Part shown: positions 1-64,000 of the stretch, piece after piece | Position numbering within the stretch: the first letter of the stretch is position 1 | Layout: every line of letters starts with the position of its first letter | Source of the DNA: a virus | DNA: 64,000 nucleotides | Virus record (IMG/VR): IMGVR_UViG_3300037470_000672 | Coordinates: 111,907 to 175,906 of that record | Strand: one strand, 5' to 3' | The notes under the pieces: model-generated | The model's database searches: none | What the model was told of the DNA's origin: nothing | What the model saw: only the letters and a program-made list of their open reading frames with translations | Made by a program: the position numbers and the translations under genes

Positions 1-459
1 TGCCGGCTTGCAGCGGATCGGCAAGCACTCGCGCAGGTGGTACGCGAATGCAGGCGCGTCGACGTTGATGTTGGTCAGGTTGGGCTGCGTGCCGTCGGTC
101 GGGAAATCCCGATTGAGCGCCGTGTCGCGGTGGAAGTGGTTGATGTCCACGTCAGCGCGCACCTCCCCCGAACCTTCAACGGCGACGCGCGCCCAATCCC
201 AGAAGCTCGTGTCCAGACGAGCTGTACCTCGCTGAAGCGAGCAGTCTGAAACGGTGGGCACCCCAGGCTGTTTGCGCGTGTAGACGAACGTACCTTCCCT
301 GTACTCCGCACCCTCGATGGTGACCTCGGGGAGCGTCGTGGTCGAAAAGCCCGCCTGCGGACGTCCTGCCGGCTGCAACCGCGGCGTGCCGTCGGGAGAG
401 GTGGCGACGACCTGCCAGCGGAAGGAATGGAGGAAATCCGTTGATTGTGCACGAGCCAA
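1..459 (-). CDS. Phage tail tube protein (T4 gp19/Afp-like), 3' end truncated by window edge
   Basis: Absent from the ORF track; my translation from TTG at 459 (AGGAG RBS at 466-470) gives MARAQSTDFLHSFRWQV..AGFSTTTLPEVTIEGAEYREG..RKQPG..LQRG..SFWDW, the tube-family pattern; lies downstream of the sheath gene. Confidence 0.85.
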   Translation of the reverse strand, partial: MARAQSTDFLHSFRWQVVATSPDGTPRLQPAGRPQAGFSTTTLPEVTIEGAEYREGTFVYTRKQPGVPTVSDCSLQRGTARLDTSFWDWARVAVEGSGEVRADVDINHFHRDTALNRDFPTDGTQPNLTNINVDAPAFAYHLRECLPIRCKPA

Positions 460-482
460 GGGCGTCTCCTATGTGCCTAGCA

Positions 483-500
483 CCCGTACTTACGTACGGG
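483..500. repeat. Palindrome family B variant CCCGTAC-TTAC-GTACGGG
   Basis: Read directly; intergenic, upstream of the tail tube RBS. Confidence 0.6.
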
Positions 501-536
501 CGAGAAGTCCTGTCACTCTACCAGACCCGTGTCAGA

Positions 537-1169
537 TCAGGACTCGGGTCGCAACAGCGCGTAGAGCGTGCCGGCGATGGCGTCGTCGGTCCGCCGTACG
601 ATGAGGCCAATGGTCGCGCCCGGCGCGTCGGTCACCCCGCCGTAGACCGTGTTGGGACCGACGCGGAGTGCTGCGGCGTTGGCGTCGACGTCGGCGAGCA
701 GGTTGCCGACACCAGCGGCCTGGTCGCGGATCTGAACCGCTTCACCGGCCACGTTGGCCGTAATCTCCGCCCAGATGTCCAAGACGCGGTAGCGCTTGGT
801 GAGCGACCCCGCCGGGATGACGGGAATGTCGTCCGGCGCCCCGCCGGCCCCCGCCACCAGCGGTACCCGGAGAAGGATGGCGCCAGCAAGCAGCGTCGCC
901 GCAGCAACTGGCACGATGTCATCCTGGTCCACGCTGTTGGGCGGGGACTGGAGTCCCGAGGCGATCTCGTCGGCGCTGTACGTCACCGAGAGCGACACCC
1001 GACCTGCTGCCATCTCCGCCTGAAGCGCGCTCAGGTCTGGGATGGCCCCTGCTGGGTAGTCTTCGACGACCCGCGGCGTCCCGAAGAAGAGATCGATGTA
1101 GAAATCCCCCAGGCGGATGGGCGACTCGTCGCCGCTGAGCCCGAGATGCGTGATGGTCAAGTCGGCCAT
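537..1169 (-). CDS. Hypothetical virion-associated protein between sheath and tube
   Basis: 210 aa ORF with GGAGA RBS; position in tail operon. Confidence 0.65.
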   Translation of the reverse strand: MADLTITHLGLSGDESPIRLGDFYIDLFFGTPRVVEDYPAGAIPDLSALQAEMAAGRVSLSVTYSADEIASGLQSPPNSVDQDDIVPVAAATLLAGAILLRVPLVAGAGGAPDDIPVIPAGSLTKRYRVLDIWAEITANVAGEAVQIRDQAAGVGNLLADVDANAAALRVGPNTVYGGVTDAPGATIGLIVRRTDDAIAGTLYALLRPES

Positions 1170-1182
1170 GTGTCTTCTCTCC

Positions 1183-1205
1183 GTCTCGGGTTTAGAGGCT
1201 CCGAG
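1183..1205 (-). repeat. Degenerate solitary copy of CRISPR-like repeat (family A)
   Basis: GTCTCGGG-TTTAGAGGC-TCCGAG retains stem and terminal GAGAC (minus); abuts RBS of ORF 537..1169. Confidence 0.45.
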
Positions 1206-1277
1206 GGCCTTGGTTCTTGTACTACCGACAGCCTTCGCGGCTCAAGGTGTACGAGGGTGAACAGATAGCAGAAACCG

Positions 1278-4205
1278 TCAACTCAGAGTCTTCTGACTAA
1301 ATTTGAAGCGGATAAATTCCGCCGGCCGGTTGGGCGCGAGCCCCACATCGATGACTACCTGGCTGGACTCCGCATTGTTGTTCGTCTCGTCGACGATGAC
1401 GAAGAAGCTCTCGGTCGGCGTGTTGCCAGCAAAGAGCCCATCGTTGTGTAGAGGCGTGAGGAAACCACCTAGCTGGGCTTTGATCTTGGCCCATAGAGCC
1501 GGTCCGTTGTTCTCGAACGCGATCCAGTGGGTCGCATTGAATACCGACTTTTCGACGAACATGAACGTGCGTCGCGCTTGGATAAAGCGCCATTCCGCTT
1601 CGCTGGTGGACGCGAAGGTACGGGCTCCCCATACCACCAAGCCGGTCTGTGGCGTGTTGATGAGGGGGTTGATGTTCGCCGGGTAGACCAGATCGCGCTC
1701 GCCCTGATCGGGGTTGAACTCCAGCCCGAGCAGGAAATTCAACTTGCCGTCGACCGTACCCGCGGGCGCCTTACCCACGTTACGGTTGTTGTCGGTCCTG
1801 GCGTAAATGCCGGCGACGTGCCCGAGAGCGGGAACGGTGATGGGTTGACCGGTTGGGGAGAGCGGATCGGCTACGCGCACGTGCGGCCAGTAGATCGCGC
1901 CCCACTTCGTGTTGCGCCCCAGGTCGTTGCGAAGCCAATCCACCGCCTCTTGCGCATCCGAACCAACAGGTGGTTGAAGGATAAGGAAGCGATCACCGCC
2001 CGAAGGCTGGAACGCGCGCCCCTCGGCGTAGTCGATGAGGTCGCCGGTGATGGTCACATCGCCCACGAAGTCGGGAACGATGACTTGCATCAGCTCTTCG
2101 ACACGGTTGAGCGCGAACACCCCCTCCCGACCGGCTTCCAAAGATGGGTTGGTGAACTGGTTGCGCCCGTAGGTGGAGGGGGTGAAGGTTCCGTCAGACC
2201 CTGCGTCCCAGGACTGTACAACAGCAGCAACCGTGTCGTAGGTGACCTTGGTCGTGTCTCCGAAGGTCTCCAGGTGCTGGGTCTCGGTCGGAGCCGTCCA
2301 CCATGTGGTCTGCACCAAGATACCGCCTACGATGGGCTCCAGGAGCGTTACATCGAGAGCACCGGTGGTGTAGTTGATGGTGTTGTTACCGGTCGGATCG
2401 ACGTCTCCGGTGAGATTCCCGTTGCCGTCATCGGTGACGGTCAGCGTTGTTCCTGCGCCGGTGGTCGTGCCTTCGTAGGTGAGCATGAAGGTCCGCGGCC
2501 GAACAGGGAGACCACCGGATGCGAGAGAGGTGACAATGGTGGAGCCACCTGCGGTCTCATCACCGCCCGCGACGACTTGGCCGCGTCCGACGGCCTGGAG
2601 CTGACCGGGGGCCTCGTTGCCGCCCGGATCGGTGACCGAGATGAGGTCGCTCAACTCGTTGATGACGTCGGCCCAGAAACTGGTCGAGGTCGGATCGTTG
2701 AAGACCAACTCCTCGAAGGTCTCCTGGACGTCGAACACGGTGGGCGAGGAGCTGTTCCGGAGGGCCACGTTGACGTCGAACCGGCTGAACTGGCCGGTGG
2801 CGACGGTGAGGAAGTCGGCGTTGCCGTTGATCTGGATCTGAAGGTCATCGCCCCACACACCCGCTGAGATCGGGTCGAGGTCCCAGGCATCGATCTGGTA
2901 GTCGACCAGGATACCCGCTTCGTCATGCGGTGCCGTCTCGAAGGTGATGTCGTACGACCCGTCGCCATAGTCGATGGTCGAGTCGACACCGCCCACCATG
3001 CCGGTGACGCTGAAACCACCGTCAGCTACTGTCTCCAGGATGGCTACGTTTCCAACCGCCCCTTCCACAGTGTTCGTCAGGGACACCAAACCAACACCGC
3101 CGTTGGCTGCTGTGATGTTGAGGATCCCTGCGGTGTTCGCAGCGTTCACAGCTAAGATGATGCGGTCTCGCACATCATCCGCAGTAACGTCCGCGGAGAC
3201 GTCCACCGTTCTGTTTCCAGGAATGACCCCGTCCGGAACGGTGTCGAACTCAAACACCACCGCCGGGTTGACGCCGTCATCGAGGGTGAAGGTCTCACCA
3301 TCGATCAAAGCAGCAAACGCAACCGTAGTGATGGAACCCGTAGCTGTGCTGAGCCCTGCGCCTAACAACTTCCCCGTGGCCCCGTCATCTACAGCGGTCA
3401 GGGTTTCTGACGTAGGGGTGTAGCCCAGGCGCAAGTCTCCAGCCGCTCCCACTCCGGGCGACTCTGAACCGGCGAACTTCACGCTGAGGAAGCCAGAGCG
3501 ATGGTCGAAGCGGATCACAGACCCCTCGACCGTCGTGACCGTCACGATCGAGCCGGTGCCAGCAGGGATGGCGATGGTTCGGTCACCGTTGCCGTCGGGG
3601 TCGAAGATGAGCGACGCCGTGCCTCTCACCACCGAATCCAGTGCCTCGTCGAAGGCGGGTAGGCTGCCGGGAGCAATGCGCGCTTCGTAGTCGTCGGTTC
3701 CGCTGACGAGTGCCACGTCGGCGCCGTCGGCGCGGTTGCGCAGGTCTTCGGTCGCGACCAACGTGCCGGCTGTGCGCCAGCGAAGATTGAACGTGCCAGG
3801 GATGACCGGTGAATCCCCGTCGTTCGCCTTGACGACGGTGGTGGCGGAGGTCTTGGCGAAGTTGAGGGTAGCGCCGTCACCTGTCTCGATCTGTTGCTTG
3901 TTCGTCTGGCTCTGAACCTTGGCTTCGCTCAAAACCGCGTCGGACGGAACGACGCGATTGATGAACGCCCGCCGTCCGCCGTTGGCGAAGAAGGCGGCCA
4001 TCGAGATCGGCAGCAGACCGTTGGAGCTGATGCCTCCGAAACGCGAGAAGAACTGCGGGAAAGAGGTGACCAGCGTCGCTTCGTTGGTCGGCCCCTTCTC
4101 GGTAAAGCCGACACCACCGACGTTGCTGGTGGAGACAGCCTGAATCGTTTGGACCTGGGATGGGACTTCCTCGATGAAAATCCCGGCGGACAACAGCTCT
4201 GCCAC
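1278..4205 (-). CDS. Contractile tail sheath protein (T4 gp18-like) with inserted domains
   Basis: N-term LSAGIFIEEVPS..IQAVSTS; C-term INPLINTPQTGLVVWGART, WRFIQARRTFMFVEKS, FFVIVDETNN, PNRPAEFIRFKFSQK. Confidence 0.95.
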   Translation of the reverse strand: MAELLSAGIFIEEVPSQVQTIQAVSTSNVGGVGFTEKGPTNEATLVTSFPQFFSRFGGISSNGLLPISMAAFFANGGRRAFINRVVPSDAVLSEAKVQSQTNKQQIETGDGATLNFAKTSATTVVKANDGDSPVIPGTFNLRWRTAGTLVATEDLRNRADGADVALVSGTDDYEARIAPGSLPAFDEALDSVVRGTASLIFDPDGNGDRTIAIPAGTGSIVTVTTVEGSVIRFDHRSGFLSVKFAGSESPGVGAAGDLRLGYTPTSETLTAVDDGATGKLLGAGLSTATGSITTVAFAALIDGETFTLDDGVNPAVVFEFDTVPDGVIPGNRTVDVSADVTADDVRDRIILAVNAANTAGILNITAANGGVGLVSLTNTVEGAVGNVAILETVADGGFSVTGMVGGVDSTIDYGDGSYDITFETAPHDEAGILVDYQIDAWDLDPISAGVWGDDLQIQINGNADFLTVATGQFSRFDVNVALRNSSSPTVFDVQETFEELVFNDPTSTSFWADVINELSDLISVTDPGGNEAPGQLQAVGRGQVVAGGDETAGGSTIVTSLASGGLPVRPRTFMLTYEGTTTGAGTTLTVTDDGNGNLTGDVDPTGNNTINYTTGALDVTLLEPIVGGILVQTTWWTAPTETQHLETFGDTTKVTYDTVAAVVQSWDAGSDGTFTPSTYGRNQFTNPSLEAGREGVFALNRVEELMQVIVPDFVGDVTITGDLIDYAEGRAFQPSGGDRFLILQPPVGSDAQEAVDWLRNDLGRNTKWGAIYWPHVRVADPLSPTGQPITVPALGHVAGIYARTDNNRNVGKAPAGTVDGKLNFLLGLEFNPDQGERDLVYPANINPLINTPQTGLVVWGARTFASTSEAEWRFIQARRTFMFVEKSVFNATHWIAFENNGPALWAKIKAQLGGFLTPLHNDGLFAGNTPTESFFVIVDETNNNAESSQVVIDVGLAPNRPAEFIRFKFSQKTLS

Positions 4206-4233
4206 GGTTCACTCCACAGATCGATGAAAGGGT

Positions 4234-4674
4234 TCAGGAGCGACTACGGCGCCGCGATGAGGAGGAACTGGATGAATCGGACTCGCCGACCACTTCGGCA
4301 GAGGGCGTCTCTTCCTTGGGAGGGTCGGCTGGCTTGGGCGCTGTCGACAGCGCGACTGCGGCTGTTGCGCTCACGCTCACCTCCGGCTTGGAAGCGACCG
4401 GCTTGGGCACCGGCTTCTTCGCTTCCTTGACCTCTGGAGCACCTTCTTTGCCCTTCGCCCCAGCATCCGGCTTGGTAGCGACCTCGGGCTTGGCAACCTC
4501 CGAGACCTGCTTGAGGATGAGAAGCCCCTTCTTTCGCTTGCGGATGATATCGGCTGAGCCTACCTGACGCGCGTCCAGGACGAGCGTACCTTTTCCCGGG
4601 ACAGACGTAGATGTCCCATCCCGTAAAGAGACTGGACAGGGCACGCGCTTGGGGTTGTAGAGCCGGAAGGCCAT
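4234..4674 (-). CDS. Hypothetical protein, low-complexity K/P/S-rich C-terminus
   Basis: ORF from ATG 4674 (MAFRLYNPK), tightly packed in operon. Confidence 0.55.
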   Translation of the reverse strand: MAFRLYNPKRVPCPVSLRDGTSTSVPGKGTLVLDARQVGSADIIRKRKKGLLILKQVSEVAKPEVATKPDAGAKGKEGAPEVKEAKKPVPKPVASKPEVSVSATAAVALSTAPKPADPPKEETPSAEVVGESDSSSSSSSRRRSRS

Positions 4675-4684
4675 TGAAACCGTC

Positions 4685-5452
4685 CTACGTCTGGGAAAGG
4701 TTGAAGACCGGTGCATCGGTGACGGCGGTCTTGGTCTCGTCATCCGTCAGATCTAGCTCACCCTCCACCCGGAGATTGAGGGTAAACCCGATCTTGCGCT
4801 TGGTGACGTCCTGCGTCTCATCCAGGTTGGAGCTGGACTCGAAGAAGCAGTCGTACGTGCGGATGTCCCCGATGGAGTCGAACAGGCCGATCTTGGCATA
4901 CGGTTGAAAGCGCCGGATGGCGTACATGAACATCACGTTGGCGTTGTTGCGGGTGGCGGCTTCTTGCCGATTTTCGATGTTCAGCACATACGCCAGATCG
5001 TAAGGCACCGCCTGTTGGCGGTCATCGAAGCTGCTCCACCCGGACAGGTCCCCAGAAACGACAGGAAGGGCACCTTTGGAGGGGGCGCGGTACTGCCTGG
5101 ACCCGGGGTGCCAGCGGTTCATCGCCGGATCGAGGGATTCCCTGGACACCCAAAAAACAGGCATCTGGTAGCGCTCGAACAAGTCTTCCGGGAAGCTCCA
5201 CGTGACGGGAACGCCCGGGAGCCCGGCGGGAGGTGAAACCCCTTCGACCTGGACGAAGTAGTTGGGAAAGATGCCGAGCTTTTTCAACGCCGGATCGCAC
5301 TCGACGTCGGGGTCTTTGGAGGTGGGGGAGTACCATACTTCTCCCCCCAGGGTCTCAACGATCCCGCGATCGAAGTCGCGCAAAGTGACCGTGCCGTTCT
5401 GACGGCGGCCCTCTGCTCGTTCGCGCAGTTCTTCGAGACCTACCAACGCCAT
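4685..5452 (-). CDS. Probable tail completion/terminator protein (gp15-like)
   Basis: ORF from ATG 5452 with GAGAGG RBS; position just upstream of sheath; function inferred from synteny. Confidence 0.5.
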   Translation of the reverse strand: MALVGLEELRERAEGRRQNGTVTLRDFDRGIVETLGGEVWYSPTSKDPDVECDPALKKLGIFPNYFVQVEGVSPPAGLPGVPVTWSFPEDLFERYQMPVFWVSRESLDPAMNRWHPGSRQYRAPSKGALPVVSGDLSGWSSFDDRQQAVPYDLAYVLNIENRQEAATRNNANVMFMYAIRRFQPYAKIGLFDSIGDIRTYDCFFESSSNLDETQDVTKRKIGFTLNLRVEGELDLTDDETKTAVTDAPVFNLSQT

Positions 5453-5483
5453 GTGCAGTCCTCTCCTCTGATGCGATCGGGTG

Positions 5484-5933
5484 TCAGTCCCCGGGGTACT
5501 CTTGCTCGGCACGCCGCAAGATCTCGTTGTGGAGCATCACGCTCTTCGCACGACCGAGGAACGCGGCCAGGTAGTTGGCATCGGCAGCATCCTCACCCGG
5601 CCAGGCGGGAAGCAACCCTTGCTCCTCGTAGTCCTCGATGGTGCCGAACACGAGCCCTTCGGCGTCTTCGATGCTGATGCCGTGCTTCTCCATCAGTCCA
5701 GCGATCAGAGATGCGACGTACTTCTCGAAGGTGTCCGAGACGTCTGGGACGTTCACAGCCCCAACCGTGTAAGCAGGCGTGTCCTGCCCGGACCCTGCCT
5801 CCTGGGGCTCTGGGGACGTGCCGGCGAGGCTGAGGCCCCCGGTCTCGGCTGGGGGCATCGGCATGTTGGCGGCCTCTTGAAGGCGCTGCCGGATCTGACC
5901 CAAAATCTGGGTCGCTTCGGTGTAGATGCTCAT
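5484..5933 (-). CDS. Hypothetical acidic protein
   Basis: ORF from ATG 5933 with GGGAGA RBS. Confidence 0.55.
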   Translation of the reverse strand: MSIYTEATQILGQIRQRLQEAANMPMPPAETGGLSLAGTSPEPQEAGSGQDTPAYTVGAVNVPDVSDTFEKYVASLIAGLMEKHGISIEDAEGLVFGTIEDYEEQGLLPAWPGEDAADANYLAAFLGRAKSVMLHNEILRRAEQEYPGD

Positions 5934-5961
5934 CGTCGTCTCTCCCTGATTTGAGCCCGGC

Positions 5962-6762
5962 TCAGAAACTACCCAGTCTCTCGGCGAAGGGTATGTACTT
6001 GGCCGCCTCTGCCGGTGTGATGTGTCGTTGGACCCTAGCGGGCCAACTTCTCCAACCCTGATACGAAGCGCGCGTGAACGCAAAGGTCAAAGTGGAATGC
6101 GCTTTGAGAATACCCTGCATCCCACCAGCAATCTGCCTGAGGGCCGGGCGCCAGTGGGGTTTCGCATTCTGTCCACCCATTCCAAACTCCAACCGCAACC
6201 CCTCAAACGCGATGTCCGGAACAGCCGTCTGTTGGCGATTTCGCTTATCGCTCAGCTTGAGACGTACTCCAGCTCGGGCTAACTCTCTTTGCCACTTCGA
6301 CTTGTCGCGGCGTCTGTCTTTCCTAACCTGTTCCACCTCTTTCGGGGTGACCTTTCGTACCACCAACCGCGCTTCGTTGCGCTTAGGAGTGAAAGGTAGC
6401 GCTTCTGCTGTCCAGGGTGAATACTTCTCTAGTACAGCAACACCGGGATGCGTTTTAGCCATCCGTCTTCGGGGCTCAATGTACAAAACGCTCACGGAGC
6501 CGTCAACTTCACGTACACCCGAACGCCGCGAGTTAAGGCGCACCGCGAATGCAGGAACGACTGCGTTTACTTGAGCGACTTCGAGCGCTTTCCTGTATTC
6601 CTCCCACTCGGGAGCAGAAGGAATGCGCTGGAGAAGCTCTTCGTGTAATCGCTTAGCGGCGTAGTACACGAGCTGGGCTTGAAACGCCTCCGTACGCTCG
6701 GGCCACTCTCTGACGACGGCAAAATAGCTCCGCGTCCGCTGAGTCGGACAGATGGACAGCAT
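5962..6762 (-). CDS. Hypothetical head-tail morphogenesis protein
   Basis: 266 aa ORF, translationally coupled; KPHWRPALRQI resembles HK97 gp10-like C-terminal motif (weak). Confidence 0.5.
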   Translation of the reverse strand: MLSICPTQRTRSYFAVVREWPERTEAFQAQLVYYAAKRLHEELLQRIPSAPEWEEYRKALEVAQVNAVVPAFAVRLNSRRSGVREVDGSVSVLYIEPRRRMAKTHPGVAVLEKYSPWTAEALPFTPKRNEARLVVRKVTPKEVEQVRKDRRRDKSKWQRELARAGVRLKLSDKRNRQQTAVPDIAFEGLRLEFGMGGQNAKPHWRPALRQIAGGMQGILKAHSTLTFAFTRASYQGWRSWPARVQRHITPAEAAKYIPFAERLGSF

Positions 6763-7241
6763 TAGAGCTTTCCGCCGCTGTTGAGGCGCGAGGTCACCTC
6801 CCTGACAATCTGGGTGAAGAGTAACAGAGCTTTGGGGAGGTGCTTGTCGAGGTTGCCCCAGGTTTCTCCATCAGAGACCTCGAAGCTGGGCTCTGCCTGA
6901 TCGGTATCCGGGCGGTATTCCGCCAGGTACCGCAGGTGCTGCCGGCAGATCCCTACGATACGGGTTTCAGATCCTTTGACCCGGATGGCGAATTCCTTCG
7001 GCTGCCCACAGACAAAACACCACCGATCGAGGCTCGGCATGATGCCCTCATACTCGGGGAAGGCGTGCCCGGCCATGGGGGAGCCACACGGCTTGCTCGC
7101 TAGGCAGAGGTGTCCGGGAAGTCCTGCATCCCTGGCTCGCCAGTAGTAGATACAGGACGAGCAAACCGCGGAGAGCCCGGCCTCTTGAGCCGCTTTCATC
7201 CTGTCAACGTCCAACCAGCTCGGCTTTGGGAGATGGGTCAC
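6762..7241 (-). CDS. Cys-rich hypothetical protein (CxxC pairs)
   Basis: CSSC, CFVC, C..C motifs; ATGA overlap with upstream gene. Confidence 0.55.
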   Translation of the reverse strand: MTHLPKPSWLDVDRMKAAQEAGLSAVCSSCIYYWRARDAGLPGHLCLASKPCGSPMAGHAFPEYEGIMPSLDRWCFVCGQPKEFAIRVKGSETRIVGICRQHLRYLAEYRPDTDQAEPSFEVSDGETWGNLDKHLPKALLLFTQIVREVTSRLNSGGKL

Positions 7242-7813
7242 GGCGCGATCCTACGCTCCGGCGTGAACTCGGTCCGCCTCTTGACCGTGAGCCGGAAATT
7301 GACAAAGGCAGCTTCGTTGTTGACGTGCCCATCGCTGTCGACGTTTTCGACGTCGAAGGCGAACTTTCGACCGGGTACCGGTGCATGATCGACACCTTCC
7401 TCATTGAAGAAGGGTATGTCCCAAACCTGAACCACATCCCCTACGAGAGGGACGCGCATGCCGGCGGCCTCCACAATGGAGCGGGGAATGGTGATGATGG
7501 CATCCCATTCGGCGCGCTGACCTTGTTCGATGGTTTCGCGGATAGGCTCAGGTTTGTCGAAGGAACCCTTGAGCTTGTAGGGACCTATCCAGACAATGTG
7601 GACCGGCTCATCATAGAGCGGATCGCGCTTGGACCGCTCCATGTCGCGCACGAAGTACAGTATCTCCGTCCCCGAGATGGTCGCGCTGTGCTCGGTGGCG
7701 TAGGTGTCAAACAAAAGACGCTCGACCTGAGCAGCCAAGGACAAGTCGAACGAGCCTTTGCAGGGCTCGCAAAAGCTGGTGGTAGGGAACGGCTCCAGTT
7801 TACCCTTGGTCAT
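7238..7813 (-). CDS. Neck/head-closure protein (T4 gp14-like)
   Basis: GTEILYFVRD..RDPLYDEP motif; follows gp13-like gene. Confidence 0.65.
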   Translation of the reverse strand: MTKGKLEPFPTTSFCEPCKGSFDLSLAAQVERLLFDTYATEHSATISGTEILYFVRDMERSKRDPLYDEPVHIVWIGPYKLKGSFDKPEPIRETIEQGQRAEWDAIITIPRSIVEAAGMRVPLVGDVVQVWDIPFFNEEGVDHAPVPGRKFAFDVENVDSDGHVNNEAAFVNFRLTVKRRTEFTPERRIAP

Positions 7814-7832
7814 GCGGCCTACCCATCACCCC

Positions 7833-8579
7833 TTAACCTGTCAGGAAACCAAGCGGGAAGCCGCTGTCAAAAATCTCCTCTTCCAACCGATCTCGCTCCT
7901 CTTGGGCTTGCTCGTACAGCCGGTCTGCGTTGAGCGTGAGCGTACCTTGCGCGGAGGGGTATGCATCGTACTTGCCGCGCACCAGGGACAACGTTCCCTT
8001 GGCTTCGGCCAGTGCTTTGCGTCTGATCAGATCGTGGTCTCGGAACTTCAGGTGCTCCAGGGTGACGCAGTTGGGTTTGTAGAAGATGACCGCCTTTAAC
8101 GGGTTGGAACCCAACGCATCAGAGCTGATCCTATAGACGAGAAAGTAGCTGCGCTCGCCTCGTACCACCTCCCATTCAGGCTCTACCGAGATGATGCGCT
8201 TGGCCATCTCAATGTACTGAAGAGACTGCACGAACGAACTGTAGAGCCCTCCTCCGCGTGGGTTGGCGAAGACGTCGTACGGGATCTTATCCACGAACGC
8301 GAACGGACTGAAAATTGTCGCGAAGTCCAATTCCCGCTCGGCGAACACCACCTCGAAGACAGTGTCAACGTCATCGGGTAGCTCGACGCGCGTTTCGTTC
8401 GGGATCAAGTCTTTCTCTAAGACCCTTTCGATACCCTTCTTGGCGATGAACCACTCGATGGCGTCATCGATGGCGTCGTCGAGCTGCTCCTGTGACAACT
8501 CGACACAGATCAGTGGCCCTCCGAGCTTGCGAAGAAGCCACTGTTCCAGCTCTGCTCGGGTCATCAGCCGCTGGGCCAC
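7833..8579 (-). CDS. Neck protein (T4 gp13-like)
   Basis: RAELEQWLLRKLGGPLICVELSQEQLDDAIDDAIEWF is the gp13-type N-terminus. Confidence 0.85.
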   Translation of the reverse strand: MAQRLMTRAELEQWLLRKLGGPLICVELSQEQLDDAIDDAIEWFIAKKGIERVLEKDLIPNETRVELPDDVDTVFEVVFAERELDFATIFSPFAFVDKIPYDVFANPRGGGLYSSFVQSLQYIEMAKRIISVEPEWEVVRGERSYFLVYRISSDALGSNPLKAVIFYKPNCVTLEHLKFRDHDLIRRKALAEAKGTLSLVRGKYDAYPSAQGTLTLNADRLYEQAQEERDRLEEEIFDSGFPLGFLTG

Positions 8580-8589
8580 AAGCTCTCCT

Positions 8590-8613
8590 GTCTCGGAATT
8601 TCAAAGATCCGAA
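8590..8613 (-). repeat. Solitary CRISPR-like repeat (family A)
   Basis: 22/24 identity to array repeat over the hairpin part; followed directly on minus strand by AGGAGAG and the GTG start at 8579. Confidence 0.8.
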
Positions 8614-8652
8614 CGCTCTTCTGTGCATCCTTTCATCGCTGGGACGACGGGA

Positions 8653-9192
8653 TCAACTCTCCTCGACGTCGAACATCACCTTCAGCAGGTACGCCCGCAG
8701 CTCACCGACGAGTCGGACTTCGGCAGGGATCTCGATCTTGGCGGCGTCCGCCACCGCCTTCAGGTCTTTGCCCGTCATCCCCATCAGGCTGTCCGCCGTG
8801 AGCGCAGATTCCTCAGCCTGCTGTTCTTCTTGCTGCTCTTCCTGCTTCTCGACTTGCTGCTCTTTCGCCCCCTGAGCCTCTGCGTCACCCGCTGCCTTCT
8901 CTTCCTCGCGCGTCTGCGTGACCGGGTCTTCTTGGGGCGGCACAGGGGTCGCGGAGGGGGTAGATGACGCAGCCAGGTCGGGCTCGGTCTTCTTCGCAGG
9001 AGGTGACAGCGCAGGGATCACACGCACGATGGACGGAGCGGGCGGTGTGAACGGCACGAGGAGCTTTCCACCGGCCGGAGTCGCGAACTTCGCCCACTGC
9101 TCGCCAATGAGCACGGCGCCGTCTCGGACGCGACCGTAGCCGGGGACAAACGCCTGCTGGACGTCAGGATTCTTGGTGTACTGATGTTCCAT
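8653..9192 (-). CDS. Hypothetical protein, Q/E-rich linker
   Basis: 179 aa ORF in head operon. Confidence 0.55.
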   Translation of the reverse strand: MEHQYTKNPDVQQAFVPGYGRVRDGAVLIGEQWAKFATPAGGKLLVPFTPPAPSIVRVIPALSPPAKKTEPDLAASSTPSATPVPPQEDPVTQTREEEKAAGDAEAQGAKEQQVEKQEEQQEEQQAEESALTADSLMGMTGKDLKAVADAAKIEIPAEVRLVGELRAYLLKVMFDVEES

Positions 9193-9457
9193 TTGACGAT
9201 GTCTCCTGTTTCTCGTGGGGAACAGCGGCCAGGTCTTCCAAGCCCTGGGCGAGGGCCTTCAGTTCTGCGAGTTGGCCCTCGATGAAGAGTACCTTCTGCT
9301 GGATGCGAAGCGCCACTTGTCGGACGAGTTGGCGGTCTTCATCGGGGAGAGGAGCGGGCGGCGTCTTGCTACGCATCTTCGCGGCCTCGCCCAGGGAGGG
9401 CGCGTTCAGGGCGCCGATGGCGTTCAGCTCGCGCTCGATCTCTTCGGGGGTGGGCAT
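9164..9457 (-). CDS. Hypothetical protein
   Basis: 97 aa ORF with AAGGAG RBS. Confidence 0.55.
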   Translation of the reverse strand: MPTPEEIERELNAIGALNAPSLGEAAKMRSKTPPAPLPDEDRQLVRQVALRIQQKVLFIEGQLAELKALAQGLEDLAAVPHEKQETSSNGTSVHQES

Positions 9458-9537
9458 GAGGAGGCTCCTTGGTCCGACATCCTGGGGCTGGGAAACAGAG
9501 TAGCGCGGGGAGAACGAAGAACCAACCGCCTACTACT

Positions 9538-10566
9538 TCAAACCACATTGGCGAGGACAGAACCCTTTCGGCGCTTGAGGCGCAAGAATTTACGCTCTAG
9601 CCGCAATCCGGGAGCGGTGCCCGTATAGAGCCTACGAGCAACAAGGTCACGAGCGTCACCATTGAACCACACGGTGCGGGCACTGATATAACGTTCTCTG
9701 TCGTCGGTCTCCCACTCGACTTCCTGAATATGCCCTGGTTTCTCGCCGATGAAGTCAAGCAGCCAGTCTAAGAAGAAAGGAGACCCAGATGTAAACGCCA
9801 ATGAGTTACCACGTTTGTTAGCGTGACCGTCCCCATCAAAGCAACCCCGGAGAAAGTGCCATAACAGAGTATCGTCTCGAATCTTTGGCGGCTTCAGTGT
9901 TAGAGATTTTGCCGGGGTTATGCTGTAGTACCTTTCCAGGGCCTCTACCCAATCGACACTACACACATCCAACCAGCTATACACACGACCTGTGTTGTTG
10001 GGTTTGTCCCTTATGGGCTGGTCTAGGGTAGCGAACAGCTTGAGACTTTCGAGAATGCAGCGGTCCTTTGGGTGTACTCCAAAGGCTACAGATCTACGAT
10101 TTTGCGGGACACACCCATCGGCTGCCACGAAGCCGGCGAAGTACGCAGAAACTGGGGTAGGGGTGCGAAAGAAGTCCCGATCGCACTCGGTATACTTTGC
10201 GTACACCCGATCGGGTTTCGCTTCTCGTCCGCTGCGTCGGACGGCTTCTTGGATCCGGCCGAACGAGACCCCAAAGATCGCCCCCACCTCCGCCATGGTC
10301 ATTTTCTCGTTTGCGAAGTACATCTCGACCGCGGCGTCTGTGTCAAAAGTTGGCGGACTCGCTTCGCGATGAGAACGCGTTCGGACGCCTCGCTCCCGTA
10401 ATATCTGACTCACACGCCCTTGGCTTACCCCAAACTCGGCCGCAAGTTGCGCCTGGGTCAGGTTTTTTCCTTCAGCAAGGGCCTGCGTATAGCGGTCAAC
10501 CACGGCCTGGGCCGAGTGGATACGACCTCGTGGTTTGAGGTCTTTACGTCCTTTTGGCCTTCCCAT
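9538..10566 (-). CDS. Free-standing LAGLIDADG homing endonuclease with N-terminal HTH repeats
   Basis: Two motifs AYFAGFVAADGCV and HFLRGCFDGDGH; N-terminal QAQLAAEFGVSQGRVSQIL and MAEVGAIFGVS HTHs. Confidence 0.85.
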   Translation of the reverse strand: MGRPKGRKDLKPRGRIHSAQAVVDRYTQALAEGKNLTQAQLAAEFGVSQGRVSQILRERGVRTRSHREASPPTFDTDAAVEMYFANEKMTMAEVGAIFGVSFGRIQEAVRRSGREAKPDRVYAKYTECDRDFFRTPTPVSAYFAGFVAADGCVPQNRRSVAFGVHPKDRCILESLKLFATLDQPIRDKPNNTGRVYSWLDVCSVDWVEALERYYSITPAKSLTLKPPKIRDDTLLWHFLRGCFDGDGHANKRGNSLAFTSGSPFFLDWLLDFIGEKPGHIQEVEWETDDRERYISARTVWFNGDARDLVARRLYTGTAPGLRLERKFLRLKRRKGSVLANVV

Positions 10567-10600
10567 AGTCGGGCATAGTAGTACATCAGAAGAAGAACGT

Positions 10601-10632
10601 AAAGAAAAGGGCGACCTTAGGCCGCCCTTTTC
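10601..10632 (-). terminator. Intrinsic terminator after the major capsid gene
   Basis: Minus strand GGGCGGCC-TAA-GGTCGCCC followed by TTTTCTTT; A-tract on the other side suggests bidirectional use. Confidence 0.8.
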
Positions 10633-10652
10633 TCAAGCTATCTCTAGCGCGG

Positions 10653-12176
10653 CTAGAGATTTTGCACCCTGATCTGACCGTAGTAGTCAGGGCGGAGGAG
10701 CTTCTTCGCGTACCGGGTCCGCAGACCCTTCCTGAAGCTGAAGTCACTCGGATCCAGGAATGTTGGGGTGACCTGGAGCGGGATGTAGGGCGCCCACACG
10801 AAGCCGGCTTCCAGGAAGTGCATGCCCTTGAGCCCCACCAGCATCTGGTCGGTGCTGAAGAACGGGTCCTCGTAGACGCGCCACTTGTTCATCATGGTGC
10901 CGGTCCGGTAGATGCCGAACTGACCGTGGGTACCCATGGGGCGCGGCAGATCGACCGGAGCGTCGATGGCCATGCCTGCTGAGTACAGGGGCTTGAAGTC
11001 GCCGTGCGTGGTGAGTTGGGCGAACAGGGCCGAGACCTCGGGCGAGGTCACGATGAAGTTCGCCGGCTGCCGCAGGGTCTTCTTGTGGATGGTGTTGGCC
11101 ACGGTCGAGATGACCGTGATCATGGATCGCAGGTGGTCGTGCTCAGTGATGCCAGCGGGTACGGCGCGGTCGAAGACGCCGGTGGTCCCGGTGCTGTTCT
11201 GGAACAGCTCCTGGATGATCTCGCGGTCAATCTCCAAGGAGATCTCTTGCGCCACCGCCGAGACCAACTCGGTCTCCGCATCGATGCCGTGGAAGGCCCG
11301 GAGGTCTTCCGCAGCCTCACTGCTCCACAACGCCTTGAGGCGGCGCGGGACCGCTTCGACGGGCGCCTTGCGGACGTCCAGGTTCACCTGCGGGATCTTG
11401 GTGTTCAGCTCGCCGTCGTAGAAGTAGAACACCTTGATCGAGTTGCCCGCTACCGGCGCAACCGTGAACAGGAACCCGGTGAGCGAGCCGTTGGCGTAGT
11501 TGAGCGAACCGGCGGTCACGTCGCCCGTGAACCCACCCGCGCCGTTGTCCACTGCTTCCTGCACAGTCGCGCCCGCCGAATCCAGCTCGCGGACGGTGAC
11601 CGAGAAGCCGCGCTCTGCGTTGAGCGGACGGACCGGCGTGAAGCCGAGGTTGACGTCCAGACCGGTGCCCACACCACCGAAGGCTGCGCCGTCCCCCACC
11701 GCGGCGATTTCACCGTCGATGAACTCGGACGAGTAGTCGCGGTTGAAGTCGCGTGGGAAGACGTTACCTGCGGTCGTCGACCCCTTGGTCGTGCCGTAGA
11801 TGTAGTCCAGGAAGAAGACGGCGCCGATCGGCGCAGTCATTGGTTGGACAGACACCAGCTCGTGCGCGATGAGGTTGGGAAACACCCTCCGCAAGATCGG
11901 GAAGATGTACTTGGTGAACGGGCCGACGTTGCCACCGCGCGTCTCCTCGTCGATCAGGCGCATGGTCTGTGCATCGACGCCGCGGAGGTGCTGGGACTGG
12001 TTCTCCATGAGCATCGCGGTGAGGCCGAGCACGTACCGCTGCTGCTCGCTGCGATCCGGGATGCCCTCCAGCAGCGCTCCCCACTTGTTGATGCACTGAT
12101 TCACGTAGCCCCGTGCGAGGACCGTACCCTGACGATCCTCCCCCGGGACGCCTTCGACCATCTGTCGCGCTTCCAT
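10653..12176 (-). CDS. Major capsid protein (T4 gp23-like)
   Basis: FPILRRVFPNLIAHELVSVQPMTAP, RRLKALWSSEAAEDLRAFHGIDAETEL, EAGFVWAPYIPL, KGLRTRY. Confidence 0.95.
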   Translation of the reverse strand: MEARQMVEGVPGEDRQGTVLARGYVNQCINKWGALLEGIPDRSEQQRYVLGLTAMLMENQSQHLRGVDAQTMRLIDEETRGGNVGPFTKYIFPILRRVFPNLIAHELVSVQPMTAPIGAVFFLDYIYGTTKGSTTAGNVFPRDFNRDYSSEFIDGEIAAVGDGAAFGGVGTGLDVNLGFTPVRPLNAERGFSVTVRELDSAGATVQEAVDNGAGGFTGDVTAGSLNYANGSLTGFLFTVAPVAGNSIKVFYFYDGELNTKIPQVNLDVRKAPVEAVPRRLKALWSSEAAEDLRAFHGIDAETELVSAVAQEISLEIDREIIQELFQNSTGTTGVFDRAVPAGITEHDHLRSMITVISTVANTIHKKTLRQPANFIVTSPEVSALFAQLTTHGDFKPLYSAGMAIDAPVDLPRPMGTHGQFGIYRTGTMMNKWRVYEDPFFSTDQMLVGLKGMHFLEAGFVWAPYIPLQVTPTFLDPSDFSFRKGLRTRYAKKLLRPDYYGQIRVQNL

Positions 12177-12231
12177 TGTTTCTACTCCTCAGAGGGGTTT
12201 TTGTGGGAGGGGATCTCCCGGGGGTGGCCTG

Positions 12232-14022
12232 CTACGAGGCCGACAGTCGCTTGATTTCATCGAGAGAAAGGCCGGTGCCGTTGTAACTCGCCCCGGATCG
12301 AGCGTCGCTGCTTGCGTGAGCTTCCATCACCGGTTCGTTCGGGTTGGAAATGTCGTAGTCCAATCCGCCCGTACGGGCGGATTGGGGCAGTTGGGGCGCC
12401 GGCTCGACATGGCTGACGGAGTTGGAGCCTGCCAAAGCGCGCACACGGGCACGGATGGCATCGACCTGGTCCGATTCGGACATCGGGCGGCGGAACTGGT
12501 CCAACACCTGATCCACTTCCGCTCGGTTGGTCGGCGGGTTCTCCTCGAAGTGGCTGACCATCTCCGCACGGCGGGGGTGGTGACGAAGTCGCTCGGCGAT
12601 GTAGGCGTCGATCGCTTGGGCCTTGTTGAGAGTTACCGACTTCTCCAACGCCTCTTTGAGCTGGGTCATCTGCGTTTCGAGGGCCTGAACTCGCCGATCG
12701 GACTCAGACTTGACCTTGTTCATCTCCTTCTGCCGCGCGTCCTCTTGTGCCTTCTTCTCGGCCGCGCGGCGATCCAGCTCTTCTTGGACAGCGGAGACCT
12801 TGGTGGCGATCTCTTCAACAGATCCGTAGCTCGCCACGTCACCGACGATGCTGCGGATCAGATCGGCGTCGGCGCTCCCTTGAAGCTGTTGCTCCAGATA
12901 GAAGCGGTAGCCTGCCTTCTTGGCCATCGCTGCGAGCTTGTTGACCTGGTCTTCGAGCTGGACCTTCTCCTTGGAAAAGGAGCTGCGCTCGGTCGCGAGC
13001 TGGCCTTCCAGCTTGTCGATGCGGTCTTCGAGCTTGGCGACGACCGATTCCTCATCCTCGGAGAGGACGTAGGGTCGGATGACGGTCTTGATCTGTTCGA
13101 CCGCCTTCATCGCGCCAGCCAACTTCGGATCGGAGAGCATGTCACCACGAACCTGCTCGGCAATCTGCTCTTTGGCGTCGACGATCTGCTGGGTCACCTT
13201 CTCGGTGACCTGTTTGACCGCCTCGTCCTTGCCCTTTTCGCGCCCGGCCTCTTCGGCTTGGAGGACGCGCTTCTCGGCATCCTCGGTGAGCTTGGCGAGT
13301 AGGGCATCTTTTTCGGCGAGCTGCTCTTGCATCTCTCGGGTCGCCTGGGCCGAGATGGCTTCAAACAGCTCGGGATGCTGTTCCTTGAGCTGCTCCTCGG
13401 TGAGGTCTTGGATCTCCATACTCAGGTTCCCCTTGTTCTCTTGGAAGGATTCTGGCCACGCATCGCGGTCTGCTGGATCGGCGACGGCGTCGAAGGTGAC
13501 CAACCGGAAGCCGGGTTGGACTACAGATTCACCTTGCGCGTTGGTCCGTGTTGCGCCGAAGCCTCTGGAAGAAACACCGACCTGACAACCTGCTTCGACG
13601 ATGGCTTTGAGGTTCTGTCCGCGCGCGGTGTTGAGAATCTCTGCTTCACCGTACATCACACCATCAGGTTGAAGGTCCAACTTTGTGATAACGTGAGAAA
13701 TACGGTTGAGGCTTGTACGACCATCCAACGGATGGTCGGCTTCCCCGAATACACGACGCTGTTCAATCAGAGGTTGGAGGCGCTTCAGCTCCTCCGCTAC
13801 GAGATTGCGCGGGTATAGGCGCTTGTTTTCGGTGGCCCGATCAGCGCGACCGAACTCACCCTTAAGGATCCACTTCTTCGGCGCACCCTCTACGACTTCA
13901 CGCTCTTCAACGACCAGAGGTGTCGACGGGTAGTAGACCCCTTCGATGAGACCCACCTGTCCCTGCGTGTCCTCCAAGAGGGCGCGACCGATTTTTTTGG
14001 CTGGGGTAGGGGGTGTACTCAT
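12232..14022 (-). CDS. Prohead protease (T4 gp21/S77-like) fused to long coiled-coil scaffold
   Basis: NKRLYPR, FGEADHP, GVSSRGFG, LVTFDAVADP in N-terminal ~190 aa; heptad-rich remainder. Confidence 0.9.
   Translation of the reverse strand: MSTPPTPAKKIGRALLEDTQGQVGLIEGVYYPSTPLVVEEREVVEGAPKKWILKGEFGRADRATENKRLYPRNLVAEELKRLQPLIEQRRVFGEADHPLDGRTSLNRISHVITKLDLQPDGVMYGEAEILNTARGQNLKAIVEAGCQVGVSSRGFGATRTNAQGESVVQPGFRLVTFDAVADPADRDAWPESFQENKGNLSMEIQDLTEEQLKEQHPELFEAISAQATREMQEQLAEKDALLAKLTEDAEKRVLQAEEAGREKGKDEAVKQVTEKVTQQIVDAKEQIAEQVRGDMLSDPKLAGAMKAVEQIKTVIRPYVLSEDEESVVAKLEDRIDKLEGQLATERSSFSKEKVQLEDQVNKLAAMAKKAGYRFYLEQQLQGSADADLIRSIVGDVASYGSVEEIATKVSAVQEELDRRAAEKKAQEDARQKEMNKVKSESDRRVQALETQMTQLKEALEKSVTLNKAQAIDAYIAERLRHHPRRAEMVSHFEENPPTNRAEVDQVLDQFRRPMSESDQVDAIRARVRALAGSNSVSHVEPAPQLPQSARTGGLDYDISNPNEPVMEAHASSDARSGASYNGTGLSLDEIKRLSAS
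12360..12385. repeat. Palindrome family B, 26-bp perfect palindrome inside protease/scaffold ORF
   Basis: CCAATCCGCCCGTACGGGCGGATTGG read directly. Confidence 0.9.
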
Positions 14023-14200
14023 CGTTCTCGTTTCCAGAACTTGGCTTTGAAGGGACCTCGATCGAGGATGCTGGGCTTCTTCTTGACTTCGCGCTTCTTC
14101 GGTTTGAGCCCCGTCATCAGGTCGCTGACTCCAAGAATCTCCCGCCAGGTACTACGGTAGGCGGTCCGTCGCTTTCGATGACCACCATAACCCTCGTGGA

Positions 14201-15745
14201 TCACTGCGGTCCTGGCTTGCCCTTCTCTTTCGCAGCCCACTGGGCCATCTTCTTGGCGCCGTACTTCTTCTGTCCGATGGCCGCCGCCACCGCTTTGGGA
14301 TCTTGGATGTCGGGGCGCTTCTCCAACTCCTTCGCCAGGGCGGCGAAGCGACCCCCCTTTCCCGTCTCGGAATTCCAAGGATCCGAGCGTCCTTTCAACC
14401 CAAAAGGGGCCTTCTCAGCTTCCATGACGGCCTCCTCGGGGAGAAGGTGCTCGTAGCAGGCTGCGAGAAAGGTGATGTCGTTGTCGTCGATGGATTCCTT
14501 CTTGTAGCCGTTCTTCTTTGCGGCCTTCATCCCCTTGACGACCTTCATCGCCTCATCGCCGGGCATGTTGGCGAGCTTCACACCCATCTCAACCATACCT
14601 TGCACAGCGTCCAGGGTGTCATCCTCGGACATGGTCGCCATGCCGACGAGCTTGTTCTTAAGACCCCTCACGTATGCCGGGATGTCGTCATCGGAGAGCG
14701 ACTCCAGCTTGACGGCGACGCCCTTCATGAGGGCCAAAGCGTCATCGTCCGACAGTCCTTCGAGCGCGCTTGCGGCAAGCGCGATGACAGCCAGGTCTGA
14801 ACCCTCAACCTGGTCCTCCTCCTCCGAGTCGGCGAAGAGGCTCACGTCTTCGATGAGGTCGTCGTAAATCTCCAACATCTCCAGAAACGTGCTGAAGAAG
14901 AGCTTGAAGTCCTCTTCAAATTCCGCCGCGTCGGTGTCGCCCAACTCGTACTCATGCAACGTCTCTGCATAGTCAGCAGCGGTCTCGGCCAGGGCGTTGA
15001 CGGCCTGGCAGAACTCGATGACGCCTTCGCGGATCTCGTCATCCCCCTCCTCATCGAAGAGGTCTGCCTCGACCATCTCGGCGAGGGTCTCCTCGACCGG
15101 GACGAGTTGATGGGCAAGATCGTTGGCAGCCAGCGAGAGCGACGCGAACGCCTGCGTGTTCTCCAACACCTTGGGCGCGAGCGAGACCTTACCGGCTGCC
15201 TCCATCAGATCGTTGAGATCGGCGATCAACGCCGTCAGCGCATCCGCCTCCACCCCTTCCTGTGCAGGCGACGGACGGCGCAACGTGATGCGCTTGACAC
15301 CTGACTTGCGCAGGTGGCCGAGGCGGGACTGCGCTCGCTTGTAGAGGCGCTTGAAGCGTCGGCCCGCGGCCGATCGGCGCCACTTCTTGACCATGCGCTT
15401 CTTGACGGCCTTGACACGGCGGTACTTGCGACGGGCGAGACGTCGTTCACGACGAATCTCAGCGCCGCGCTCCTGTCGCATAATACGTGCGGCTTGCTCA
15501 GACAAGTCCGCCAACTGGTCGTCGTCCAGATCTGCTTGGTCGAGAAGCCGGGAGATCTCCGCCGCGACGCGCGCCACGTCCAGATCGACCACTTCTGCTG
15601 GGTGAGGGTCTTCCTGACGAGTGGAGTCCTCCACGATAGGAGCAGACGGCGGGGGGTTGACGATTCGCTGCACCCTTTCATCATCGCGTACCAACCCGAT
15701 GAGGGCGAAGTCTTCGGCAAGAGAAGAGAGCTTGGGCTGGGTCAC
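14201..15745 (-). CDS. Probable prohead core protein (gp67/gp68-like position)
   Basis: GTG start 15745 with GGAGG RBS overlapping previous stop; very basic R/K block then acidic region; lies between portal and protease. Confidence 0.6.
   Translation of the reverse strand: MTQPKLSSLAEDFALIGLVRDDERVQRIVNPPPSAPIVEDSTRQEDPHPAEVVDLDVARVAAEISRLLDQADLDDDQLADLSEQAARIMRQERGAEIRRERRLARRKYRRVKAVKKRMVKKWRRSAAGRRFKRLYKRAQSRLGHLRKSGVKRITLRRPSPAQEGVEADALTALIADLNDLMEAAGKVSLAPKVLENTQAFASLSLAANDLAHQLVPVEETLAEMVEADLFDEEGDDEIREGVIEFCQAVNALAETAADYAETLHEYELGDTDAAEFEEDFKLFFSTFLEMLEIYDDLIEDVSLFADSEEEDQVEGSDLAVIALAASALEGLSDDDALALMKGVAVKLESLSDDDIPAYVRGLKNKLVGMATMSEDDTLDAVQGMVEMGVKLANMPGDEAMKVVKGMKAAKKNGYKKESIDDNDITFLAACYEHLLPEEAVMEAEKAPFGLKGRSDPWNSETGKGGRFAALAKELEKRPDIQDPKAVAAAIGQKKYGAKKMAQWAAKEKGKPGPQ
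14364..14399 (-). repeat. Full-length CRISPR-like repeat (family A) inserted in frame in a CDS
   Basis: GTCTCGGAATTCCAAGGATCCGAGCGTCCTTTCAAC, 33/36 identical to array repeat; encodes LKGRSDPWNSET. Confidence 0.9.
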
Positions 15746-16656
15746 GGCGAATCCTCCGGACTCACGTCGGCTTGGGCAGCAGCTTCTACAAAACACCGCG
15801 CCACAGAGATTGGAAAGAGAACTTCCGACAGAACGTTGCGAAAATCGGCAAGTGTGTTGACGCTCGCGTCCTGTTGGATTGTGAGCACCTTCTCCGCAGC
15901 GGTACTGACCGTCTCTAGGTGCTCGGACAACTCCACTTGGACCCTGTCCGCGAGGCTATCAGCGCCATCTCGGAATTCCAAAGAACCGAGCGGCCTCGCA
16001 TCCCCAAAGTCGAAGCTGTTGAGCTTGTTGCGCTCATCCCTAAGCATGCGCACCAGGTCTTCAAGATCGGTAACGACCTGCATTCGGTCATCATCGCCGA
16101 CGATGTTCTCGTCTAGCTTTTGGAGCTGACGCTCCTCGATCTCTTTGAGCCCTTTATGCCAACAGGCCCGCTTCAGCGTGTTTTCGTGCTCAACCCACAG
16201 GGAGCGGAAGTCCGACCGCTGGAGGATCTCGGCCTTCGCCTTGAGAACCACTGCGGCCACATCCTGTTTTGCTGGTCGAACAGACTCTACCAGGGAAGCG
16301 AGCCGAAGAGCAGCATCTGGGTCACCGCTGAGCAAGCCCTTCACAACCTGCTCAGCTTCCTCCTGTACAAACGCCTCAAGGTTCTCCTCGGAGTAAACCT
16401 TCAGCGGTACCTGCTCGTGCCCTGTGATCCGCAAATCACCATTGCTGTCCTCATCAAAGCGCACCCTGACAGCCTTCGACGAAGCCGAGAGAACGATGGC
16501 GTGACCAGGGAAGGTTGCCACCACCCGTGTTTCTACCCGCTCACCAAACAACCGGGGCGAGGATTCCTGCACAGCCTCCACAAGCCGCGCAATGAGGTGC
16601 TCAAAACTCCCGTTGCTGAGCTTCCTGATGTCTTCGGTGGCGAGTAAGCTGGTCAT
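15742..16656 (-). CDS. Hypothetical head-morphogenesis protein
   Basis: 304 aa ORF between portal and core gene. Confidence 0.65.
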   Translation of the reverse strand: MTSLLATEDIRKLSNGSFEHLIARLVEAVQESSPRLFGERVETRVVATFPGHAIVLSASSKAVRVRFDEDSNGDLRITGHEQVPLKVYSEENLEAFVQEEAEQVVKGLLSGDPDAALRLASLVESVRPAKQDVAAVVLKAKAEILQRSDFRSLWVEHENTLKRACWHKGLKEIEERQLQKLDENIVGDDDRMQVVTDLEDLVRMLRDERNKLNSFDFGDARPLGSLEFRDGADSLADRVQVELSEHLETVSTAAEKVLTIQQDASVNTLADFRNVLSEVLFPISVARCFVEAAAQADVSPEDSP

Positions 16657-16670
16657 AGGTGTTTGGGCGA

Positions 16671-16706
16671 GTCTCGGAATTTCAAGGGTCCGAGCATCCT
16701 TTTCTC
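16671..16706 (-). repeat. Solitary CRISPR-like repeat (family A)
   Basis: 29/36 identical to array repeat; fills the portal-stop to next-start gap. Confidence 0.85.
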
Positions 16707-16711
16707 CTGCG

Positions 16712-19700
16712 TCAGGTGCCTCTCCTTACGCTTATCTCCTGCGTCAGGTGCCGTAGTTCTTCAAGACGGCGGGCCAAGTCCTTGTCGTTTTTCAACAAGC
16801 GATCGAGCTTTTCGCTAGCCCTCTTCTCCGCTTCACGGTCGCCCGCAAATAGCTGTCGTTCCGATATACCACTACCCTTAGAAGGGGGCAAGCTACCAGA
16901 AACTCTGTCTGAAACGTACTTCCCACGGGACGCACGAGTAGACTCCGGAACCCCTTCCGGTGCAGGTTCTGTCGCCTGGGCTTGAATCTGCGCTGCCTTA
17001 GCCTCTTGCCGTGCTTGGGATTCGGCCTCTTGTTCCCGCTGCTTCATGATGGTTTGAATGGCGTCGTCGTTCATCCCAAAAATCGTGGACAGTATCCAGT
17101 AGGCGGACACAAACTCCCTCATCCGCCCCGCCAGGTCGGCCCGCGCGTTCATCACCTCCACCTGCGCCAGCTCGAAAATAGCTGACGGGACGGTCATGTG
17201 AGTAGTGAAGGGTGCCTGCGCAGGGTCGATGCCCAACGCCGCCAGGTGTACGCGACCGATCTTGTGCGTACCGTTGATGATCTGCCGCTGCACCCTGAGA
17301 ACCGTGCGCGCGAAGCGCACATCCTGGCTGGATAGGATGTTCCGGACTACACCCTCTTCCTGACCAAGGTACGCCTTGGGGATCTTGATTGATGCCCATA
17401 GCTTATTCTTAAAGTAGTCAACATCATCAATCGCTTGCCACTGCGGTCCTTGAAGTACCTCTATTCTAGAGCCTTCCTGACCCTTTCTAACAGGCACGTA
17501 GAAATCTTCGTCTTGGCCAAAAGCGTTGTATCTAACATCCAGCTTTCCGGTGCCTGCGTTGAAGAACTTCTTCTTGCGGTGCTGCTGGCGTACGTTATTG
17601 ACGTGAGCCATAGCCTCCCTTGGAGGGAGGTCCCCAACGTCCACATAGAAGACCCGTCGCTCCGGCGACCGTCGTAGACGGTACACAAGCATGGAGTCTT
17701 CTAACAAAATCAGGCGTTTGTAGAGCCAGCGAGCGGACTCCAGGACCGAGTTGTGAACCACAACACCGTCAGCCACAAAGTTGTGTTCCGGATCGGCTAC
17801 TTCGATGTCGTAGACCGGTTCCTCCCCTTGCATTTCAATTGAGAGTATCTTCTCCTCAGCAAAATCAGCTCCCTCGGCGATAGGCGTCTCATTGAAGGTG
17901 AGGAGGTACTGACGACCGGAATGAATGACGTCCGTCGTTGGATGGGTAGCGATGGGGTTATCTCGCGGCTCTCGCTCCCGGATGCGCCCGGATTTCCAGC
18001 CCAACCCGTCGACCAGCGTCTTTATATCTCGCACCAAGTCTCTGTTACAAAGCTCGATGTGGTGGTCTTTATGGCTGCGTGTGTCCCAACCATCCGCATC
18101 CATGAAACCGTGCAGGAGCGCGAGCCGGATTTCTTCGGGAGCCCCAAAAACCCAATACGGAAGACGCTTCGCGTGTGCCCCGCCGTCTACCCAACCGAGT
18201 TTGCGGAAAAGTGCCGCAAGCGCTTGGCTTGAGACGTAGCTCTGGGTCTCATCCGGCAAGGTGCTAACAGGTAGTCCAGTGCTTGCGAGGAGTCCCTCGT
18301 AAAAAGAGTTACGATCGGGGTATTCCCCGCGAGCGAAGTACACTTGCCCGTCTGTAATCCACCCGTCTCCTAGGAGAAACCCCCACAACCGAGCAAAATC
18401 AGGCGTAACAAAATCAGGGAGAGTGATCCTCTCATCCTCTATCTTGGGTTCAAAAGCACCGTAGAAAAACGGCACTTTCACCTCACAAAAGAGATCACGC
18501 AGTACGGGCAACGGAACCGATGACTGTCCTTTAAGCAAACTTTCCAAAGTTCCGCGAGCGATACCCAACTTAGCGGCTAGGGGCCGGAGACCCTCATCCT
18601 TGGGCGTATACCGCCCTATACGGGACGCCGCCCTAAGCGCGCTAGCGCCGCGCTCCGTGAGTCGTACAGGACCCTCCTCCTCTATCTCACGTAGGTGTAA
18701 CCCAAGCGGCGGCGGCGGGTTCGTATCCGGCATTCGGGTGGTGATAACGATCCGATCCCCCTCCTGTAGCTCGCACAGCGGTTTCCAAGCGTTTCGTCCC
18801 CCCCTACCCTTCCCTACTGCTAAAAGAGGGTGCTCCGCTGTAAGGCAAAGCTCTCGGTGCTTCGTACGAACCCGATAGACGGTCTTCGTCCCAGAGCAGA
18901 CATGGTCAAGCACCCTCGTCGTTCGGAGCTTTCCTGCGTGCCGCAAAAGAACGCGCTGGCCTGGTTGGATGTCGGATATCGGCCTCGGCCCTTCCGTCGT
19001 CCAAACTTGCGAACCCCCCGCGAGACAGTGCCCGTAAACAGAGCGCCTGAACTTGCTGTGCAGTCGGAAGTGAGCGATCTCCCAATCCTCGAACACCGGG
19101 TTTGGACCCGTGTCCTGCGATGCAAGATTCGAGGTGTCAGAAAAACCATCTTGGCCGCCGCCGGGGAGGGAGGTCGCGTTCTGGCCGTATCGGTTGACGA
19201 GGAGCTTGCGGTAATCCTCGGGCGTGAAGTCAAACCGCCCCTTGAAGTCTTGGATGAATCCTAGAAGCTGCCCTTTAGGGCCTTCGATTCGCCGCATGGT
19301 CGCAGGTGGGAGGTAGTTGATACCTTCTACCCCATTCTGGGTAACAAGTATCTCCTCAAAGTTCGATCCGTACTTGCAAGCTGTACGAGCGATGGACCAT
19401 ATCTCGTCTTCGTACCTCAAAGTCTTGAAGTAGAGGTCGTCAACAATCTCTTGGACTGTTCGATCAGGAGAGGTTATCCAGAGCGATCGCTTGAGCTGTG
19501 TGTCGGGTTGTGTTACATCATCGGCGTAAATATCGATCGCGGAGTTGTGTACAAACACCCCCTCACAGGCGAAATTCTGGTAGACCGGTACCTCGATATC
19601 GTACACATCCTCGACACCGTCGGGCTCTACACGTACCACCATGTGGTTGTTGTAGTCGTCTTCCCCTTCTTTCGGACCGGTAAGCGACGATCCAAGCATA

Positions 19701-20839
19701 TAGCGACCTAAGCCGTACTGCTGCATACGTCGAACAAGAGTATTCCAACTTACATTCAGGTTACGCGCCGCTTCCGAAAGCGAGGATGACGCCCTGACAG
19801 CCGCTTCCACTGAGTCTCGTGCCAGCGGAATAGTATGGCTTTGCGCAATCGCCTGACGGTGCGCTTCGGACAGACATCCTGTCGGTGGCGGGTTGTTGCA
19901 GGAAACGTCTGGAAGGCTCGTAGACCGCTGCTGTGCGCGAACCCACTTCAATTTCTCACGAGGGTTGTTCCAGCGTTTTTTGGCAGCTTCTCGGATCTTA
20001 GCGCGGACTTCCGGGCGCTTGGTTATCTCGTGTATGCGGGAATGCTCTGCTCGCGTCTCAACGGAGAGGTTACCAGGATGAGGGTTTGTCTTGTCTCCGT
20101 CTCTGTGATGGACAACAAAACCTTCCGGAATCGGTCCGCTCAGTAGAACCTCCTCAGCCATCCGCCGATGCAGGTACTCTCTGCGGAGTCGACCCTTCCC
20201 CCAAGGATCCGTGACCATCAGGTAGCCGTTCTTCTCTACGCGAGCCGAGAGCGGCATCAACCGTTCCTTAGGCTCAAGCGCCCCTGCGGTCTTGTAACTG
20301 CCATCCCTAAGCATGAAGAGATGGTTAGCCGTGCATCTGATCGACCAGCGCCTCTTTTCCTTTCCGGGCTGCGCCCGGTACTCCTCGAACGTGACCTTGA
20401 AAACCGGTACGCGACTGCCGGTTTTCGTCGGACCTACAGCTTCGGCTGGGACTACTCTCTGGCGCCTCAGATCAGCCGCTAACACGTAGAACTTCTGATC
20501 TGGATTCTCAGACCGCCATCGAAGCAACTCCTCGATGGTGCGATAACCAGTGCCTTCTGGCAGCACCGTGTAGACTCTAGAAGTTCCGCATAGACAAGCT
20601 ATTTCGCCGTAGTCGTCCATCTCTTCGTAATCAATGTATCGTGAAACGAGGTCTTGATCGAGCTTAAGATACTGTGAAACAGTGTCGTAGCCGTGGATAG
20701 AGAAAAGGTCCGCAGGACGACCTCGGGGGAAGACGTCCCCCTTGGCAATTTCGACCGGAGCTTGCTCAGGATCGTTCCGCCACGACCGGCGGACACGATT
20801 TGCCACTCCGTTTACGAAACCTTCAAAAAGTCCTGCCAC
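16712..20839 (-). CDS. Portal protein (T4 gp20-like) containing two inteins
   Basis: YEEMDDYGEIA/SAIDIYADD, WEIAHFRL, LEDSMLVYRLRRSPERRVFYVDVGDLP, EDFYVP, DDVDYFKNKL; about 598 aa after removing inteins. Confidence 0.95.
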   Translation of the reverse strand: MAGLFEGFVNGVANRVRRSWRNDPEQAPVEIAKGDVFPRGRPADLFSIHGYDTVSQYLKLDQDLVSRYIDYEEMDDYGEIACLCGTSRVYTVLPEGTGYRTIEELLRWRSENPDQKFYVLAADLRRQRVVPAEAVGPTKTGSRVPVFKVTFEEYRAQPGKEKRRWSIRCTANHLFMLRDGSYKTAGALEPKERLMPLSARVEKNGYLMVTDPWGKGRLRREYLHRRMAEEVLLSGPIPEGFVVHHRDGDKTNPHPGNLSVETRAEHSRIHEITKRPEVRAKIREAAKKRWNNPREKLKWVRAQQRSTSLPDVSCNNPPPTGCLSEAHRQAIAQSHTIPLARDSVEAAVRASSSLSEAARNLNVSWNTLVRRMQQYGLGRYMLGSSLTGPKEGEDDYNNHMVVRVEPDGVEDVYDIEVPVYQNFACEGVFVHNSAIDIYADDVTQPDTQLKRSLWITSPDRTVQEIVDDLYFKTLRYEDEIWSIARTACKYGSNFEEILVTQNGVEGINYLPPATMRRIEGPKGQLLGFIQDFKGRFDFTPEDYRKLLVNRYGQNATSLPGGGQDGFSDTSNLASQDTGPNPVFEDWEIAHFRLHSKFRRSVYGHCLAGGSQVWTTEGPRPISDIQPGQRVLLRHAGKLRTTRVLDHVCSGTKTVYRVRTKHRELCLTAEHPLLAVGKGRGGRNAWKPLCELQEGDRIVITTRMPDTNPPPPLGLHLREIEEEGPVRLTERGASALRAASRIGRYTPKDEGLRPLAAKLGIARGTLESLLKGQSSVPLPVLRDLFCEVKVPFFYGAFEPKIEDERITLPDFVTPDFARLWGFLLGDGWITDGQVYFARGEYPDRNSFYEGLLASTGLPVSTLPDETQSYVSSQALAALFRKLGWVDGGAHAKRLPYWVFGAPEEIRLALLHGFMDADGWDTRSHKDHHIELCNRDLVRDIKTLVDGLGWKSGRIREREPRDNPIATHPTTDVIHSGRQYLLTFNETPIAEGADFAEEKILSIEMQGEEPVYDIEVADPEHNFVADGVVVHNSVLESARWLYKRLILLEDSMLVYRLRRSPERRVFYVDVGDLPPREAMAHVNNVRQQHRKKKFFNAGTGKLDVRYNAFGQDEDFYVPVRKGQEGSRIEVLQGPQWQAIDDVDYFKNKLWASIKIPKAYLGQEEGVVRNILSSQDVRFARTVLRVQRQIINGTHKIGRVHLAALGIDPAQAPFTTHMTVPSAIFELAQVEVMNARADLAGRMREFVSAYWILSTIFGMNDDAIQTIMKQREQEAESQARQEAKAAQIQAQATEPAPEGVPESTRASRGKYVSDRVSGSLPPSKGSGISERQLFAGDREAEKRASEKLDRLLKNDKDLARRLEELRHLTQEISVRRGT
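17750..19027 (-). mobile_element. Intein 2 in portal, with LAGLIDADG endonuclease (426 aa)
   Basis: Starts CLAGGSQV, ends NFVADGVVVHN then Ser; LWGFLLGDGW and LLHGFMDADGW. Confidence 0.92.
19544..20596 (-). mobile_element. Intein 1 in portal, with HNH endonuclease (351 aa)
   Basis: Starts CLCGTSRV, TANHLF block B, ends NFACEGVFVHN then Ser; YLHRRMAEE..VVHHRDGDKTNPHPGNL HNH motif. Confidence 0.92.
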
Positions 20840-20868
20840 GTTCTCCGCCCACGACGCATAGGCTCAAT

Positions 20869-20884
20869 CCGCCCGTACGGGCGG
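20869..20884. repeat. Palindrome family B core
   Basis: CCGCCCGTACGGGCGG between terminase stop and portal start. Confidence 0.9.
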
Positions 20885-20892
20885 GTCAGAGC

Positions 20893-23007
20893 CTACCAGT
20901 TTTCCCAACCGTCTCCGCCTGTTGGGTCCCAACCATCGCCGCCCCAGTTCGTCAGGATGGGCAGTCCTACCCCTCCTGACGCTGGGCGGTAATCCGACAA
21001 CGGCAAATTCTGCCCAGCTCCGGGCACCATGGCACGTCTCTGCTCATCCATCCAGGGGTCTTCTGGTTGTACCCCGTCTTGGAATATAGGCATCGCCTGC
21101 ATAGCGCTGGCTTCCGTCAGCGTGTGGACAACCCCTGCAAGCGCATCCGAGACGTCCTTGCTGTGCCCTTTGCCGGACGGGTGGTCGATCTTAGCTTTCT
21201 TTCGGATCGACCCCACGATGTTCCGTTGGAGCTTCTTCAGTTCGTCGATCAGTGGTTGGTACTCGTAGAAGAGGAGGCGCCCTTCATAGAGCGCGTTGCG
21301 CAGCTCGTCGTAGGGCTCGGTGGTCATGTCCACCGAAAGCAGCTCGGCGTTGAAACCGTTGCGCTTGAGGGTCTGAATTGTATCCACGGACTGAAACTGA
21401 TCTAGGGTCACCTTCGATACGCTAAAACCCATCTGGCTCAGCTCGTACAACAGCCGGCGGTTGTCTGCGAGCATCAACTCCCCGCCCGACGGAGGAACAA
21501 CGCGGAGCAGAAAGTCGACCACGACAACAGGGGCGCGCTCCCGGTAGAGATTACCAGCAGCATCTCGGCGCTGGACGTCCTTGAACCCCGCCACGTGAGC
21601 CAAACAGAAGCCAGTGGCGTCCTGCCGCAAGGACACGTCGAACCGCGCATGACGCAACGCGGTAGGGGAAAGGATTGGCCGGGTGGTTGTGACCACCTGA
21701 CCATCGGGTAACCGCTCTTGGACGTTGTGAACGAGGCGCTCGGGGATGAGCTTACCGCTCGGCCCCTCTCCTGGGCACCACTCTGTGACGGTGAAGGGGT
21801 GCTTACGTCCCTTGAACCGGCGTTGGTCCTCAGCGACCGCCTCGAAAATCTTGTCTCGTTGCCCAATGAACGGACGGATCGAAACGGTCGCGAGCCCGGC
21901 GACGTCCCTTATGCTGCCCTCAAGGTCCGTCTCGAAGTCCCGCCGGAACTCCTCCGGAACATCGATCAGTACAGCCCCTTCAGGAAGGTTGTGGCGGAGC
22001 TGCTGCGCGTCTTCTTCGATGAGGAGCTTGGAAGGGATCTTCTCATTCCCGACCAGCACCGGGAACTTCCTCACCCCGAAGTATTCGTCCGGCTTGACGT
22101 CCCAGATCGCGTAGTCGCGCACAAAGACCTTTGGGTCGTCTAGGGATGCGGCGACGCGCTTGGCCGTGAAGTCCTCGCTGGTCTGCTTTGATGAGATCAC
22201 GAACATGATCCCAGGCACCCTTCCGCGGCGGTCAAAGCGGGACTTGATGCGACGCTTGAGGGTCGCATAGATCGATTCCGCCATGTCAGAGTACACCTCA
22301 TGCGCGGAGTTCTTCCGGTTCTTCGGTAAAAAATTGCTCTCATCGAGCATAAATGCAATAACATTCAAGCCAAGAGCCGACGTGTCATTTGTAGCTCTTG
22401 GGGCTACCCACACCTTGTGAGGAAATCGTATCTCTTGCTTGGTAGGCGAGAAGGGGAAATACTTGACGAAATACTGGCTTGCCTGAATCTTAGAGGTGAC
22501 GTTCTCGAACGCCGCCTTCATGGCGAGTTTCTCGGTGATGGACAGAACCACCAGACCGATGATGGAACCAGGGGACAGCCCGAAGGACTTCTGGGGGTCC
22601 TTCATGCAAGAGATTTCGTAGAGGATCCTGCACAGACCTATCGACCCCAGGTAGGTTTTACCATATCCGATGCTGCCCGTCAAGACTACCTCTTCGTAGT
22701 CCCCTTGGAACATTTCCTTAAGGTCTTCGAGCAGCTTTGGGTAGATATTCTCGCACGTGTTGCCGAGGAAGTACGGGTCTTTTACGAAGGTCTCCATGTC
22801 CACGGGCTTGTGCTTGTAGTCTGCTTCTCTGAGCGTCTGGAAGAGGGACCCTGGTCCGGGAGCGGTGCCTGAGCGCAGCTCTTGGATGAGAAGGAGCAGC
22901 GCCTTCTTCTCGTCTGGGGATAGTGCGTCGATGTCCTTGCGGAGTAGGGCTTCCAGCTCGTCCGGTGTCCGAACAGAGAAGGTCCGGCCGTTCTCTTCGC
23001 GGATCAT
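20893..23007 (-). CDS. terL: Terminase large subunit
   Basis: Walker A LTGSIGYGKT, Walker B FMLDES, C-terminal nuclease DHPSGKGHSKDVSDALAG; upstream of portal. Confidence 0.9.
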   Translation of the reverse strand: MIREENGRTFSVRTPDELEALLRKDIDALSPDEKKALLLLIQELRSGTAPGPGSLFQTLREADYKHKPVDMETFVKDPYFLGNTCENIYPKLLEDLKEMFQGDYEEVVLTGSIGYGKTYLGSIGLCRILYEISCMKDPQKSFGLSPGSIIGLVVLSITEKLAMKAAFENVTSKIQASQYFVKYFPFSPTKQEIRFPHKVWVAPRATNDTSALGLNVIAFMLDESNFLPKNRKNSAHEVYSDMAESIYATLKRRIKSRFDRRGRVPGIMFVISSKQTSEDFTAKRVAASLDDPKVFVRDYAIWDVKPDEYFGVRKFPVLVGNEKIPSKLLIEEDAQQLRHNLPEGAVLIDVPEEFRRDFETDLEGSIRDVAGLATVSIRPFIGQRDKIFEAVAEDQRRFKGRKHPFTVTEWCPGEGPSGKLIPERLVHNVQERLPDGQVVTTTRPILSPTALRHARFDVSLRQDATGFCLAHVAGFKDVQRRDAAGNLYRERAPVVVVDFLLRVVPPSGGELMLADNRRLLYELSQMGFSVSKVTLDQFQSVDTIQTLKRNGFNAELLSVDMTTEPYDELRNALYEGRLLFYEYQPLIDELKKLQRNIVGSIRKKAKIDHPSGKGHSKDVSDALAGVVHTLTEASAMQAMPIFQDGVQPEDPWMDEQRRAMVPGAGQNLPLSDYRPASGGVGLPILTNWGGDGWDPTGGDGWENW

Positions 23008-23013
23008 GGGGGT

Positions 23014-23751
23014 TTACCCGTCAACATCTTCGGACAGCGGATCAACCTCTTCTGGCGACGGAGGACCCTTCGCGTCGCTGTACTCGGCGTCGATGATACC
23101 GTCGATCTTCTTCTCGCCGGCTAAAGACACCAGTTTGTCGGCCAAACCCATGAGCCGGAGGCGACTCTCCGGGTTCTCCAACACCTTGCGTACGCCTTCG
23201 TCCTCTACACGGGCGGTGAGATTCTCGATTGGGTCGGACTCTTCTTTGCCGCCATAGACCGCCTTGGCGATGCCAAGATCGAGCTTGATGCGCGCGCTCT
23301 TGTCGAGGATGTCCAACGCCACACGCACTTCCTGGGCGGTGGTGGGCAGGAGCTTGTTGATGTTCCGCTCCAACTCGGCGTCGATGTCTACCCGCGCGCG
23401 CTGGAGCCGGTAGAGGTCTTCCATCTCGTTTAGCTCGTGCAGCCCTTTGCGCGCTTTGGCGATGCTCCTCTGGAGATGCTGCGGCAGCACCGGGACTTTG
23501 TCCTCCAACGGAAGTTCCCCTCGGTAGCCGCAAAGAATAACGCCCAAAGACTCTCTAGTAACGTCCGTGTACTCCTGACACTCCTCCTGGATGAAATCGG
23601 CTACGTGTTGCGGCGGCAACCCGTCCAGCAGCATCTGGTGCGCCTCCTCAAAACAATCCAGCGCCCTGAATCGTTGAAAGCGCGGCGCCCGGCTTTTGGG
23701 CGGGGTGCCCCTCACCGGAAACGGGATGACATCCGAACCAGGCTCGTCCAT
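23014..23751 (-). CDS. Probable terminase small subunit
   Basis: Helical 245 aa ORF immediately upstream of terL; synteny only. Confidence 0.5.
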   Translation of the reverse strand: MDEPGSDVIPFPVRGTPPKSRAPRFQRFRALDCFEEAHQMLLDGLPPQHVADFIQEECQEYTDVTRESLGVILCGYRGELPLEDKVPVLPQHLQRSIAKARKGLHELNEMEDLYRLQRARVDIDAELERNINKLLPTTAQEVRVALDILDKSARIKLDLGIAKAVYGGKEESDPIENLTARVEDEGVRKVLENPESRLRLMGLADKLVSLAGEKKIDGIIDAEYSDAKGPPSPEEVDPLSEDVDG

Positions 23752-23777
23752 ACGCTGACTCTAGCATGTCGCAATGG

Positions 23778-24392
23778 TCAAGCGGGGCGCTCTGGTCCCA
23801 AAGCGGGGGACTCCGGTTCCTCTGGGAGCCAGCTCTGTCGCTTCTCATCCCAATTTCGGAACATGAGCGACCGCATCGGAACAGCGCGATGGTTGTTGTA
23901 CTTGGCGGTGTTCTTCTGGTCGTAGGGCTTGTCGACGAGCCCTTCTGTTCGCCAAAAGATGAGCTGCCCTATCGGCATGCCCGCGTAGACCCTGACCGGC
24001 TGAACGACGTCGATCTCCAACGTCCAGTGCCCTACGAAACCTGCGTCTCCCTTGCCGGCCGTAGCGTGGATACGGATGCCCAGTCGACCCAGAGAGGACT
24101 TACCTTCCAGAAAAGGCACGATCTGTCTGGAGCACTTGGTGTGCTCCTCGGTGACGGCCAGGTAGAGCCGCCCTGGCCGAAGGACGTACCCTTCCTCGGG
24201 GATAAGGCACTCGTCGATCTCGTGATCTTTCTTGGCGTCCAAGGGCACGTCGCGGTATCGATCCGAATAGGTAAGGAACCTATCGCCAAGATGCACGTCG
24301 TAGGAGTTAGAACCGAGGCAACCGAAGCGGAAGGGGGTGATAGTGATCTTCCCCTCTTCAAGAGCGCGACGGATGGAGCGATCGGAGAGCAT
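23778..24392 (-). CDS. dcd: dCTP deaminase
   Basis: SNSYDVHLG, GKSSLGRLGI, HATAGKGDAGFVGHWTLEI, PIGQLIF. Confidence 0.93.
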   Translation of the reverse strand: MLSDRSIRRALEEGKITITPFRFGCLGSNSYDVHLGDRFLTYSDRYRDVPLDAKKDHEIDECLIPEEGYVLRPGRLYLAVTEEHTKCSRQIVPFLEGKSSLGRLGIRIHATAGKGDAGFVGHWTLEIDVVQPVRVYAGMPIGQLIFWRTEGLVDKPYDQKNTAKYNNHRAVPMRSLMFRNWDEKRQSWLPEEPESPALGPERPA

Positions 24393-24865
24393 CAGGTCAC
24401 CTTGGTGTGGATCTCATGTACTGCAAGCCAGTGAAGCATCGTAGCTGCGTAGTATTTTTCAGGTAGGTGGGTCGCGGTAACGGTACCCATCACGGCCTTC
24501 CCCTCCAGCTCTCGACCGGGGAGGGTCCAGTAAAGACCACACCTGGGACAAGAAACCTGCGCCAGGGCACCCGGACTTACCAGAAGGTTTGGGATCTGTA
24601 CCGGCAGGTCGTCTGCGTCGACGCCCCACACACCCTCCTCCACTTGGTAGGGGTCGGCATTCGCCCGGTGAAGCGGCGACTCTCGAAGACCCGTAACGAG
24701 AGAACCTTCGGGCTCCATAACCACGAAGAGCTGTCCTGGTGTGAGGTCTTTCATCTGAGCAGCCACCCACCCTTGAATCTCAGACCACCTCAGGATGGTG
24801 CGCTTTGCGCCGTCTGGGTGTTCCAGCGACGCCTTGGGGTGTGTCGCCATGGTCTTCTCCTGCAT
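24392..24865 (-). CDS. Hypothetical protein
   Basis: 157 aa ORF, coupled to dcd. Confidence 0.55.
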   Translation of the reverse strand: MQEKTMATHPKASLEHPDGAKRTILRWSEIQGWVAAQMKDLTPGQLFVVMEPEGSLVTGLRESPLHRANADPYQVEEGVWGVDADDLPVQIPNLLVSPGALAQVSCPRCGLYWTLPGRELEGKAVMGTVTATHLPEKYYAATMLHWLAVHEIHTKVT

Positions 24866-24882
24866 CCGGGGTGAGTCGTCTG

Positions 24883-25179
24883 TTAGAGGTTACCGTCCTC
24901 ATCCTCGTCGAGAGGTTCTTGCTCCGCCACGTTGGCGTCGATGAGTTGTTGGCCCAGCTCGTCAGGTACCTCGGCTCCGACGAAGTGGGTATCGGCGTGC
25001 AGCTCGATCTCCTTGGCGCTCTCGAAAAGGGCTGCTGCTCTTCGGATCATCTCAGCGCCGGTTTCGAGTTGCTTGGCATAGCGCGCCAGCGCCTTGAAGG
25101 GATCGTTATCCTCCTCCCGAAGGTGAAAAGCGACGTCGTCGCCGAACTTGTAGATGGGGTTGTGAAAACGAACGTACAC
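24883..25179 (-). CDS. Hypothetical protein
   Basis: GTG start 25179 after GAGGAG RBS overlapping the polA stop. Confidence 0.55.
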   Translation of the reverse strand: MYVRFHNPIYKFGDDVAFHLREEDNDPFKALARYAKQLETGAEMIRRAAALFESAKEIELHADTHFVGAEVPDELGQQLIDANVAEQEPLDEDEDGNL

Positions 25180-25189
25180 GCCGGACTCC

Positions 25190-27043
25190 TCAGTGGACGG
25201 ATGCCCACGTCTTACCACTCGCCGGGTCCACGACAACCGGAACCCGCTTCAGAAACTGCTCCATCGATTCCTTCATCCCCGCCTGAAGGTCTTGCTTGAC
25301 TGCATCCACCAGCTCTGGATCGTCTTTGCACTCGACGGTGATCTCATCGTGGACGTGGTGCACAATACCTTTTACGTCACCTCCGTACTTCTTTAGAAGA
25401 AGGTGAACGTTGCGAAGGGAGGATTTCAAAGCGTCGGCGGCCGTCCCTTGGATCGGGGTATTCAGCAGCTCATTATGCTGGTGTTCGCTTACGAACCTGC
25501 GACGTCCTGATAGGGTACGCACTTCTCCGAGACGAGCGCCCTCGCGTAGCTGGAAATCGTGCCAGGAGGCTATCCCCGAATAGGCGCCGAAGTAACGCTT
25601 GTGGAAGGTCTTTGCCTGGGCAAGCGTCATGTTCACGCCATAGTTAGCCTTGGCGTAAATGACAAGTTTCTCAGGCATCATTCCGAATACCAGTCCAAAG
25701 TTGATGGGCTTTGCCTGTTGCCTTTCTTCCTTGGTAATCTGGTCCTCTGGTTTACCACTAACAATCGACGCTGTGAACCTATGCGCGTCTTTCGCTTCCT
25801 GGAAGACGCGGATGAGTGTCTCATCGCCGGATATCTCCGCAGCGATGCACATCTCGATTCCGCTATAGTCAGCGGCTACGAGAATGTTCCCTGGTTCAGC
25901 TTCAAAACAGTCCCGGTATGCAGCATCCCGAGGAACGTTATGTAGTTGGGGCGCGCTTGTTGCGTAGCGACCAGTAGCAGTAAACGGAAAGAAGTGGGTG
26001 TGAACCCTACCAGTAATAGAGTTGATGTGTTCAAGGTACGCTGGTCCGAACGACTTAACCCGCTGATTGTACCCTCTGTACTCCAGGATAGGCGGTATAC
26101 AATCGTACTTGTCCGCCACCTGAGCGAGGAGCAGCTCGTTGGTTCCGATGGTCTTGGTCTTGCCTGTTTTGCGATCGGTATAGGTGTCACCGATGAGCTG
26201 AATCTGTCCGCTGGGAGACGGGACTCTCACCCCTAGGCTACGTAGCGCCTTGCCCATCTGCTGTGTGGAATCCACGTTCCACGGTGCGACCAGGCCGGGG
26301 AGGCTGAGCATACCGGAGGGGTGGGGAAGGATCTTCAACAGCGCATCACGACATGCTTTGCGCTTGAGAAAGTTATTCTCGTACAGGGCAACCCACTTGT
26401 GACGGTTGAGGAAAAAACCGGTGTTCTCGATGGCCGCTTCGGGGAGACAGGCTCCAAACTCGATGAGCGCGACCCGAATGAGCCCCGCTTCAACAAGCTT
26501 CTGCTTGAGCACGTCGCGTAGCTCATGCAACCAACCAACGTCCTCCGCGGCGTAGTCGAGCTGGCGTTTGCTCAGCTCGGGGGCGCTCCAGTCGGAGCCG
26601 CCCATCATAACCTTGGAAGGGGTGCACCCGAGAGGTTGCAGCTCACGGTTGTAGAGGGCATCGAGGTTGTGGGAGACATTCACCCACCCGTTGTAGAGGA
26701 GAGAGCTTGCGCGGAACGGGTCGAAGACAGGCCACAGCTCGACGTTGTGGTGGTGGAGGAACCACGCTTGCTCGAAGCGAGCGTTCTGGATGACCTTGAT
26801 GGTGGGGGAGGCGATGGCGCGGATGAGGGGGTTGAGGGCTTCTTTGGGAACCTTGAAGCAGTCGACGACGTAGATCTTCTCACCGGTGCTCACCTGGATG
26901 AGGCGGATCTGCCCCTCGAACGCCTTGAAGGCTGTCGTCTCGATGTCGAGGCCGATGACCGGCGCAGCTTCCACCTCACGAGCGATCTGAGGGATCAGAT
27001 CAGGCGTCGTGACGTAGGTGTACTCACCGGTGTAGACCATCAC
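25190..27043 (-). CDS. polA: Family A DNA polymerase (3'-5' exonuclease + polymerase, no 5' nuclease)
   Basis: IGLDIETT, QNARFE, YAAEDV exo motifs; VAADYSGIE, RQQAKPINFGLVFG, NTPIQGTAAD, VHDEI. Confidence 0.95.
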   Translation of the reverse strand: MMVYTGEYTYVTTPDLIPQIAREVEAAPVIGLDIETTAFKAFEGQIRLIQVSTGEKIYVVDCFKVPKEALNPLIRAIASPTIKVIQNARFEQAWFLHHHNVELWPVFDPFRASSLLYNGWVNVSHNLDALYNRELQPLGCTPSKVMMGGSDWSAPELSKRQLDYAAEDVGWLHELRDVLKQKLVEAGLIRVALIEFGACLPEAAIENTGFFLNRHKWVALYENNFLKRKACRDALLKILPHPSGMLSLPGLVAPWNVDSTQQMGKALRSLGVRVPSPSGQIQLIGDTYTDRKTGKTKTIGTNELLLAQVADKYDCIPPILEYRGYNQRVKSFGPAYLEHINSITGRVHTHFFPFTATGRYATSAPQLHNVPRDAAYRDCFEAEPGNILVAADYSGIEMCIAAEISGDETLIRVFQEAKDAHRFTASIVSGKPEDQITKEERQQAKPINFGLVFGMMPEKLVIYAKANYGVNMTLAQAKTFHKRYFGAYSGIASWHDFQLREGARLGEVRTLSGRRRFVSEHQHNELLNTPIQGTAADALKSSLRNVHLLLKKYGGDVKGIVHHVHDEITVECKDDPELVDAVKQDLQAGMKESMEQFLKRVPVVVDPASGKTWASVH

Positions 27044-27300
27044 TCACCTCGGACGTCTTCCTCGTTGGGAGGCTCCTCTTTCTCATGACGATGCGTAATG
27101 ACTACGTGTCCTCTTTCCCCCTCTGGCGCTTTCTCGAAACCCAGTTCGATGTGGCGTACCCCTCCCTCCTCTGAGCGGGGAAGCGTCCACCTGGCAGCCA
27201 TCTCCGCGCGATCGATCATCGCGCCGAGGCTCTTCCCATCACCTTTGCGGACAGGGAACTTCACGGAGAGCTTGTCGCCCTTGCTCTGGTCTTCTGTCAT
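27040..27300 (-). CDS. Hypothetical protein
   Basis: 86 aa ORF with overlapping start/stop on both sides. Confidence 0.55.
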   Translation of the reverse strand: MTEDQSKGDKLSVKFPVRKGDGKSLGAMIDRAEMAARWTLPRSEEGGVRHIELGFEKAPEGERGHVVITHRHEKEEPPNEEDVRGE

Positions 27301-28106
27301 GCCTCGGCCTCTTCTTCCTCCCCTTCTTGGGGGACCTCCTGGTCCCGTAGCTGGTCCACGAATCCTCTCAACATCGGCCCCATGAGGAGGTTGATGTTAG
27401 TCATCCGCTCCTCGGTGATGGTGATCAGCTCGTGCATTGCTTCGCGGGACTCGGGGGTCATGGCGATGTAGATCTGTTCTTGCCCGCCGAAGCTGAACAC
27501 CATGAAACCGTGCGCCAAGCTGGCACCATGCTTCTTCATGATGTGGTTGATGATCTTCCCGATGTCCGACCCTGGGGAGGCTCCCTGGATCGCCTTGTCG
27601 ATGGCTGAACCGACATCCCCTTTACCCGCGTCCCCCAAGGCTTTCTTGACGCCACTGGCGACCTGCTTGGTGAGCGCCTTCCACGCAGCCTGGTCTGTGA
27701 ACGCCAACAGTTTCTTGAGTTGGTCCTCCGAGTATCGGAGGCGCATGTCGGCGTAGAGACGGGCAAACTTGGCGGGGTTGATCTTACCTCTGAGGTTGAG
27801 GCGGAAGGTCATGAACTTCTGGAGGTCTTGGTCATCAAACGCATCGCCCAGGACAATACAGGGGATGGTCTTTAGGCCCACCTCCTTGGCCGCCATCCAG
27901 CGGTGCTGCCCGCCCAGGATGACAAACAACCCACCTTGCGTGCCGGCAACATGGATGGGGTCGATGAAACCGTGCTCGCGAATCTCATCACAGAGCGCCT
28001 CAAACGTTGAGCTGGACTCCTCGTAGGGGTTCCAATCGTTCGGGCGAATCTGCTCAACGGGGACGTACCGGAGGTCTAGCGTTTGATCGCCGGCAGGTTT
28101 GCTCAT
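27297..28106 (-). CDS. ParB/Srx-like N-terminal domain protein
   Basis: YVPVEQIRPNDWNP, IREHGFIDPIHV, ILGGQHRWMAAKEVG (GxxRxxA). Confidence 0.85.
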   Translation of the reverse strand: MSKPAGDQTLDLRYVPVEQIRPNDWNPYEESSSTFEALCDEIREHGFIDPIHVAGTQGGLFVILGGQHRWMAAKEVGLKTIPCIVLGDAFDDQDLQKFMTFRLNLRGKINPAKFARLYADMRLRYSEDQLKKLLAFTDQAAWKALTKQVASGVKKALGDAGKGDVGSAIDKAIQGASPGSDIGKIINHIMKKHGASLAHGFMVFSFGGQEQIYIAMTPESREAMHELITITEERMTNINLLMGPMLRGFVDQLRDQEVPQEGEEEEAEA

Positions 28107-28137
28107 AACCAGTTTCTACCATCTAGTCCGCAGATTG

Positions 28138-28392
28138 TCAGCCTAGATCGGCGTTCAGGATGGTCGTAAGTGTTTCGCACTTCCCCGACACGAGGAGAAG
28201 CTCTCCTGAGAGCTTCTCGTAGAACTCGGCCGGGTTTCGCGGAGCTTCCGGGTTGTCGAGGCCCGTAGACCCGTCCACCTGGTAGTCTTCGCCAGGGACG
28301 CCGTCCGCGAGCGCAGCGACCCACTTGGTCAGGATATCCCGAGCGGTCTGGACCTCCTTGAGGACCAAGGACTGTGAGACGTTACGCATCAA
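28138..28392 (-). CDS. Hypothetical protein
   Basis: 84 aa ORF, coupled to upstream gene. Confidence 0.5.
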   Translation of the reverse strand: MMRNVSQSLVLKEVQTARDILTKWVAALADGVPGEDYQVDGSTGLDNPEAPRNPAEFYEKLSGELLLVSGKCETLTTILNADLG

Positions 28393-29321
28393 CCGGCCGC
28401 CTCAACCTCAACCTCGTCGTCTTGATCGAGCTTGTTGAGGGCTTCGAGGTGCTGGAAGCCGTAGATGATCTTCTCTTCCCTCGGCGCGGAAGGGTCGATG
28501 ACGACGAGGTTGAGCCCGAAGAACATGCCGATCTTGTGCAGCATGCCGATCTTCGTAGCCTTGTCTAGCTTCTCGAAGGCATTGGTGGCGAGGAACTCGG
28601 TACAGACGAGGTCGAGTAGCTGACCATCGTTCGCCTTACCTTTCTTCCAGCCGGTGATCTCTCTTGCGCGTTCGATAGCCTGCTCGACGTTCTCGTGCTG
28701 GCCGTCGTAGAAGAAGTAGGTCTTCTGGACGCACACCTTCGGATCTGGCAGCACATCCTGCTTTGCCTCTTCTCGGGCGGCTTTCGCTTCTTTGGCAGAC
28801 CCACCTTGCCCACGGATGCGGTTGTACTCGGCGGTCACCTTCTGGAAAGCCTCGGTGATCTCGACAATGAGGAAGTCATAGTTGACCTTCTCCGCCTTTT
28901 GGATCCAATCCTGCGCCGTCTCGGCCGTCATGATTCGGACCAACTCGCGGACCTTGGCGTATCCGAGCTGGATGAGCCTCTCCTCCCAGTCCTTGGGTAG
29001 GTTCATGCCGCCGTCTTCGACGTAGAGCCTGTACCAGATCCCTTTGAGGTACTCCGCCTTACGACCGCTGAGCCCCAGCTCCTTCTGAGCGTACTCAGTG
29101 AAAGTGCTGTAACCCCAGGACATGTAAATACCCGCGCGAAGGGGGTTGCCGTCGATGGGCGTGTCGTAGACCTCCCACAGGTACTTGGCCAACCGCATGT
29201 AGCCGGTGTCCATGTCCCGAGCGAGTTTGCGAGCTTCCCTGCGGATGTAGGTAGCCCACTCCTTCGACCCTTTCGTGCTCTTGGAGCTTTTCTTCCCGCC
29301 GTCGACCACTTCCAGCGCCAC
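28389..29321 (-). CDS. Hypothetical DNA-binding protein
   Basis: GYSTFTEYAQKELGLSGRKAEYL HTH-like segment; GGGAGG RBS. Confidence 0.6.
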   Translation of the reverse strand: MALEVVDGGKKSSKSTKGSKEWATYIRREARKLARDMDTGYMRLAKYLWEVYDTPIDGNPLRAGIYMSWGYSTFTEYAQKELGLSGRKAEYLKGIWYRLYVEDGGMNLPKDWEERLIQLGYAKVRELVRIMTAETAQDWIQKAEKVNYDFLIVEITEAFQKVTAEYNRIRGQGGSAKEAKAAREEAKQDVLPDPKVCVQKTYFFYDGQHENVEQAIERAREITGWKKGKANDGQLLDLVCTEFLATNAFEKLDKATKIGMLHKIGMFFGLNLVVIDPSAPREEKIIYGFQHLEALNKLDQDDEVEVEAAG

Positions 29322-29332
29322 GGTTACCTCCC

Positions 29333-29368
29333 ATCTCGGAATTTCAAAGATCCGAGAGCCGTTTCCAT
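29333..29368 (-). repeat. Solitary CRISPR-like repeat (family A)
   Basis: 28/36 identical, stem intact; followed on minus strand directly by GGGAGGT RBS and GTG 29321. Confidence 0.85.
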
Positions 29369-29413
29369 GATGACGTACACCCCTCGCTTGAGGGAGTCAC
29401 GACAGATTTTTCA

Positions 29414-29977
29414 TCAGCCCTTCCCCGTAACCATCTTGCGAGCCATGCGAATCACGTCACTGTCCAGACTGGCTACCACGCTACCTAGCGCATCGTACGG
29501 GTGCTCCCACTTACCCTTGGGTAAGCCCTCTAAGAGGGGGGTAAGTTGATACTCAAACATCTCGTCTAGTGCCGTCTGCACTTGGTCTTTGCTGGCGTTG
29601 TTTGCGCCACACAGCTTCTTCTTGATCGCTTGTGGGCTCACTTGATTAACCGGGAGATTATTCTCCGTTACCAAAGCACCGATGATGCCCCAACTACGCC
29701 CAATGAGCTGACAGCTTCGATTGTTGCGTGGCCAAGAAGCCCCCTCCAACGTAACAACCTCCACGCCATCGAATTTCGGGAGGAGAAAGCTGGCGATTTC
29801 TCGTGTACGTCTGAAGTCATCGTCCCCTGAGAGAAACTTCAGTTTCTTGTCGCTCTTCTTAGTCTCGACACAACCCATTGCTACAGGCACAACACGGTCT
29901 GGCCACAGATCGCAGCGACACCAGCCGAGCTTGGCTAGTCCGAGATCGAGGCCAAGCACCGTTACCGAACGACTCAC
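29414..29977 (-). CDS. ruvC: RuvC-like Holliday junction resolvase
   Basis: VLGLDLGLAKLGW, VTLEG, IKKKLCGANNASKDQV, YDALG acidic tetrad. Confidence 0.9.
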   Translation of the reverse strand: MSRSVTVLGLDLGLAKLGWCRCDLWPDRVVPVAMGCVETKKSDKKLKFLSGDDDFRRTREIASFLLPKFDGVEVVTLEGASWPRNNRSCQLIGRSWGIIGALVTENNLPVNQVSPQAIKKKLCGANNASKDQVQTALDEMFEYQLTPLLEGLPKGKWEHPYDALGSVVASLDSDVIRMARKMVTGKG

Positions 29978-30441
29978 GGATTGTCCTCATCAAGAATATT
30001 GCCGGCATCTTCGGTGACGCGGGTAGTGATCTGTTCGACCAGCCGATCTTGACGAGAAAAAGCGATCGAGGTGGCTACCACCGAACCAACAACACGTTGC
30101 GCGTCTGCTTCTTCCGTTAGCTGACCATCTCGCTTGCGGAAGATCTTCCCGACCTCGCTCTCTACATCCTTGATGAAGTTCTTCACCTTGGTGCGATGAC
30201 CGCGAAAAAGCACCGAGCAATGAAGCGTGCACACCGAGCACATCGGTACCAACTCGGCCTTCCCGGCTTCCACTTGCTCGACAACCTGCGCAGGCGTAGG
30301 AGGAACCTCCCAAAAGGCGGGTCGAGGGCAGACCGAACAAGTAGGGCGCGGTTCGCGCTTCTCGACGAAGAAACTCTCCGGGGGGAGAGGTCGACAAGCT
30401 CCCGGGTTGATCATCAAAGGCTTCTTGTGACGCCGCGTCAA
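29974..30441 (-). CDS. Hypothetical zinc-finger protein
   Basis: CSVC twice; TTG start after GGAGG RBS. Confidence 0.55.
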   Translation of the reverse strand: MTRRHKKPLMINPGACRPLPPESFFVEKREPRPTCSVCPRPAFWEVPPTPAQVVEQVEAGKAELVPMCSVCTLHCSVLFRGHRTKVKNFIKDVESEVGKIFRKRDGQLTEEADAQRVVGSVVATSIAFSRQDRLVEQITTRVTEDAGNILDEDNP

Positions 30442-30452
30442 CCGTCCTCCCC

Positions 30453-30488
30453 TTCTCGGAATTTCAAGGATCCGAGCATCCGTTCAAC
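30453..30488 (-). repeat. Solitary CRISPR-like repeat (family A)
   Basis: 31/36 identical; its 5' GTTGAA contains the stop codon of the Cas4-like gene, its 3' end abuts GGGGAGG RBS. Confidence 0.9.
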
Positions 30489-31458
30489 TTTCCCCAAAGC
30501 ATTGGTCGCTCACAGGGCAACCAAGAGCGCGTTTGCAGTCGGCAGTCTCGCAAATGCGCTCCGGGACGACTCCCAACCCCACGAGCGCAGGAAGCGCACC
30601 CGCGCTCTCCGTCTCAGACGCTTCTTCCATAGCTTGGTGCGCTTCTGCAACCGCTTGCAACCCACTATTGAGCCGTCTAGCCGCCTCCCGAATGTTCTCG
30701 ATCGTCTCCTCGTCGCGATCGACAAAGTGCTCCTGAAACGCGCTTATACCGTTTGTCCCCTTGTGCCAGTAGAGGATGACAGCCCACTGAAGACCCGTGA
30801 ACATCATGTAGACGTGCGCTTGGATTACATGGTCAAACATCGGCGACTTTTTGACCTTCCAGATGTTGCCGATGCTCTTGGCTTCGAGGATCCCCAAACC
30901 GTCACGCCCTGGGATATCGAGCACCCCGTCGCAGTGCCCCGACAGCTTCAGCTCCGGGTCTTGGAATAATAGCTCTTCATGGGATAGGACGTTGCCCGGA
31001 GCGTCACAGAAGAGACACCTCTCTGGACGCAATGTGACGATCTCTCGCCACGGCGCGTAGGGCGGCGGTTCCCAATCGTTTGGTGGCTCTCCGTAGACCC
31101 AACTCTTCTCACGAGGCAGTGTCTGATCTTTTCGATGCAGAGAGCCGCACGCACGGCATCGCCACTGACCGAGGAGGAGACCTGGTACCTGCGGAAGGAT
31201 CAGGTCTTGGAGCGCGTAGTGCAACGCCGTTCCGTGATCAAAGATCAGCCTGAGGTCGGTGTCGATCTCGCTGGTGCGTGTCACCCGAAACAGCGCCGCC
31301 AGTACCTCCTCACGCAAGCACAAGGAGTGGAACCCCGAAGCCCGGTACACTCGCCCCAGCGACGGCGGGGGTTCCTCACTACGCTCAGTGAGATGCCGGT
31401 TGATGAGGCGCACGAGCGAGTCGCTGCCTACCGACTGAAGAAAATCCGCCACAACCAC
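30484..31458 (-). CDS. Cas4-like PD-(D/E)XK nuclease with Fe-S cysteines
   Basis: ASGFHSLC, GTALH, SGHCDGVL, LEAKS, QAHVYM, C-terminal C..C..CPVSDQC. Confidence 0.8.
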   Translation of the reverse strand: MVVADFLQSVGSDSLVRLINRHLTERSEEPPPSLGRVYRASGFHSLCLREEVLAALFRVTRTSEIDTDLRLIFDHGTALHYALQDLILPQVPGLLLGQWRCRACGSLHRKDQTLPREKSWVYGEPPNDWEPPPYAPWREIVTLRPERCLFCDAPGNVLSHEELLFQDPELKLSGHCDGVLDIPGRDGLGILEAKSIGNIWKVKKSPMFDHVIQAHVYMMFTGLQWAVILYWHKGTNGISAFQEHFVDRDEETIENIREAARRLNSGLQAVAEAHQAMEEASETESAGALPALVGLGVVPERICETADCKRALGCPVSDQCFGES

Positions 31459-31760
31459 GACCTCCCCTGGAGCTTGTCGATCTCATCCACAAGACCCCTC
31501 AGCGCTGTCCGGGCCTGGGTAGCGAGGGACCTGGCACCCTCCGACGGAAGATACGTCGTACAGTTACCACATAGCAGTAAGCCGGAGTCATTGTCAAGAC
31601 GTGCCGGATTTTCACAGCACATACACACGTATTCGACCGTGTTTCCACGGATCTCAACGTAGAAGTTGAGACCCCTGGCCAGCAAACGTTGCTGGCGCAG
31701 ATTTCGCGCATAGGAGGCGTTGTGGATCGCACGAGCCTCCACGTTCGTGTGGTCAGTCAC
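31428..31760 (-). CDS. Small zinc-ribbon protein
   Basis: CMCC..CGNC. Confidence 0.55.
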   Translation of the reverse strand: MTDHTNVEARAIHNASYARNLRQQRLLARGLNFYVEIRGNTVEYVCMCCENPARLDNDSGLLLCGNCTTYLPSEGARSLATQARTALRGLVDEIDKLQGRSWLWRIFFSR

Positions 31761-32158
31761 TCCTCCTCCGTGGTCAAACCCAAAACCCGTTGCGCGACAG
31801 ACAAGGGTATTAGAATCCAGTCTTCCGACGGATGTCCGTCTTCCTCAAAGGTGATGACTACAGCGGGGTCTTTGTCCGCTCGCTTTGCCCCTTGAGAGAC
31901 TTTGTCAAGCCACGCGCGTTTCAAGCTGAGCGACTTGCACTCGGTGCGCTTGTGCTCGACATGGAGCAACGGCGTTCTGATGTCCGCGCGATCTGTGACG
32001 CTCGATTGTGCGGACCACGCCGCGCCCCCAGATCGTCGGATACGTTTCCCACCGAGAGAAGCGGCGATACGTCTTTCAGCTTTGGTCGACCGGCGGGTTC
32101 TTTCCCCCGAAGGAGCACCGATCAACCAGCCGGGTTTTGGTGGTTCGTTTTCAGGCAT
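31757..32158 (-). CDS. Small PD-(D/E)XK (Hjc-like) endonuclease
   Basis: AERRIA..RSGG..DIRTPLLHVEHK. Confidence 0.7.
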   Translation of the reverse strand: MPENEPPKPGWLIGAPSGERTRRSTKAERRIAASLGGKRIRRSGGAAWSAQSSVTDRADIRTPLLHVEHKRTECKSLSLKRAWLDKVSQGAKRADKDPAVVITFEEDGHPSEDWILIPLSVAQRVLGLTTEEE

Positions 32159-33854
32159 CCGGGGGCGCGTTCATGTCCAGGTCGTCTTCGTTCTGATCGG
32201 AACTCGTTGTTGTGTTTGTGGTGTCTGTCGCTTCCCCGAGCCGATCGAACAACTCGAAAAGCGTGTCGTAGACCTCCCAGTAGTAGCGCCGATCAGTCAT
32301 CATCTTCAGCAAGATGGGCTTCTTACCGGCGTACTTCTCACCAAAGATCGTGTAGCTAGCGCCAGCTCCGGTTAGCAGGCCGACCTTTTCGCACTGGTCG
32401 AGGAGCCAAGACTCGTCGGCGATCTCACCCATTTTCTTGTGCTCACCGTTAGCTGTGAGCATCCGAAACGTACCTTCGTACTTGGCAACAGACGTCTTGT
32501 TCTTCTCTATGCGATAGTGGAAGTCGGCATAGACGGGCGCTTCATCATCCCCTTTTTCTTGCTTGTACTCTGCGTAACCAAACCGTACTTCTGTTCCAGC
32601 AGCAAACTGCGGAGCCTGACCTCCAGGCTGAACTTCGGGGGAATTGTGAACCACAATCCCACGAGAGTCCCCGCCCACAAGGTAGAAGCTGTCTCCTTCG
32701 ATCTTTAGATCAAACTTCCGGCGATCGCGGTGCTTCTTCTTCGATAGGTGAATGGAGCGGACTTTTACCTCTATAGGTATCCTACGCACAGTAGGGGAAA
32801 GAGATGCCTCGTACCAAGACAAAAGGGTGTCTCCAGGACGAACTTCAGAAGCTCTAACTTCTTGACCACCCCCTCCAATGAGGAGGTGGTTCTCTGTGCA
32901 CGTGAATCCGTGTGCTCCTCTTCTTCCCCCAGATCCGTCGACACGGAAAGTCAACCAACGCTCGTCTTCGCTCAACTTTCCGTTCTCGTACCAATCCACG
33001 ATGGGGCGTTCGACGATCCTTTCCCCGTCCCACGATAGTACAGGACCTGTAAGACGACGCCGAACAACCTCAACGATGGGAACAACAGACCCGTCAGCAA
33101 ACATGACAGGGGTTTGCGAATGAAAACAGCCAAACATCACCCCTAGCTTCATGCGGATCTGGTTCGTCAAGAATACGGTAGGGGGTTGCCCATCTTCCCG
33201 CCTTCTGACAGTAATGGCGCTGTTGATCTTTCGAATACCTCTACCGAGGGCTCGGGATTGGAGCGCTTGGTTCTCTTTGGCGACGGAGTCTTGGATCTCT
33301 TTGACCGGTGTGAGGAAGGCGATGGAGTCGATGCCGATGACATCGACCTCTCCCGAGAGGACGAGTCCTTCAGCGATGTCGAGCGCCTCTTCAGCGTAGA
33401 CGGGCTCCGCAAGGGCGATCTCAGAGATGTCGCAAAAACGCCCGGCCCACTCAGGATCCCACTCCTCCAAGCGGATGTGAGCGCACACATGCGGATCGAA
33501 GCTCTTCTTTCCGCAGGCGCAGTTTCCAGGGTCGAGCACAGTGAGTTGCCCACATGTACGACAGGTGAGCTGTGCCATCCCGTACGTGCGGAAGAGAGTG
33601 GTCGTCTTGCCGCAAGATTTCTTTCCGAAGAGGGTGTGGAAGTAACCCTTGGCCCACCCGCCTCCCAGATGTTTGTCCATCGGCGCGATGCCGGAACAGA
33701 TTCTTGTGATCTTTGGCGCTTCGTTACCTGCACGCAAAACGTTGCCGTACAGCTTTGTGATAGCAGCGACCTCGCTGGACTCCATAAGCCGTTTGACACC
33801 ACGCCGCTTGGTCTTCGGCTCGGGTCGGTCGTCGGACTTCTTCTTGCGGGCCAA
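32151..33854 (-). CDS. recA: RecA/UvsX-like recombinase with intein
   Basis: Walker A GKKSCGKTT, VIGIDSIA, FLTNQIRMKLGVMFG/SPEVQPGG, IEKNKT. Confidence 0.92.
   Translation of the reverse strand: MARKKKSDDRPEPKTKRRGVKRLMESSEVAAITKLYGNVLRAGNEAPKITRICSGIAPMDKHLGGGWAKGYFHTLFGKKSCGKTTTLFRTYGMAQLTCRTCGQLTVLDPGNCACGKKSFDPHVCAHIRLEEWDPEWAGRFCDISEIALAEPVYAEEALDIAEGLVLSGEVDVIGIDSIAFLTPVKEIQDSVAKENQALQSRALGRGIRKINSAITVRRREDGQPPTVFLTNQIRMKLGVMFGCFHSQTPVMFADGSVVPIVEVVRRRLTGPVLSWDGERIVERPIVDWYENGKLSEDERWLTFRVDGSGGRRGAHGFTCTENHLLIGGGGQEVRASEVRPGDTLLSWYEASLSPTVRRIPIEVKVRSIHLSKKKHRDRRKFDLKIEGDSFYLVGGDSRGIVVHNSPEVQPGGQAPQFAAGTEVRFGYAEYKQEKGDDEAPVYADFHYRIEKNKTSVAKYEGTFRMLTANGEHKKMGEIADESWLLDQCEKVGLLTGAGASYTIFGEKYAGKKPILLKMMTDRRYYWEVYDTLFELFDRLGEATDTTNTTTSSDQNEDDLDMNAPPDA
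32643..33128 (-). mobile_element. Mini-intein in RecA (162 aa, no endonuclease)
   Basis: Starts CFHSQTPV, TENHLL block B, ends GIVVHN then Ser. Confidence 0.9.
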
Positions 33855-33880
33855 AAACCCTCCCAGTGCGCTTCATGTGC

Positions 33881-33916
33881 GTCTCGGAGTTTCAAGGATC
33901 CGAGCATCCGTTCACA
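33881..33916 (-). repeat. Solitary CRISPR-like repeat (family A)
   Basis: 29/36 identical; intergenic, 26 nt upstream of recA start. Confidence 0.85.
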
Positions 33917-33920
33917 CCAC

Positions 33921-34255
33921 TCAGAACGGCTCGTCGAGCACGTTCTTCATCTTCCCACCCCGCACTCGATTCCGAGCCTCTTGGATGCGCTGGCCAACCC
34001 AATCCTCCGCGAAGGCGTAGGCGTCGTTCAGCTCCTCCTTGTAGCAGGGTACGGTGACACCGACATCGACCCGAACAGTCTCGTAGTTACCTACGTTGAG
34101 CGTCAGACCGACCGCAAACTTGACCTCGGCGGGTTGGACCCGTCGGGAAAACGAGCCACGTGAAGGGTCTCCTGCTCGCTCTCCTGCGACCCAACATCTT
34201 CCCCCGACTTCTTGAACTGGGCGGTCATGCTGACCGTGGCCTCTTTCTCCTGCAT
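33921..34255 (-). pseudogene. Small phage protein gene split by a -1 frameshift near 34140
   Basis: Frame 0 MQEKEAT..LHVARFPDG continues in -1 frame VQPAEVKFAVGLTLNVGNYETVRVDVGVTVPCYKEE..EPF*; 335 nt, one short of 112 codons. Confidence 0.6.
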
Positions 34256-34286
34256 CTTGACTTCCCCTGCATCTGTCTTTGTGAAC

Positions 34287-35054
34287 TTATTGGGGATCAA
34301 CGACCTCGACGTCGTAAACACCCAAACCTTGCCAACCCGTCTCTACCTCCTCGCGGAACACGGTCTGAGCGTCTTGTCCGCGCACTTCCCCACCTTGGCG
34401 GATGAACGCTTCGCGAACGACTTCTATCATGGGGCCACTGAACAACCGCCGTCCCAGGGTGCCGTAGCGCAGCGGGGTCGACGGCAACGCACCTTTGGAC
34501 TCCATGACGTCGAGCGTCACGATCGACCGATCACACGCTTGGGCCAGCACACTGATCGGATACAACTCCATCTCGGTAAACTGACCGTTTTCACGTACCT
34601 GATAGGCGGTGCGCATGACGGGTCTGCTGCGAGCCTCCCCGAGCCGACCAGCCTTTTCCAGGTCTTTGCAGATGTCGGCGATCTGTTTTTTCGTGTACAG
34701 CCGTTCACCTCGGGCGGTCCGATGGGGGGTCTCTGGGATCCACCCCTTCTTCTCCCACCCCCTCACCGTTTGAATGGACCTATCCAGCGCTTGGGCCAAG
34801 GCCCCTACGGAACTAGCCTCCTCCCCTGTGTCGAGCTTGACGGTCTTGTATGCCGGCGTGGGCTTGGCCGACTTCACGACGCGCTTTGTCCGCCGCTCTT
34901 CGAGCGTTTCTTCGCGTTTTCGGGTGCGGCTCTGGCGGTTGTGCTCCAGCACCCGCTCTCGATAATTCGGATCGAGGTGGTAGCGAAACCTACGCCCGCT
35001 GTTGAGCGCGTCTCCGTGCTGGCGGTACCAGTCTTTGAACGACCAGGATCCCAT
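34287..35054 (-). CDS. Protein with two MerR-like HTH domains
   Basis: VGALAQALDRSIQTVRGWEKKGWIP..ERLY and ISVLAQACDRSIVTLDVMESKGALP..RRLF. Confidence 0.75.
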   Translation of the reverse strand: MGSWSFKDWYRQHGDALNSGRRFRYHLDPNYRERVLEHNRQSRTRKREETLEERRTKRVVKSAKPTPAYKTVKLDTGEEASSVGALAQALDRSIQTVRGWEKKGWIPETPHRTARGERLYTKKQIADICKDLEKAGRLGEARSRPVMRTAYQVRENGQFTEMELYPISVLAQACDRSIVTLDVMESKGALPSTPLRYGTLGRRLFSGPMIEVVREAFIRQGGEVRGQDAQTVFREEVETGWQGLGVYDVEVVDPQ

Positions 35055-35061
35055 ACGCCAT

Positions 35062-35112
35062 AACCTAACGCTAAGGGGAAGGATAGTCAAGCCTGTAATA
35101 GTCAAGCCTGTA
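35062..35112 (-). promoter_or_regulatory. sigma70-like promoter with duplicated -35
   Basis: TTGACT-17-TAGGTT; 15-bp tandem duplication ATAGTCAAGCCTGTA at 35083-35112. Confidence 0.5.
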
Positions 35113-36451
35113 AGCGCGTGTAGAGCTTCTCTCTGTTGAGCCCGGCGCGCTTGAACATCGGCACGTTATCGTCCCGGATGTCGATGACAATAGGGTCCTT
35201 CTTGCTCGGGTACGGACGGAGGATGCGCCCGACCGCTTGCTCTGCATCCCAGATAGGGGTGGCCAGGCAAAGCGTATCCAGGGGTGGGTAGTCGAAACCC
35301 TCTGACACGAGCTGCGCTGTGGCGAAGAGGACCCGCGCTTGGTCGAATGCCGCGCCCCGCTCAGCATCCTTCATTTCCTTGGCGACCTTGCCGGTGTAGA
35401 CCAGGGAGGGTGGAACTGTCCCGAGACGCTTCTTTGCGATGCTTTGGAACACACTCTGTAGCTCAGAACAGTGCGGTACCCTCTCTGACAAGACCAACAC
35501 CTTTCGGCCGGCGTCTACTGCGCCTGCGACCTGTTCGGCGACGCGACTGTTCCGGGACTTGGACGCACAGAGGAAGCGCAGGAGCAGGTTCTTACCGGCC
35601 ACGCTCGTGCCCTCTGCGTCGCGCACCCGAAAGTCGGTCCACACCCGCTTGACCTGGAACCCCAAGCGCAGGGCCGTTCCCCGATAAACGATCGGCCCGA
35701 TGTGATGGAGAAAAACATCATCGCCACCGTCGCGTCTTCGAGGAGTAGCAGACAATCCAAGCCTATGCCTTGCGGGGAAACAAGGGGCTACTGGGCTCCA
35801 TGTTTCCGCAGAGATTCTGTGGACTTCATCAGCTATTACTAAGCCAGGCCAAACGGATAGTTTTTCGTCCACACCTCTCTCTGCAAGAGTTTGCAACATG
35901 GCTATGCAAACATGGCTACCATCCAATTCCCGCTTGTCGGCTTGGAGGATACCCACCTTAGCGTCTGGGAGGAACTGCGCTAGGCGCTCCTTCCACTGGC
36001 TGAGGAGAAATTCCTTGTGCACCAGGACGAGGGTAGGTCGCTGGAGCTGCGCAATGAGGTAGGCCGCCAGGACGGTCTTTCCGAAAGCGGTAGGGGCTTG
36101 GACGATACCGCCTAGCTTACCGGCCTGGAAGTGGTCGAGGACCGCCTTGGCGGCGTCTGGCTGATCGTTGATCAATTCACCATGGAACCGCACGTCTCCT
36201 GGCCATTGTGCGCCGTCTGTAAGCCCGTAGGTAACGTCGTGCCCGCGACTCTGGTTACCGAGGAAGTATTCTCTCGGCACTCCGAAGTGCGTACCGGTCT
36301 CCCGGTAGAGTTGGATAGGCGCAGGGGTGGGACCTGGGTGATCGCCGAGCTTCCGGCGCTTGATGGTCAGACGATTGCGCAGGAGGGGGACATGATCAGC
36401 CTGTAGATCGTTCAGATCCAACCAAGCCCACCCGTCGATAAAAACCCGCAT
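35102..36451 (-). CDS. SF2 helicase (UvsW/ResIII-like)
   Basis: QAPTAFGKT, VIADEVH, LSATPRR, SEGFD, QAVGRILR. Confidence 0.9.
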   Translation of the reverse strand: MRVFIDGWAWLDLNDLQADHVPLLRNRLTIKRRKLGDHPGPTPAPIQLYRETGTHFGVPREYFLGNQSRGHDVTYGLTDGAQWPGDVRFHGELINDQPDAAKAVLDHFQAGKLGGIVQAPTAFGKTVLAAYLIAQLQRPTLVLVHKEFLLSQWKERLAQFLPDAKVGILQADKRELDGSHVCIAMLQTLAERGVDEKLSVWPGLVIADEVHRISAETWSPVAPCFPARHRLGLSATPRRRDGGDDVFLHHIGPIVYRGTALRLGFQVKRVWTDFRVRDAEGTSVAGKNLLLRFLCASKSRNSRVAEQVAGAVDAGRKVLVLSERVPHCSELQSVFQSIAKKRLGTVPPSLVYTGKVAKEMKDAERGAAFDQARVLFATAQLVSEGFDYPPLDTLCLATPIWDAEQAVGRILRPYPSKKDPIVIDIRDDNVPMFKRAGLNREKLYTRLQA

Positions 36452-36473
36452 CAGTGCCTTGCAACCATGCGCA

Positions 36474-36722
36474 TCAGTAGCGGTTGAAAAAGGCGGCGCT
36501 GCCTTTTGTCTCGGCCGAGCGTTGGAAGCTGGTCTCTTTGACCACCGCACCCCACCAGATGTCCGGCAGGGCGATCGGCTCACGGGACTTCCAGGAGTAG
36601 TCGATCTGACGTCGATGACCGCCGGGATCGTCTACGACGACCTCTACCTTCTTGGCTTCGGGGTTCAAATGGGCTCTAACGAGAGTGGGCTCGTGGGCCG
36701 GTTTGGTGAGAGGTTCTGTCAT
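36474..36722 (-). CDS. Hypothetical protein
   Basis: 82 aa ORF. Confidence 0.5.
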   Translation of the reverse strand: MTEPLTKPAHEPTLVRAHLNPEAKKVEVVVDDPGGHRRQIDYSWKSREPIALPDIWWGAVVKETSFQRSAETKGSAAFFNRY

Positions 36723-36731
36723 CAGGTACCT

Positions 36732-36753
36732 AATCCGCCCGTACGGGCGGATT
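36732..36753. repeat. Palindrome family B, 22-bp perfect
   Basis: AATCCGCCCGTACGGGCGGATT. Confidence 0.9.
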
Positions 36754-36792
36754 GGCTAGCGAGCCTAGGCGCCCTCATAGACGCCTAGGCTC

Positions 36793-36823
36793 GTCTCGGA
36801 ATTCCGAGCATTCTTTAATCAAC
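36793..36823 (-). repeat. Loop-deleted copy of CRISPR-like repeat (family A)
   Basis: GTCTCGGAATTCCGAGCATTCTTTAATCAAC keeps both repeat ends and stem; starts right after the SSB stop codon. Confidence 0.7.
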
Positions 36824-37627
36824 TCAAAAAGGCGTTTCGTCCTCTTTGAGATCCGTGTGTTTGGTCGACTTGGTGTTGTCATCGCTGTCGTTGTTGCGGT
36901 CCCGTGGCGTGCTGTGACCGATGACGCGAGACTTGATCTCTGCCGGGCTGAGCGGCTTGAACAGCTCGAAGTAGTTGAAGGTGGGAACCTCGCGGAGCAA
37001 TGGCTTGGCCGTGTCGTCGTCGACGTGGCGCACAGCAAAGGTCTTCTTCAACTCCTTCATCTTCTCGTCGTCCTTCTCCGCCTCCTCGAACAAGTCCTTG
37101 AGCAACTTGCCCTTGTAGCTGACCTTCTCGAACATCTTCGATGTGTCGACGTCGCGATCGAAGTCGAAGTCGTCGCCGGTGTTGGGGCTCTTGCCGGAGG
37201 CGCGGGATACCGTGACCATCTTGCCCGTGAGGTTCCCCTTCGCCTCCTTCTTCATCTCCATTTTTTTGCGGACGACCCCCTTGGCGGGGAACAGCTCCAG
37301 ACCGTACTGGTGCACCTTGCCGTCCTTGTCGGTCCACGGCGTGCAGTTGACGACCGTGTACTGCCCGATCAGATCGGGCGACCCCAACTCCTTGAGCAAG
37401 AACTCGTAGGCCGCCGACTCGGCGCCGGGGTTCGTGAGCCAGTTCTTCCAGTCGCTACCGACACGGAACTGATGCTCGTAATAGAGGAAAGGCGAGTCGT
37501 CGACAAAGACGAGCGCCACCGACGACTCCGGTTTGAGCCACACACGGCGGGGGCCGTACTTGGACGCCTTCGCCGCACGATCGCGCTTCTCCAGATCGGA
37601 ATTGTACCCTGTGCTGTACCAGCTCAT
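36824..37627 (-). CDS. Probable single-stranded DNA-binding protein (gp32-like)
   Basis: RRVWLKPESSVALVFVDD, aromatic-rich core, acidic tail ending ETPF; next to primase. Confidence 0.65.
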   Translation of the reverse strand: MSWYSTGYNSDLEKRDRAAKASKYGPRRVWLKPESSVALVFVDDSPFLYYEHQFRVGSDWKNWLTNPGAESAAYEFLLKELGSPDLIGQYTVVNCTPWTDKDGKVHQYGLELFPAKGVVRKKMEMKKEAKGNLTGKMVTVSRASGKSPNTGDDFDFDRDVDTSKMFEKVSYKGKLLKDLFEEAEKDDEKMKELKKTFAVRHVDDDTAKPLLREVPTFNYFELFKPLSPAEIKSRVIGHSTPRDRNNDSDDNTKSTKHTDLKEDETPF

Positions 37628-37711
37628 GTGTTCTCCTTGTCGTGGCCGGAACCCCCGGCCTGTGACGTTTTTGGCATCGTGAGCAGAACCCCTGCTCATT
37701 GACGTAGCCGT

Positions 37712-37739
37712 ATCCTAAGGATTGTCGTCGGATTGTCAA
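37712..37739 (-). promoter_or_regulatory. sigma70-like promoter for SSB gene
   Basis: TTGACA-16-TAGGAT. Confidence 0.55.
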
Positions 37740-38818
37740 GAGCTTCGCTGAGGGGGTCCCAGATGCTCTATCAGGAAGGGCAGGGCCAGCTCGTCTGGGT
37801 CTACACCGTCTGGCGGATCGACCACTCGGGCACCCTTGCGCAAACGAGCCGAGAGTTTTTGCAGCGTACCGGAAATCTTCTTGACGCCGTGGGCTGTCGT
37901 CCGCTCAGACCCGTAGACCCCTTGTTTTCCCGCGTCGTCGCCGTCACGAACGATGACGACCTCATCAAACCAGCGCACCAACTTCTCCACCTGGAAGTCC
38001 GAGATGTAGGCGCCGAGGGTGGCGAGGCAGTTGACGTAACCGTGCTTCCAAAGCCCTGCGACATCAAACATACCCTCGACCAAGTAGCAGACGGGGTAGT
38101 CTTTGACGATCTTGTCCTCTCCGTAGAGGTACAAATCCCGTCGGAAACCCTTGGCGTGCAACCACTTCGGTTGCACCCCCCGAAGGATTGTACGCCCCGA
38201 GATATTGACGAGCTTGCCTTTGCAGTCACGCATGGGCACCACAATGCGCCTGTTTCTCGGGTGGAACCCGTACTCGAAAAACCGGATGGTGATCTCGTCT
38301 AGGTTCCTCTCCGGGCCGGTCAGGTAGCTCCAAGCCTCCTCCGGCAGGTCTCTCAACGGTCGCAAATCCTGCTCAGGGATGCCCGGTTTTTCATCCAGAT
38401 CGGCAAACATCTCCGCTTGAACCGCGAGCTTGTTGCTGACTTTGATACCTGCGACCTCTTTTGCGCCGCTAAAGTAGGCCGCCCTTCGTACTCTGTTCTG
38501 AATACGCTCCAGCGACGGCTGATTGCTGTGCCGTAGTAAACCTTGTAGCTGAGAATAGTCCTCTCCCGAGAATGACCGTAGCTGCCACAGCAGATCGTTG
38601 AACCCGCCGTACATAGGACCAACAGCGTTGCACGATTGACACTTGAAAAAACTCAGGTCGTTGGCCGCAATCTTGACCGCAAACGACGGCTTGGTGTCCG
38701 ATCTCTTTTTGTGGGTCCACTTAGAAAAAGGACAGTTACCTCGCACCCATTCCGGCCCGACCCTAACGTCCGCGCACCCTAACGTACGTAACGTTTTGAC
38801 GATGGTCTCAGCGTCCAT
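37736..38818 (-). CDS. DnaG-type primase
   Basis: Zn finger CPF..H..DTKPSF..CQSC; TOPRIM YLVEGMFDV and DGDDAG. Confidence 0.9.
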   Translation of the reverse strand: MDAETIVKTLRTLGCADVRVGPEWVRGNCPFSKWTHKKRSDTKPSFAVKIAANDLSFFKCQSCNAVGPMYGGFNDLLWQLRSFSGEDYSQLQGLLRHSNQPSLERIQNRVRRAAYFSGAKEVAGIKVSNKLAVQAEMFADLDEKPGIPEQDLRPLRDLPEEAWSYLTGPERNLDEITIRFFEYGFHPRNRRIVVPMRDCKGKLVNISGRTILRGVQPKWLHAKGFRRDLYLYGEDKIVKDYPVCYLVEGMFDVAGLWKHGYVNCLATLGAYISDFQVEKLVRWFDEVVIVRDGDDAGKQGVYGSERTTAHGVKKISGTLQKLSARLRKGARVVDPPDGVDPDELALPFLIEHLGPPQRSS

Positions 38819-39131
38819 CGGCGCTACCTTCCTGGGTACGCTGCCAAGCCTCAAATAGCCGATCGAATTCGGCCTGTTTTTGTGATGTGCCGGGGGAGTT
38901 ACGCTTCTTCCTCTCTAGGTCATGACCTTTGCCGGTCAAGCGTATCTGTTCAACAACCCCTTCCGCCTTTGAGGCGGGGGAAAGGTACCCGTACTTGACG
39001 AGATTGTCCCTGGCGATGCTGAAAGCGCTCTCGAACCGCGTAGCGCCGGCACCACTTAGACCCTTTCCCTTCTGGTAAATCGCCAGGGTATTGTGCTTGA
39101 GGCAAACCGGGATGTTGGGTGGTACGGCCAT
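38808..39131 (-). CDS. Hypothetical protein
   Basis: 107 aa ORF between helicase and primase. Confidence 0.5.
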   Translation of the reverse strand: MAVPPNIPVCLKHNTLAIYQKGKGLSGAGATRFESAFSIARDNLVKYGYLSPASKAEGVVEQIRLTGKGHDLERKKRNSPGTSQKQAEFDRLFEAWQRTQEGSADGR

Positions 39132-39146
39132 GTAGATCCTTTCACC

Positions 39147-40475
39147 TCAAAACAACTTGAGAATATCAGCATCCCCTGAGTCCCCAGAACTAGGCCCTGA
39201 TGGGGGTGATCCTCCACCTGACGGCCCAGCGGGACCACCTGGACCACCTGGCGGTGTGTGGGTGACCCTCTGACATTCGGAAAAGTCCATGCGCTCGAAG
39301 TCCCAGTGGCATTCGACCTCGAACATGTCACCTTCGCGAATCTTGAGCGGCTTGATCGACATCCGCCGCATCTTCTTCTGGCTGTCCGTACGCCCAAGCG
39401 CGTAGGCCGCGTCCGCGTTCCAGCCCGCAGCGTCGGTCTGAGCGATGTTTGCGATGTCAGGGTTCGCCGAGCTGACTTTCACCTGGCGATTGAACTGGGT
39501 TGTACCCAAGATGCCGATCTTGAAGCGCTTAGCTCCCCGCTTAAGGTCGTCGTACACGTTCGCCGCACGCTCGTTCTTTTTCTCAGATCGTTCGTCAGTC
39601 TTCAACAGGTAAAGCCCGTCGACGACCAAAAGGTCGGGCCTGAAATCATCCACGTAGGCCCACAGCGTCTCGACACGGAAGTCGAAGTCGCCGCCAACGA
39701 TCTGCCAGCGCTCGTCCTTCTGTAGCTCCGGTAGAGCGTCCTTCCAGCGTTGCTCCTCGAAAACACCCAACTCCCCGCGGCGCATCTTGCCGTAGTCGAG
39801 CTGGAGATGGATGGCTGTGAAGCGTAACGCGACCGCGAGCTGGGACATCTCGGTGGTGAGGAAGAGAACCTTCTTGCCCTGAAGCCAGGCTTCACGAGCG
39901 ATGAGGATGGCGGCGAAGCTCTTTCCTACCCCGCCGCGGGCCACGAAGAGGATGAGGTCTTCGGGCCAGATACCCATCGTGGTGTCGGTGATGGACGGCC
40001 ACGGGAAGGGTATACCGCGCTCGCCGTTTCGGATCCGTTCGTACCAGTCCTGACCGGACTCGCTCAGCCCGGGCAGTGACTGGAGGAGGGCATCACTGGT
40101 GTGCAGATAGTCATGGGTCTGCCGAGAGTTGGTGTACAGCAGGTCTACCGCTTGGCGCGGATCGCCGGCCAAAAGAGCCGTGTTCGCCTGGGAGATAACG
40201 TCCTGGCAAGCACCGAACGCATAGCGGTTGCGCAGCTCCCCCACCCAGAAATCGACCGGCTCGGTGACTGGGTCGAGCACGAGTCCAAGCCGCCCCTCAA
40301 CAGCGCCTACAGACGGCATGACCTGGTGTTTGGCGTAGAAGTCGATCACGAACGTGAACGCCGCGAGCCCGTCCCCTTCAAGAAGGTCAGCGCGAAAATT
40401 TTTGCGGACTATGTCTGCCAGCTTGTCCTTGTCCTCTTGCAGAAGCGAGAAAACAAAGGACTTGTCCAAGTCCAT
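39147..40475 (-). CDS. dnaB: Replicative helicase, DnaB family
   Basis: FVARGGVGKS, FLTTEM, LLVVDGLYLL, TQFNR, KIREG. Confidence 0.9.
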   Translation of the reverse strand: MDLDKSFVFSLLQEDKDKLADIVRKNFRADLLEGDGLAAFTFVIDFYAKHQVMPSVGAVEGRLGLVLDPVTEPVDFWVGELRNRYAFGACQDVISQANTALLAGDPRQAVDLLYTNSRQTHDYLHTSDALLQSLPGLSESGQDWYERIRNGERGIPFPWPSITDTTMGIWPEDLILFVARGGVGKSFAAILIAREAWLQGKKVLFLTTEMSQLAVALRFTAIHLQLDYGKMRRGELGVFEEQRWKDALPELQKDERWQIVGGDFDFRVETLWAYVDDFRPDLLVVDGLYLLKTDERSEKKNERAANVYDDLKRGAKRFKIGILGTTQFNRQVKVSSANPDIANIAQTDAAGWNADAAYALGRTDSQKKMRRMSIKPLKIREGDMFEVECHWDFERMDFSECQRVTHTPPGGPGGPAGPSGGGSPPSGPSSGDSGDADILKLF

Positions 40476-41104
40476 CAGGCGCCCCCGTCCAGAAGTTGCT
40501 GGGCTTTTTGCTCCTCCAGCGCACGCAAGTTGTGCCCTTCTACAATCAGGAAAGGCATTTTGTAGCGCGAGCGGCCAAGGATCCCCGGAAAGACCTCCTC
40601 CACCTGGCGTTGCGACATCTGCGTTGTCACCACCGTAGGACGCTGGTGAGAAGCCCGCAGCGCTAAGAAACTGGAAAGCGCAGTAGCCCCGAATACGGGA
40701 TTTGTGGCGTCTTGGGAGGTTAGGTCGTCAAGCGCCAAGAAGCAGACTTCCTGCGCCCGGATCAGCGCAGGCTGGTCATCCTCGTATGCACGCCGATGCC
40801 GGATGTCTTCCTGTAGCTGGGCGACAGATACGAACCGCGCGTCGAATCGATGAGCGAAGGCCACCTTGGTCAGCAGAGCAGCGATGCCCGACTTACCAAC
40901 CCCTGGGGGGCCAAAGACCCACATCCCCATCCCCTTGCACAACCACGGCACGGCGTTGTGGACGAATCGTTCGACCTTGCTCCGGACGGACTCCTGCACC
41001 CCAGCGAGCTGACAGTGCCACAGGTCGTGCGGGACGCAGATGAACTGGTAATCGCTCTCGTCGAGCTGGCGGCGAGCGTGCAGGTCTGCTGGGTCGTACA
41101 TCAT
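40475..41104 (-). CDS. DnaC/IstB-like AAA+ helicase loader
   Basis: FGPPGVGKS, FLALDDL, PTVVTTQ; between initiator and DnaB. Confidence 0.85.
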   Translation of the reverse strand: MMYDPADLHARRQLDESDYQFICVPHDLWHCQLAGVQESVRSKVERFVHNAVPWLCKGMGMWVFGPPGVGKSGIAALLTKVAFAHRFDARFVSVAQLQEDIRHRRAYEDDQPALIRAQEVCFLALDDLTSQDATNPVFGATALSSFLALRASHQRPTVVTTQMSQRQVEEVFPGILGRSRYKMPFLIVEGHNLRALEEQKAQQLLDGGA

Positions 41105-41129
41105 CCCCCACCCTCCGGGTCGTACATCA

Positions 41130-42734
41130 TCAGCTAACCTCCAGCTTCTCCTTGGCCTGCTTCACAGCCTCCACAAGCCGCGGACGCTCCTCTGAGAGGA
41201 ATCCGTAGGGGTTGGCCTCATCCCAGGCATCCAGAGCCGCCTGAGCCGCCTCCAGCTCGCGCTGAGCTTGGATCGTGACCGAGCTGAGATTCGCCTGCTG
41301 CGCCTGTACCAAAATCTGATCGTGGAACTTCACGAGGAAACCGAGCGTGGGCACACCCAACGTAGACTTCTTCGGGAAAAACGCCCCGTGGATCGTGCGC
41401 CACTGGCACACGAGGTACATAACCCCCTTCTCGACCACGTCCTTGCTGTAGCCGTAGCCCTTCTCGGGGCTGATGAGCTTGTTGAGCATGCCCAGCTCCT
41501 TGACCTCCCACTTGGGCACCTCGACCTCCGGGAACAACTCGCGGAAGTTGGGCTCCCAGACCTCACGCCAGAGCCGCTGCGCCCAGCCGCGAACCTTGGG
41601 CGGGCCTTTGGACTGGAGATTCGCCATCCGCTGCTCTCTGGCCTGCGCACGCCGTGCGTTCTCGCTCACCTGGGTTTTAGCCTTATGCCGCGCCGCGCCG
41701 ATCACAGCGTCAATCGCCGCTTTGTTTGATCCTTGACGCGCCATGTCGGAGTCCTCCTCTTCTTCCGCCCCCTGAAGGGCCTGTGTCGCATGCTGGTACT
41801 GGTCCTGACGCATAGCGTCATCAACGCAACTGGTATTTCCCACGAGAACGGGCGGCGCCGTAGGCGCCTGGTCTTCTGTGTCTTGACCCGTGAGGTTCGT
41901 GAGGTTCGTGGTTTCTTGTGGGATTTCACCCACCCCCCTCACGGCGAAGCTATCCGATGTGTGAGCCGGCGACAGCCGGCCAATTCGCATCCTTTGGATG
42001 GCGTCTTCTTGGGGAGTGTCTTCGTTATTCTCGTTTGTTTTATGAATGACCGCCCGGTCAGAACTTTCCTGACCGGGCGGACAGAACTCGGATGACCGGG
42101 CGGTCACACGATGGCTGACCGGACGGTCACTGGTCTCCGAAGGGGGCGTGACGCAGACGACACGTCCCCCTGACGTAAAGACCACCTCTGGGTGCAGCAT
42201 TCGGCGGGGTACTTGCGGACCCTTCCCAAAGAAAGGATCGTCCCCCCGATCAGCAAGTATTCCGATCGACCATAGATTGGTAACAGCCTTGCAAAGAGGA
42301 GACAGGTCCCACACAGAGGACCGCTTGCGACCGTTTTTCGGGTTGGGGTCGGGCGTTCCCTTTTTTCTCCAATAAGCTGCACGCTTTTGTTGAGCCTGAG
42401 GGTCTGTGGAGGCTTTGAAAGCGCGCTTGTTGCGTATAAGGTACCCTTTCTCTTCCAGAGATGCTGCGGCGCGGTGAACGGACCTGGGATCGCATCGGCA
42501 GTAGCGTGCGATCCTACCAATGCTGACATACGAGTAGTTTTTGTTGCCGTGGGCGTGCATGCCGATACACAGGAGAAGTTCAAGCTCCACCCTGGTGTGG
42601 CACATGTACCCGAGTGCCATAGTAACCAAGTTGGGCCAGCTCTGGAAAAACCCAACGAAAGGTTCCGCACACCAACTCGTCATGTGGACGTAGTCGTCAT
42701 TCTCGTTCGCATTCTTCTTTACTGTGCGTGCCAT
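41130..42734 (-). CDS. Replication initiator (lambda O/DnaD-like, N-terminal wHTH)
   Basis: YSYVSIGRIARYCRCDPRSVHRAAASLEEKGYL; internal iterons; upstream of loader. Confidence 0.75.
   Translation of the reverse strand: MARTVKKNANENDDYVHMTSWCAEPFVGFFQSWPNLVTMALGYMCHTRVELELLLCIGMHAHGNKNYSYVSIGRIARYCRCDPRSVHRAAASLEEKGYLIRNKRAFKASTDPQAQQKRAAYWRKKGTPDPNPKNGRKRSSVWDLSPLCKAVTNLWSIGILADRGDDPFFGKGPQVPRRMLHPEVVFTSGGRVVCVTPPSETSDRPVSHRVTARSSEFCPPGQESSDRAVIHKTNENNEDTPQEDAIQRMRIGRLSPAHTSDSFAVRGVGEIPQETTNLTNLTGQDTEDQAPTAPPVLVGNTSCVDDAMRQDQYQHATQALQGAEEEEDSDMARQGSNKAAIDAVIGAARHKAKTQVSENARRAQAREQRMANLQSKGPPKVRGWAQRLWREVWEPNFRELFPEVEVPKWEVKELGMLNKLISPEKGYGYSKDVVEKGVMYLVCQWRTIHGAFFPKKSTLGVPTLGFLVKFHDQILVQAQQANLSSVTIQAQRELEAAQAALDAWDEANPYGFLSEERPRLVEAVKQAKEKLEVS
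42021..42129. other. Probable replication origin: four iterons plus AT-rich tract
   Basis: TGACCG-NN-CGGTCA at 42047, 42070 (one mismatch), 42093, 42116 (exact 23-bp period); AT-rich 42021-42046. Confidence 0.75.
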
Positions 42735-42742
42735 CGGTTCTC

Positions 42743-43309
42743 CTAGTACCGGCGCGGGCCGGGGACTATCCCTTGAGCGTCCCAGGTGTCGGGATCGGTT
42801 TTGTAGAAGGGGGCGATCTCGCCGACCGGCCAATATTCGGCCTCGCCGTCGCTGACGATCGGCTCTCTAAGAAGTTCGGGTGGAGCATCCTTTAGACGCT
42901 CGTGATAGCGCTCGTAGAAGCGTTCCAGCTTCTTGGCGTACTCAGTCTCTTCGCGGTACGCCTGCCACAGAAGCACAAGCAGCGGGGATAGGTCCCATTT
43001 GTTCCCGACGGGATACCCCATGTCGTAGCGATCCCAGTCCTCAGCGATTACGTACTGAGAAACCACTCGTATAAGTCCTTTATCCACAAGACTTTTTTTC
43101 CATCGATAAAGAGTTCGGGTCCCTACTCCGAGGGCGCCTGCGATCTCTCTGTAGTCGATGCGAGGTGGGCCTGGGTCATGCCACGCCAGGATGTACATGA
43201 GGAAGGTCGCTTCTTGGGGAGTGATGCCCAGCCGCCAGATTGCGAGCGGTAGCATCTTGCGTGCCCAATCCAACGACCCGCTCACGGTGATCTCCAGATA
43301 GACCCCCAC
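42743..43309 (-). CDS. Winged-HTH DNA-binding protein
   Basis: YREIAGALGVGTRTLYRWKKSLVDKGLI. Confidence 0.75.
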   Translation of the reverse strand: MGVYLEITVSGSLDWARKMLPLAIWRLGITPQEATFLMYILAWHDPGPPRIDYREIAGALGVGTRTLYRWKKSLVDKGLIRVVSQYVIAEDWDRYDMGYPVGNKWDLSPLLVLLWQAYREETEYAKKLERFYERYHERLKDAPPELLREPIVSDGEAEYWPVGEIAPFYKTDPDTWDAQGIVPGPRRY

Positions 43310-43678
43310 CCGCCGCCGCGTCTAACCAAGACGGCGGCGGTTGGGGAGCAAACTAGACAAGGTCCCTAGCTCGCAAATCGATTGTCGAGAGGTGGTTAGA
43401 CTTCTCGATTGACCACGTACACCTACAAAGAGTTGGGGGGACGATCAAGAAAATTCGACCGACCGTCCCCGCCGGATAGAGGGCACGCCCGTCTGCAAAG
43501 TTTCTCCGATACCTAAGCTAAACAGAGAATACCGTCGGATCTGTTCGGTTTTCGATCCTGCGGTCCCACCAAGCCGAGCGCTTGACGTACCCTTGCAAGT
43601 GGGCCAGGCTATCGTTAAACACACGCATCGGGCACACACCCCGCCCCGATCACAAGATCAACAAAGGACAAAATCAGA

Positions 43679-44131
43679 ATGGCCACCAAGAAGAAGACCG
43701 CAAAGAAGACCGCCAAGAAGACCGGTCGGTCGCCGGGTGCGACGACGTACAAGGACGTGCAGACCGCATTCGCTTTCGGTGGTATCGAGGCTGTGAAGGC
43801 TATGAACGCACACCCCCGAACCATCGCCAAAGCGCACCAAGGGCTCATCACGGCCGTCGCCGCCGGGTCGCTCAATCTCCGAGCCGACCACAACCTCGAC
43901 GATCTCGCCGCGCTGATCCCTGAAGCGAAGCACGGTCGTCGGGCACCGGCGGTCGGCGAGACCCGCGACTACAAGGTGCAAAAGATCAAGGACGCTCCCG
44001 TCTTCCTGCGCCTCGCCCTCTTCAACCTCGGCGTGAAGAAGGGACAAGTGGTTTCGGTGACCTTCGAGGAGGATGAGATCCGCGTACGCCGCAAAGGCGC
44101 GGGCCTGCGCGCGGTCACCGAAGCGGCCTGA
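43679..44131 (+). CDS. Basic-tailed protein with C-terminal AbrB/MazE-like domain
   Basis: K-rich N-term; LRLALFNLGVKKGQVVSVTFEEDEIRVRR; paralog at 46862. Confidence 0.6.
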   Translation: MATKKKTAKKTAKKTGRSPGATTYKDVQTAFAFGGIEAVKAMNAHPRTIAKAHQGLITAVAAGSLNLRADHNLDDLAALIPEAKHGRRAPAVGETRDYKVQKIKDAPVFLRLALFNLGVKKGQVVSVTFEEDEIRVRRKGAGLRAVTEAA

Positions 44132-44150
44132 TCTGCGAGCATGCGGCAAC

Positions 44151-44166
44151 CCGCCCGTACGGGCGG
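44151..44166. repeat. Palindrome family B core
   Basis: CCGCCCGTACGGGCGG between convergent genes. Confidence 0.9.
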
Positions 44167-44205
44167 ACCGGCGAGCGCGCTGTACTCTCTAGAGAGTACC
44201 CCTGA

Positions 44206-44337
44206 CTATGTATGGTAGCGCTCGCCGGTCAGGACGTTGACGACGTCGACGAGGTACCAGCCCGACCCGGAGTGGTGATCCCCCTCGATGAACGTGATGG
44301 CGGTGATCACGCCCTTGGTGTTGAAGCGCTTGGGCAT
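44206..44337 (-). CDS. Small 43 aa protein (below ORF-track cutoff)
   Basis: GAGGAGG RBS then MPKRFNTKGVITAITFIEGDHHSGSGWYLVDVVNVLTGERYHT*. Confidence 0.6.
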   Translation of the reverse strand: MPKRFNTKGVITAITFIEGDHHSGSGWYLVDVVNVLTGERYHT

Positions 44338-44355
44338 ATCAGTCCTCCTCAGCAT

Positions 44356-44625
44356 CTAGCGGCCCTGGAGAACCGCGGCGCGCGCCATGAAGATGGCCGC
44401 GATTCGGGCCTGGACGGCCGAGCCGAACACCGCCGGCACCTGGAGCGCAGCAGCCCCGCGGCGGTGGGCCTTGTCCGCGTGGGTGATGGCCTTCGCCATG
44501 TTCTCGGCGAAGCGAATGGCCTTCGCCGAGCTGCCGCACGCGCGGCCGTAGATGCTCTTGGAGATGCGGCTGATGTCCTTGGACTCGGGGATGCGGTTCA
44601 TGTCGGGCTCCTTTTCGTCGAGCAC
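44356..44625 (-). CDS. Hypothetical Ala-rich protein
   Basis: Downstream of a strong promoter. Confidence 0.55.
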   Translation of the reverse strand: MLDEKEPDMNRIPESKDISRISKSIYGRACGSSAKAIRFAENMAKAITHADKAHRRGAAALQVPAVFGSAVQARIAAIFMARAAVLQGR

Positions 44626-44642
44626 CCTTGCTCGATGTCCAC

Positions 44643-44671
44643 ATCGTAACAGATCACTTTTCGATTGTCAA
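44643..44671 (-). promoter_or_regulatory. sigma70-like promoter with AAGTGATC box
   Basis: TTGACA-ATCGAAAAGTGATCTGT(17)-TACGAT. Confidence 0.8.
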
Positions 44672-44915
44672 CAATAGGAAGACTTCAGATCCGCAGATCT
44701 GTGAGGTATGTCACTTCAGCGATCTTTCTTGGGGCGGCCCTAGAAGTTGGGCGGCCAGAAGCTCCGCTCTCGCTCTGCCAGGACGGCATTGAGGAGCCGT
44801 GTGGCTTCTTCCTGCGACACGCCGATCTCACTGGCGGCAACCAACAGAGACAGGTGCAGCGCGTCGCGAGATAGGGTGTGGCGCACGAGCTGCCGGGTGA
44901 AGGCTACGAGCAGCT

Positions 44916-45176
44916 CTACGGAGACGGGCGCGGGGCTGGCTTGCCCAGGCGGATCATGTCTTGCCGGGTGCTGTTCAGGGACGAGCAGCATCCCGCCCCG
45001 ATCGCCAGCGGCTCTTTCAGCTCCGGATCTTTCATCACTTCGCCGCACCAGTACCTCCCTTGGCGCTCGTCGTAGACGAGGGACGGACACGGAGCGATCG
45101 GTCCGTGTAGCTGCATTCCGAGTACGCAAGGGGCTTTCGAGCAGCAGTAACCGCTACCTACACAAGGTGCGACCAC
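44916..45176 (-). CDS. Small Cys-rich protein
   Basis: PCVGSGYCCSKAPC..CPSL..WCG..GAGCCSSLN. Confidence 0.6.
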   Translation of the reverse strand: MVAPCVGSGYCCSKAPCVLGMQLHGPIAPCPSLVYDERQGRYWCGEVMKDPELKEPLAIGAGCCSSLNSTRQDMIRLGKPAPRPSP

Positions 45177-46362
45177 TACGTCATCTCGGCGCGAATGACC
45201 TCCAACCGCTGGTCGATCAGTGATTGGAGTTTCTTGCCCGCAGCGTGATGTTCTGCACTTTCAGCGATCATATGGCGCCGCCTGTACTTCACTCGGAGGA
45301 TGTGCTCCAGGACCCCTCCCTCAGTCGGACGAGAGGCACCGAGCGTGAAAAAATCCGCGGCGTCGAGCAGGTTCAAGGTCTCGGTCAACAGAATGATCTC
45401 GCGAAAATCCATGTGAAGCGGTCCCATCTCTAATTCCTCTCCTTCGCACCCGCGGGGGCGTGGTGCGGGAGCCGATCCCCGCGTTGGCTGGTGCCGGGTG
45501 ATGCGCCCGCCCGGCAAGCGGTCAGTCGTCGTCGATCACGGCCTGGAGATCGGCTCCTCGATCGGTCAGCCACTGCCGGATCGTCGGGTCCGTATCCCCA
45601 TCGCCGACGAGCACCTCGTCGAGGACGTCCCGCCTGTCGGCCACGGCGACGAGATCGGCTACGGTCGTCGGCACCGGACACCGGAGCGCCGTCAGCAGCC
45701 TGTCGTACAGAGAAATTGTGGCCATGTTGGTCGTCATCGTCTTCTCCTGTGAGGGTTGTATCCGTCGTCGCAGCCCTCGTTGTAGAGGGCGTCATGTCGG
45801 CGCGCTTTTGCCGCCCGCGTCGCCGCCGCTCGCCGCTCTTCAGCGACCAGCTCGCCCCACACACCTTCGATGGAGGCAGGGACGACGACAGCGCCGAGCA
45901 GGCGATGCTCGGCAGGGTCTTTTCCCGCGGCCTGTACCACCTGGCGGCAGTTGTCGGGGATGGGCCGCAGGCGCGTCGACAGGCCCACGCTGACCGTCTT
46001 GCCGGCCGGTGTGATGATGGTCGCCAGCGATCCGGTCACGCGGATGATGTAGCCGGCGTGCTCGACCACGGCCCATCCCCGTCCGAGTGCGAACGTCTCG
46101 ATCATTTTACATCCCCTGTTTATCGGCGCCGGTGAGGTCAGCAGAGAAGGGCTCGGCCGGCATCGGTGATCTCGGCCGTTTGTGCGTCCCCCGTTCGGCG
46201 GAGCGTCACAAGGCCGCGATCGGCCAGGGACTGCGCCGTGCGATACCAGGCGCTGGCCACTCGCCCCGCGTTCCTGCCTCCCGTAAAGGGGGTTCGGTCG
46301 CCACCGGCCTGGGCAGCGGCGAGGAGCAGCTTTTGTTGTGGAGCGCTTAGCTTCGTGGTCAT
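45176..46362 (-). other. Cluster of four small hypothetical ORFs (45176-, 45522-45737, 45734-46105, 46138-46362)
   Basis: Tightly coupled short ORFs downstream of promoter 46389-46417. Confidence 0.5.
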
Positions 46363-46388
46363 GGTGAAACTCCCGGTCGACTGAAACC

Positions 46389-46417
46389 AGTCTAGGAGAT
46401 CACTTCAGCACTGTCAA
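46389..46417 (-). promoter_or_regulatory. sigma70-like promoter with AAGTGATC box
   Basis: TTGACA-GTGCTGAAGTGATCTCC(17)-TAGACT. Confidence 0.8.
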
Positions 46418-46532
46418 GCGGTAGGTTGCTGATCCAGATCAGGTTCTACCCACGCGGTAACCAGCTCACCGGGCGCCAACCTCCAGATAGCTGCGGCCAG
46501 GGTGATCTTTTCTTGTGGCGTGATCTGTACAA

Positions 46533-46865
46533 TCATGGGCCACCTACCCCTGTTTCTCCTGTTTCTGACCGTGCGTCCACGTACATGAGGAAAGGAGGCG
46601 TTGGCGGACCGTCCAACCCGAGACGCCAGTACATGCGCTGGACAACGGTCTTGAACGCCTGGGTATCCCGGCGGCACAGGGACAGCGCCTGAGCATTGCT
46701 CTTTTGCTCCAGATCGAGGAGCCGCTTGTACAGGTTGCTGTTCTCTTCTTGGAGGTTCAGCTTGATCTGAGACTTTTGAAGGAGCTGGTGTTGCCAGAGA
46801 TTGAGCCACGCTGAACTGGCGAACATACCCCCTAAGAAGATCGCACAAGATAGGCCCAGTCTCAT
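46533..46865 (-). CDS. Small membrane-anchored coiled-coil protein
   Basis: N-terminal hydrophobic helix then heptads. Confidence 0.5.
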   Translation of the reverse strand: MRLGLSCAIFLGGMFASSAWLNLWQHQLLQKSQIKLNLQEENSNLYKRLLDLEQKSNAQALSLCRRDTQAFKTVVQRMYWRLGLDGPPTPPFLMYVDARSETGETGVGGP

Positions 46866-47230
46866 GTTATCCGCCTGATCTCGATGCGCTCTCCGGTAGG
46901 GTTGTACGTCACCTGGACGTCTTCGCCCTTACTCACCCCTAATTCGTCCACGTTGACCACCAAAAAGTGCCCGTTTTTGTGCCGCTGCACGCGACGAGTC
47001 ACGACTCTCGTCCCGTCGGGACGAACAGACCTACCGCGAACAGACCTACCCACCCACTGTTCTAGGGGGCGGACATCTCGGCCCTGTGCCTTCATTTCTC
47101 GCATAGCACGCAAGATTGACTCGGCGCCCACAGCCATTTCTTGGACGGCCTGAAGACCGCCCATCATGAAGGCGACCTGCACGTCGCGGTAGTCAGCGGA
47201 AGCGCGCTTCCGCCTTGGGCTACCAGGCAC
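46862..47230 (-). CDS. AbrB/MazE-like protein, paralog of 43679..44131
   Basis: YRDVQVAFMMGGLQAV and LGVSKGEDVQVTY match YKDVQTAFAFGGIEAV and LGVKKGQVVSVTF. Confidence 0.6.
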   Translation of the reverse strand: MPGSPRRKRASADYRDVQVAFMMGGLQAVQEMAVGAESILRAMREMKAQGRDVRPLEQWVGRSVRGRSVRPDGTRVVTRRVQRHKNGHFLVVNVDELGVSKGEDVQVTYNPTGERIEIRRIT

Positions 47231-47243
47231 CGATGACCCCTCG

Positions 47244-49313
47244 CTAGAGGTTCTTGAGGTACGTCAAGAACGACGCGGAGACGAGTCCTATCAGATCCGA
47301 CCCAAAAGTCGAGGTTGTCACACGCTTCCAGTGCCGAGGGTTCCAAAACATGTAGCTCAGCTCGTGGTCTCTCATGTCTCCGCCGATCACGACGCCTGTC
47401 ACGTTGATGCCGCGCTGGCGCATACTGCGCACCTCGGAGCGGATGAAGGTCTGGAGGGTGGAGCTGTTGAACCAGCCTTTCCCAGATCCGTAGGTCGGCT
47501 GCCCATCGGTGATGACCACGAGCTGCTTGACGTCTTTGGACGTTTCCAGCTCGCGCCTGGCCACCCGGATAGCAGTGTGCAGCGGGGTAAGGCTGTTTTT
47601 GGCGCCGCCGAAGAAGTCGGTGTCCTTGTGGAAGCGATCGATGGTGACTTCCCCGTTATTGGTGGAAGCGAAACCCCATACAGACTGGTCAACGAACGGG
47701 AACCTGAGCGCCTTGGAGAGGACCCGACAGGCGCGGTTGGCCTGTTGCATCTTGGCCCCGTCCATGGACCCGGATTGGTCCAAGAGCAGCTTCACCCGGA
47801 AACCCCTCCCCGAGACCTCGTGTCGGAACACCGGGTTGGGGAGACCAGTGATTCGTCTCTCGATCAGAGCGTTGACGTCCACCTCTGTGCCTGCGTCTTC
47901 GAGAGAAAGCCGCTTCTTGCCGAGCACGCGGTTGAAGATGGCGCGGAGCCGACGGACGGTGTCCTGATCTTCGGGTTCTAGTGGCTCGGGAGCTTTGGTA
48001 GCGGGCAGATCTGTGAAGGTCACCTTCGCCATCGCCCCCTGGGTCAGAAAGTCATTCCGAGACATCGCTCGACCCATAGCCTTGCGAGCATCGAAGACGA
48101 CCTGGAACATGTCGTCGCGGTCCTGGGCGAGGAGGATACCGAAGGCGTCATCGTCGTTGATGTTGGCGCGGATAGCTTTCTGAGCCGCCTTTTGGGCGTC
48201 CCCCCTCGCGTCCCGGGTAGGGAACTTCGGCTCCTGAAAATCGTCGAGTTTCTTGTCGAGGTGCGAAGGGAGCTTCCCTGCTTTGCTCATGAGCTGGGCA
48301 AGTGCCTTGGAGCGATCTGCGGCGCTCGCCTGGGGTCGGTCCGCCCCCTCTTCGCTGCCTGTTCCTTGGTGGGCGCTTCCTGCTCCCTGGCCGGCGTCAT
48401 CGGTGGGTTTGTTGCCGCCAGCGGAAGGGTTTTGTTGGGGACCTTGCTGGTTTCGAGGGTCTTGTCCTTGCTGGTCCTTGTAGTTTTGGTCCTGCCCTTG
48501 ACCTCCTTGACCGCTCCCGTCGCCGCTCTGCTGGTTCTGTTGTCCCTGTGGGTCAGGGTCTCCAGCCATAGGCATCGGCAGGGGTGGAAGACCTTGGTTC
48601 TCTCGGATGATCTCGTCCACCAATCGCGAGACGAGCCGCTTGGTAACAGCGAGGGTGGACGCAAAGCCGCGCTTTTCGACCTGCTCAAGCGCATCTAAGA
48701 CCATGCCCTGGAACCGCGAGAATGGATGGCTGGTGGGGAACACGTGTCCGCCCAACAGGCAGACCATGAAGGTCACCAGGGACTCGTAAGCGCGGGCTAC
48801 GTGGGGTTCGGTGTCGTGGGTCAAGATCTGTTGCAGCCGCGCCCCGGAGCCCTCATAGATCAGCCCCCACAGTGAATTGACCCGGCGGTCTTCTAGGATG
48901 TTGATGATGGCGCCCAGCGTGTAGGACAGGCCGGTCAGATCCATGGGCACGCCATGCTTCTGGGCGACGTCAGACACCATCTTACCGTACGTTTCGACAA
49001 AGCACTTTTTCGCCAAGAAGTCGGAGCGGAAGAGGATGTGGGCGATCTCGTGTTCGAGGTGCAGGTAGTGGTCTGGGTGGTTGAAGTCGATCTGGATCAG
49101 ATGACCGTTGGTTGCCGCCTCTCCGTTCTGTGATGCCTTGAGCCACAGCTTCCTCTTACAGATGCCGGCAAACATCTCAGTCGTCTTGTAGGCGATCCCT
49201 TTGTGGTTTTCGTACTCCTTCGTCTTGAGCGAGGAAAGATCGGAGAGATCCGCGCCTTCCTCAGCAGAGATGTCATCTTGAAGGTCTTCGACCGTGTTCA
49301 TGGGAGTGCTCAC
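47244..49313 (-). CDS. VWA-domain protein with N-terminal HExxH motif (CobT/NorD-like partner)
   Basis: HEIAH, NILEDRRVN, Q/G-rich linker, MIDAS LLDQSGS and VITDGQP. Confidence 0.85.
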   Translation of the reverse strand: MSTPMNTVEDLQDDISAEEGADLSDLSSLKTKEYENHKGIAYKTTEMFAGICKRKLWLKASQNGEAATNGHLIQIDFNHPDHYLHLEHEIAHILFRSDFLAKKCFVETYGKMVSDVAQKHGVPMDLTGLSYTLGAIINILEDRRVNSLWGLIYEGSGARLQQILTHDTEPHVARAYESLVTFMVCLLGGHVFPTSHPFSRFQGMVLDALEQVEKRGFASTLAVTKRLVSRLVDEIIRENQGLPPLPMPMAGDPDPQGQQNQQSGDGSGQGGQGQDQNYKDQQGQDPRNQQGPQQNPSAGGNKPTDDAGQGAGSAHQGTGSEEGADRPQASAADRSKALAQLMSKAGKLPSHLDKKLDDFQEPKFPTRDARGDAQKAAQKAIRANINDDDAFGILLAQDRDDMFQVVFDARKAMGRAMSRNDFLTQGAMAKVTFTDLPATKAPEPLEPEDQDTVRRLRAIFNRVLGKKRLSLEDAGTEVDVNALIERRITGLPNPVFRHEVSGRGFRVKLLLDQSGSMDGAKMQQANRACRVLSKALRFPFVDQSVWGFASTNNGEVTIDRFHKDTDFFGGAKNSLTPLHTAIRVARRELETSKDVKQLVVITDGQPTYGSGKGWFNSSTLQTFIRSEVRSMRQRGINVTGVVIGGDMRDHELSYMFWNPRHWKRVTTSTFGSDLIGLVSASFLTYLKNL

Positions 49314-50149
49314 ACGCCGACGTTGCCGAAGACGGACTGGATCCGTTTCTTCATGGTGCCGCGGTCATCCCCCTCGAACTTCCCGAGCGCGATGGTCAGC
49401 GCCTGCCCCGTACCGAGAATGGGCACGTCCTCAGCGATCTGGATGAGGTCGCGGGTGGACAGCGGGTACTCCAACGCTTTCTGCCGCGTCTCGTGCGCCA
49501 GCTTGCAGAGGTTCTTGAGCAAAGCGTCGTTCGCCCCATCGATGTTCTGGGCCTTGAGGATCGCGAACTCGACCTTCGCCTCCGGGTAGTCGAGCGCCAG
49601 CATGCGGAAGCGGGACTTCAAATCCTCGTTCAGCGCGTACACCCCCGCATAGACGGTCGTGTTCATGCTGCCCGTGACCCACAACTTCGCTCCCTCGCGC
49701 AGCCGGAAGACCCGCTTCGCTTCAGGGACTTCGATCTTGACGCGGAAGTCGGTAACCGAGTTCAGGACTTTTTGCATTTGCGGAGTAAGAGCGTTGCACT
49801 CCTCGAAATTGAGGATGCACTGCCCAACCTCGTTCGCGATCTCAAAAGCAGTTGGAATCGGCCCCAAGATGAACGGCGTATGATCACCACGCAGCACGTT
49901 GTGACCGATGAGATGGCTGCGCCGCACGTCCTCCGAGCAGTCGAAGGTCACGATTGGGATCTGGTTCTTCGCCGCGTAGCTGTAGAACGAGAAGCTCTTG
50001 CCCGAACCCTTTGGTCCCCAAAGGAGCAGGTTCGCGCGGAAGGCCATCTTGTCGTACAGCGCGTGCAGCTCGTGTACATCGACGTAGCCGGTGTCGCGGT
50101 CGGGCGGGAGAAACTCCTGGGCCGACAGGCGCTCGATCTCAACCGACAT
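49310..50149 (-). CDS. MoxR-family AAA+ ATPase (CbbQ/NorQ/CobS-like)
   Basis: WGPKGSGKS, DCSEDVRRSHLIG, LNFEECN, GSMN..YAGVYALNEDLKSRF. Confidence 0.88.
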   Translation of the reverse strand: MSVEIERLSAQEFLPPDRDTGYVDVHELHALYDKMAFRANLLLWGPKGSGKSFSFYSYAAKNQIPIVTFDCSEDVRRSHLIGHNVLRGDHTPFILGPIPTAFEIANEVGQCILNFEECNALTPQMQKVLNSVTDFRVKIEVPEAKRVFRLREGAKLWVTGSMNTTVYAGVYALNEDLKSRFRMLALDYPEAKVEFAILKAQNIDGANDALLKNLCKLAHETRQKALEYPLSTRDLIQIAEDVPILGTGQALTIALGKFEGDDRGTMKKRIQSVFGNVGV

Positions 50150-50801
50150 CGCGCACCTCCTTCTCTTGGTGCGCGCGACGCCGCCGCTCCCGCTGTGCGT
50201 TGCGCTCCTCGACGAGCGTGCTGGTGGCTTGGGGGTGCGCCGTCAATTCCAGCTCTTTGAGCACCGCGGTCATGTGAGGGGACGGCAGCACCTTGAGCGC
50301 GTAGCTGGGCACCTTGAAGCACGCCTGCACATCCTCTTGGCGCAGCTTTCCGGTGTCGACGAGGGAATCGATCTTGCCGGCGTCAAGCTCAAGGGTCTTG
50401 ACCTCGTTGAATGCCTCGGTGAGCGCCAGACCCTTCTCGCGCAGAAGGGCCTTGACCTTGTCTTCCTCGGGACGCTTGAACGCGCGCTTCTCGCGGATGA
50501 TGACATTCCCTTCCATGAGGAGCTTTTGCCCACCCCCTTTGGTCGACTCTCCCTCCGTCTGCGCCGCCGCCAGCAACCGCTCCCGCAACTCCGCCATGCG
50601 CGGTTGTAGAAGCGCCTCGCCGAGGTGCTTGAGGATGAGGAAGACCGCCGCACATTCGTGCGTGTCGAGATCCCCCTCTGGAAAGTCGAACAGCACCCCT
50701 TCCTTGGTCGCCGTGTGGAAGAGGCTAGCCAGCCCAGCGTAGAAAAGATCGCGTTCTCTGTTTTTCACAGCTCTAACCCTCCTTCGGGTACGCCCACGCA
50801 C
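50139..50801 (-). CDS. Hypothetical protein
   Basis: Long ORF downstream of promoter at about 50831-50858. Confidence 0.55.
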   Translation of the reverse strand: MRGRTRRRVRAVKNRERDLFYAGLASLFHTATKEGVLFDFPEGDLDTHECAAVFLILKHLGEALLQPRMAELRERLLAAAQTEGESTKGGGQKLLMEGNVIIREKRAFKRPEEDKVKALLREKGLALTEAFNEVKTLELDAGKIDSLVDTGKLRQEDVQACFKVPSYALKVLPSPHMTAVLKELELTAHPQATSTLVEERNAQRERRRRAHQEKEVRDVG

Positions 50802-50875
50802 CTGTGCGCAAGACCTGATCCGATGGTCTTACCCTACACATAGGATTTGTTTTGTCAAGGGTTAGATCGGTGGAT

Positions 50876-51466
50876 CTACCAGCCACGCCGTGCGTACGGC
50901 GAGGTCGCTACAGATCCGGGGGCTCTGTGCACCCTGGCCGCGTAGTACAAACAGTTGGGCGCAGCTCCCGACGGGAAGGCACACGGACGCCCGCGTTGCT
51001 CCGGGGCGTTGCAGGTGCCAAACGAGCTGGCGCCCTGAAGACTACGCTCCGCCAGACAATGGGCGCAGGAGTGAGGTGGGCGCTTGGGCGCTTCCTTGGG
51101 GCTCTTCTTGGCTAGCTCCTGGGCAGCCACCACCTCGGGCGGGAGCTGTGTCTCTAGCTTGGGTGGAGCGGTTTCCGCTACCAAACCCATCGGCTCAGGG
51201 ACGTGCGGTTCCAGCGCCGGCATTTCGCCGTCGTCTTCGAGGCGATCTCTGACCTCCAGGAGTTTTTCGAGTCGGACAGCCACTTCGGAGCGGGTTTCCT
51301 CGCCGTCGCGGAGAGATTTCACGTTGCCGGGAAGGGACAACTTCAGCGCCTTGCGCACGTACTCGCCCAGGTTCTCTCCCTTCTTCTTGGCGTACCAGAC
51401 GACGTCGTCGTAGTCAGCGGGTGACATCATCACCTTCAACTCGACCAGGGTAGGCTTGTTCGACAT
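50876..51466 (-). CDS. Hypothetical protein, N-terminal ribbon-helix-helix-like, C-terminal Cys-rich
   Basis: ATG 51466 after GGAGGAGA RBS. Confidence 0.55.
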   Translation of the reverse strand: MSNKPTLVELKVMMSPADYDDVVWYAKKKGENLGEYVRKALKLSLPGNVKSLRDGEETRSEVAVRLEKLLEVRDRLEDDGEMPALEPHVPEPMGLVAETAPPKLETQLPPEVVAAQELAKKSPKEAPKRPPHSCAHCLAERSLQGASSFGTCNAPEQRGRPCAFPSGAAPNCLYYAARVHRAPGSVATSPYARRGW

Positions 51467-51487
51467 GAGTCTCCTCCAGAGGTCTCT

Positions 51488-51523
51488 GCCTCGGAATTTC
51501 AAGGATCCGAGTATCCCTGCAAC
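51488..51523 (-). repeat. Solitary CRISPR-like repeat (family A)
   Basis: 29/36 identical; 21 nt upstream of ATG 51466. Confidence 0.85.
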
Positions 51524-51570
51524 GTTTCTGAACATCGCCTACTACTACCAGGATGAGGAAAAAACGGCTA

Positions 51571-52200
51571 TCAGAAGTCCCCGTATGCCGGAAGTTGTAG
51601 CTGTTGGGCGGCAGACCCCATGGTTCCTTCGTCCTCTTGTCCACGAAAACTTGGCAACGGGCGACCTTTCTTCTCGGCGACATTTCGTTGGATCTGTTCG
51701 AGGACAGATACCGCTGCGCTGGACGATGAGGGCTCTTCCTGGGGGACTTGGGATGTGGCCTTGGCGACTTCCTCGTCCCTACGCTGCTCATAGCGCGTTC
51801 CGTAGCGAGACGGCTGGAAGCCCTCGATGGCTTTGACCTGCCCCTTCAGCTCAGCGAAAGCGAGAAGGTGCTCTTGTAACTGTTCGCGATCTTTCCGGTA
51901 GGAGGCTGCGTCTTTGACGAGGCCCTCGATGACGGGCGCCAGGTTCTCTTCGTAAAGACGCTGCACCCGAGCGTCGACCTCGTCCGTTTGCGCAGTCGCT
52001 TCCGCTGCGGCCTGCTTGGTCTGAGCGCACGTCGTGCCGTTGGACGTAGCCAGCGTAAGCAGCGCGGTTGCGACGAGGGCGCCCCAAAAGCGTCCCCGCC
52101 CCACCGAGTCGTCAACTTTCTCCGTCGTCTTGTTTGTCTCTGTCACGCGCGTCTCCTTGGGGTAGGTGCTTTGCTCGCATGTACTCCTTGACCGTCTCAC
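51571..52200 (-). CDS. Hypothetical membrane/lipoprotein-like protein
   Basis: Hydrophobic FWGALVATALLTLAT segment; true start uncertain. Confidence 0.45.
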   Translation of the reverse strand: MRRSRSTCEQSTYPKETRVTETNKTTEKVDDSVGRGRFWGALVATALLTLATSNGTTCAQTKQAAAEATAQTDEVDARVQRLYEENLAPVIEGLVKDAASYRKDREQLQEHLLAFAELKGQVKAIEGFQPSRYGTRYEQRRDEEVAKATSQVPQEEPSSSSAAVSVLEQIQRNVAEKKGRPLPSFRGQEDEGTMGSAAQQLQLPAYGDF

Positions 52201-52389
52201 AGAACTCGTAGGACGGACAAACAGAGCACACCATAACCCGTTGGAGCTGCTTACACTTCTCTACGCGAAGCTGAAGATACCGGAGATTGAAGCGAGGGGT
52301 CCCTTCTTCGAGCCCCTCCGCTACGCACCGGCCCTTCATGCCTTCGAGCACCCGGTTAGTCATCCCCCTCCCTGTGGCCCTGAACTGGT

Positions 52390-52405
52390 CCGCCTGTACG
52401 GGCGG
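52390..52405. repeat. Palindrome family B core, one mismatch
   Basis: CCGCCTGTACGGGCGG just after stop at 52408. Confidence 0.8.
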
Positions 52406-52407
52406 AT

Positions 52408-53049
52408 TCAACCCGTTCGATCTTGGGGCTGAAGACCCTGGAGGATAGCGACGATGGAGTCTGAGTGCGCGATCTTGAGGGCGCGCATGTCTTGTCGGAT
52501 TTGGACAAGCTCGCCCCCGTCGGTCGGCGTAGCGAAGCTGTCAAGAAGCGCGGTCAACTGTTCGACCAGATCGACGCCTTCTTTGAAGTGGATGTCACGA
52601 TCGTTGCAACACTGATCAACGATCTTTTCGATCTGGAAGAGTACCTCCCCAAGAACACCTTCTCGTTCGGCTTGATCGGACACCAACATGCGCAGCTCAA
52701 ATACCCCGTCTTCACAGTTGGGGCAGGAGGTGCGCTTCCCCTTCATCGTGGCTTTGGTAGGGTCGAATACCTCGTACCAACCACACCTCAGATGTTTGGT
52801 TTCCTCGATGTGTTTGCAATAGCTATGCGGCTCTTTCCTACGTCGAAGGTCGAAGTCTTTGCAGGAGCAGGCCCAGTCAAACTCGGCTTCTCTCGCCAGG
52901 AAGTCATCGACCTTGCCGTAGGAGACGGTGTAGAAACCCAACCCATCGGAAGAAGGGACTTTCTTCTCGAACCAGCGCCAGGAGTCGCAGGCAAAGCCTG
53001 TACGCAGCGTGAGTGCAGGATCCTGGGAGGGTGCCGTCAGCTCAGCCAC
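52408..53049 (-). CDS. SWIM zinc-finger protein
   Basis: YTVS..WACSCKDF..CKHI. Confidence 0.75.
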   Translation of the reverse strand: MAELTAPSQDPALTLRTGFACDSWRWFEKKVPSSDGLGFYTVSYGKVDDFLAREAEFDWACSCKDFDLRRRKEPHSYCKHIEETKHLRCGWYEVFDPTKATMKGKRTSCPNCEDGVFELRMLVSDQAEREGVLGEVLFQIEKIVDQCCNDRDIHFKEGVDLVEQLTALLDSFATPTDGGELVQIRQDMRALKIAHSDSIVAILQGLQPQDRTG

Positions 53050-54502
53050 TTGCGGATGTCCTCCTCGGACCGCAGTTCAACGTTCTCGGGCTTGACAGAC
53101 GAGTTTTTCAATTCGGTGTACGGCTCTCTGGCCAAGCCGATTTTGCCGTTGTTACGGGCGCCGTAGACCGTCTCCACGCCCTGCTCTTGGAACTTCCGAA
53201 AGATTTTGACAGCGGACTGGATCTGTTGCTCGGGGGTCATGATGATCTCCTACAAGTTAAGCAGTACGTGCGCCATAGTCAAGGCGGTTCCCCGAAGATA
53301 ACAAGGTGCCCAACATGACGAAAGTTTTCGAGCGCACGATCTGCGCGCTTCTTTGCCGCGGTTGAGGGGGCGTCGAGGTAAGCCCAAAACTCCCGGAGAA
53401 GCGCGCGCATGGCTTCTTCCAGCTCTGGGCTTGGGTGTTGTATGTCGGGCAGGTTACCAGTTGTCGGGCGCGGCACCGGATCGCCTCTGCTCATCGCGCA
53501 CGACACGCCGGTAGAGGTGCTCACCCTCTTCGCCGAGGATTTCCGGACCGGGGATTTCCTGTAGCTCCTCGATTTGCTTCTGCATCTTCTTCTGCACCTT
53601 CTGAGTCGCCTGCTGCCTCTCCTTCTCCGTGGGAGGGCGATGCTCCCAGGTGGACTTGGTCTGCTCCTCGATCGGCACCTTTCGCAGCTCTTCGCTGTTT
53701 TCGGCGGTCGTCTCTCGCGCCAGGGTTTTGATCTGGTCTGGCGTCAGCACGTTGGACTGGATCTGAAGAAGCGCTTCATGGCTGGCTCTCAGCCTGTCTC
53801 GAAGACGTTCAGCGCTCATCTCACGCGCCTGCCCCAGGGAGAATTTGCCTTGTAGGTGTGCTGCATGGTTGCTCTCCGCCTGAAGCGCGTTGCGGTTCCA
53901 GTCGAGAGCGTTCTTCAAATGGTCTACGAGGAGCTTCACACGAGGGAAGATCGTACCTCCTGTGAGCCCGTCTTGCTCCTGGATCTCCAAGTTGGTGAGG
54001 TAGGTATCCATCTCGTAGGTCTCTCGCTTCAATCGCTCCAATGCGTACCCTTCACCGCGCCCAATCAGATGAAGGATGAGGGTGTCGATGTCATACTCTA
54101 CTTTGGACTTGTCCGTCATGTGAGATCCTTTTTGAGAAGAAAGAGCGACTGTTGTTTCGGTTTCTTCGGCGCTTTGCGGCCGGTGGACTGCTCGTAGGCT
54201 TCGTCTGTCTGGAAGGTCAGGGGACTGTCCCAGGGGAAAAATACCTGCCAATCCTCCTGATCTTTGCGAAAGAGTCCTACACCCAGGTCTGGAGTCTCCC
54301 CGTGGAGGGAGTCGTCTCGGGCGACGCGCACGTCTACGACGCAAACGCGCGCAGCTTGGAGCATTTGTAGGAGGATTTTGCGTGCCGAGACTTGAGACTC
54401 AGCGCGGCTGGCCATCAGGACAATCTCTGGATGGATCAGCGCAGACGGCACGGCAACGCGCTGTGTGACTTTCAGCGTGAACGTGACCTCGGCCATTCTC
54501 AT
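53037..54502 (-). other. Cluster of hypothetical ORFs (53037-53240, 53279-53524, 53454-54119, 54116-54502)
   Basis: Coupled ORFs with RBSs; no recognisable motifs. Confidence 0.5.
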
Positions 54503-54548
54503 TGGCTACAAGCCTCCATGAGTCGGTTGTCTGCGAGCTGCCAGTACA

Positions 54549-54584
54549 GTCTCGGAATTTCACAGATCCGAGCACCCTTTCACA
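54549..54584 (-). repeat. Solitary CRISPR-like repeat (family A)
   Basis: 30/36 identical; intergenic, 5 nt after stop at 54590. Confidence 0.85.
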
Positions 54585-54589
54585 GTATT

Positions 54590-54970
54590 TTATTGCACCT
54601 CCGGTGGTTCGGGGACCAAGTCCCACAGCTCCGCCAAAAGCTCCGCCCCCTGTTCAAACTTTGTGAACCGCCACAGGACCATCCGCCCAAGATTCGGGGT
54701 CTCGGTCTTCAGCATAGGGGTCGGCGTGTGCTCGTCCAGAGGCCACGGGTGCTCGCTGGTGCCGAACCACACGACCTGGAAGGCCACATCGACCTGCTCC
54801 AGGTTCAGGGGCAGCGGCCCATAGATGTACTGGACCGTCTCTCCGGGTTCCACCTCTTCGCGAAGCAGCACCTGCATCCCTTGGACGGTCTTCTCCACCT
54901 CTGTCTTGGCACGTTTGAACCCCTCAGGGTCCAGGGCCGAGAGGATCTTGGGATCGCGCTTCTGAGACAC
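54590..54970 (-). CDS. Hypothetical protein
   Basis: 126 aa ORF after promoter TTGACA (55000-55005)-17-TAGGAA. Confidence 0.55.
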   Translation of the reverse strand: MSQKRDPKILSALDPEGFKRAKTEVEKTVQGMQVLLREEVEPGETVQYIYGPLPLNLEQVDVAFQVVWFGTSEHPWPLDEHTPTPMLKTETPNLGRMVLWRFTKFEQGAELLAELWDLVPEPPEVQ

Positions 54971-55018
54971 TCCCCATTCCTAGTAGAAGATATGGGCGTT
55001 GTCAAGGTGTAGGGATCT

Positions 55019-55720
55019 TCAATACTTGCGGGAGTTGCGCAGCAGACGCATGACCTCTTGCAGGTCTTTCCACGCCTTCGCCTTCAGCTCTTCGTTTCGC
55101 AGCAACGCCGCAGGGTGGTAGGTGACGCGGACAGGGATGTCGTGCCACTGCCACCACCGTCCTCGGAGTTGGCCGACCGGGGCGCTGGTACCGATCAAAG
55201 CACGAGCCGCTGTTGCACCTACGGCCAAGATCACCTTGGGCCGGACGTTGTGGAGTTGGCCTTCCAAGAAGGGTCGGCAGGCTTCGATTTCTTTGGGCTC
55301 CGGCGCGCGGTTGTTTCTCTCTTCGTCTACAGGTCTACAGCAGGTCACATTGCAGAGATAGAACTGGGCGCGCTCGTATCCCATGGCTTCGATCATCTTG
55401 TTGAGGAGCATGCCGGATCGCCCCACGAAGGGTTCTCCCTGCTGGTCCTCTTGCTCTCCCGGGGCTTCCCCTACGATCGCCACAGGTGCTCTCTCGGAAG
55501 GGTGGGAGAACTTCTCATCCGCCATGACCATCAGGTCGGTGCGCTGCGCCTCTGTGAGGGGCTCTGGGTCGATGCTGGTCATGCCGCCGGTGTTGCCGAT
55601 GCCGAACACGACCTTGGTCCGGTGCACGTGCAGCGGGCACTTGTGGCAGGAAAGCGCACGCCGCCGGAGGGTCTCCAGCGGCTCGACGCTTTTTTGAAGC
55701 AGAGGGATTTGGCTAGGCAT
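55019..55720 (-). CDS. Uracil-DNA glycosylase, family 4
   Basis: CHKCPL, VFG, VGEAPG..ED..G.PFVGRSG, CRP..NR.P, CRPFL, TYHPAALL. Confidence 0.92.
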   Translation of the reverse strand: MPSQIPLLQKSVEPLETLRRRALSCHKCPLHVHRTKVVFGIGNTGGMTSIDPEPLTEAQRTDLMVMADEKFSHPSERAPVAIVGEAPGEQEDQQGEPFVGRSGMLLNKMIEAMGYERAQFYLCNVTCCRPVDEERNNRAPEPKEIEACRPFLEGQLHNVRPKVILAVGATAARALIGTSAPVGQLRGRWWQWHDIPVRVTYHPAALLRNEELKAKAWKDLQEVMRLLRNSRKY

Positions 55721-56330
55721 GAGCCTCCGAGGTTTCCAGGAAGAAGATCCCTTTCGGCCCGCGCGCCGCCTCACCCGCGAAGCGCTCCTTCAGAACCGCC
55801 AGCAGGGCGGACTTGGCCTGGTACGTCGCCTTGACCGCCCACGCCTTGAACTCCCCGCCCTCGATGACCGGGGTGCGGTCGCGCCAGTCCACCGCAGCCT
55901 TGAACGCGGCGTTGAAGCAGGGGTCGTAGGGAACCTTGACGACCAGAGCTGGGACCACCTGGGCGTACTGACCCTTGCCGAAGGTGACCTCACGCTGCTC
56001 CAGCTCGATCTTGGGACGAATCGCCGTCTCGGCCACGCGGTCGGCCAAGGCGTCGAAGCTGGAACCGAGGGCGCGGATGGCGCTGACGATCCCGGCGACC
56101 TTTGCCGCTGCCTCACGGTCTGTACGGGCCGCCTGGAAGATGAGACTGGCCTGGTAGACCAGCTTGTTGGCTGCCGAGCGGTCCTCTTCCGAGAACCCCT
56201 CGGGGAGGTACCTGCGCCGGCAGACGGGGCCGATGCCCGTCTCGACGCTGATGGCGTCGACGAGAGGACGACCACAAACACAACAGTGGGTGGCGAGCAT
56301 CTGGGTGGCGGGGGCTTCTTCGTAGCTCAT
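55713..56330 (-). CDS. Zinc-ribbon (CxxCGRPL..S..GIGPVC) protein
   Basis: ATG 56330 after GAGGAGG RBS and promoter TTGACA(56394-56399)-17-TAGGAT. Confidence 0.7.
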   Translation of the reverse strand: MSYEEAPATQMLATHCCVCGRPLVDAISVETGIGPVCRRRYLPEGFSEEDRSAANKLVYQASLIFQAARTDREAAAKVAGIVSAIRALGSSFDALADRVAETAIRPKIELEQREVTFGKGQYAQVVPALVVKVPYDPCFNAAFKAAVDWRDRTPVIEGGEFKAWAVKATYQAKSALLAVLKERFAGEAARGPKGIFFLETSEAHA

Positions 56331-57401
56331 CGGAACCTCCTCTTCAGCGATCCGTCGCTGATCTGAGAAGATCCTACTAGCTACGAAACAGGTTGTCAAA
56401 GGTTTATCTGTGTGATCGGTGATCTGCCTCACGCCTTGGCTTCGCTCTGCTTCTCGTTGGTCTTGGGGGTACTCGCCCCTCTGCCCTCGTGCTTGTCGGC
56501 GAGCGCCTTGACCAGATCGAGGTCGACTCCGGCCGCCTGGGCTTGTTTGAGGAAATCTCGGGCCTTGGCGTGCTCCCCGTCCTCTGTCACCAGGGAGCGA
56601 CCAGCGAGCAGTCCCACTTGCTCTTCGTAGGCGCGGCGGAGTTGGCCTTGGATGTCTTCGATGGCTCCTTTTGCGATCAGGGTGCGCACCTGGTTGAGGT
56701 AGCGGCGTAGCACGGCTGCTTCCTGGTGGAGCTTCTCGATCTCTTCGCACAGCGAGCGCTTGACCTTGTGCAGCGTCGCCGTCTTGTAGGCCGTCGTGTC
56801 GTCGAGGATCGCCTTCACGTCATCCAGCGTCAGGCGCGCGGCGGGCTCAGAAGGAGTCAGGTTCTCCGTGGTCTCCCCGTTGCCCGTCTTCTTCTGCTTC
56901 TTGTCCGTCATCGGTGCTCTTCTCCTGCTGCCCGTAGGTCTGGCAGCGGTTGCAAGTTCGGCGGTGCTGGACCTCCCAGTCGGACTTGTCTTCATAGGAG
57001 AGCCCGTCCAACAGATCCAGCGGATCTGTCGCCTGCTGTCCCTGTTGCGCCATCACCGCAGGGCACTCCGGATCGACGATGGGCGTCCAGTTGTCGGGGT
57101 TGTTGGGGGAGATCACGACTCCTCTTCCCGCTTCAGAGCCTCGTACTCATGCGGAGCGCGGTAAAACATCGCGTCTCCGGTACGCAACCTTTCTTCCGCC
57201 CACGCTTTGGCTTCTTCTAGCTCTCGAAACGTTGCCTGGTACCCGTACCACCGGGCCGCCCATTTTCGACCCATGAAGTCGATAGACCACACTACTGCAA
57301 ACGGTTCTTCGTCCTCTTCGTTCTTGAAAAGGAGGTGGACATACTTCCCTCCCCCTTTGCGGGCCTTGGTCTTGGTGCGCCAGATCATGCGCTCTCCGCC
57401 T

Positions 57402-57419
57402 CCCGTACGTACGTACGGG
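57402..57419. repeat. Palindrome family B variant with (GTAC)3
   Basis: CCCGTACGTACGTACGGG, upstream of ATG 57388. Confidence 0.65.
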
Positions 57420-58981
57420 CGCATGCGGGGCATAGGTCTACCACCAAGCCCTCCACGGAACGCTTGCGCACCCATTCTTCTTGCTTCGCTCTTTCACGCG
57501 CGCGGCGGGTGCCTTGCTCTAAGCCGGCATGCTCTCCGCAGCCGTCGCATCGCACCTCGGCGTAGTGTATGAGGGTCACTGGTCACTCCTCGTCGACGTA
57601 CTCGTGCGTTTCCAGGAAGTACACCTCGTCGTCGAGGACGTCGTTGGTCTTGGTGTCGCGCACGCGAAGAGCCAGGTCCCCATTGATCGTGTCGGCCTGC
57701 CCGTCAAGGTAGAGCCCGTGTTTTCGGGACAGTCGACCGAGCGCTTTGAGAAACGCTCGGACGCGCTGCTTGTTTTCGTCCTCGAACGCAGCGCTCGATC
57801 GGGTGTCGACGTAGCTCATACGCACGCTCCTGTCCGACCGAGCATGTAGAAGACCCAACACAGGACTACCCATGGCAAGGTGACTTCGGGCTGGGTCAGC
57901 GACCACAGCCACGCGCCAAAGGCGGGGGCGTGTGGATCGCGAAAAGTCGCCCGACACCGCCGACAGAAGACCCAGGGACGTCGCGAGATCACTTGAGCAC
58001 CTCCATCCGCGCGTAGCGCAGGTTCACGCCAGCGGGCTCTTCCAGGACGTCGTTCTGGAGCGCCAGGATCAGCTCCTGGCACACGGCCCCAGGCGCTGCC
58101 GGGTCCTGCCAGTACCCGCCACCGTCCCCTGCGCGCAGGTACTTGACGACGCCGGAAGGACTGACGCCGAGCTTCACAGCCCAACACTGGCGACGTTTTC
58201 CGCCGGCCTCGCGAAACGTCACCCGTACGTACGGATGGCCTAGGTAGTGGGTCTGGTGACTCGGGTCCTTAGCCACAGATGAACTCCAACGCAGCCTGGT
58301 AGGCAGCCAGAGCATCGTGAAAGGCGCGCTTCGCTGCGGCCTTCATCTGCTCAGGATCGTCCGGGTCGTACTCCCCCTTGGCGGCTTGGCTCGTCAAGAG
58401 CTGGACCATGATGGCCTTCACCCGCTTGCGGTCCTCAGGGGTGTAGGAGGCAGGGATCTGGTAACGCATCACATCTCCACCAAGATCTCGGCCCCATCAA
58501 GATCCCAGCACCTGCCGTTGTAAGAGACGTGCCCGATCTGGTCGGTGCCGCGGAACACCCGCCCCGCACCTTCCCCCAAATTGGACGCACCGTACCCACC
58601 GCGCTCGATGAACAGGCGGAAGGCGCGCGACGCCTCGCCCCAAGACGACACCGACTGGACGGTGGCGGGGAGACCCGCCACGTGAAGAACGATACGCATC
58701 ACGCCTCCACAGCCTTGGGCAGCATCAGGAAGAGCACGGCGAGAACCGCCGCCATCGGCGCCGCCTCGTTCGGCGGGAGCTTCGTGAGGGCCTGCTGGGC
58801 CTCCATCAGGCGCTGCGCCGCGCCCGCGAAGTCCCTGTCCGCGATGGCCAAGGCGGCGCGAACGGACTTGAGTTGGGCCTCGCCCAGCGGCCCCACGGGG
58901 AAGCTGAGGGGCGCGACGGTGGCGAGCGGGGCGACGGTAGCGGGGGTGAGCATTCTGAGCCTCCTTTGGGCACCCTTGCCC

Positions 58982-59020
58982 AAGTGATCTGATCATACCG
59001 TACCGGATCTAGGTTGTCAA
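58982..59020 (-). promoter_or_regulatory. sigma70-like promoter with inverted AAGTGATCT box at the start site
   Basis: TTGACA-17-TATGAT then CAGATCACTT. Confidence 0.7.
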
Positions 59021-60209
59021 CATGATCTGTTACCCCTCGGCAAGAGGGGCACATGACCTGGTGACCTGCGAGCATCGCGAAGAACCCGATCGTGTACCCC
59101 CACCCGTCCTTTTCGGCGGCCTCACACGCGGTCAGCGCTGGTGCTGCGGGGGAGGCGCACCGGTAAGGGTTTGAGCGCTGACCACAGGTGTCGCACACGA
59201 GGCCGCCGCGCTGTTTCGATCCGCGACCTGTCACCTCGACCGGCATCACCCCTCCTGTGGAGGTTGCACGTTGAGCAGCGCCTGGACTTCCTCCCGGTCG
59301 GAGGGCCAGCCCAGCGCCTTGGCCAGGTTGAACTGCTCCCGAGAGACCACTTGCATGATCGAGCACACGTGGACGTCACCCAGCTCCCCGTTCGGGCACA
59401 TCTCGGAGTAGTGCCGGCCGAAGCGGTAGTTCTCCATGTGCGGCTGGGAGTACATCTGCCGGGCGTACTCGATCTCGTCCTCGTCGGCGCCAGCCTCACG
59501 CTCCCCTTCGATCGGGTCGAGCAGCTCACCGTAGATCATGATCCCGAGCGCCGGCTCGAAGCGGACGTAACAGTCGCCGATCTTGGCGGTCTTCTGGTAG
59601 TCGTTCGCGGCCTCGTCGGCGCGGGTTTGTGCTTCGGTCATCACAGCGAGCATGTCGTCGATGTCGTCGAAAGTCTTGAACTCCATGGTCTTCTCCTAGT
59701 TGCGGCTGGAACCGCGAGAACGAGAGCGGTCCTCGTACGCCAGCTCCAGCGTGTAGACGACCTCGATTTCCAACAGGCCGTCGTCGCGGCGCCGCTCCCC
59801 GTACGCCTTCGGGCAAGCGTTGTAGGTGGCGATGACGTCGTCCCCGTCCCAGCGGAAACCGATCTCGTCCTCGTCCTCGTATCCGTCGAAAAACTCAACC
59901 TCGAAGTCGAACGCGGCGCCGTTGGGCTCCGGCGCCCAACGCGGGGTCGGGAGCGGTCCGTCCGGCGACCCCCACTCCAGCGTCATGGGAACGAGAACAT
60001 CCGGCAGGCTCCGCTCCGCGAGGGCGCGAAGGCGGAACGTCCCGTCCTCCCCACTCTCGCGAAGAGAATGGGCCAACTCCTTCAACGCGGCAAGGGTGTC
60101 CTTGCCTTGGAGAGACATGTGGACATCGTCCGCGTCCTCGTTCTTCTCGTCGGTGAAGTCGAAAGTCAGCATCGTTACCTCCTTCGGTCACCCGTGACCG
60201 ACTGAGATC

Positions 60210-60238
60210 ATTTTAGGCGATCACTTTGTAATCGTCAA
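60210..60238 (-). promoter_or_regulatory. sigma70-like promoter with AAGTGATC box
   Basis: TTGACG-ATTACAAAGTGATCGCC(17)-TAAAAT. Confidence 0.8.
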
Positions 60239-60317
60239 GAGATCCTCAAGCGGATCTGGATCTCTACAAGCTCTAGATGAGACCCAAGTCACAGATCAGA
60301 TCCGCACATAGGATCCA

Positions 60318-60346
60318 TTGACAAGCCAAAAGTGATCTATTAAGAT
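60318..60346 (+). promoter_or_regulatory. sigma70-like promoter with AAGTGATC box (RNA ligase)
   Basis: TTGACA-AGCCAAAAGTGATCTAT(17)-TAAGAT. Confidence 0.8.
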
Positions 60347-60352
60347 CAAGAC

Positions 60353-60988
60353 ATGAGCAAGAAGTATTTCCGGACGCCTCACCTGCCCTACTCCCCGGGC
60401 GGGACGAGCGACGACAAGCGGCTTGCTCGGGACGATCACTTCCTCGGCGAAGAGATCGTCGTGACCGAGAAGATGGACGGCAGCAATGTCTGCCTGACCA
60501 GCGAGGCGGTCTTCGCGCGGAGCCACGCTTCCGCCCCCTCGCACCCGAGCTTCGCACCGCTGAAGGCGCTGCACGCGACGCTTCGGGGGCAGATCCCGAC
60601 CGGGATCAGCATCTTCGGCGAGTGGGTATTCGCTGAGCACAGCATCGCCTATTCGGCCCTGCCGTCTCATCTGATGGTCTTCGCCGTCCGCGACGACGAG
60701 ACGGGCGAGTGGCTGTCCTGGGATGACGTGTGCTTCTTCGCCCAGGAGTTGGGGTTCCAGACGGTGCCCGTACTCTTTCGTGGAGAAACCCGCGATCTGA
60801 AGAGGTTGGTGGCTGGTCTGGACCGCGCCAGCCGATGCGGCGCGGCGGAGAAGGAGGGCATCGTGGTCCGCAAGGCTTGCGCCTGGTCGGATCCGACCAC
60901 CAGCATCGCCAAATTCGTCCGGGCGGATCACGTCCAGACGGACAAGCACTGGAAAACCCAACAGATCCAAATCAACAAAGTGATCTGA
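60353..60988 (+). CDS. ATP-dependent RNA ligase family protein
   Basis: KYFRTPHLPYSPG..DDK, VVTEKMDGSN (KxDG), GEW, KEGIVVR, IAKFVR. Confidence 0.85.
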   Translation: MSKKYFRTPHLPYSPGGTSDDKRLARDDHFLGEEIVVTEKMDGSNVCLTSEAVFARSHASAPSHPSFAPLKALHATLRGQIPTGISIFGEWVFAEHSIAYSALPSHLMVFAVRDDETGEWLSWDDVCFFAQELGFQTVPVLFRGETRDLKRLVAGLDRASRCGAAEKEGIVVRKACAWSDPTTSIAKFVRADHVQTDKHWKTQQIQINKVI

Positions 60989-60996
60989 GGACAACC

Positions 60997-61318
60997 ATGC
61001 ACAGCAACTACGTCGTCCACCCCAGCCATCTTCGGCCCAAAGATGCGACCTACCACGCCGTGATGGACGCAGTTCTTCGACGACCCACGTACGCGCGCCG
61101 AGTACCTCAAGTGGGCTCCCTACCTCTTGTGGGCTGAGGAGTACCACGCCGGTAACCGGCCGGCGGATTGGAATCCGCCATGTGAGCACCGTGGCAAGGA
61201 GCGGTACGGTGACGGCCTCTGGCAGTGCGCTCACTGCGGCGTGAAGCTGCTGAACTACAATCCAAACCACAAAGAAAAGGAGGTCGACTTCCTCAGCAAA
61301 GAAGAAGTGGACGACTAG
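60997..61318 (+). pseudogene. Small Zn-ribbon gene, possibly frameshifted near 61070
   Basis: ATG 60997 with GAGG RBS; coding-like continuation FFDDPRTRAEYLKWAP..CEH..CAHC is in +1 frame. Confidence 0.35.
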
Positions 61319-61989
61319 GGTTGGACCTGGGTACCGTACAGCGCGTACCCGACCCCTACCGTCAGCGCAGCCCCAGCGATCAATCCCACAGTTGCCGAAG
61401 TACCAATGACGACGCTGGTGCCGTGCTGATCCCACCAGGTCGGAGGTGGGGGCGTTAGCTCCCGCAATCTCTGCTCGTCTAGCTGAAGCTGCTTTTCGTA
61501 GAGCTGGCGATGAGCGCGCCAGACGGAGCGGTCCGCCACATACATCTTGAGCAACTCCTCGTAGCGGAGCCGGTACAGCTCCACCCGAGCCGCTTTGGCT
61601 TCGCTCATCAAGATCCCACCCTTGCTACACACCGGGAAGGAATCCACAGCCTGCTCAAAGCAGGGCGTGACCCACTCCTCCTGCCCCACGAACTCCGGCG
61701 GAAGAGGTTCCGTCTTCGGGTTGGGCGCCAGCGCGCGGTTTTCGATGTCGGTGCCATCCAGATAGGGCTCCGCGACCGAAGGCGTGACGGGTGGGGAAGT
61801 CGCGCACCCTACGGCCCACAACAACCAGCAACCAAGTACGAGAAGCTGAGAACCGGCCAACGCCAACATGCGATCCACGTGCGCCCTCCACGAGACGTCT
61901 TGTACAGTTTGATAGTTGTCGAACCAACCGTCCTCGTACGACGAACCGTACTCCTGGGCGAAGATTCCAGCGCAGGTGCACGGGCTCAC
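61315..61989 (-). CDS. Lipoprotein with C-terminal transmembrane helix (spanin-like topology)
   Basis: LLVLGCWLLWAVG-C lipobox-like; C-terminal hydrophobic helix; true start uncertain. Confidence 0.55.
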   Translation of the reverse strand: MSPCTCAGIFAQEYGSSYEDGWFDNYQTVQDVSWRAHVDRMLALAGSQLLVLGCWLLWAVGCATSPPVTPSVAEPYLDGTDIENRALAPNPKTEPLPPEFVGQEEWVTPCFEQAVDSFPVCSKGGILMSEAKAARVELYRLRYEELLKMYVADRSVWRAHRQLYEKQLQLDEQRLRELTPPPPTWWDQHGTSVVIGTSATVGLIAGAALTVGVGYALYGTQVQP

Positions 61990-62009
61990 TTCTCGATACT
62001 CCTGGGAAT

Positions 62010-62025
62010 CCGCCCGTACGGGCGG
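62010..62025. repeat. Palindrome family B core
   Basis: CCGCCCGTACGGGCGG, intergenic. Confidence 0.9.
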
Positions 62026-62158
62026 TTTGGACGCCTCGCAGACGGTTTCTTTGGCTCAGGCAGGCTATCAGGATAGTCGGGCGAGTAGTCCGCAAAGGTG
62101 GCCGGGTACTCTGCACCCAACAAGCGCTCCAACAGTTCCACACGCTTGGAAGTGAGCA

Positions 62159-62716
62159 TCACTCCCGCTCGGCGCTGCTGAAGGAGGGCTTGCGCTTGGT
62201 AGACCCTGGGCGGAAGACCACGATCGCCGATGGAAACGGCGCTCCCGTGGTCGCCTTGCCAAACTTCAAACGACCCTGAACCAAGCGCACTTCATCGGCT
62301 TTCATGACATGACTATGCCACCATTTTGTATCCGTTCGCGCAGGCACCAAAAGCACCGACGTGGCGCCATTCGACTTCGCTTCCTCGGCTGCTTTCGCCA
62401 TCCAAGCGCCTACTGAAGAGTAAGGTGGATTTATCCAAACCTTCTCATCTTTCCAAGACCGCGAAAGGCCGTCATCCTTCTTAGTGTAGTATCGGGGACA
62501 CTTCGCGTTCTTCCCATTGGCGCACGGGTCCAGCGTGAACTTGAACTCCTTGTGGAGCTTGTCGTAGAGGTTCTGCGGCGTTGCCCACTCGTCGCTGTTG
62601 GACGAGTAGTGCACTCCCATCTCGCGCTCGAACAACGAGCGGACGTCGAGGAGCTGGTAGTCCTCCAACAGCCGGTAGCTGAACAGCACGCGATCGGGGA
62701 GAAACGACGCGCTCAT
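62159..62716 (-). CDS. Phage N6-adenine DNA methyltransferase (T1 Dam-like family)
   Basis: DEWATPQ, FTLDPCA, DDGLSRSW, WINPPYS, LVPARTDTKWWH. Confidence 0.9.
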   Translation of the reverse strand: MSASFLPDRVLFSYRLLEDYQLLDVRSLFEREMGVHYSSNSDEWATPQNLYDKLHKEFKFTLDPCANGKNAKCPRYYTKKDDGLSRSWKDEKVWINPPYSSVGAWMAKAAEEAKSNGATSVLLVPARTDTKWWHSHVMKADEVRLVQGRLKFGKATTGAPFPSAIVVFRPGSTKRKPSFSSAERE

Positions 62717-62728
62717 TCCGGCTCCCTA

Positions 62729-63226
62729 TCAGGCGCGTACCCAGCGCGCACAGCAGCCCAGCGGGTCGACCGGGGCCGGCATACGGTTCTGATCAATCAC
62801 GACCTGACAGCGTCCCATCACCACACCCTCCTCCGCTGCTGGGAAGACCCGCGGAGCGGGGAGGTACTCTCGGCAGATGTCGCAACTCGTACCGCCCGGA
62901 ACCATATCTAAGCCAGAGAGATTGGGGTCGAGGGGGTCAATGCCGGGATGGTCCGTCCACCGGCGCATCGGCTTGCCGTAGACATGGTAGCCGCAGACGT
63001 GTTCGGCAGTGATCGGCAGGTTCTTTTCGTGTACCACGCGCCGGTCCTGCCCAGCGACCCACATGATGCAGTTGCGGCACGCCTTTCTCGATCCGTCTGG
63101 ATTCGGATGGACGTAGACGACGCCCCAAGGCTGTGAGCGGGCTTCGTGAGGGGGTGGTTCAACCAGCTCCTGGTCGTCTTCGATCAGGAGCTGCCCCTCT
63201 TCGACCAGGACCCGCAGCGACTTCAT
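62729..63226 (-). CDS. Cys-rich hypothetical protein
   Basis: CRNC, CG, CDIC, C, CCARW. Confidence 0.6.
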   Translation of the reverse strand: MKSLRVLVEEGQLLIEDDQELVEPPPHEARSQPWGVVYVHPNPDGSRKACRNCIMWVAGQDRRVVHEKNLPITAEHVCGYHVYGKPMRRWTDHPGIDPLDPNLSGLDMVPGGTSCDICREYLPAPRVFPAAEEGVVMGRCQVVIDQNRMPAPVDPLGCCARWVRA

Positions 63227-63258
63227 CGGGTCTGACTATACTGGGTTTTCGGGTCTGA

Positions 63259-63798
63259 CTACACAGCGTTTTCGGATGCGCCCCTACCGTTGAGCTGCGC
63301 CTCCAGCTCACGGATGCGTTGGTCTTTCACCTCCGCTGCCCGTTGGGTCTCCGCGTGGAGGTTATTCAGCCGGACTCTGAGGTCGTTGACGACATCGCTC
63401 TCGTCCTGCACCTCCCTGCGTCGGAGCACCGGCGACTGCCACTCCTTCCCGTCCGCGTTCAGGGCGCCGTTCACGCGGAGGGAACCGCACGCTGAGCACC
63501 AGGACGCCAACGGAAGCGAGTCTGAGTCCGACAGCCGATGCAGGCTTCCGGCGGGGTGAGGGCACTCTCGATGCGCCCCTGCCTCTTCGTTCAGCTTCTG
63601 TTCGGCTGCCATCAGTTTTACCTGAAGCGCCAGCTTTTCCATCTCTAGCTTGCGGCAGCGGGGCTCCCAGAAGCTCTGGATGCACTCCTGGTAGGCGGAG
63701 ACGGCTGCTGTGATCTGTACCTCAGCAGAGGCCGTTACCTTGGCCCGCTCCTGCTGGAGGATGTCACGGGCCTGTTCTCGGATTTGGGCGTCGACCAT
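63259..63798 (-). CDS. Coiled-coil protein with small zinc ribbon
   Basis: CPH..WCSACG; GAGG RBS. Confidence 0.6.
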   Translation of the reverse strand: MVDAQIREQARDILQQERAKVTASAEVQITAAVSAYQECIQSFWEPRCRKLEMEKLALQVKLMAAEQKLNEEAGAHRECPHPAGSLHRLSDSDSLPLASWCSACGSLRVNGALNADGKEWQSPVLRRREVQDESDVVNDLRVRLNNLHAETQRAAEVKDQRIRELEAQLNGRGASENAV

Positions 63799-63860
63799 CT
63801 GCTACCTCTTTACGACACCTACTACAGGACCGACCCCTACCACAGGACCGTGGTCTTCAT

Positions 63861-64000
63861 GTCTCGGAATTCCAAAGATCCGAGCATCTTTTCAACCGGC
63901 TTGAAGTTGGGGAACGCCTTCCGAAGGTTCTCTGCCAAGTCTCGGAATTCCAAAGATCCGAGCATCTTTTCAACGTGAGGTCATGCTGCCGGCCGATGCC
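63861..64000 (-). CRISPR. CRISPR-like array, continues beyond window edge
   Basis: Two identical 36-bp repeats (63861-63896, 63939-63974) separated by a unique 42-bp spacer; 26 nt of further unique sequence to the edge; minus-strand repeat GTTGAAAAGATGCTCGGATCTTTGGAATTCCGAGAC. Confidence 0.7.

Follow-up and report, generated by a model that had tools for sequence, protein, structure and literature searches.

Solitary copies of a Cas12m CRISPR repeat dispersed through a T4-like huge phage, candidate sites of action on the phage's own mRNAs

RNA handles and processing sites in described systems

Polycistronic phage mRNAs are processed at the RNase III sites of T7 and by RegB in T4, and in engineered settings Csy4 and Cas12a excise RNAs from mRNAs, Cas12a releasing crRNAs in this way. 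We know of no natural case of virus mRNAs processed at a CRISPR effector's own handle, and our literature search found no paper on Cas12m handles as solitary sites in phage mRNAs. TnpB, from which Cas12m descends, uses an omega-RNA in which a fixed scaffold of ~100-150 nt takes adjacent genomic sequence as its guide.

In type V-M systems (MmCas12m2, GoCas12m, MsCas12m), an effector and its array silence foreign DNA (PMC10442227, PMC11013384). Members of the family reportedly process their own pre-crRNA, cutting inside the repeat without a tracrRNA, and dsDNA is bound but not cut (PMC11013384; PMC10442227). Binding of DNA by Cas12m depends on a PAM and silences transcription (PMC11013384). In the Cas12m2 crRNA, positions -22 to -17 form a pseudoknot with -8 to -3, G(-23) pairs with A(-2), and -36 to -30 are disordered (PMC10442227). 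Single CRISPR repeats that keep a Cas-binding structure also occur in viral genomes as Racrs, RNA anti-CRISPRs that mimic host repeats, come without cas genes, are often neighbours of acr genes and are expressed as small RNAs, each from a promoter of its own (PMC10651486). In CreTA/CreR, scaRNA and crlRNA, exapted repeats direct a Cas effector towards gene regulation rather than DNA destruction; these are mini-arrays in cas loci, with a degenerate second repeat and a short spacer that pairs with a promoter in trans (bioRxiv 10.1101/2023.03.03.530964, 10.1101/2023.03.10.532045).

A phage Cas12m with two arrays and nineteen solitary repeats

The window analysed here is the final 64 kb of a 175,906-bp virus record, which belongs to a ~175-kb soil/sediment phage, a T4-like, lytic-type huge phage with nearly all of its genes on one strand (minus); a 222-kb concatemer contig gave a unit length of ~175.5 kb. 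Copies of the 36-nt repeat in the window were scored by mismatches to the array repeat and by a sequence profile. Genome-wide, the profile found 30 same-strand copies at E<1e-7, 19 of them solitary and the rest in a main array that spans both contig ends and in a mini-array of three repeats; nine of the solitary copies are clear ones within the window (Table 1). Beyond these 30 came one loop-deleted and one inverted copy (genome 62486). None of 100 shuffles contained any match at ≤3 mismatches. Dispersal of the repeat as solitary copies, as claimed in the original prediction, was thus confirmed, together with its copies at 8590, 14364, 16671, 29333, 30453, 33881, 51488 and 54549 and the loop-deleted one at 36793, a genuine derivative and probably a decayed copy; the copy at 15967 had been omitted. 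A further listed copy, at 1183, was rejected as indistinguishable from chance, the loose stem pattern giving as many extra hits in shuffles. A palindromic hairpin lies ~40 nt downstream of the 36793 derivative.

The two repeats at the end of the window belong to a true CRISPR array, as had been proposed, and its spacer content is variable across the population. A pair of REP-like copies was ruled out by the continuation of the array at the opposite contig end (six exact repeats, genome 3-419), by overlapping spacers at the two ends and by the concatemer contig, in which a variant of this array has three repeats.

The effector gene lies directly upstream of the mini-array on the same strand, and the mini-array repeat is the consensus of the solitary copies. 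Its product, P0001, matched solved Cas12m over residues 18-544 (E 2e-80) as well as the Pfam Cas12f1-like TNB domain, with a D293/E443/D534 triad, and on these grounds is the cognate effector of the solitary copies. In the repeat, a 6-bp stem joins -24..-19 with -8..-3, AC comes next, and there is a second, overlapping stem, so that the repeat has the predicted pseudoknot layout of a Cas12m crRNA. Across 21 Cas12m-linked repeats, this two-stem layout was paired at 81.5%, vs 65% in shuffles, with 33 double changes vs 14, values reached by 0 of 500 shuffles; the GAC end was near-invariant across V-M repeats. The locus thus resembles described type V-M systems in its homologous effector, 36-nt repeat, pseudoknot-plus-stem scaffold, GAC end and array downstream on the same strand and in showing, on a non-systematic view, no adaptation genes near the effector, and differs from them in its two arrays, in its lytic-type T4-like huge phage carrier and in ~20 extra single repeats in the carrier's own transcripts, which by their sequence are the dispersed crRNA scaffold of the phage's own Cas12m.

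Table 1. Repeat copies in the 64-kb window and the cas12m gene (SD, Shine-Dalgarno motif)
Feature	Position	Strand	Evidence	Surroundings
cas12m (P0001), type V-M	genome 56196-57974, outside window	-	592-aa Cas12m; solved Cas12m and Pfam matches	
Candidate degenerate copy (rejected)	1183..1205	-	only CTCGG-11 nt-CCGAGAC kept	14 nt before ATG
Solitary repeat, 12-nt insertion between 5' part and scaffold	8590..8635	-	22/24 of 3' part	ends 10 nt before GTG start of gp13-like neck / head-tail adaptor gene; SD AGGAG abutting
Solitary repeat	14364..14399	-	33/36 (3 mismatches)	in frame in 3' part of 514-aa head-module gene; next (61-aa) gene ~160 nt downstream; prohead protease start (L149 call) ~385 nt downstream
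Solitary repeat	15967..16002	-	28/36 (8 mismatches), E 2e-8	in frame in 3' part of 304-aa gene; following gene start 170-220 nt downstream
Solitary repeat	16671..16706	-	7 mismatches	stop of intein-bearing T4-type portal gene 5 nt upstream; ATG of 304-aa gene 14 nt downstream
Solitary repeat	29333..29368	-	8 mismatches	stop codon 45 nt upstream; GTG start of 310-aa gene 11 nt past its end; SD GGGAGG abutting
Solitary repeat	30453..30488	-	5 mismatches	variable 5' end contains stop codon of upstream 324-aa gene; TTG start of 155-aa gene 11 nt past its end
Solitary repeat	33881..33916	-	7 mismatches	RecA/UvsX-like recombinase gene start 26 nt past its end
Loop-deleted derivative GTTGATTAAAGAATGCTCGGAATTCCGAGAC	36793..36816	-	E 0.01 (profile)	upstream of helicase gene
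Solitary repeat	51488..51523	-	7 mismatches	stop codon 47 nt upstream; ATG with SD GGAGGA 21 nt past its end
Solitary repeat	54549..54584	-	6 mismatches	8 nt past stop of one 126-aa gene, 52 nt before next 126-aa gene (L152 gene calls)
Main type V-M CRISPR array, 3' end	63861..63974	-	two exact 36-nt repeats (63861-63896, 63939-63974)	42-nt spacer between

Conservation, placement and recurrence of the solitary copies

Mismatches in the solitary copies amounted to 23% in the 5' 12 nt vs 5.8% in the 3' 24 nt, which form the scaffold (odds ratio 4.8, P 1e-10). Stem 2 pairing among the copies was 98%; covariation within this genome's copies was weak, with one covarying pair and a score reached by 41 of 500 shuffles. 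At least 14 of the 19 copies lay outside minus-strand ORFs vs a 22.5% background (P 3e-6), and ~17 of 19 were intergenic after curation. The earlier figure of nine copies in ten at gene junctions was slightly too high, two window copies (14364 and 15967) being intragenic and the others lying between genes. The distance from copy end to start codon was 10-14 nt in seven copies, 21-34 nt in five more and >100 nt to the next start in several; several copies abut the SD, and two sit within tRNA clusters. All window copies were on the minus, transcribed strand, as originally stated, and the whole-genome profile scan, which could have revealed random orientation, placed 30 of 31 copies on that strand, the exception being the degenerate inverted copy. 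With a single exception the copies are on the strand that also carries nearly all genes, and each copy would therefore be transcribed within a polycistronic mRNA or a tRNA-cluster transcript.

Solitary copies were also found in other Cas12m phages. G001, whose Cas12m is 33% identical and whose repeat is unrelated in sequence, has an array and 5-7 solitary copies of its own repeat, and G007, G010 and G011 likewise bear solitary copies of their own repeats. In G010, where both strands carry genes, copy and gene orientation were concordant in five cases and discordant in none, and its copies at 2635 and 43100 each precede an SD and, ~20 nt downstream, an ATG. Solitary copies were absent from three complete Cas12m phage genomes that do have arrays (G003, G005, G009) and from about three in four of the 34 20-kb Cas12m loci analysed; the system does not generally require this layout.

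Mostly neutral array debris, in which illegitimate recombination scatters repeats or spacer-plus-repeat fragments and these survive where harmless (intergenic, sense), is in our view quite unlikely as the general explanation. It would suit the irregular, fragmented, multiple arrays of G007, G008 and L023, the sole solitary copy of G011 (a duplicated spacer-plus-repeat fragment), the variable array content and the existence of decayed copies, but would not predict strongly non-uniform drift that spares exactly the scaffold, tight clustering against the ribosome-binding site, two intragenic copies kept in frame, orientation that tracks transcription or the same layout in distant Cas12m phages. 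Some individual copies may nevertheless be debris, because decayed copies (36793 and the inverted 62486) and the duplicated G011 fragment were observed.

The phage makes use of a second kind of dispersed intergenic hairpin (13 copies), and the repeat might likewise be an ordinary terminator, RNase III/E site or promoter unrelated to Cas12m; against this, the solitary copies match each phage's own CRISPR repeat and are thereby linked to the effector, no U-tract was found to accompany them, and a scan of a 20-kb stretch found no sigma-70-like promoter upstream of its six copies. Alternatively, Cas12m might repress the phage's own genes through the DNA of the copies, where binding without cleavage would be harmless, and self-matching spacers do occur in other Cas12m phages; the GAC end, unlike the T/C-rich PAMs measured for the family, should spare arrays and copies as DNA targets. 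Taken together, these two accounts are very unlikely.

Possible action of Cas12m on phage transcripts

Our preferred reading, held tentatively and at a little under an even chance, is that the solitary copies are co-transcribed Cas12m binding and processing sites that would control the phage's own mRNAs. On the transcript, Cas12m would bind the pseudoknot handle and cut immediately upstream of it, as in pre-crRNA, separating upstream from downstream cistrons; Cas12m would then be retained on the new 5' end with the next ~17-20 nt in guide position, which in many copies are the SD and start codon. Cas12m would in this way govern a post-transcriptional regulon of ~20 downstream genes, both through transcript processing and through effects on their translation or stability. 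Like known phage mRNA processing sites, such a site would be a structured element at a cistron boundary, served by one RNase and uncoupling neighbouring genes. The original prediction of a CRISPR-derived mRNA processing or regulation network, served by a Cas6/Cas12-type RNase, is partly supported by the cognate phage Cas12m, the kept scaffold, co-orientation, placement at cistron boundaries just before start codons, recurrence with unrelated repeats and pre-crRNA cutting by the family. Weighing against it, DNA binding is the only established Cas12m activity besides crRNA maturation, so that a role on mRNA is an extrapolation, three array-bearing Cas12m phage genomes do without solitary copies, two copies are intragenic, several are >100 nt from the following start, some may be debris, and covariation among this genome's own copies is weak.

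The same copies could instead supply self-derived guides for competition between phages. Each would yield a crRNA with the first ~17-20 nt of its own downstream sequence as guide, and the loaded Cas12m would silence the corresponding locus of co-infecting relatives without the insert, the phage's own locus being spared by the GAC repeat end at the PAM position. A scaffold taking adjacent genomic sequence as guide recalls TnpB omega-RNA, from which the copies differ in lacking transposon ends and transposase and in having a 36-nt CRISPR repeat as scaffold. PAM-dependent transcriptional silencing by Cas12m (PMC11013384) fits this idea, as do copies at the 5' ends of core genes (neck protein, head module, recombinase, helicase), where a roadblock would be effective, and a guide that would pair with the template strand; it would also provide guides without an adaptation module, and no adaptation genes were seen near Cas12m phage effector loci, which were viewed without a systematic search. 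We nonetheless regard it as unlikely: the bases upstream of the copies, the rival's PAM if insertion was simple, are T-rich in only ~2 of 18, against the T- or C-rich PAMs of other tested Cas12m; the guides fall mostly in 5' UTRs, the sequence least conserved between relatives; the tRNA-cluster copies do not fit; and no relative lacking a given copy was found.

Solitary repeat units can work as RNA anti-CRISPRs (PMC10651486), and type V-M is enriched on plasmids and found in prophages too (PMC11656645), so the copies might act as Racr-like decoy or buffer RNAs that soak up Cas12m of a host, plasmid, rival phage or the phage itself and limit DNA silencing. This too we consider quite improbable, since effector and arrays cognate to the copies are encoded by the phage itself, and twenty decoys directed against its own enzyme are hard to rationalise; exact searches for the repeat core in 185,579 species genomes and in JGI metagenome contigs gave no match, so that no mimicked host system is known. 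Unlike Racrs, moreover, the copies lie inside mRNAs beside ribosome-binding sites, rather than in small RNA genes, and no sigma-70-like promoter precedes the six scanned copies. They differ from CreTA-type RNAs in being dispersed across the genome without a second degenerate repeat and without a trans target, none being found in the genome for the sequences downstream of the solitary copies. The earlier judgement that Racr and CreTA fit poorly was thus reasonable.

A Cas12m with ~20 handles in phage transcripts, mostly just before gene starts, suggests, if the preferred reading is true, that this effector also acts on the phage's own mRNAs.

A type V-M effector with its own arrays

The window forms the final 64 kb of an IMG/VR virus record of 175,906 bp. 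Nearly all its genes are on the minus strand, GC peaks at the third codon position, and the gene content is that of a large T4-like phage, with structural genes (portal, S77 prohead protease, gp23-type capsid protein, gp13-like neck protein and tail sheath) and replication and nucleic-acid genes (RecA/UvsX-like recombinase, helicase, Dam, UDG and RNA ligase). The phage also carries 14 tRNA genes (13 found by ARAGORN and one more by Rfam), 12 of which cluster beside the CRISPR array. Its DNA is present in soil and sediment metagenomes of many studies; the runs listed for window 8000-17000 were soil or sediment DNA only, with no RNA run among them. In a 222-kb JGI contig the array-adjacent gene occurs twice, 175.5 kb apart, so that this contig is a concatemer, with more than one unit, of a circular or circularly permuted genome of ~175.5 kb.

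The exact 36-nt repeat is found at both ends of the record, and the spacers of the two ends overlap. The main array has six repeats (spacers A1-A5) at the record start and three (A1 and A5) in the 222-kb contig. It is a true CRISPR array whose spacer content varies between populations, and these overlaps and variants bear out the terminal array of the original prediction, as opposed to two REP-like copies. Array content varies, yet no adaptation genes were noticed in a non-systematic look. The array spacers had no self match in the phage genome and no credible match among 50,697 phage records; searched by their first 22 nt, A1 and A2 went unmatched in IMG/VR, A5 in JGI metagenomes and A4 in species genomes. 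Short tandem direct repeats next to the array may be operator or iteron-like sites.

The effector (P0001, 592 aa) matches the Cas12m of PDB 23vw over nearly its full length (residues 18-544, E 2e-80), carries a Cas12f1-like TNB domain (PF07282, 1.3e-10) and CxxC motifs, and keeps the RuvC triad D293/E443/D534 (D-E-D). Three features that define type V-M were found, namely an effector of ~600 aa that combines a TNB zinc ribbon with a RuvC-like domain, an adjoining same-strand array of ~36-nt repeats, and a repeat of scaffold fold ending in (G)AC. Tested Cas12m orthologs, including D-E-D ones, bind double-stranded DNA in a PAM-dependent manner without cleaving it, and mature their own pre-crRNA by cuts inside the repeat, with no need of a tracrRNA (PMC11013384).

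In RNA sense the repeat reads GUUGAAAGGAUG-CUCGGA-UCCUUGAAAU-UCCGAG-AC. Its 6-bp stem pairs positions -24 to -19 with -8 to -3, followed by A(-2) and C(-1), and a second stem (AAGGAU/AUCCUU) overlaps it in a pseudoknot layout. This agrees with the description of the Cas12m2 crRNA, in which a pseudoknot pairs -22 to -17 with -8 to -3, G(-23) pairs with A(-2), a coaxial stem is present and positions -36 to -30 are disordered (PMC10442227), with a one-column shift in the MAFFT alignment (~2 nt relative to Cas12m2 numbering). Across 21 repeats beside Cas12m genes on viral and metagenomic contigs, the two-stem layout was 81.5% paired (65% in shuffles) and held 33 double changes (14 in shuffles), values that none of 500 shuffles attained, and this covariation supports it. 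Among the phage's own copies, stem 2 hardly varies (98% paired), and stem 1 has one covarying pair (G-C, A-U, G-U), not significant alone.

Coordinates of features in the phage record (genome = window + 111,906) and in related contigs
Feature	Coordinates	Strand	Remark
Cas12m gene (P0001)	genome 56196-57974	-	outside the window
Mini-array, three repeats	genome 56137, 56063, 55989	-	begins 23 nt past the cas12m stop, on the effector's strand
Main (second) array, 3-6 repeats	record junction
Exact 36-nt repeat	window 63861, 63939; genome 3-419		six times at genome 3-419, the other contig end
Main array, 222-kb contig	L152:9751-9937; L153:2786-2972
Solitary copies in the window	8590, 14364, 15967, 16671, 29333, 30453, 33881, 51488, 54549	-
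Solitary copies within tRNA clusters	genome 874, 40098	-
Loop-deleted derivative	window 36793		E 0.01
Inverted degenerate copy	genome 62486
Terminator-repeat-hairpin arrangement	genome 62486-62597 (L012:2486-2597)
Palindrome, window copies	12365-12380, 20869-20884, 36735-36750, 44151-44166, 62010-62025
Palindrome, genome coordinates	914, 16450, 23847, 39046, 42183, 62461, 78145, 92764
T4-type portal gene	window 16707-20839 (L149:3139-7266)		1375 aa, with intein and HNH domains
tRNA genes	L009:600-4586; L011:205-466
RF-1-like release factor gene	L009:2015-2671		close to the tRNA genes
Tandem direct repeats (23-bp, 18-bp units)	window 63226-63275, 63813-63850		intergenic, just downstream of the array
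Irregularly spaced repeats	L023:4400-6520		113-kb metagenome contig
Self-matching spacer sites	L027:9094-9166; G008 108673-108706; G011 69674-69695		other Cas12m phages

Copies of the Cas12m crRNA scaffold at cistron boundaries

Besides its arrays, the phage carries solitary copies of the Cas12m crRNA scaffold which are co-transcribed with its genes. Their conservation is selective for the scaffold, and they are concentrated where cistrons meet, next to ribosome-binding sites. A profile made from the copies and run over the whole record (E<1e-7) gave 30 matches, all on the minus strand: eight array repeats as assembled, three mini-array repeats and 19 solitary copies. Beyond these lie a loop-deleted derivative and one degenerate copy, the sole inverted one in the genome; no shuffle yielded a match at three or fewer mismatches. 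The co-oriented copies of the original prediction were recovered, including the loop-deleted one, together with one that it had overlooked (window 15967); its copy at window 1183, which retains the short stem alone, is inseparable from chance and was dropped.

The consensus of the solitary copies is the mini-array repeat. Their mismatches to it are concentrated in the 5' 12 nt (23%, against 5.8% in the 3' 24 nt; odds ratio 4.8, P 1e-10). The conserved 3' part is the protein-bound, scaffold-forming part, and the drifting 5' part corresponds to the region disordered in, or trimmed from, the mature crRNA. The flanks of the copies are not conserved, which makes the repeat alone the unit.

With crude ORF calls, 14 of the 19 solitary copies fall outside minus-strand ORFs, against a background of 22.5% (P 3e-6); gene calls from loci L149 and L152, together with inspection of starts, place ~17 of the 19 in intergenic positions. 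Seven end 10-14 nt ahead of a start codon, several with the Shine-Dalgarno sequence directly abutting the repeat, five further ones end 21-34 nt ahead, and in one the stop codon of the upstream gene sits within the variable 5' end. The copies at window 14364 and 15967 are read in frame within two successive head-module genes, in the 3' part of each, and no intergenic gap separates these genes from the next. The copies precede, among others, the genes for the gp13-like neck protein, the recombinase and an HTH regulator, head-module genes and many unknowns. Debris of array dynamics is an improbable source of these copies: some are clearly decaying, but the non-uniform drift and the placement contradict it. 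Four read runs with a low share, compared with window 14200-34100 for alleles with or without copies, gave as their sole joints array spacers mapping between solitary copies; the low share reflects low coverage, not divergence.

The original prediction had held that neither RNA anti-CRISPRs (Racrs) nor CreTA-type regulators fit these repeats well, and this view stands. Racrs are not associated with cas genes, whereas this phage encodes a cognate Cas12m and two arrays. A Racr is a small non-coding RNA with its own promoter; the solitary copies lie 10-34 nt before start codons, and no sigma-70-like promoter was found ahead of the six copies in window 14200-34100 (sigma-70 may not be the promoter type of the host). 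A Racr repeat mimics that of the host system; the repeat core of this phage had no match in the IMG/VR records searched, and exact searches of 185,579 species genomes and of JGI metagenome contigs also found none. Racr-like decoys are an improbable explanation, given that those exact searches found no host system with this repeat and that the phage itself encodes the enzyme to which the copies are cognate. CreTA/CreR mini-arrays have a degenerate second repeat flanking a short spacer; except for the 78527/78460 pair, a search at a threshold as loose as E 100 found no second repeat-like match at 20-60 nt beyond the solitary copies. The CreR spacer is partly complementary to a promoter in trans, whereas for the 40 nt downstream of each copy, seed-proximal matches elsewhere in the genome did not exceed chance.

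An attractive but unlikely idea is that the copies yield self-derived guides, silencing the same locus in relatives without the insert: the guide would be UTR sequence, the bases upstream of the copies are rarely T-rich (~2 of 18), and no insert-less relative was found. A promoter reading was rejected, since the -35-like TTGAAA words in the repeat have no usable -10 partner and the start codons follow too closely. A REP-like element or intrinsic terminator was likewise rejected, since the solitary copies are not followed by a U-tract, the element is the CRISPR repeat of the phage, and in other Cas12m phages, too, it is the carrier's own repeat that is dispersed.

The perfect palindrome AATCCGCCCGTACGGGCGGATT makes up another dispersed family, with 13 copies, mostly at gene junctions and without a U-tract behind them; at least one (window 12365) lies within the prohead protease ORF. 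Two are directly upstream of solitary repeats and a third is beside the inverted copy. The palindrome may be an RNA hairpin or an operator site. At the inverted copy, an intrinsic terminator, a sense solitary repeat, 40 nt, the inverted degenerate repeat and a palindromic hairpin follow one another, an arrangement that could form a long RNA hairpin.

Solitary repeats in other Cas12m phages

Type V-M systems are enriched on plasmids and present in prophages (PMC11656645). IMG/VR contains 45 contigs (L025-L069) with genes for Cas12m relatives, which in most cases are closely followed by a 36-nt-repeat array; this means that the preprint presenting the Cas12m of a myxophage as the first from any phage (2026; 10.64898/2026.09.14.751636) understates how common phage Cas12m is. 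We analysed eleven whole Cas12m genomes and 34 Cas12m loci of 20 kb for solitary copies. A 110-kb phage (G001), with a 33% identical Cas12m and an unrelated repeat sequence, has a 7-repeat array and 5-7 solitary copies of its own repeat. In G010, the orientation of seven solitary copies tracks local gene orientation on both strands; two are followed ~20 nt on by a Shine-Dalgarno sequence and ATG, and two others directly abut the ATG. G007 has many copies, partly scattered and partly in irregular clusters, and the single copy of G011 is a duplicated spacer-plus-repeat fragment. Three genomes (G003, G005 and G009) have arrays alone, and about three quarters of the 34 loci have no solitary copy. 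The layout is recurrent among Cas12m phages, not universal.

Wherever solitary copies occur in these phages, they correspond to the CRISPR repeat of their carrier, which links them to the effector and speaks against an intergenic element unrelated to it; such an element, or autorepression at the DNA level, is very unlikely, the near-invariant GAC end of the repeat differing from the measured T/C-rich PAMs. A search with the prohead protease found no close relatives in IMG/VR for a comparison of junctions; the nearest ones, L150 and L151 (47% and 43% protease identity), lack a copy of this type at the equivalent junctions, but their distance and short length make the comparison uninformative.

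In metagenome contig L023, with ParA and PIN genes, the repeats downstream of the Cas12m gene are irregularly spaced (72 to 590 nt) and accompanied by degenerate copies; the array looks fragmented or expanded. Array spacers that match their own genome also occur in other Cas12m phages: two spacers of L027 match a site that precedes its cas12m by ~850 nt, a G008 spacer matches a site flanked by TTTTCT just ahead of a Shine-Dalgarno sequence and ATG, and a G011 spacer matches 22 nt inside a gene. These matches hint that phage Cas12m may be used on the phage's own DNA too.

A possible role on the phage's own transcripts

The original prediction had proposed a CRISPR-derived network for mRNA processing or regulation. 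Its CRISPR derivation holds, with copies of the scaffold of a phage-encoded Cas12m co-transcribed at cistron boundaries; processing and regulation are what we infer. The best reading, possible rather than probable, is that Cas12m binds the solitary copies within phage transcripts and, as it would in pre-crRNA, cleaves ahead of the scaffold. The downstream RNA would then keep Cas12m at its 5' end, with the Shine-Dalgarno sequence and start codon in the guide position, and the outcome would be transcript processing plus control of translation or stability. Somewhat more tentatively, a CRISPR effector may have been turned into a regulator of the virus's own expression: with a handle at ~20 cistron boundaries, Cas12m would cut and cap polycistronic mRNAs and tRNA precursors and control downstream translation, an arrangement that would have evolved repeatedly in Cas12m phages, each with its own repeat.

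Type V-M systems and viral solitary repeats are already known. In the literature on Cas12m biochemistry and structures, V-M distribution, Racrs (PMC10651486) and crRNA-like regulators, we found no description of genome-wide solitary repeats cognate to a phage Cas12m. If the reading is true, the phage would be a natural example of a virus that directs a class 2 CRISPR effector at its own transcripts, with crRNA handles as the parts of a post-transcriptional regulon, and a 36-nt handle with a ~590-aa protein would make a compact natural engineering part for operon processing and translational control. CRISPR parts in mobile elements would then reach past defence, counter-defence, decoys and cas autoregulation, and there would be a reason for many large phages to keep a cleavage-incompetent Cas12m without adaptation genes.

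Follow-up and report, generated by a model that had tools for sequence, protein, structure and literature searches.

The stretch of DNA analysed here (the window) comprises 64,000 nt of the 176 kb genome of a soil phage; coordinates are those of the window unless marked as genome coordinates. The minus strand carries the end of a CRISPR array, a series of single and degenerate copies of the array repeat, and genes lying directly downstream of some of these copies:

1183..1207, minus strand: degenerate copy keeping stem II and the terminal AC; GGAGAG then ATG, gap 13 nt
7833..8579, minus strand: head-tail adaptor gene (phrog_211, E 3.6e-14), immediately following the repeat at 8590
8590..8625, minus strand: solitary repeat, 5' half divergent; AGGAGAG then GTG, gap 10 nt
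14364..14399, minus strand: intact repeat copy inside ORF 14201-15796, read through in frame 2, 53 codons before the stop
15967..16002, minus strand: repeat copy inside ORF 15742-16656, read through in frame 1
16671..16706, minus strand: solitary repeat 5 nt past the portal gene stop; ATG 14 nt on, no SD
28389..29321, minus strand: 310-aa gene, function not named, downstream of the repeat at 29333
29333..29368, minus strand: solitary repeat; GGGAGGT then GTG, gap 11 nt; ends AT, not AC
29974..30441, minus strand: 155-aa gene, function not named, downstream of the repeat at 30453
30453..30488, minus strand: solitary repeat; GGGGAGG then TTG, gap 11 nt; ends AA, not AC
32151..33854, minus strand: RecA-like gene (PF00154, E 6e-28), downstream of the repeat at 33881
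33881..33916, minus strand: solitary repeat; GGGAGGG, 26 nt before the TTG of the RecA-like gene
36793..36809, minus strand: degenerate copy lacking the loop; stem II and the terminal AC are left
51488..51523, minus strand: solitary repeat; GGAGGAG then ATG, gap 21 nt; ends GC, not AC
54549..54584, minus strand: solitary repeat beginning 5 nt past the upstream stop; next start 46 nt beyond its end
63861..63974, minus strand: last two repeats of the main array (63939-63974 and 63861-63896) and one spacer, assigned by repeat identity

The hairpins to which an earlier note had drawn attention are single copies of a 36-nt type V-M CRISPR repeat belonging to the phage itself. The phage encodes its own Cas12m system, and the cas12m gene lies outside the window, 56 kb away (genome 56196-57974). 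Its full-length 592-aa product, for which 282 homologues were found, aligns with a solved Cas12m (23vw_A) over residues 18-544 (E 2e-80), contains a Cas12f1-like TNB domain and in this alignment has acidic residues at the three presumed RuvC motifs (D-E-D pattern). A mini-array of 3 repeats begins 23 nt past the cas12m stop codon. The main array of 6 repeats is fed by a tRNA operon and is 56 kb from the effector gene; it spans the contig ends, which overlap within the array (genome 159-419 together with the two repeats in the window), and its repeats are identical, 36 nt long and spaced at 73-78 nt. Cas1 is absent from the phage and no adaptation genes were found. The repeat family numbers 29 non-redundant copies in the genome, made up of the 6-repeat array, two mini-arrays, a convergent pair, 16 solitary and 3 degenerate copies; since a reversed control gave 0 hits, the family is not due to chance. 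Full-length effector homology, an array of ~36-nt repeats with the effector and the predicted scaffold fold place the system in type V-M.

Each solitary repeat is the crRNA scaffold to which Cas12m binds. A G is followed by the 6-bp stem II (3' strand at -8 to -3) and then by A and C; stem I nests with stem II, giving an H-type pseudoknot, and a G·A pair and the terminal C are present. The crRNA of MmCas12m2 has the matching signature (PMC10442227). Of 30 distinct repeats from phage Cas12m systems, 25 share this signature, with differing stem sequences. Judged on sequence alone, 92% of cells in the scaffold pairing are paired; pair 8:21 is A-U in some copies and G-C in others, and covariation within the genome is weak, being reached by 44 of 500 shuffles. 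Non-consensus bases amount to 5.6% at positions 13-36 as against 21% at positions 1-12 (Fisher p 4e-11), so that the 24 nt matching the ordered scaffold of the Cas12m crRNA are conserved about four times better than the 5' 12 nt. In the solved Cas12m complex, -36 to -30 of the repeat are disordered. Selection acts on the scaffold portion of the repeat, the 5' portion not being conserved.

This pattern bears on the possibility that the copies result from selfish or neutral dispersal of the repeat, through recombination or insertion of an unknown kind, surviving only where they do little harm, and that their closeness to starts and stops merely reflects a compact genome. Translation passes through the repeat in two frames and meets a TGA in the third, and, consistent with dispersal, all frame outcomes are seen: the copies at 15967 and 14364 are read through, while those at 30453, where positions 3-5 supply the TGA of the upstream gene, and at genome 34346 provide a stop. 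Cas12m phages also differ in copy number, some having 0 and others more than 20, and placement inside the local gap is not skewed (see below). Dispersal does not, however, explain why the part that contacts Cas12m diverges four times less, why the copies are sense-oriented when merely harmful Cas12m binding should favour antisense, or why the same pattern recurs in a phage whose repeat has an unrelated sequence. We regard it as quite unlikely.

The copies are sense-oriented within phage operons and tRNA transcripts. Outside the main array 22 of 23 share the strand of the genes (p 3e-6), and the sole plus-strand copy follows a plus-strand gene block. Two copies are within tRNA transcripts. One copy (genome 874-909) is between tRNA-Tyr and tRNA-Phe, and one is ~70 nt past tRNA-Ser. 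An intergenic position in the same orientation as the genes would also suit hairpins that act independently of any Cas protein, as terminators, RNase III sites, mRNA stabilisers or promoters, and the TTGAAA at the start of the repeat resembles a -35 box. However, the -35-like part is the least conserved, and the copies have the same sequence as the CRISPR repeat beside cas12m. No sigma-70 promoter (-35/-10 hexamers, 16-18 nt apart) overlaps a copy, although phage promoters may differ, and no intrinsic terminator (GC-rich stem and U tract) was called at the copies, including the minus strand at 29333, 30453 and 33881. The free hairpin is weak (MFE z-scores near 0), its 6-bp stem having a folding energy no better than that of shuffled sequences. 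A separate family of GC-rich palindromes in this genome already resembles the phage's terminators. With a weak hairpin and no promoter or terminator called at the copies, any effect requires a protein; the repeat RNA is unlikely to act alone, and a Cas-independent role for these hairpins is extremely improbable.

The earlier note had proposed that the spacing between repeats and ribosome-binding sites suggests selection for coupling to translation initiation. All seven sites that it listed, with their SD motifs and gaps, are present on the minus strand, the gaps running from 10 nt (8590) to 26 nt (33881). The start after the repeat at 16671 is uncertain because it has no SD; the GTG start at 8579 is supported by the phrog_211 match, which begins at residue 3. 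Three further tight repeat-to-start sites lie outside the window. The list omitted copies that do not fit, namely those inside ORFs (14364 and 15967) and that at 54549, 46 nt from a start. It had also named neck, recombination and regulatory genes as targets; of the genes after the repeats, only the head-tail adaptor and the RecA-like gene could be named, the regulatory genes being putative.

Among gene-preceding copies, 8/19 are within 14 nt of the start. This is closer than expected if placement is uniform over all intergenic positions (p 3e-8) or if every intergenic region is equally likely (p 0.008), though these genome-wide nulls rest on crude gene calls that inflate intergenic lengths. 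Given the intergenic gap in which each copy sits, in contrast, there is no skew towards the start (Fisher combined p 0.29), and a skew towards the stop is not significant either (p 0.69). The significance of the closeness thus depends on the null model chosen. Furthermore, copies abutting an upstream stop codon are about as many as those close to starts, and roughly half of the copies are far from an RBS, being 34 to ~200 nt from any start or in tRNA or non-coding contexts. The strength of the SDs beside repeats is not unusual (p 0.19). Tight spacing mostly reflects the size of the intergenic gaps: they are very short, and a 36-nt element inserted in one has to lie before the SD. The spacing has a consequence for mechanism, yet is not by itself evidence of selection. 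What survives of the earlier interpretation is that a cognate Cas12m exists and that the hairpins are its scaffold, and not the step from spacing to selection.

Cas12m binds its scaffold and cuts the pre-crRNA just upstream (PMC10442227, PMC11013384), which makes both occlusion of an RBS and cleavage of a message physically plausible. The characterised orthologues process their own pre-crRNA, retaining a 17-nt guide, and bind DNA without cleaving it; at the tight junctions these 17 nt would take in both SD and start. The best explanation for the copies, in our view, is that Cas12m binds and processes phage mRNAs at the repeats, to which we give a probability of roughly 0.45. The phage-made protein would recognise each copy on the nascent message, cut just 5' of the scaffold, as it does with pre-crRNA, and remain on the newly made 5' end. 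The cut would split the upstream cistron from the downstream one, with the next ~17-20 nt forming a guide segment gripped by Cas12m; where the SD and start fall within this segment, the bound message would be closed to the 30S subunit. Such closure would apply at 8590, 29333, 30453, 1183, perhaps 16671, and the three sites outside the window, while at longer gaps the outcome would mainly be processing and a protein-capped 5' end.

The RNase III sites of phage T7 and engineered Csy4 sites are intergenic hairpins cut by a dedicated RNase, giving separate messages and setting the RBS context. The repeats here are similar in lying between genes, where a cut would separate messages, but the enzyme is different, and since a Cas12-type cut leaves structure and protein atop the downstream RBS, repression is predicted rather than insulation. 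Some observations run counter to the proposed processing of phage mRNAs. Intact copies lie inside two ORFs, where cutting would destroy the messages of structural genes. The terminal C(-1), which is read base-specifically by Cas12m, is gone from two of the tightest junctions, 29333 and 30453. Finally, self guides on Cas12m would compete with the array crRNAs, a cost that the model does not explain.

Alternatively, each solitary repeat could be a one-guide crRNA gene with the downstream phage sequence as a fixed spacer, by which Cas12m would bind and silence the corresponding locus in co-infecting relatives without the insert. The copy in the phage itself would be spared since the end of the repeat occupies the place of the PAM. 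Copies inside ORFs would be understandable as producers of guides, several others are in non-coding or tRNA contexts that would release a small RNA, and other sources of guides would be useful to a phage without Cas1. Type V effectors require just a repeat and spacer, and silencing by Cas12m works through DNA binding. On the other hand, no PAM-like motif is common to the 5' flanks of the copies, a guide opening on an SD and spacer falls in a poorly conserved region, and no convincing second match for the downstream segments was found in the genome or the searched collections; nor did the search find a relative of the phage for comparison. We consider this arrangement unlikely. The omega-RNA of TnpB, the ancestor of Cas12, is likewise a scaffold whose guide is the flanking DNA, but transposon ends, TnpA and a conserved motif on the other flank were not found here.

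It is also conceivable that the copies are decoys, scaffolds on abundant messages that load Cas12m with harmless guides in the manner of RNA anti-CRISPRs; the target could be the enzyme of a host or rival phage, or the phage's own, its level thereby being buffered. Such action is known for viral solitary repeats (PMC10651486), and the scaffold part is conserved in copies that are numerous and sense-oriented. Like Racrs, the copies are single CRISPR repeats in a virus genome, expected to bind Cas as RNA. Racrs, however, imitate the repeats of a host and have no association with cas genes in the element carrying them, and the one that has been characterised is expressed as a single small RNA from its own promoter (PMC10651486). 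Here 16 solitary and three degenerate copies, at which no sigma-70-like promoter was called, are embedded in the messages of a phage that itself encodes the cognate cas12m and arrays. Further, an exact match to the repeat core was found in none of the 185,579 species genomes of the GTDB set. A decoy role is very unlikely.

Described type V-M systems (MmCas12m2, GoCas12m, MsCas12m; PMC10442227, PMC11013384) share with that of this phage a homologous effector of ~600 aa, a 36-nt repeat with a stem and pseudoknot scaffold, G·A pair and terminal C, and an array adjoining the effector gene with no adaptation genes. The present system differs in being phage-borne, in its distant, tRNA-operon-fed main array, and in having more than 20 repeat copies outside arrays and within operons. 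CRISPR repeats are also co-opted for gene regulation via a Cas effector in crRNA-like regulators and mini-arrays, but these lie within cas loci and act on DNA, with guides partly complementary to promoters (bioRxiv 10.1101/2023.03.03.530964); in the phage the copies are at gene junctions genome-wide, and guide-promoter complementarity within its genome was limited to chance-level matches of 14-18 nt. The Cas12m of myxophage MV-1 is likewise phage-encoded with an adjacent array, without cas1, cas2 or cas4, and no spacer targets were found (bioRxiv 10.64898/2026.09.14.751636). That report does not mention solitary repeats, and we found no published description of solitary Cas12m repeats between phage genes. 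It claims the first phage Cas12m, yet 62 IMG/VR loci encode relatives. Solitary copies of unrelated repeat sequences occur in other Cas12m phages, with 8 in G001 and 3 in G002 and further examples in L051, L071 and L096; those of G001 are 23-86 nt from starts and so do not hug RBSs. None were found in five other Cas12m jumbo phages.

On a conservative reading, Cas12m is common in phages, as the IMG/VR loci indicate, and solitary viral repeats are not always mimics of host repeats. The phage may turn a CRISPR protein on its own messages, of which tight spacing alone is no proof. A broader idea, which we find doubtful, is that a DNA-binding CRISPR effector has been co-opted as an RNA-binding post-transcriptional switch that docks on messages, cuts them and closes adjoining RBSs at a dozen or more genes, the chimeric RNAs possibly serving also as guides against relatives lacking the inserts. 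The phage offers a simple test system, comprising one protein of 592 aa, a scaffold of 36 nt and natural junctions whose spacing is graded from 10 to 46 nt, and, if the proposal is true, suggests a compact and programmable means of controlling RNA processing and translation. It would also reveal one route by which CRISPR repeats leave arrays to become gene-regulatory parts. If Cas12m does act on these copies, it would be a viral CRISPR effector that processes or gates its own phage's mRNAs, a role undescribed for any Cas12.

The 36-nt repeat found throughout this phage reads on the minus strand as a 5' GTTGAAA, a stem CTCGGA...TCCGAG and a 3' AC, and is a CRISPR repeat. It occurs 29 times in the 175,906 bp IMG/VR virus record, of which the window is bases 111907-175906, after removing the overlap of the contig ends; a reversed-pattern control gave 0 hits. 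Six copies form a main array with 73-78 nt spacing that spans the contig ends, and three others make up a mini-array that begins 23 nt beyond the stop codon of a 592-aa gene lying outside the window (genome 56196-57974). The product of this gene matches the solved Cas12m 23vw_A over nearly its full length (E 2e-80) and has a Cas12f1-like TNB domain; the Cas protein at which the earlier note had guessed is therefore encoded by the phage itself. Cas1 was looked for in the phage and is absent. The effector, the array and the scaffold all place the system in type V-M.

The phage was detected in many soil and sediment metagenomes. Nearly all window genes lie on the minus strand, those identifiable being tail sheath, head-tail adaptor, portal, family A DNA polymerase, RecA-like protein and helicase. 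The repeat copies and neighbouring features in the window are as follows (solitary copies are named by their repeat end; gaps run from repeat end to start codon).

1183, minus strand: degenerate copy, gap 13 nt
8590, minus strand: full copy, gap 10 nt, upstream of the adaptor gene
14364, minus strand: full copy
15967, minus strand: full copy
16671, minus strand: full copy, gap 14 nt
29333, minus strand: full copy, gap 11 nt
30453, minus strand: full copy, gap 11 nt
33881, minus strand: full copy, gap 26 nt
36793, minus strand: degenerate copy
51488, minus strand: full copy, gap 21 nt
54549, minus strand: full copy
63861-63974: final two repeats of the main array
16712-20839, minus strand: portal gene, 1375 aa
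29414-29977, minus strand: RuvC-family Holliday junction resolvase gene
12361, 20865, 36731, 44147, 52386 and 62006: GC-rich palindrome

There are thus nine full solitary copies and two degenerate ones in the window. The gaps were set by eye at the junctions because automatic start-codon choice was unreliable at several of them; at the seven sites for which the earlier note had listed repeats, SD motifs and gaps, all were correct in the sequence. The gene start at 8579 is backed by a PHROG match from residue 3, and the start codon placed after 16671 is uncertain, as no SD precedes it. The 5' half of the repeat is matched a second time, and better, just upstream of copy 8590 (GATGAAAGGATG; window 8626-8650, minus strand), and therefore this copy appears to be a repeat interrupted by 12 inserted nt, not one whose 5' half has diverged.

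The resolvase gene sits between the two tightest repeat junctions and belongs to a replication and recombination module together with the DNA polymerase A, RecA-like and helicase genes. Within the portal gene product, residues 1030-1291 give the portal match and residues from about 197 to 370 form an HNH endonuclease domain; the protein may be a fusion, or the HNH part may have been inserted in the manner of an intein. The palindrome, about 20 nt long with core GCCCGTACGGGC and present in 6 copies, is a second repeat family unrelated to the CRISPR repeat, and its copies may serve as terminators in both directions or as binding sites for a protein.

Cas12m binds DNA without cutting it and cleaves its own pre-crRNA upstream of a 36-nt repeat-derived scaffold in which a stem is combined with a pseudoknot; recognition of C(-1) and of a G·A pair is base-specific, positions -36 to -30 of the crRNA are disordered, and 17 nt of guide are paired (PMC11013384, PMC10442227). 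The phage repeat is built in the same way, with stem I formed by positions 6-10 and 19-23, stem II by 13-18 and 29-34, G12 opposite A35, and C36 as the final base. At the two tightest junctions (29333, 30453) C(-1) is replaced by T or A. Of the distinct repeats at phage Cas12m loci, 25 of 30 carry the scaffold signature, with differing stem sequences. Among the 23 copies outside the main array, non-consensus sites make up 5.6% of positions 13-36 and 21% of positions 1-12 (p = 4e-11). Pair 8:21 switches between A-U and G-C among the copies; this covariation within one genome is weak, being reached by 44 of 500 shuffles, and it is the cross-system comparison and the solved structure, rather than within-genome covariation, that support the fold. 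A reading of the copies as stable hairpins was rejected, the hairpin alone being weak and its folding energies no better than those of shuffled sequence, as was a reading as promoters or terminators, neither of which was called at the copies.

Furthermore, the minus strand carries 22 of these 23 copies (p = 3e-6) and the sole plus-strand copy comes after a small plus-strand gene block; therefore all copies are transcribed in the sense direction. It is clear from these comparisons what the copies are, how they are oriented and where they are conserved, and the sequences speak for retention of the solitary copies as Cas12m scaffolds. At genome 62486-62597 (L034:5486-5597, a locus outside the window) two copies on opposite strands face each other 40 nt apart, where plus-strand and minus-strand gene blocks meet; the guide of each would be the complement of the other's downstream segment.

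The close approach of copies to ribosome-binding sites had been taken in the earlier note as a sign of selection for translational coupling. Of the 19 copies that precede a gene, eight are no more than 14 nt from a start, and the distances are indeed shorter than expected from uniform placement across all intergenic positions (p = 3e-8) or from a null with every intergenic region equally likely (p = 0.008), both of which use crude gene calls that overstate intergenic lengths. However, conditioned on each copy's own gap, with 10 nt allowed for the SD, there is no skew to the start (p = 0.29) or the stop (p = 0.69), and selection for coupling is thus not established by the spacing. SD strength beside the copies is ordinary, a test for stronger SDs not being significant. 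Abutment to an upstream stop is about as frequent among the copies as abutment to an SD: the repeats at 16671, 33881 and 54549 begin 4-5 nt past the upstream stop codon, and at 30453 and genome 34346 that stop is a TGA within the first five repeat bases. The repeat is open in two reading frames and both are in use, copies 15967 and 14364 being read through within ORFs.

We infer, as the most likely mode of action, that Cas12m would dock on each copy in phage transcripts, cleave upstream and stay at the new 5' end, with the next 17-20 nt serving as its guide segment. At 8590, 29333, 30453, 1183 and perhaps 16671 this segment would include the SD and start codon, and therefore initiation on bound messages should be blocked; copies with longer gaps would lead to processing and a capped 5' end. 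Ribosomes that terminate no more than a few nt from a copy, or read across it, would unfold the scaffold, which could couple Cas12m access to upstream translation and may account for the tolerance of in-ORF copies.

Alternatively, the copies may be one-guide crRNA genes against relatives that lack the insert. Those best fitting this idea are the copies in the tRNA operon entering the main array and the one that lies about 70 nt past tRNA-Ser. Spacers and repeat-adjacent segments matched the phage's own genome at chance level only and, against cultured phages, gave one 25/27 hit that overlaps the repeat itself; spacer 1 had no exact hit in IMG/VR, and the segment that follows the copy at genome 40098 had none in GTDB. 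Relatives sharing the repeat were found neither in IMG/VR nor in GTDB genomes, JGI metagenomes gave one chance hit without homology, and a search through the adaptor protein found none. The copies may also be tolerated selfish insertions, or they may act as decoys. In contigs of four DNA runs, which contain the same phage only, at low depth, no insertion/deletion polymorphism was seen at the copies. Apparent joints in these contigs proved to be array contigs mapping onto two solitary copies.

Around the main array, eleven co-directional tRNA genes (genome 600-4586 in L031, a locus of the same phage outside the window; minus strand) run into the array (first repeat at genome 419), and a solitary repeat at 874-909 lies between tRNA-Tyr and tRNA-Phe; the array may form the last part of the tRNA operon transcript. 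The overlapping contig ends (window 63975-64000, L031:1-420) meet in the array yet show two spacer orders, one with spacer 1 followed directly by spacer 5 and the other with spacers 1-5, which reflects either assembly collapse or the presence of a variant array within the population.

Relatives of Cas12m are encoded at 62 IMG/VR loci (L050-L110), most with an adjacent array of 36-nt repeats; phage Cas12m is therefore common, against a 2026 preprint that calls its own example the first (bioRxiv 10.64898/2026.09.14.751636). In whole-record scans a complete phage of 110 kb, with an unrelated repeat sequence and a Cas12m of 33% identity, has 8 solitary copies, all intergenic and 23-86 nt from starts, 2 of them just upstream of cas12m; three were found in a 202-kb phage and none in five other records. 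Scattered copies also occur inside the ~21-kb loci L051, L071 and L096. Hugging of ribosome-binding sites is therefore not general, and the present genome is an extreme case of a recurrent habit. In two Cas12m phages other than the present one a repeat pair lies upstream of the cas12m start (L096:9897-9966, 34 nt; L037:9750-9854, 86-122 nt), which suggests autoregulation; the present genome has no such pair.

The copies are not RNA anti-CRISPRs (Racr, viral solitary repeat units) as these have been described, because the phage itself encodes the cognate effector and no sigma-70-like promoter was called at the copies; nor are they like the promoter-targeting crRNA-like regulators, since these have complementarity and none was found here. 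The preprint, the sole report of phage Cas12m found, does not mention solitary repeats, and the literature yielded no account of CRISPR repeats dispersed through the operons of a Cas-encoding phage. As far as this search shows, the pattern of Cas12m scaffold copies within a phage's own transcripts is undescribed; the combination of a phage-encoded Cas12m with conserved, sense-oriented copies of its scaffold in the phage's own transcripts is real and recurrent.

Follow-up and report, generated by a model that had tools for sequence, protein, structure and literature searches.

Results

Array at the end of the window

The window, by which we mean the whole stretch of 64,000 nt analysed here, is C1:111907-175906, the 3′ end of a 175,906-bp IMG/VR virus record (C1), and its edge is the end of the record. 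Its last 140 nt (63861-64000) contain two exact 36-nt repeats that enclose one 42-nt spacer and are followed by the opening of another spacer (Table 1). At the opening of the record, the repeat recurs in six exact copies, with five unique spacers of 37–42 nt between them.

A phage-borne CRISPR array had been proposed here in a preliminary description, which had seen the window only and had asked for a third repeat past the edge and for spacer diversity in related genomes. The six further repeats at the record start supply the former, and two versus five spacers in related assemblies the latter. The array is oriented for transcription from the minus strand and the 64-kb window is free of cas genes, both as that description had it. 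On the minus strand, the repeat is GTTGAAAAGATGCTCGGATCTTTGGAATTCCGAGAC. The 140 nt at the window end are the promoter-distal end of a genuine phage-encoded type V-M CRISPR array.

Table 1. Array, solitary repeat units of the window and effector gene. Positions are those of the window unless marked C1 (whole record) or L019.
Feature	Position	Strand	Description
Last (promoter-distal) array repeat	63861..63896	-	36 nt; exact repeat copy; nearest the 179-aa gene in five independent contigs
Spacer S1	63897..63938	-	42 nt; found in all assemblies examined
Second array repeat	63939..63974	-	36 nt; exact copy
Spacer S5, fragment	63975..64000	-	First 26 nt as the + strand reads; S5 cut by the record end; short-form path S5-S1
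Trailer, array to next gene	63799..63860	-	62 nt; two tandem 18-mers (63813-63848) and a ribosome-binding site
179-aa gene immediately downstream of the array	63259..63798	-	Exact protein on 24 contigs
Unit s120496	8590..8625	-	Ends 10 nt before GTG of a head-tail-adaptor-like gene
Unit s126270	14364..14399	-	Within the 3′ part of a 531-aa ORF
Unit s127873, degenerate	15967..16002	-	Within a 304-aa ORF; stem nearly intact, pseudoknot arm decayed
Unit s128577	16671..16706	-	Starts 6 nt past the stop of the portal ORF; ends 14 nt before the next ATG
Unit s141239	29333..29368	-	Ribosome-binding site in the 11 nt from its end to the GTG of a 310-aa gene; JGI start agrees
Unit s142359	30453..30488	-	Upstream TGA is unit columns 3-5; ends 11 nt before TTG with a strong ribosome-binding site; JGI stop agrees
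Unit s145787	33881..33916	-	Ends 26 nt before a 567-aa RecA/UvsX-like gene; JGI start agrees
Unit s163394	51488..51523	-	Ends 21 nt before ATG of a 196-aa gene
Unit s166455	54549..54584	-	Starts 5 nt past the stop of the upstream gene
cas12m, 592 aa (protein P0001)	C1:56196-57974 = L019:2196-3974	-	Pfam, PADLOC and PDB matches

The array exists in two forms, the common R-S5-R-S1-R versus R-S5-R-S4-R-S3-R-S2-R-S1-R of the 175,906-bp record, where R is a repeat and S a spacer. The short form is internal in five independent contigs (L044-L047, L049). Their order in mRNA sense is the tRNA genes, a solitary repeat unit, 454 nt, R-S5-R-S1-R, 62–63 nt and the ATG of the 179-aa gene. The array is placed at the end of the tRNA gene cluster, and the 179-aa gene is probably co-transcribed with it.

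As the two-spacer and five-spacer forms occur in related assemblies, spacer content differs among populations. Since the spacers that vary are the internal ones and the genome lacks cas1 and cas2, recombinational loss between repeats is likelier than recent acquisition. Logan contigs of four DNA runs were also tried on the array and set aside. The cover gap at S3 and S4 is unusable in them, since every repeat interrupts the contigs and solitary units that cross-map make up the joints.

The tRNA cluster, on the minus strand, has 12 of the phage's 13–14 tRNA genes. Within it but outside the window, a minus-strand gene (L016:2015-2671, C1:2015-2671) encodes a 218-aa truncated peptide-chain release factor, made of the C-terminal end of PCRF and the RF-1 domain (E=2e-29). 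The two tandem 18-mers between the array and the 179-aa gene are joined by two tandem 23-mers in the next intergenic gap (63226-63271), and these tandem repeats may be operator-like. Close to the array, a Dam-type N6-adenine methyltransferase is encoded on the minus strand at 62159-62716, and the minority plus strand encodes an RNA ligase at 60353-60988 (PF09414, E=3e-31).

Spacer targets were searched in several collections. The whole array gave only a chance 27-nt match among GenBank phages, the first 22 nt each of S5, S1 and S2 gave no match in IMG/VR, S4 none in metagenome contigs and S3 none in species genomes. None of the spacers has a self-target in the phage genome. With no spacer target, no PAM is derivable and the array could be inactive. 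The repeat core, searched as an exact degenerate pattern, is absent from 185,579 bacterial and archaeal species genomes. It was likewise absent from the viral and metagenome contigs in scans that may have missed the phage's own records.

Genome topology

The first 119 nt of the record are identical to C1:175765-175883, and its last 23 nt are found again only at C1:350-372, within S5. Thus, the record ends overlap inside one array, along two different paths. A 222,336-bp contig from another sample (JGI 3300037515 Ga0395803_0000023; L045, L046) has the 179-aa gene twice, 175,535 nt apart, so it is a wrap-around of about 1.27 genome lengths and not a larger genome.

Hence, the genome is a circular or circularly permuted unit of about 175.5 kb, and the 175,906-bp record is a complete genome, although IMG/VR labels it 'linear' and the CheckV completeness estimate is 83%. 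Its transcription is almost wholly from the minus strand, which has 191 of the 227 crude gene calls. None of the 21 listed runs containing the phage is an RNA run. Relatives were sought through the RecA-like gene; none was found in IMG/VR, and the protein search gave near-identical strains only.

Effector encoded by the phage

Among ten ORFs of 590–800 aa in the phage genome, one has a Cas12f1-like TNB domain (PF07282, E=1e-10). This 592-aa protein, P0001, matches PADLOC Cas12u1 over nearly the full profile (E=2e-103; residues 1-545 align with positions 1-530 of the 533 in the profile) and the solved Cas12m structure 23vw at E=2e-80 over residues 18-544. The next PDB matches are 8pm4 and 23vu, and MmCas12m2 (8hhl) does not reach E=1. 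The RuvC D-E-D triad (D293, E443 and D534) and the four zinc-ribbon cysteines of P0001 align with those of solved Cas12m.

P0001 is the only PF07282 protein of the phage, seven other large ORFs have no PADLOC match, and no Cas1 or Cas2 family match was obtained in the genome. By its homology to Cas12m and its being the sole Cas12/TnpB-family gene, the system is of type V-M and encoded by the phage. [quoted passage not shown]

The main array is about 56 kb from cas12m, which is directly followed by a mini-array of three repeats (C1:56137, 56063 and 55989). A check for a tracrRNA returned a single inverted repeat-like copy in 176 kb, with 8 mismatches, at C1:62486, far from both cas12m and the array.

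Fold of the repeat

The repeat ends in a hairpin like that of type V crRNA handles; on the minus strand, 2 nt separate its 6-bp stem from the 3′ end. This much had been recognised from the window. What had escaped that first look is the pseudoknot arm on the 5′ side of the repeat. From an alignment of 23 units of the phage genome (A1), the fold is an H-type pseudoknot with stem S1 pairing columns 6-10 with 19-23 (5 bp) and stem S2, the 6-bp hairpin, pairing columns 13-18 with 29-34, and it ends in AC. Paired cells amount to 92% of A1.

Within the phage's own units, the pair 8-21 covaries as G-C in 10, A-U in 5 and G-U in 4. No other pair contributes to the within-genome covariation, which the shuffle control (49 of 500 shuffles) shows to be weak. 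Across lineages, the same pseudoknot topology with different letters recurs in nine Cas12m-linked repeats, including those of G001, L024, L025, L026, L035, L036, Virus Rctr197k and the phage's own mini-array. In every compared system, the 5′ arm of the hairpin is immediately followed by the 3′ arm of the pseudoknot stem, and the AC end is seen in all except L025. This comparison of sequences gives strong cross-lineage support for a pseudoknot handle. In line with this, the crRNA of Cas12m2 has a stem and a pseudoknot in its structure and is processed upstream of the scaffold (PMC10442227, PMC11013384).

Other identities of the motif were considered and rejected. As a terminator, the repeat has a weak stem (about -8.7 kcal/mol) and no U-tract. 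As for a promoter, there is no sigma-70-like site upstream of the units or the array, and the solitary copies in the unrelated phage G001 follow G001's own repeat. The Rfam CRISPR-DR families gave no match.

Solitary repeat units

About 23 further copies of the unit are scattered outside the arrays, nine of them inside the window (Table 1). Of the 23, 22 are in mRNA sense, on the strand with about 85% of the genes; the exception, C1:62486, comes after a plus-strand gene block. They are intergenic in 21 of 23 cases versus 11.5% of the genome being intergenic (P about 4e-18), and two are inside ORFs. The scaffold columns are conserved at 95% versus 75% for the five 5′ columns, the part that would be trimmed off on processing.

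In about ten of the units, the gap from the unit's end to the next start codon is 10–26 nt and holds nothing but a ribosome-binding site, and the upstream TGA coincides with columns 3-5 in both s142359 and s34346. JGI gene calls on sister contigs, made independently, bear out the stop overlap of s142359 and the starts behind s141239 and s145787. Some other units are 100–340 nt away from a gene. Two have tRNA neighbours: the tRNA operon running into the array contains one, and the other follows tRNA-Ser at a distance of about 70 nt.

Before the units, no sigma-70-like promoter was found. The 20 nt after each unit have no second match, at up to 2 mismatches in 20 nt, anywhere in the phage genome. 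The genes behind the units encode a RecA/UvsX-like recombinase, a head-tail-adaptor-like protein, an HTH regulator and many unknowns, and belong to no single functional or temporal class. Near-identical strains keep all the units at the same sites.

The portal ORF that precedes s128577 (16712-20839, minus) is 1375 aa long, with its portal domain at residues ~1030-1291 and HNH-endonuclease-like matches at ~197-367, and may be a fusion or contain an inserted homing-endonuclease module. A 16-nt GC-rich palindrome, CCGCCCGTACGGGCGG, has 14 copies with at most 1 mismatch, at C1:914, 16450, 23847, 39046, 42183, 62461, 78145, 92764, 124271, 132775, 148641, 156057, 164296 and 173916. Three of them adjoin the solitary units s874, s42138 and s62562, and the palindrome is probably a second family of intergenic hairpins.

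Other Cas12m-bearing elements

The protein search of IMG/VR yielded a single relative, G001, a phage with a complete genome of 109,753 bp. Its Cas12m is 33% identical to P0001, and beyond this gene the two phages have nothing notable in common. The repeat of G001 is a different one; seven copies form an array immediately behind cas12m, and about eight more are solitary, several of these with compensatory stem changes. At L023:9720-9945, a near-consensus sigma-70 promoter (TTGACT-17-TATAAT) is followed by two solitary units and then by cas12m, an arrangement that, judged by its layout, looks like an autoregulatory leader.

L036, a contig of an NCBI metagenome-assembled genome, has a 784-aa homologue with repeats on both sides and two dispersed mini-arrays. 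In it, 31-nt repeats at L036:9780-9990 and 12360-12700 are only about 14 nt apart, and such gaps are too short for ordinary spacers. Virus Rctr197k (KX853510.1, record positions 110803-114219; L033) has a previously unrecognised Cas12m, 35% identical over 89% of the query and labelled 'similar to transposase', that adjoins an annotated 1.5-kb CRISPR. No dispersed repeat copies were found in Rctr197k and no solitary units in the flanks of the short loci L024-L026, L034 and L035. As solitary units occur in unrelated Cas12m elements, each with its own repeat, and Rctr197k lacks them, they are a recurrent but not obligatory companion of phage V-M systems.

Discussion

Two proposed uses of the phage Cas12m

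Cas12m cuts pre-crRNA inside the repeat, upstream of the scaffold, and keeps the scaffold and the spacer in a crRNA of 50–60 nt. It binds PAM-flanked DNA without cutting it, and transcription or replication is blocked (PMC10442227, PMC11013384). In the phage, the array transcript, probably read through from the tRNA operon, would be cut within each repeat. The scaffold with its spacer would then guide Cas12m to PAM-flanked DNA and the target's transcription or replication would be blocked. By the published non-cutting binding, the array is likely a silencing one. By this analogy, its role is most likely to silence competing mobile elements or host loci.

The solitary units may be put to another use by the same protein. 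Cas12m would bind and cut the phage transcripts at the units, splitting the polycistronic RNA, and would stay on the ribosome-binding site of the downstream gene. The consequence could be RNA processing, translational control or both, either as repression or as RNA stabilisation. That Cas12m binds and cleaves phage transcripts at the units is a reading of their sequence and placement to which we give slightly less than an even chance. Short intergenic gaps speak against it, since compaction alone can bring some units close to start codons, and so do the lack of one class among the genes behind the units and the two units within ORFs.

More tentatively, we propose that the phage has co-opted Cas12m as a post-transcriptional regulator through some 23 handles embedded in its polycistronic and tRNA transcripts, alongside DNA silencing by the array; a single protein would thereby process the RNA and set the timing or level of translation. 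The account taken as a whole, a V-M array with its effector, silencing by the array and solitary units as possible Cas12m sites, we consider likely.

Alternatives

The units could instead be RNA decoys in the manner of RNA anti-CRISPRs, absorbing the Cas12m of a host or a competitor or buffering the phage's own, with no role for the neighbouring genes. Viral solitary units that mimic repeats and inhibit Cas proteins are known, also against a type V system (PMC10651486), and the whole protein-binding scaffold is kept in the units here. We find this unlikely, because the matching effector and array are the phage's own, the repeat core is in no bacterial or archaeal species genome searched, and neither 23 copies nor a stop-to-start placement in operons is needed of a decoy. 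A quite unlikely alternative makes guides of the sequences behind the units. Each unit would turn its own leader and start into a guide, the phage's own copy would be spared by having the unit in the PAM position, and co-infecting relatives without the unit would be silenced, which amounts to superinfection exclusion. Viral mini-arrays against relatives are known, silencing by Cas12m binding works best at gene starts, and a second target of the guide segments is absent from the phage genome. But no unit-less relative was found, near-identical strains keeping every site and no distant relative being recovered, and the units that are 100–340 nt from a gene or beside tRNA genes would make guides of no obvious use.

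It is very unlikely that the units are neutral relics or recombination debris, or an RNA element read by some other factor such as a host RNase, with the array merely sharing the sequence. Several units are degenerate and two are inside ORFs, and without cas1 and cas2 the array can change only by recombination, all in favour of this reading. However, their orientation, intergenic placement, scaffold-selective conservation and compensatory 8-21 pair argue for selection, and the solitary copies of the unrelated G001 follow its own, different repeat. As for the array, the preliminary description had thought of a Cas12j-like system, of a new compact type V effector just past the edge or of an effector borrowed from the host, on the strength of a hairpin 2 nt from the repeat 3′ end. 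Such a hairpin is common to several type V handles, whereas the window edge is the record end and the sequence closes on the record start. The compact type V effector does exist, as the one PF07282 gene, outside the window; it is Cas12m and not a new type, and lies about 56 kb further round the circular genome. It is the sole TnpB/Cas12-family gene in 176 kb, no Cas12j chain is among the PDB matches at E up to 1, seven other large ORFs are without a PADLOC match, and the effector is the phage's own. A Cas12j, new or host effector for this array is almost certainly the wrong reading.

Significance

Phage-borne Cas12m has been reported only just now, and a complete phage, widespread in soil and sediment, is added here with its V-M system. 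The array of this system stands apart from the effector gene and seems to receive its transcription from the tRNA operon. If the solitary units are indeed Cas12m sites, a virus would be using a CRISPR effector to process its own RNA or to control the translation of its own genes, for which the literature searched has no natural example. A full-text search of the literature gave no account of CRISPR handles at the intercistronic junctions of an effector-encoding phage. Synthetic biologists have used Csy4 or Cas12a in handle-based designs for RNA processing and translational control, and Cas12m is under development for base and epigenome editing.

Comparison with known systems

The phage system shares with known type V-M (formerly V-U1; MmCas12m2, GoCas12m and MsCas12m; PDB 23vw, 8pm4 and 23vu) the full-length effector homology with the RuvC fold and the zinc-ribbon TNB. 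It also shares the 36-nt repeat with a 3′ stem and a pseudoknot, the co-orientation of the array with the genes and the lack of an adaptation module. Unlike them, it resides in a 176-kb lytic-looking phage, its main array closes a tRNA operon 56 kb away from cas12m, and about 23 handles are dispersed in the genome.

A close counterpart is MvCas12m of the myxophage MV-1, reported as the first phage Cas12m (bioRxiv 10.64898/2026.09.14.751636, September 2026). Both are phage Cas12m proteins of about 600 aa with the D-E-D triad, no cas1/2/4 and no spacer targets found. MV-1 also has an adjacent array, as cas12m here is followed by the mini-array. By its description, on which this comparison is made, MV-1 differs in having a single array beside the gene, with dispersed repeats unmentioned.

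In function only, the units resemble the RNase III sites of T7 and the RegB and RegA controls of T4 (PMC3014915), as a structured intercistronic element near ribosome-binding sites. There is no homology, and here the element is a CRISPR handle and its presumed reader a CRISPR effector.

Single repeats outside arrays and two-repeat mini-arrays that keep the Cas-binding fold are known as Racr (PMC10651486) and as crRNA-like mini-arrays (bioRxiv 10.1101/2023.03.03.530964). Here, unlike with Racr, the phage owns the effector and the units match its own array and not a host system. Unlike with regulatory mini-arrays, the rest of the genome contains no partial target for the sequences beside the units. 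Unlike both, the units number about 23, are all but one in mRNA sense and fill intercistronic gaps. Compared in sequence and layout, the solitary handles suggest that the known biology of solitary repeats extends to a whole phage genome, with reading by Cas12m as the mechanism proposed.
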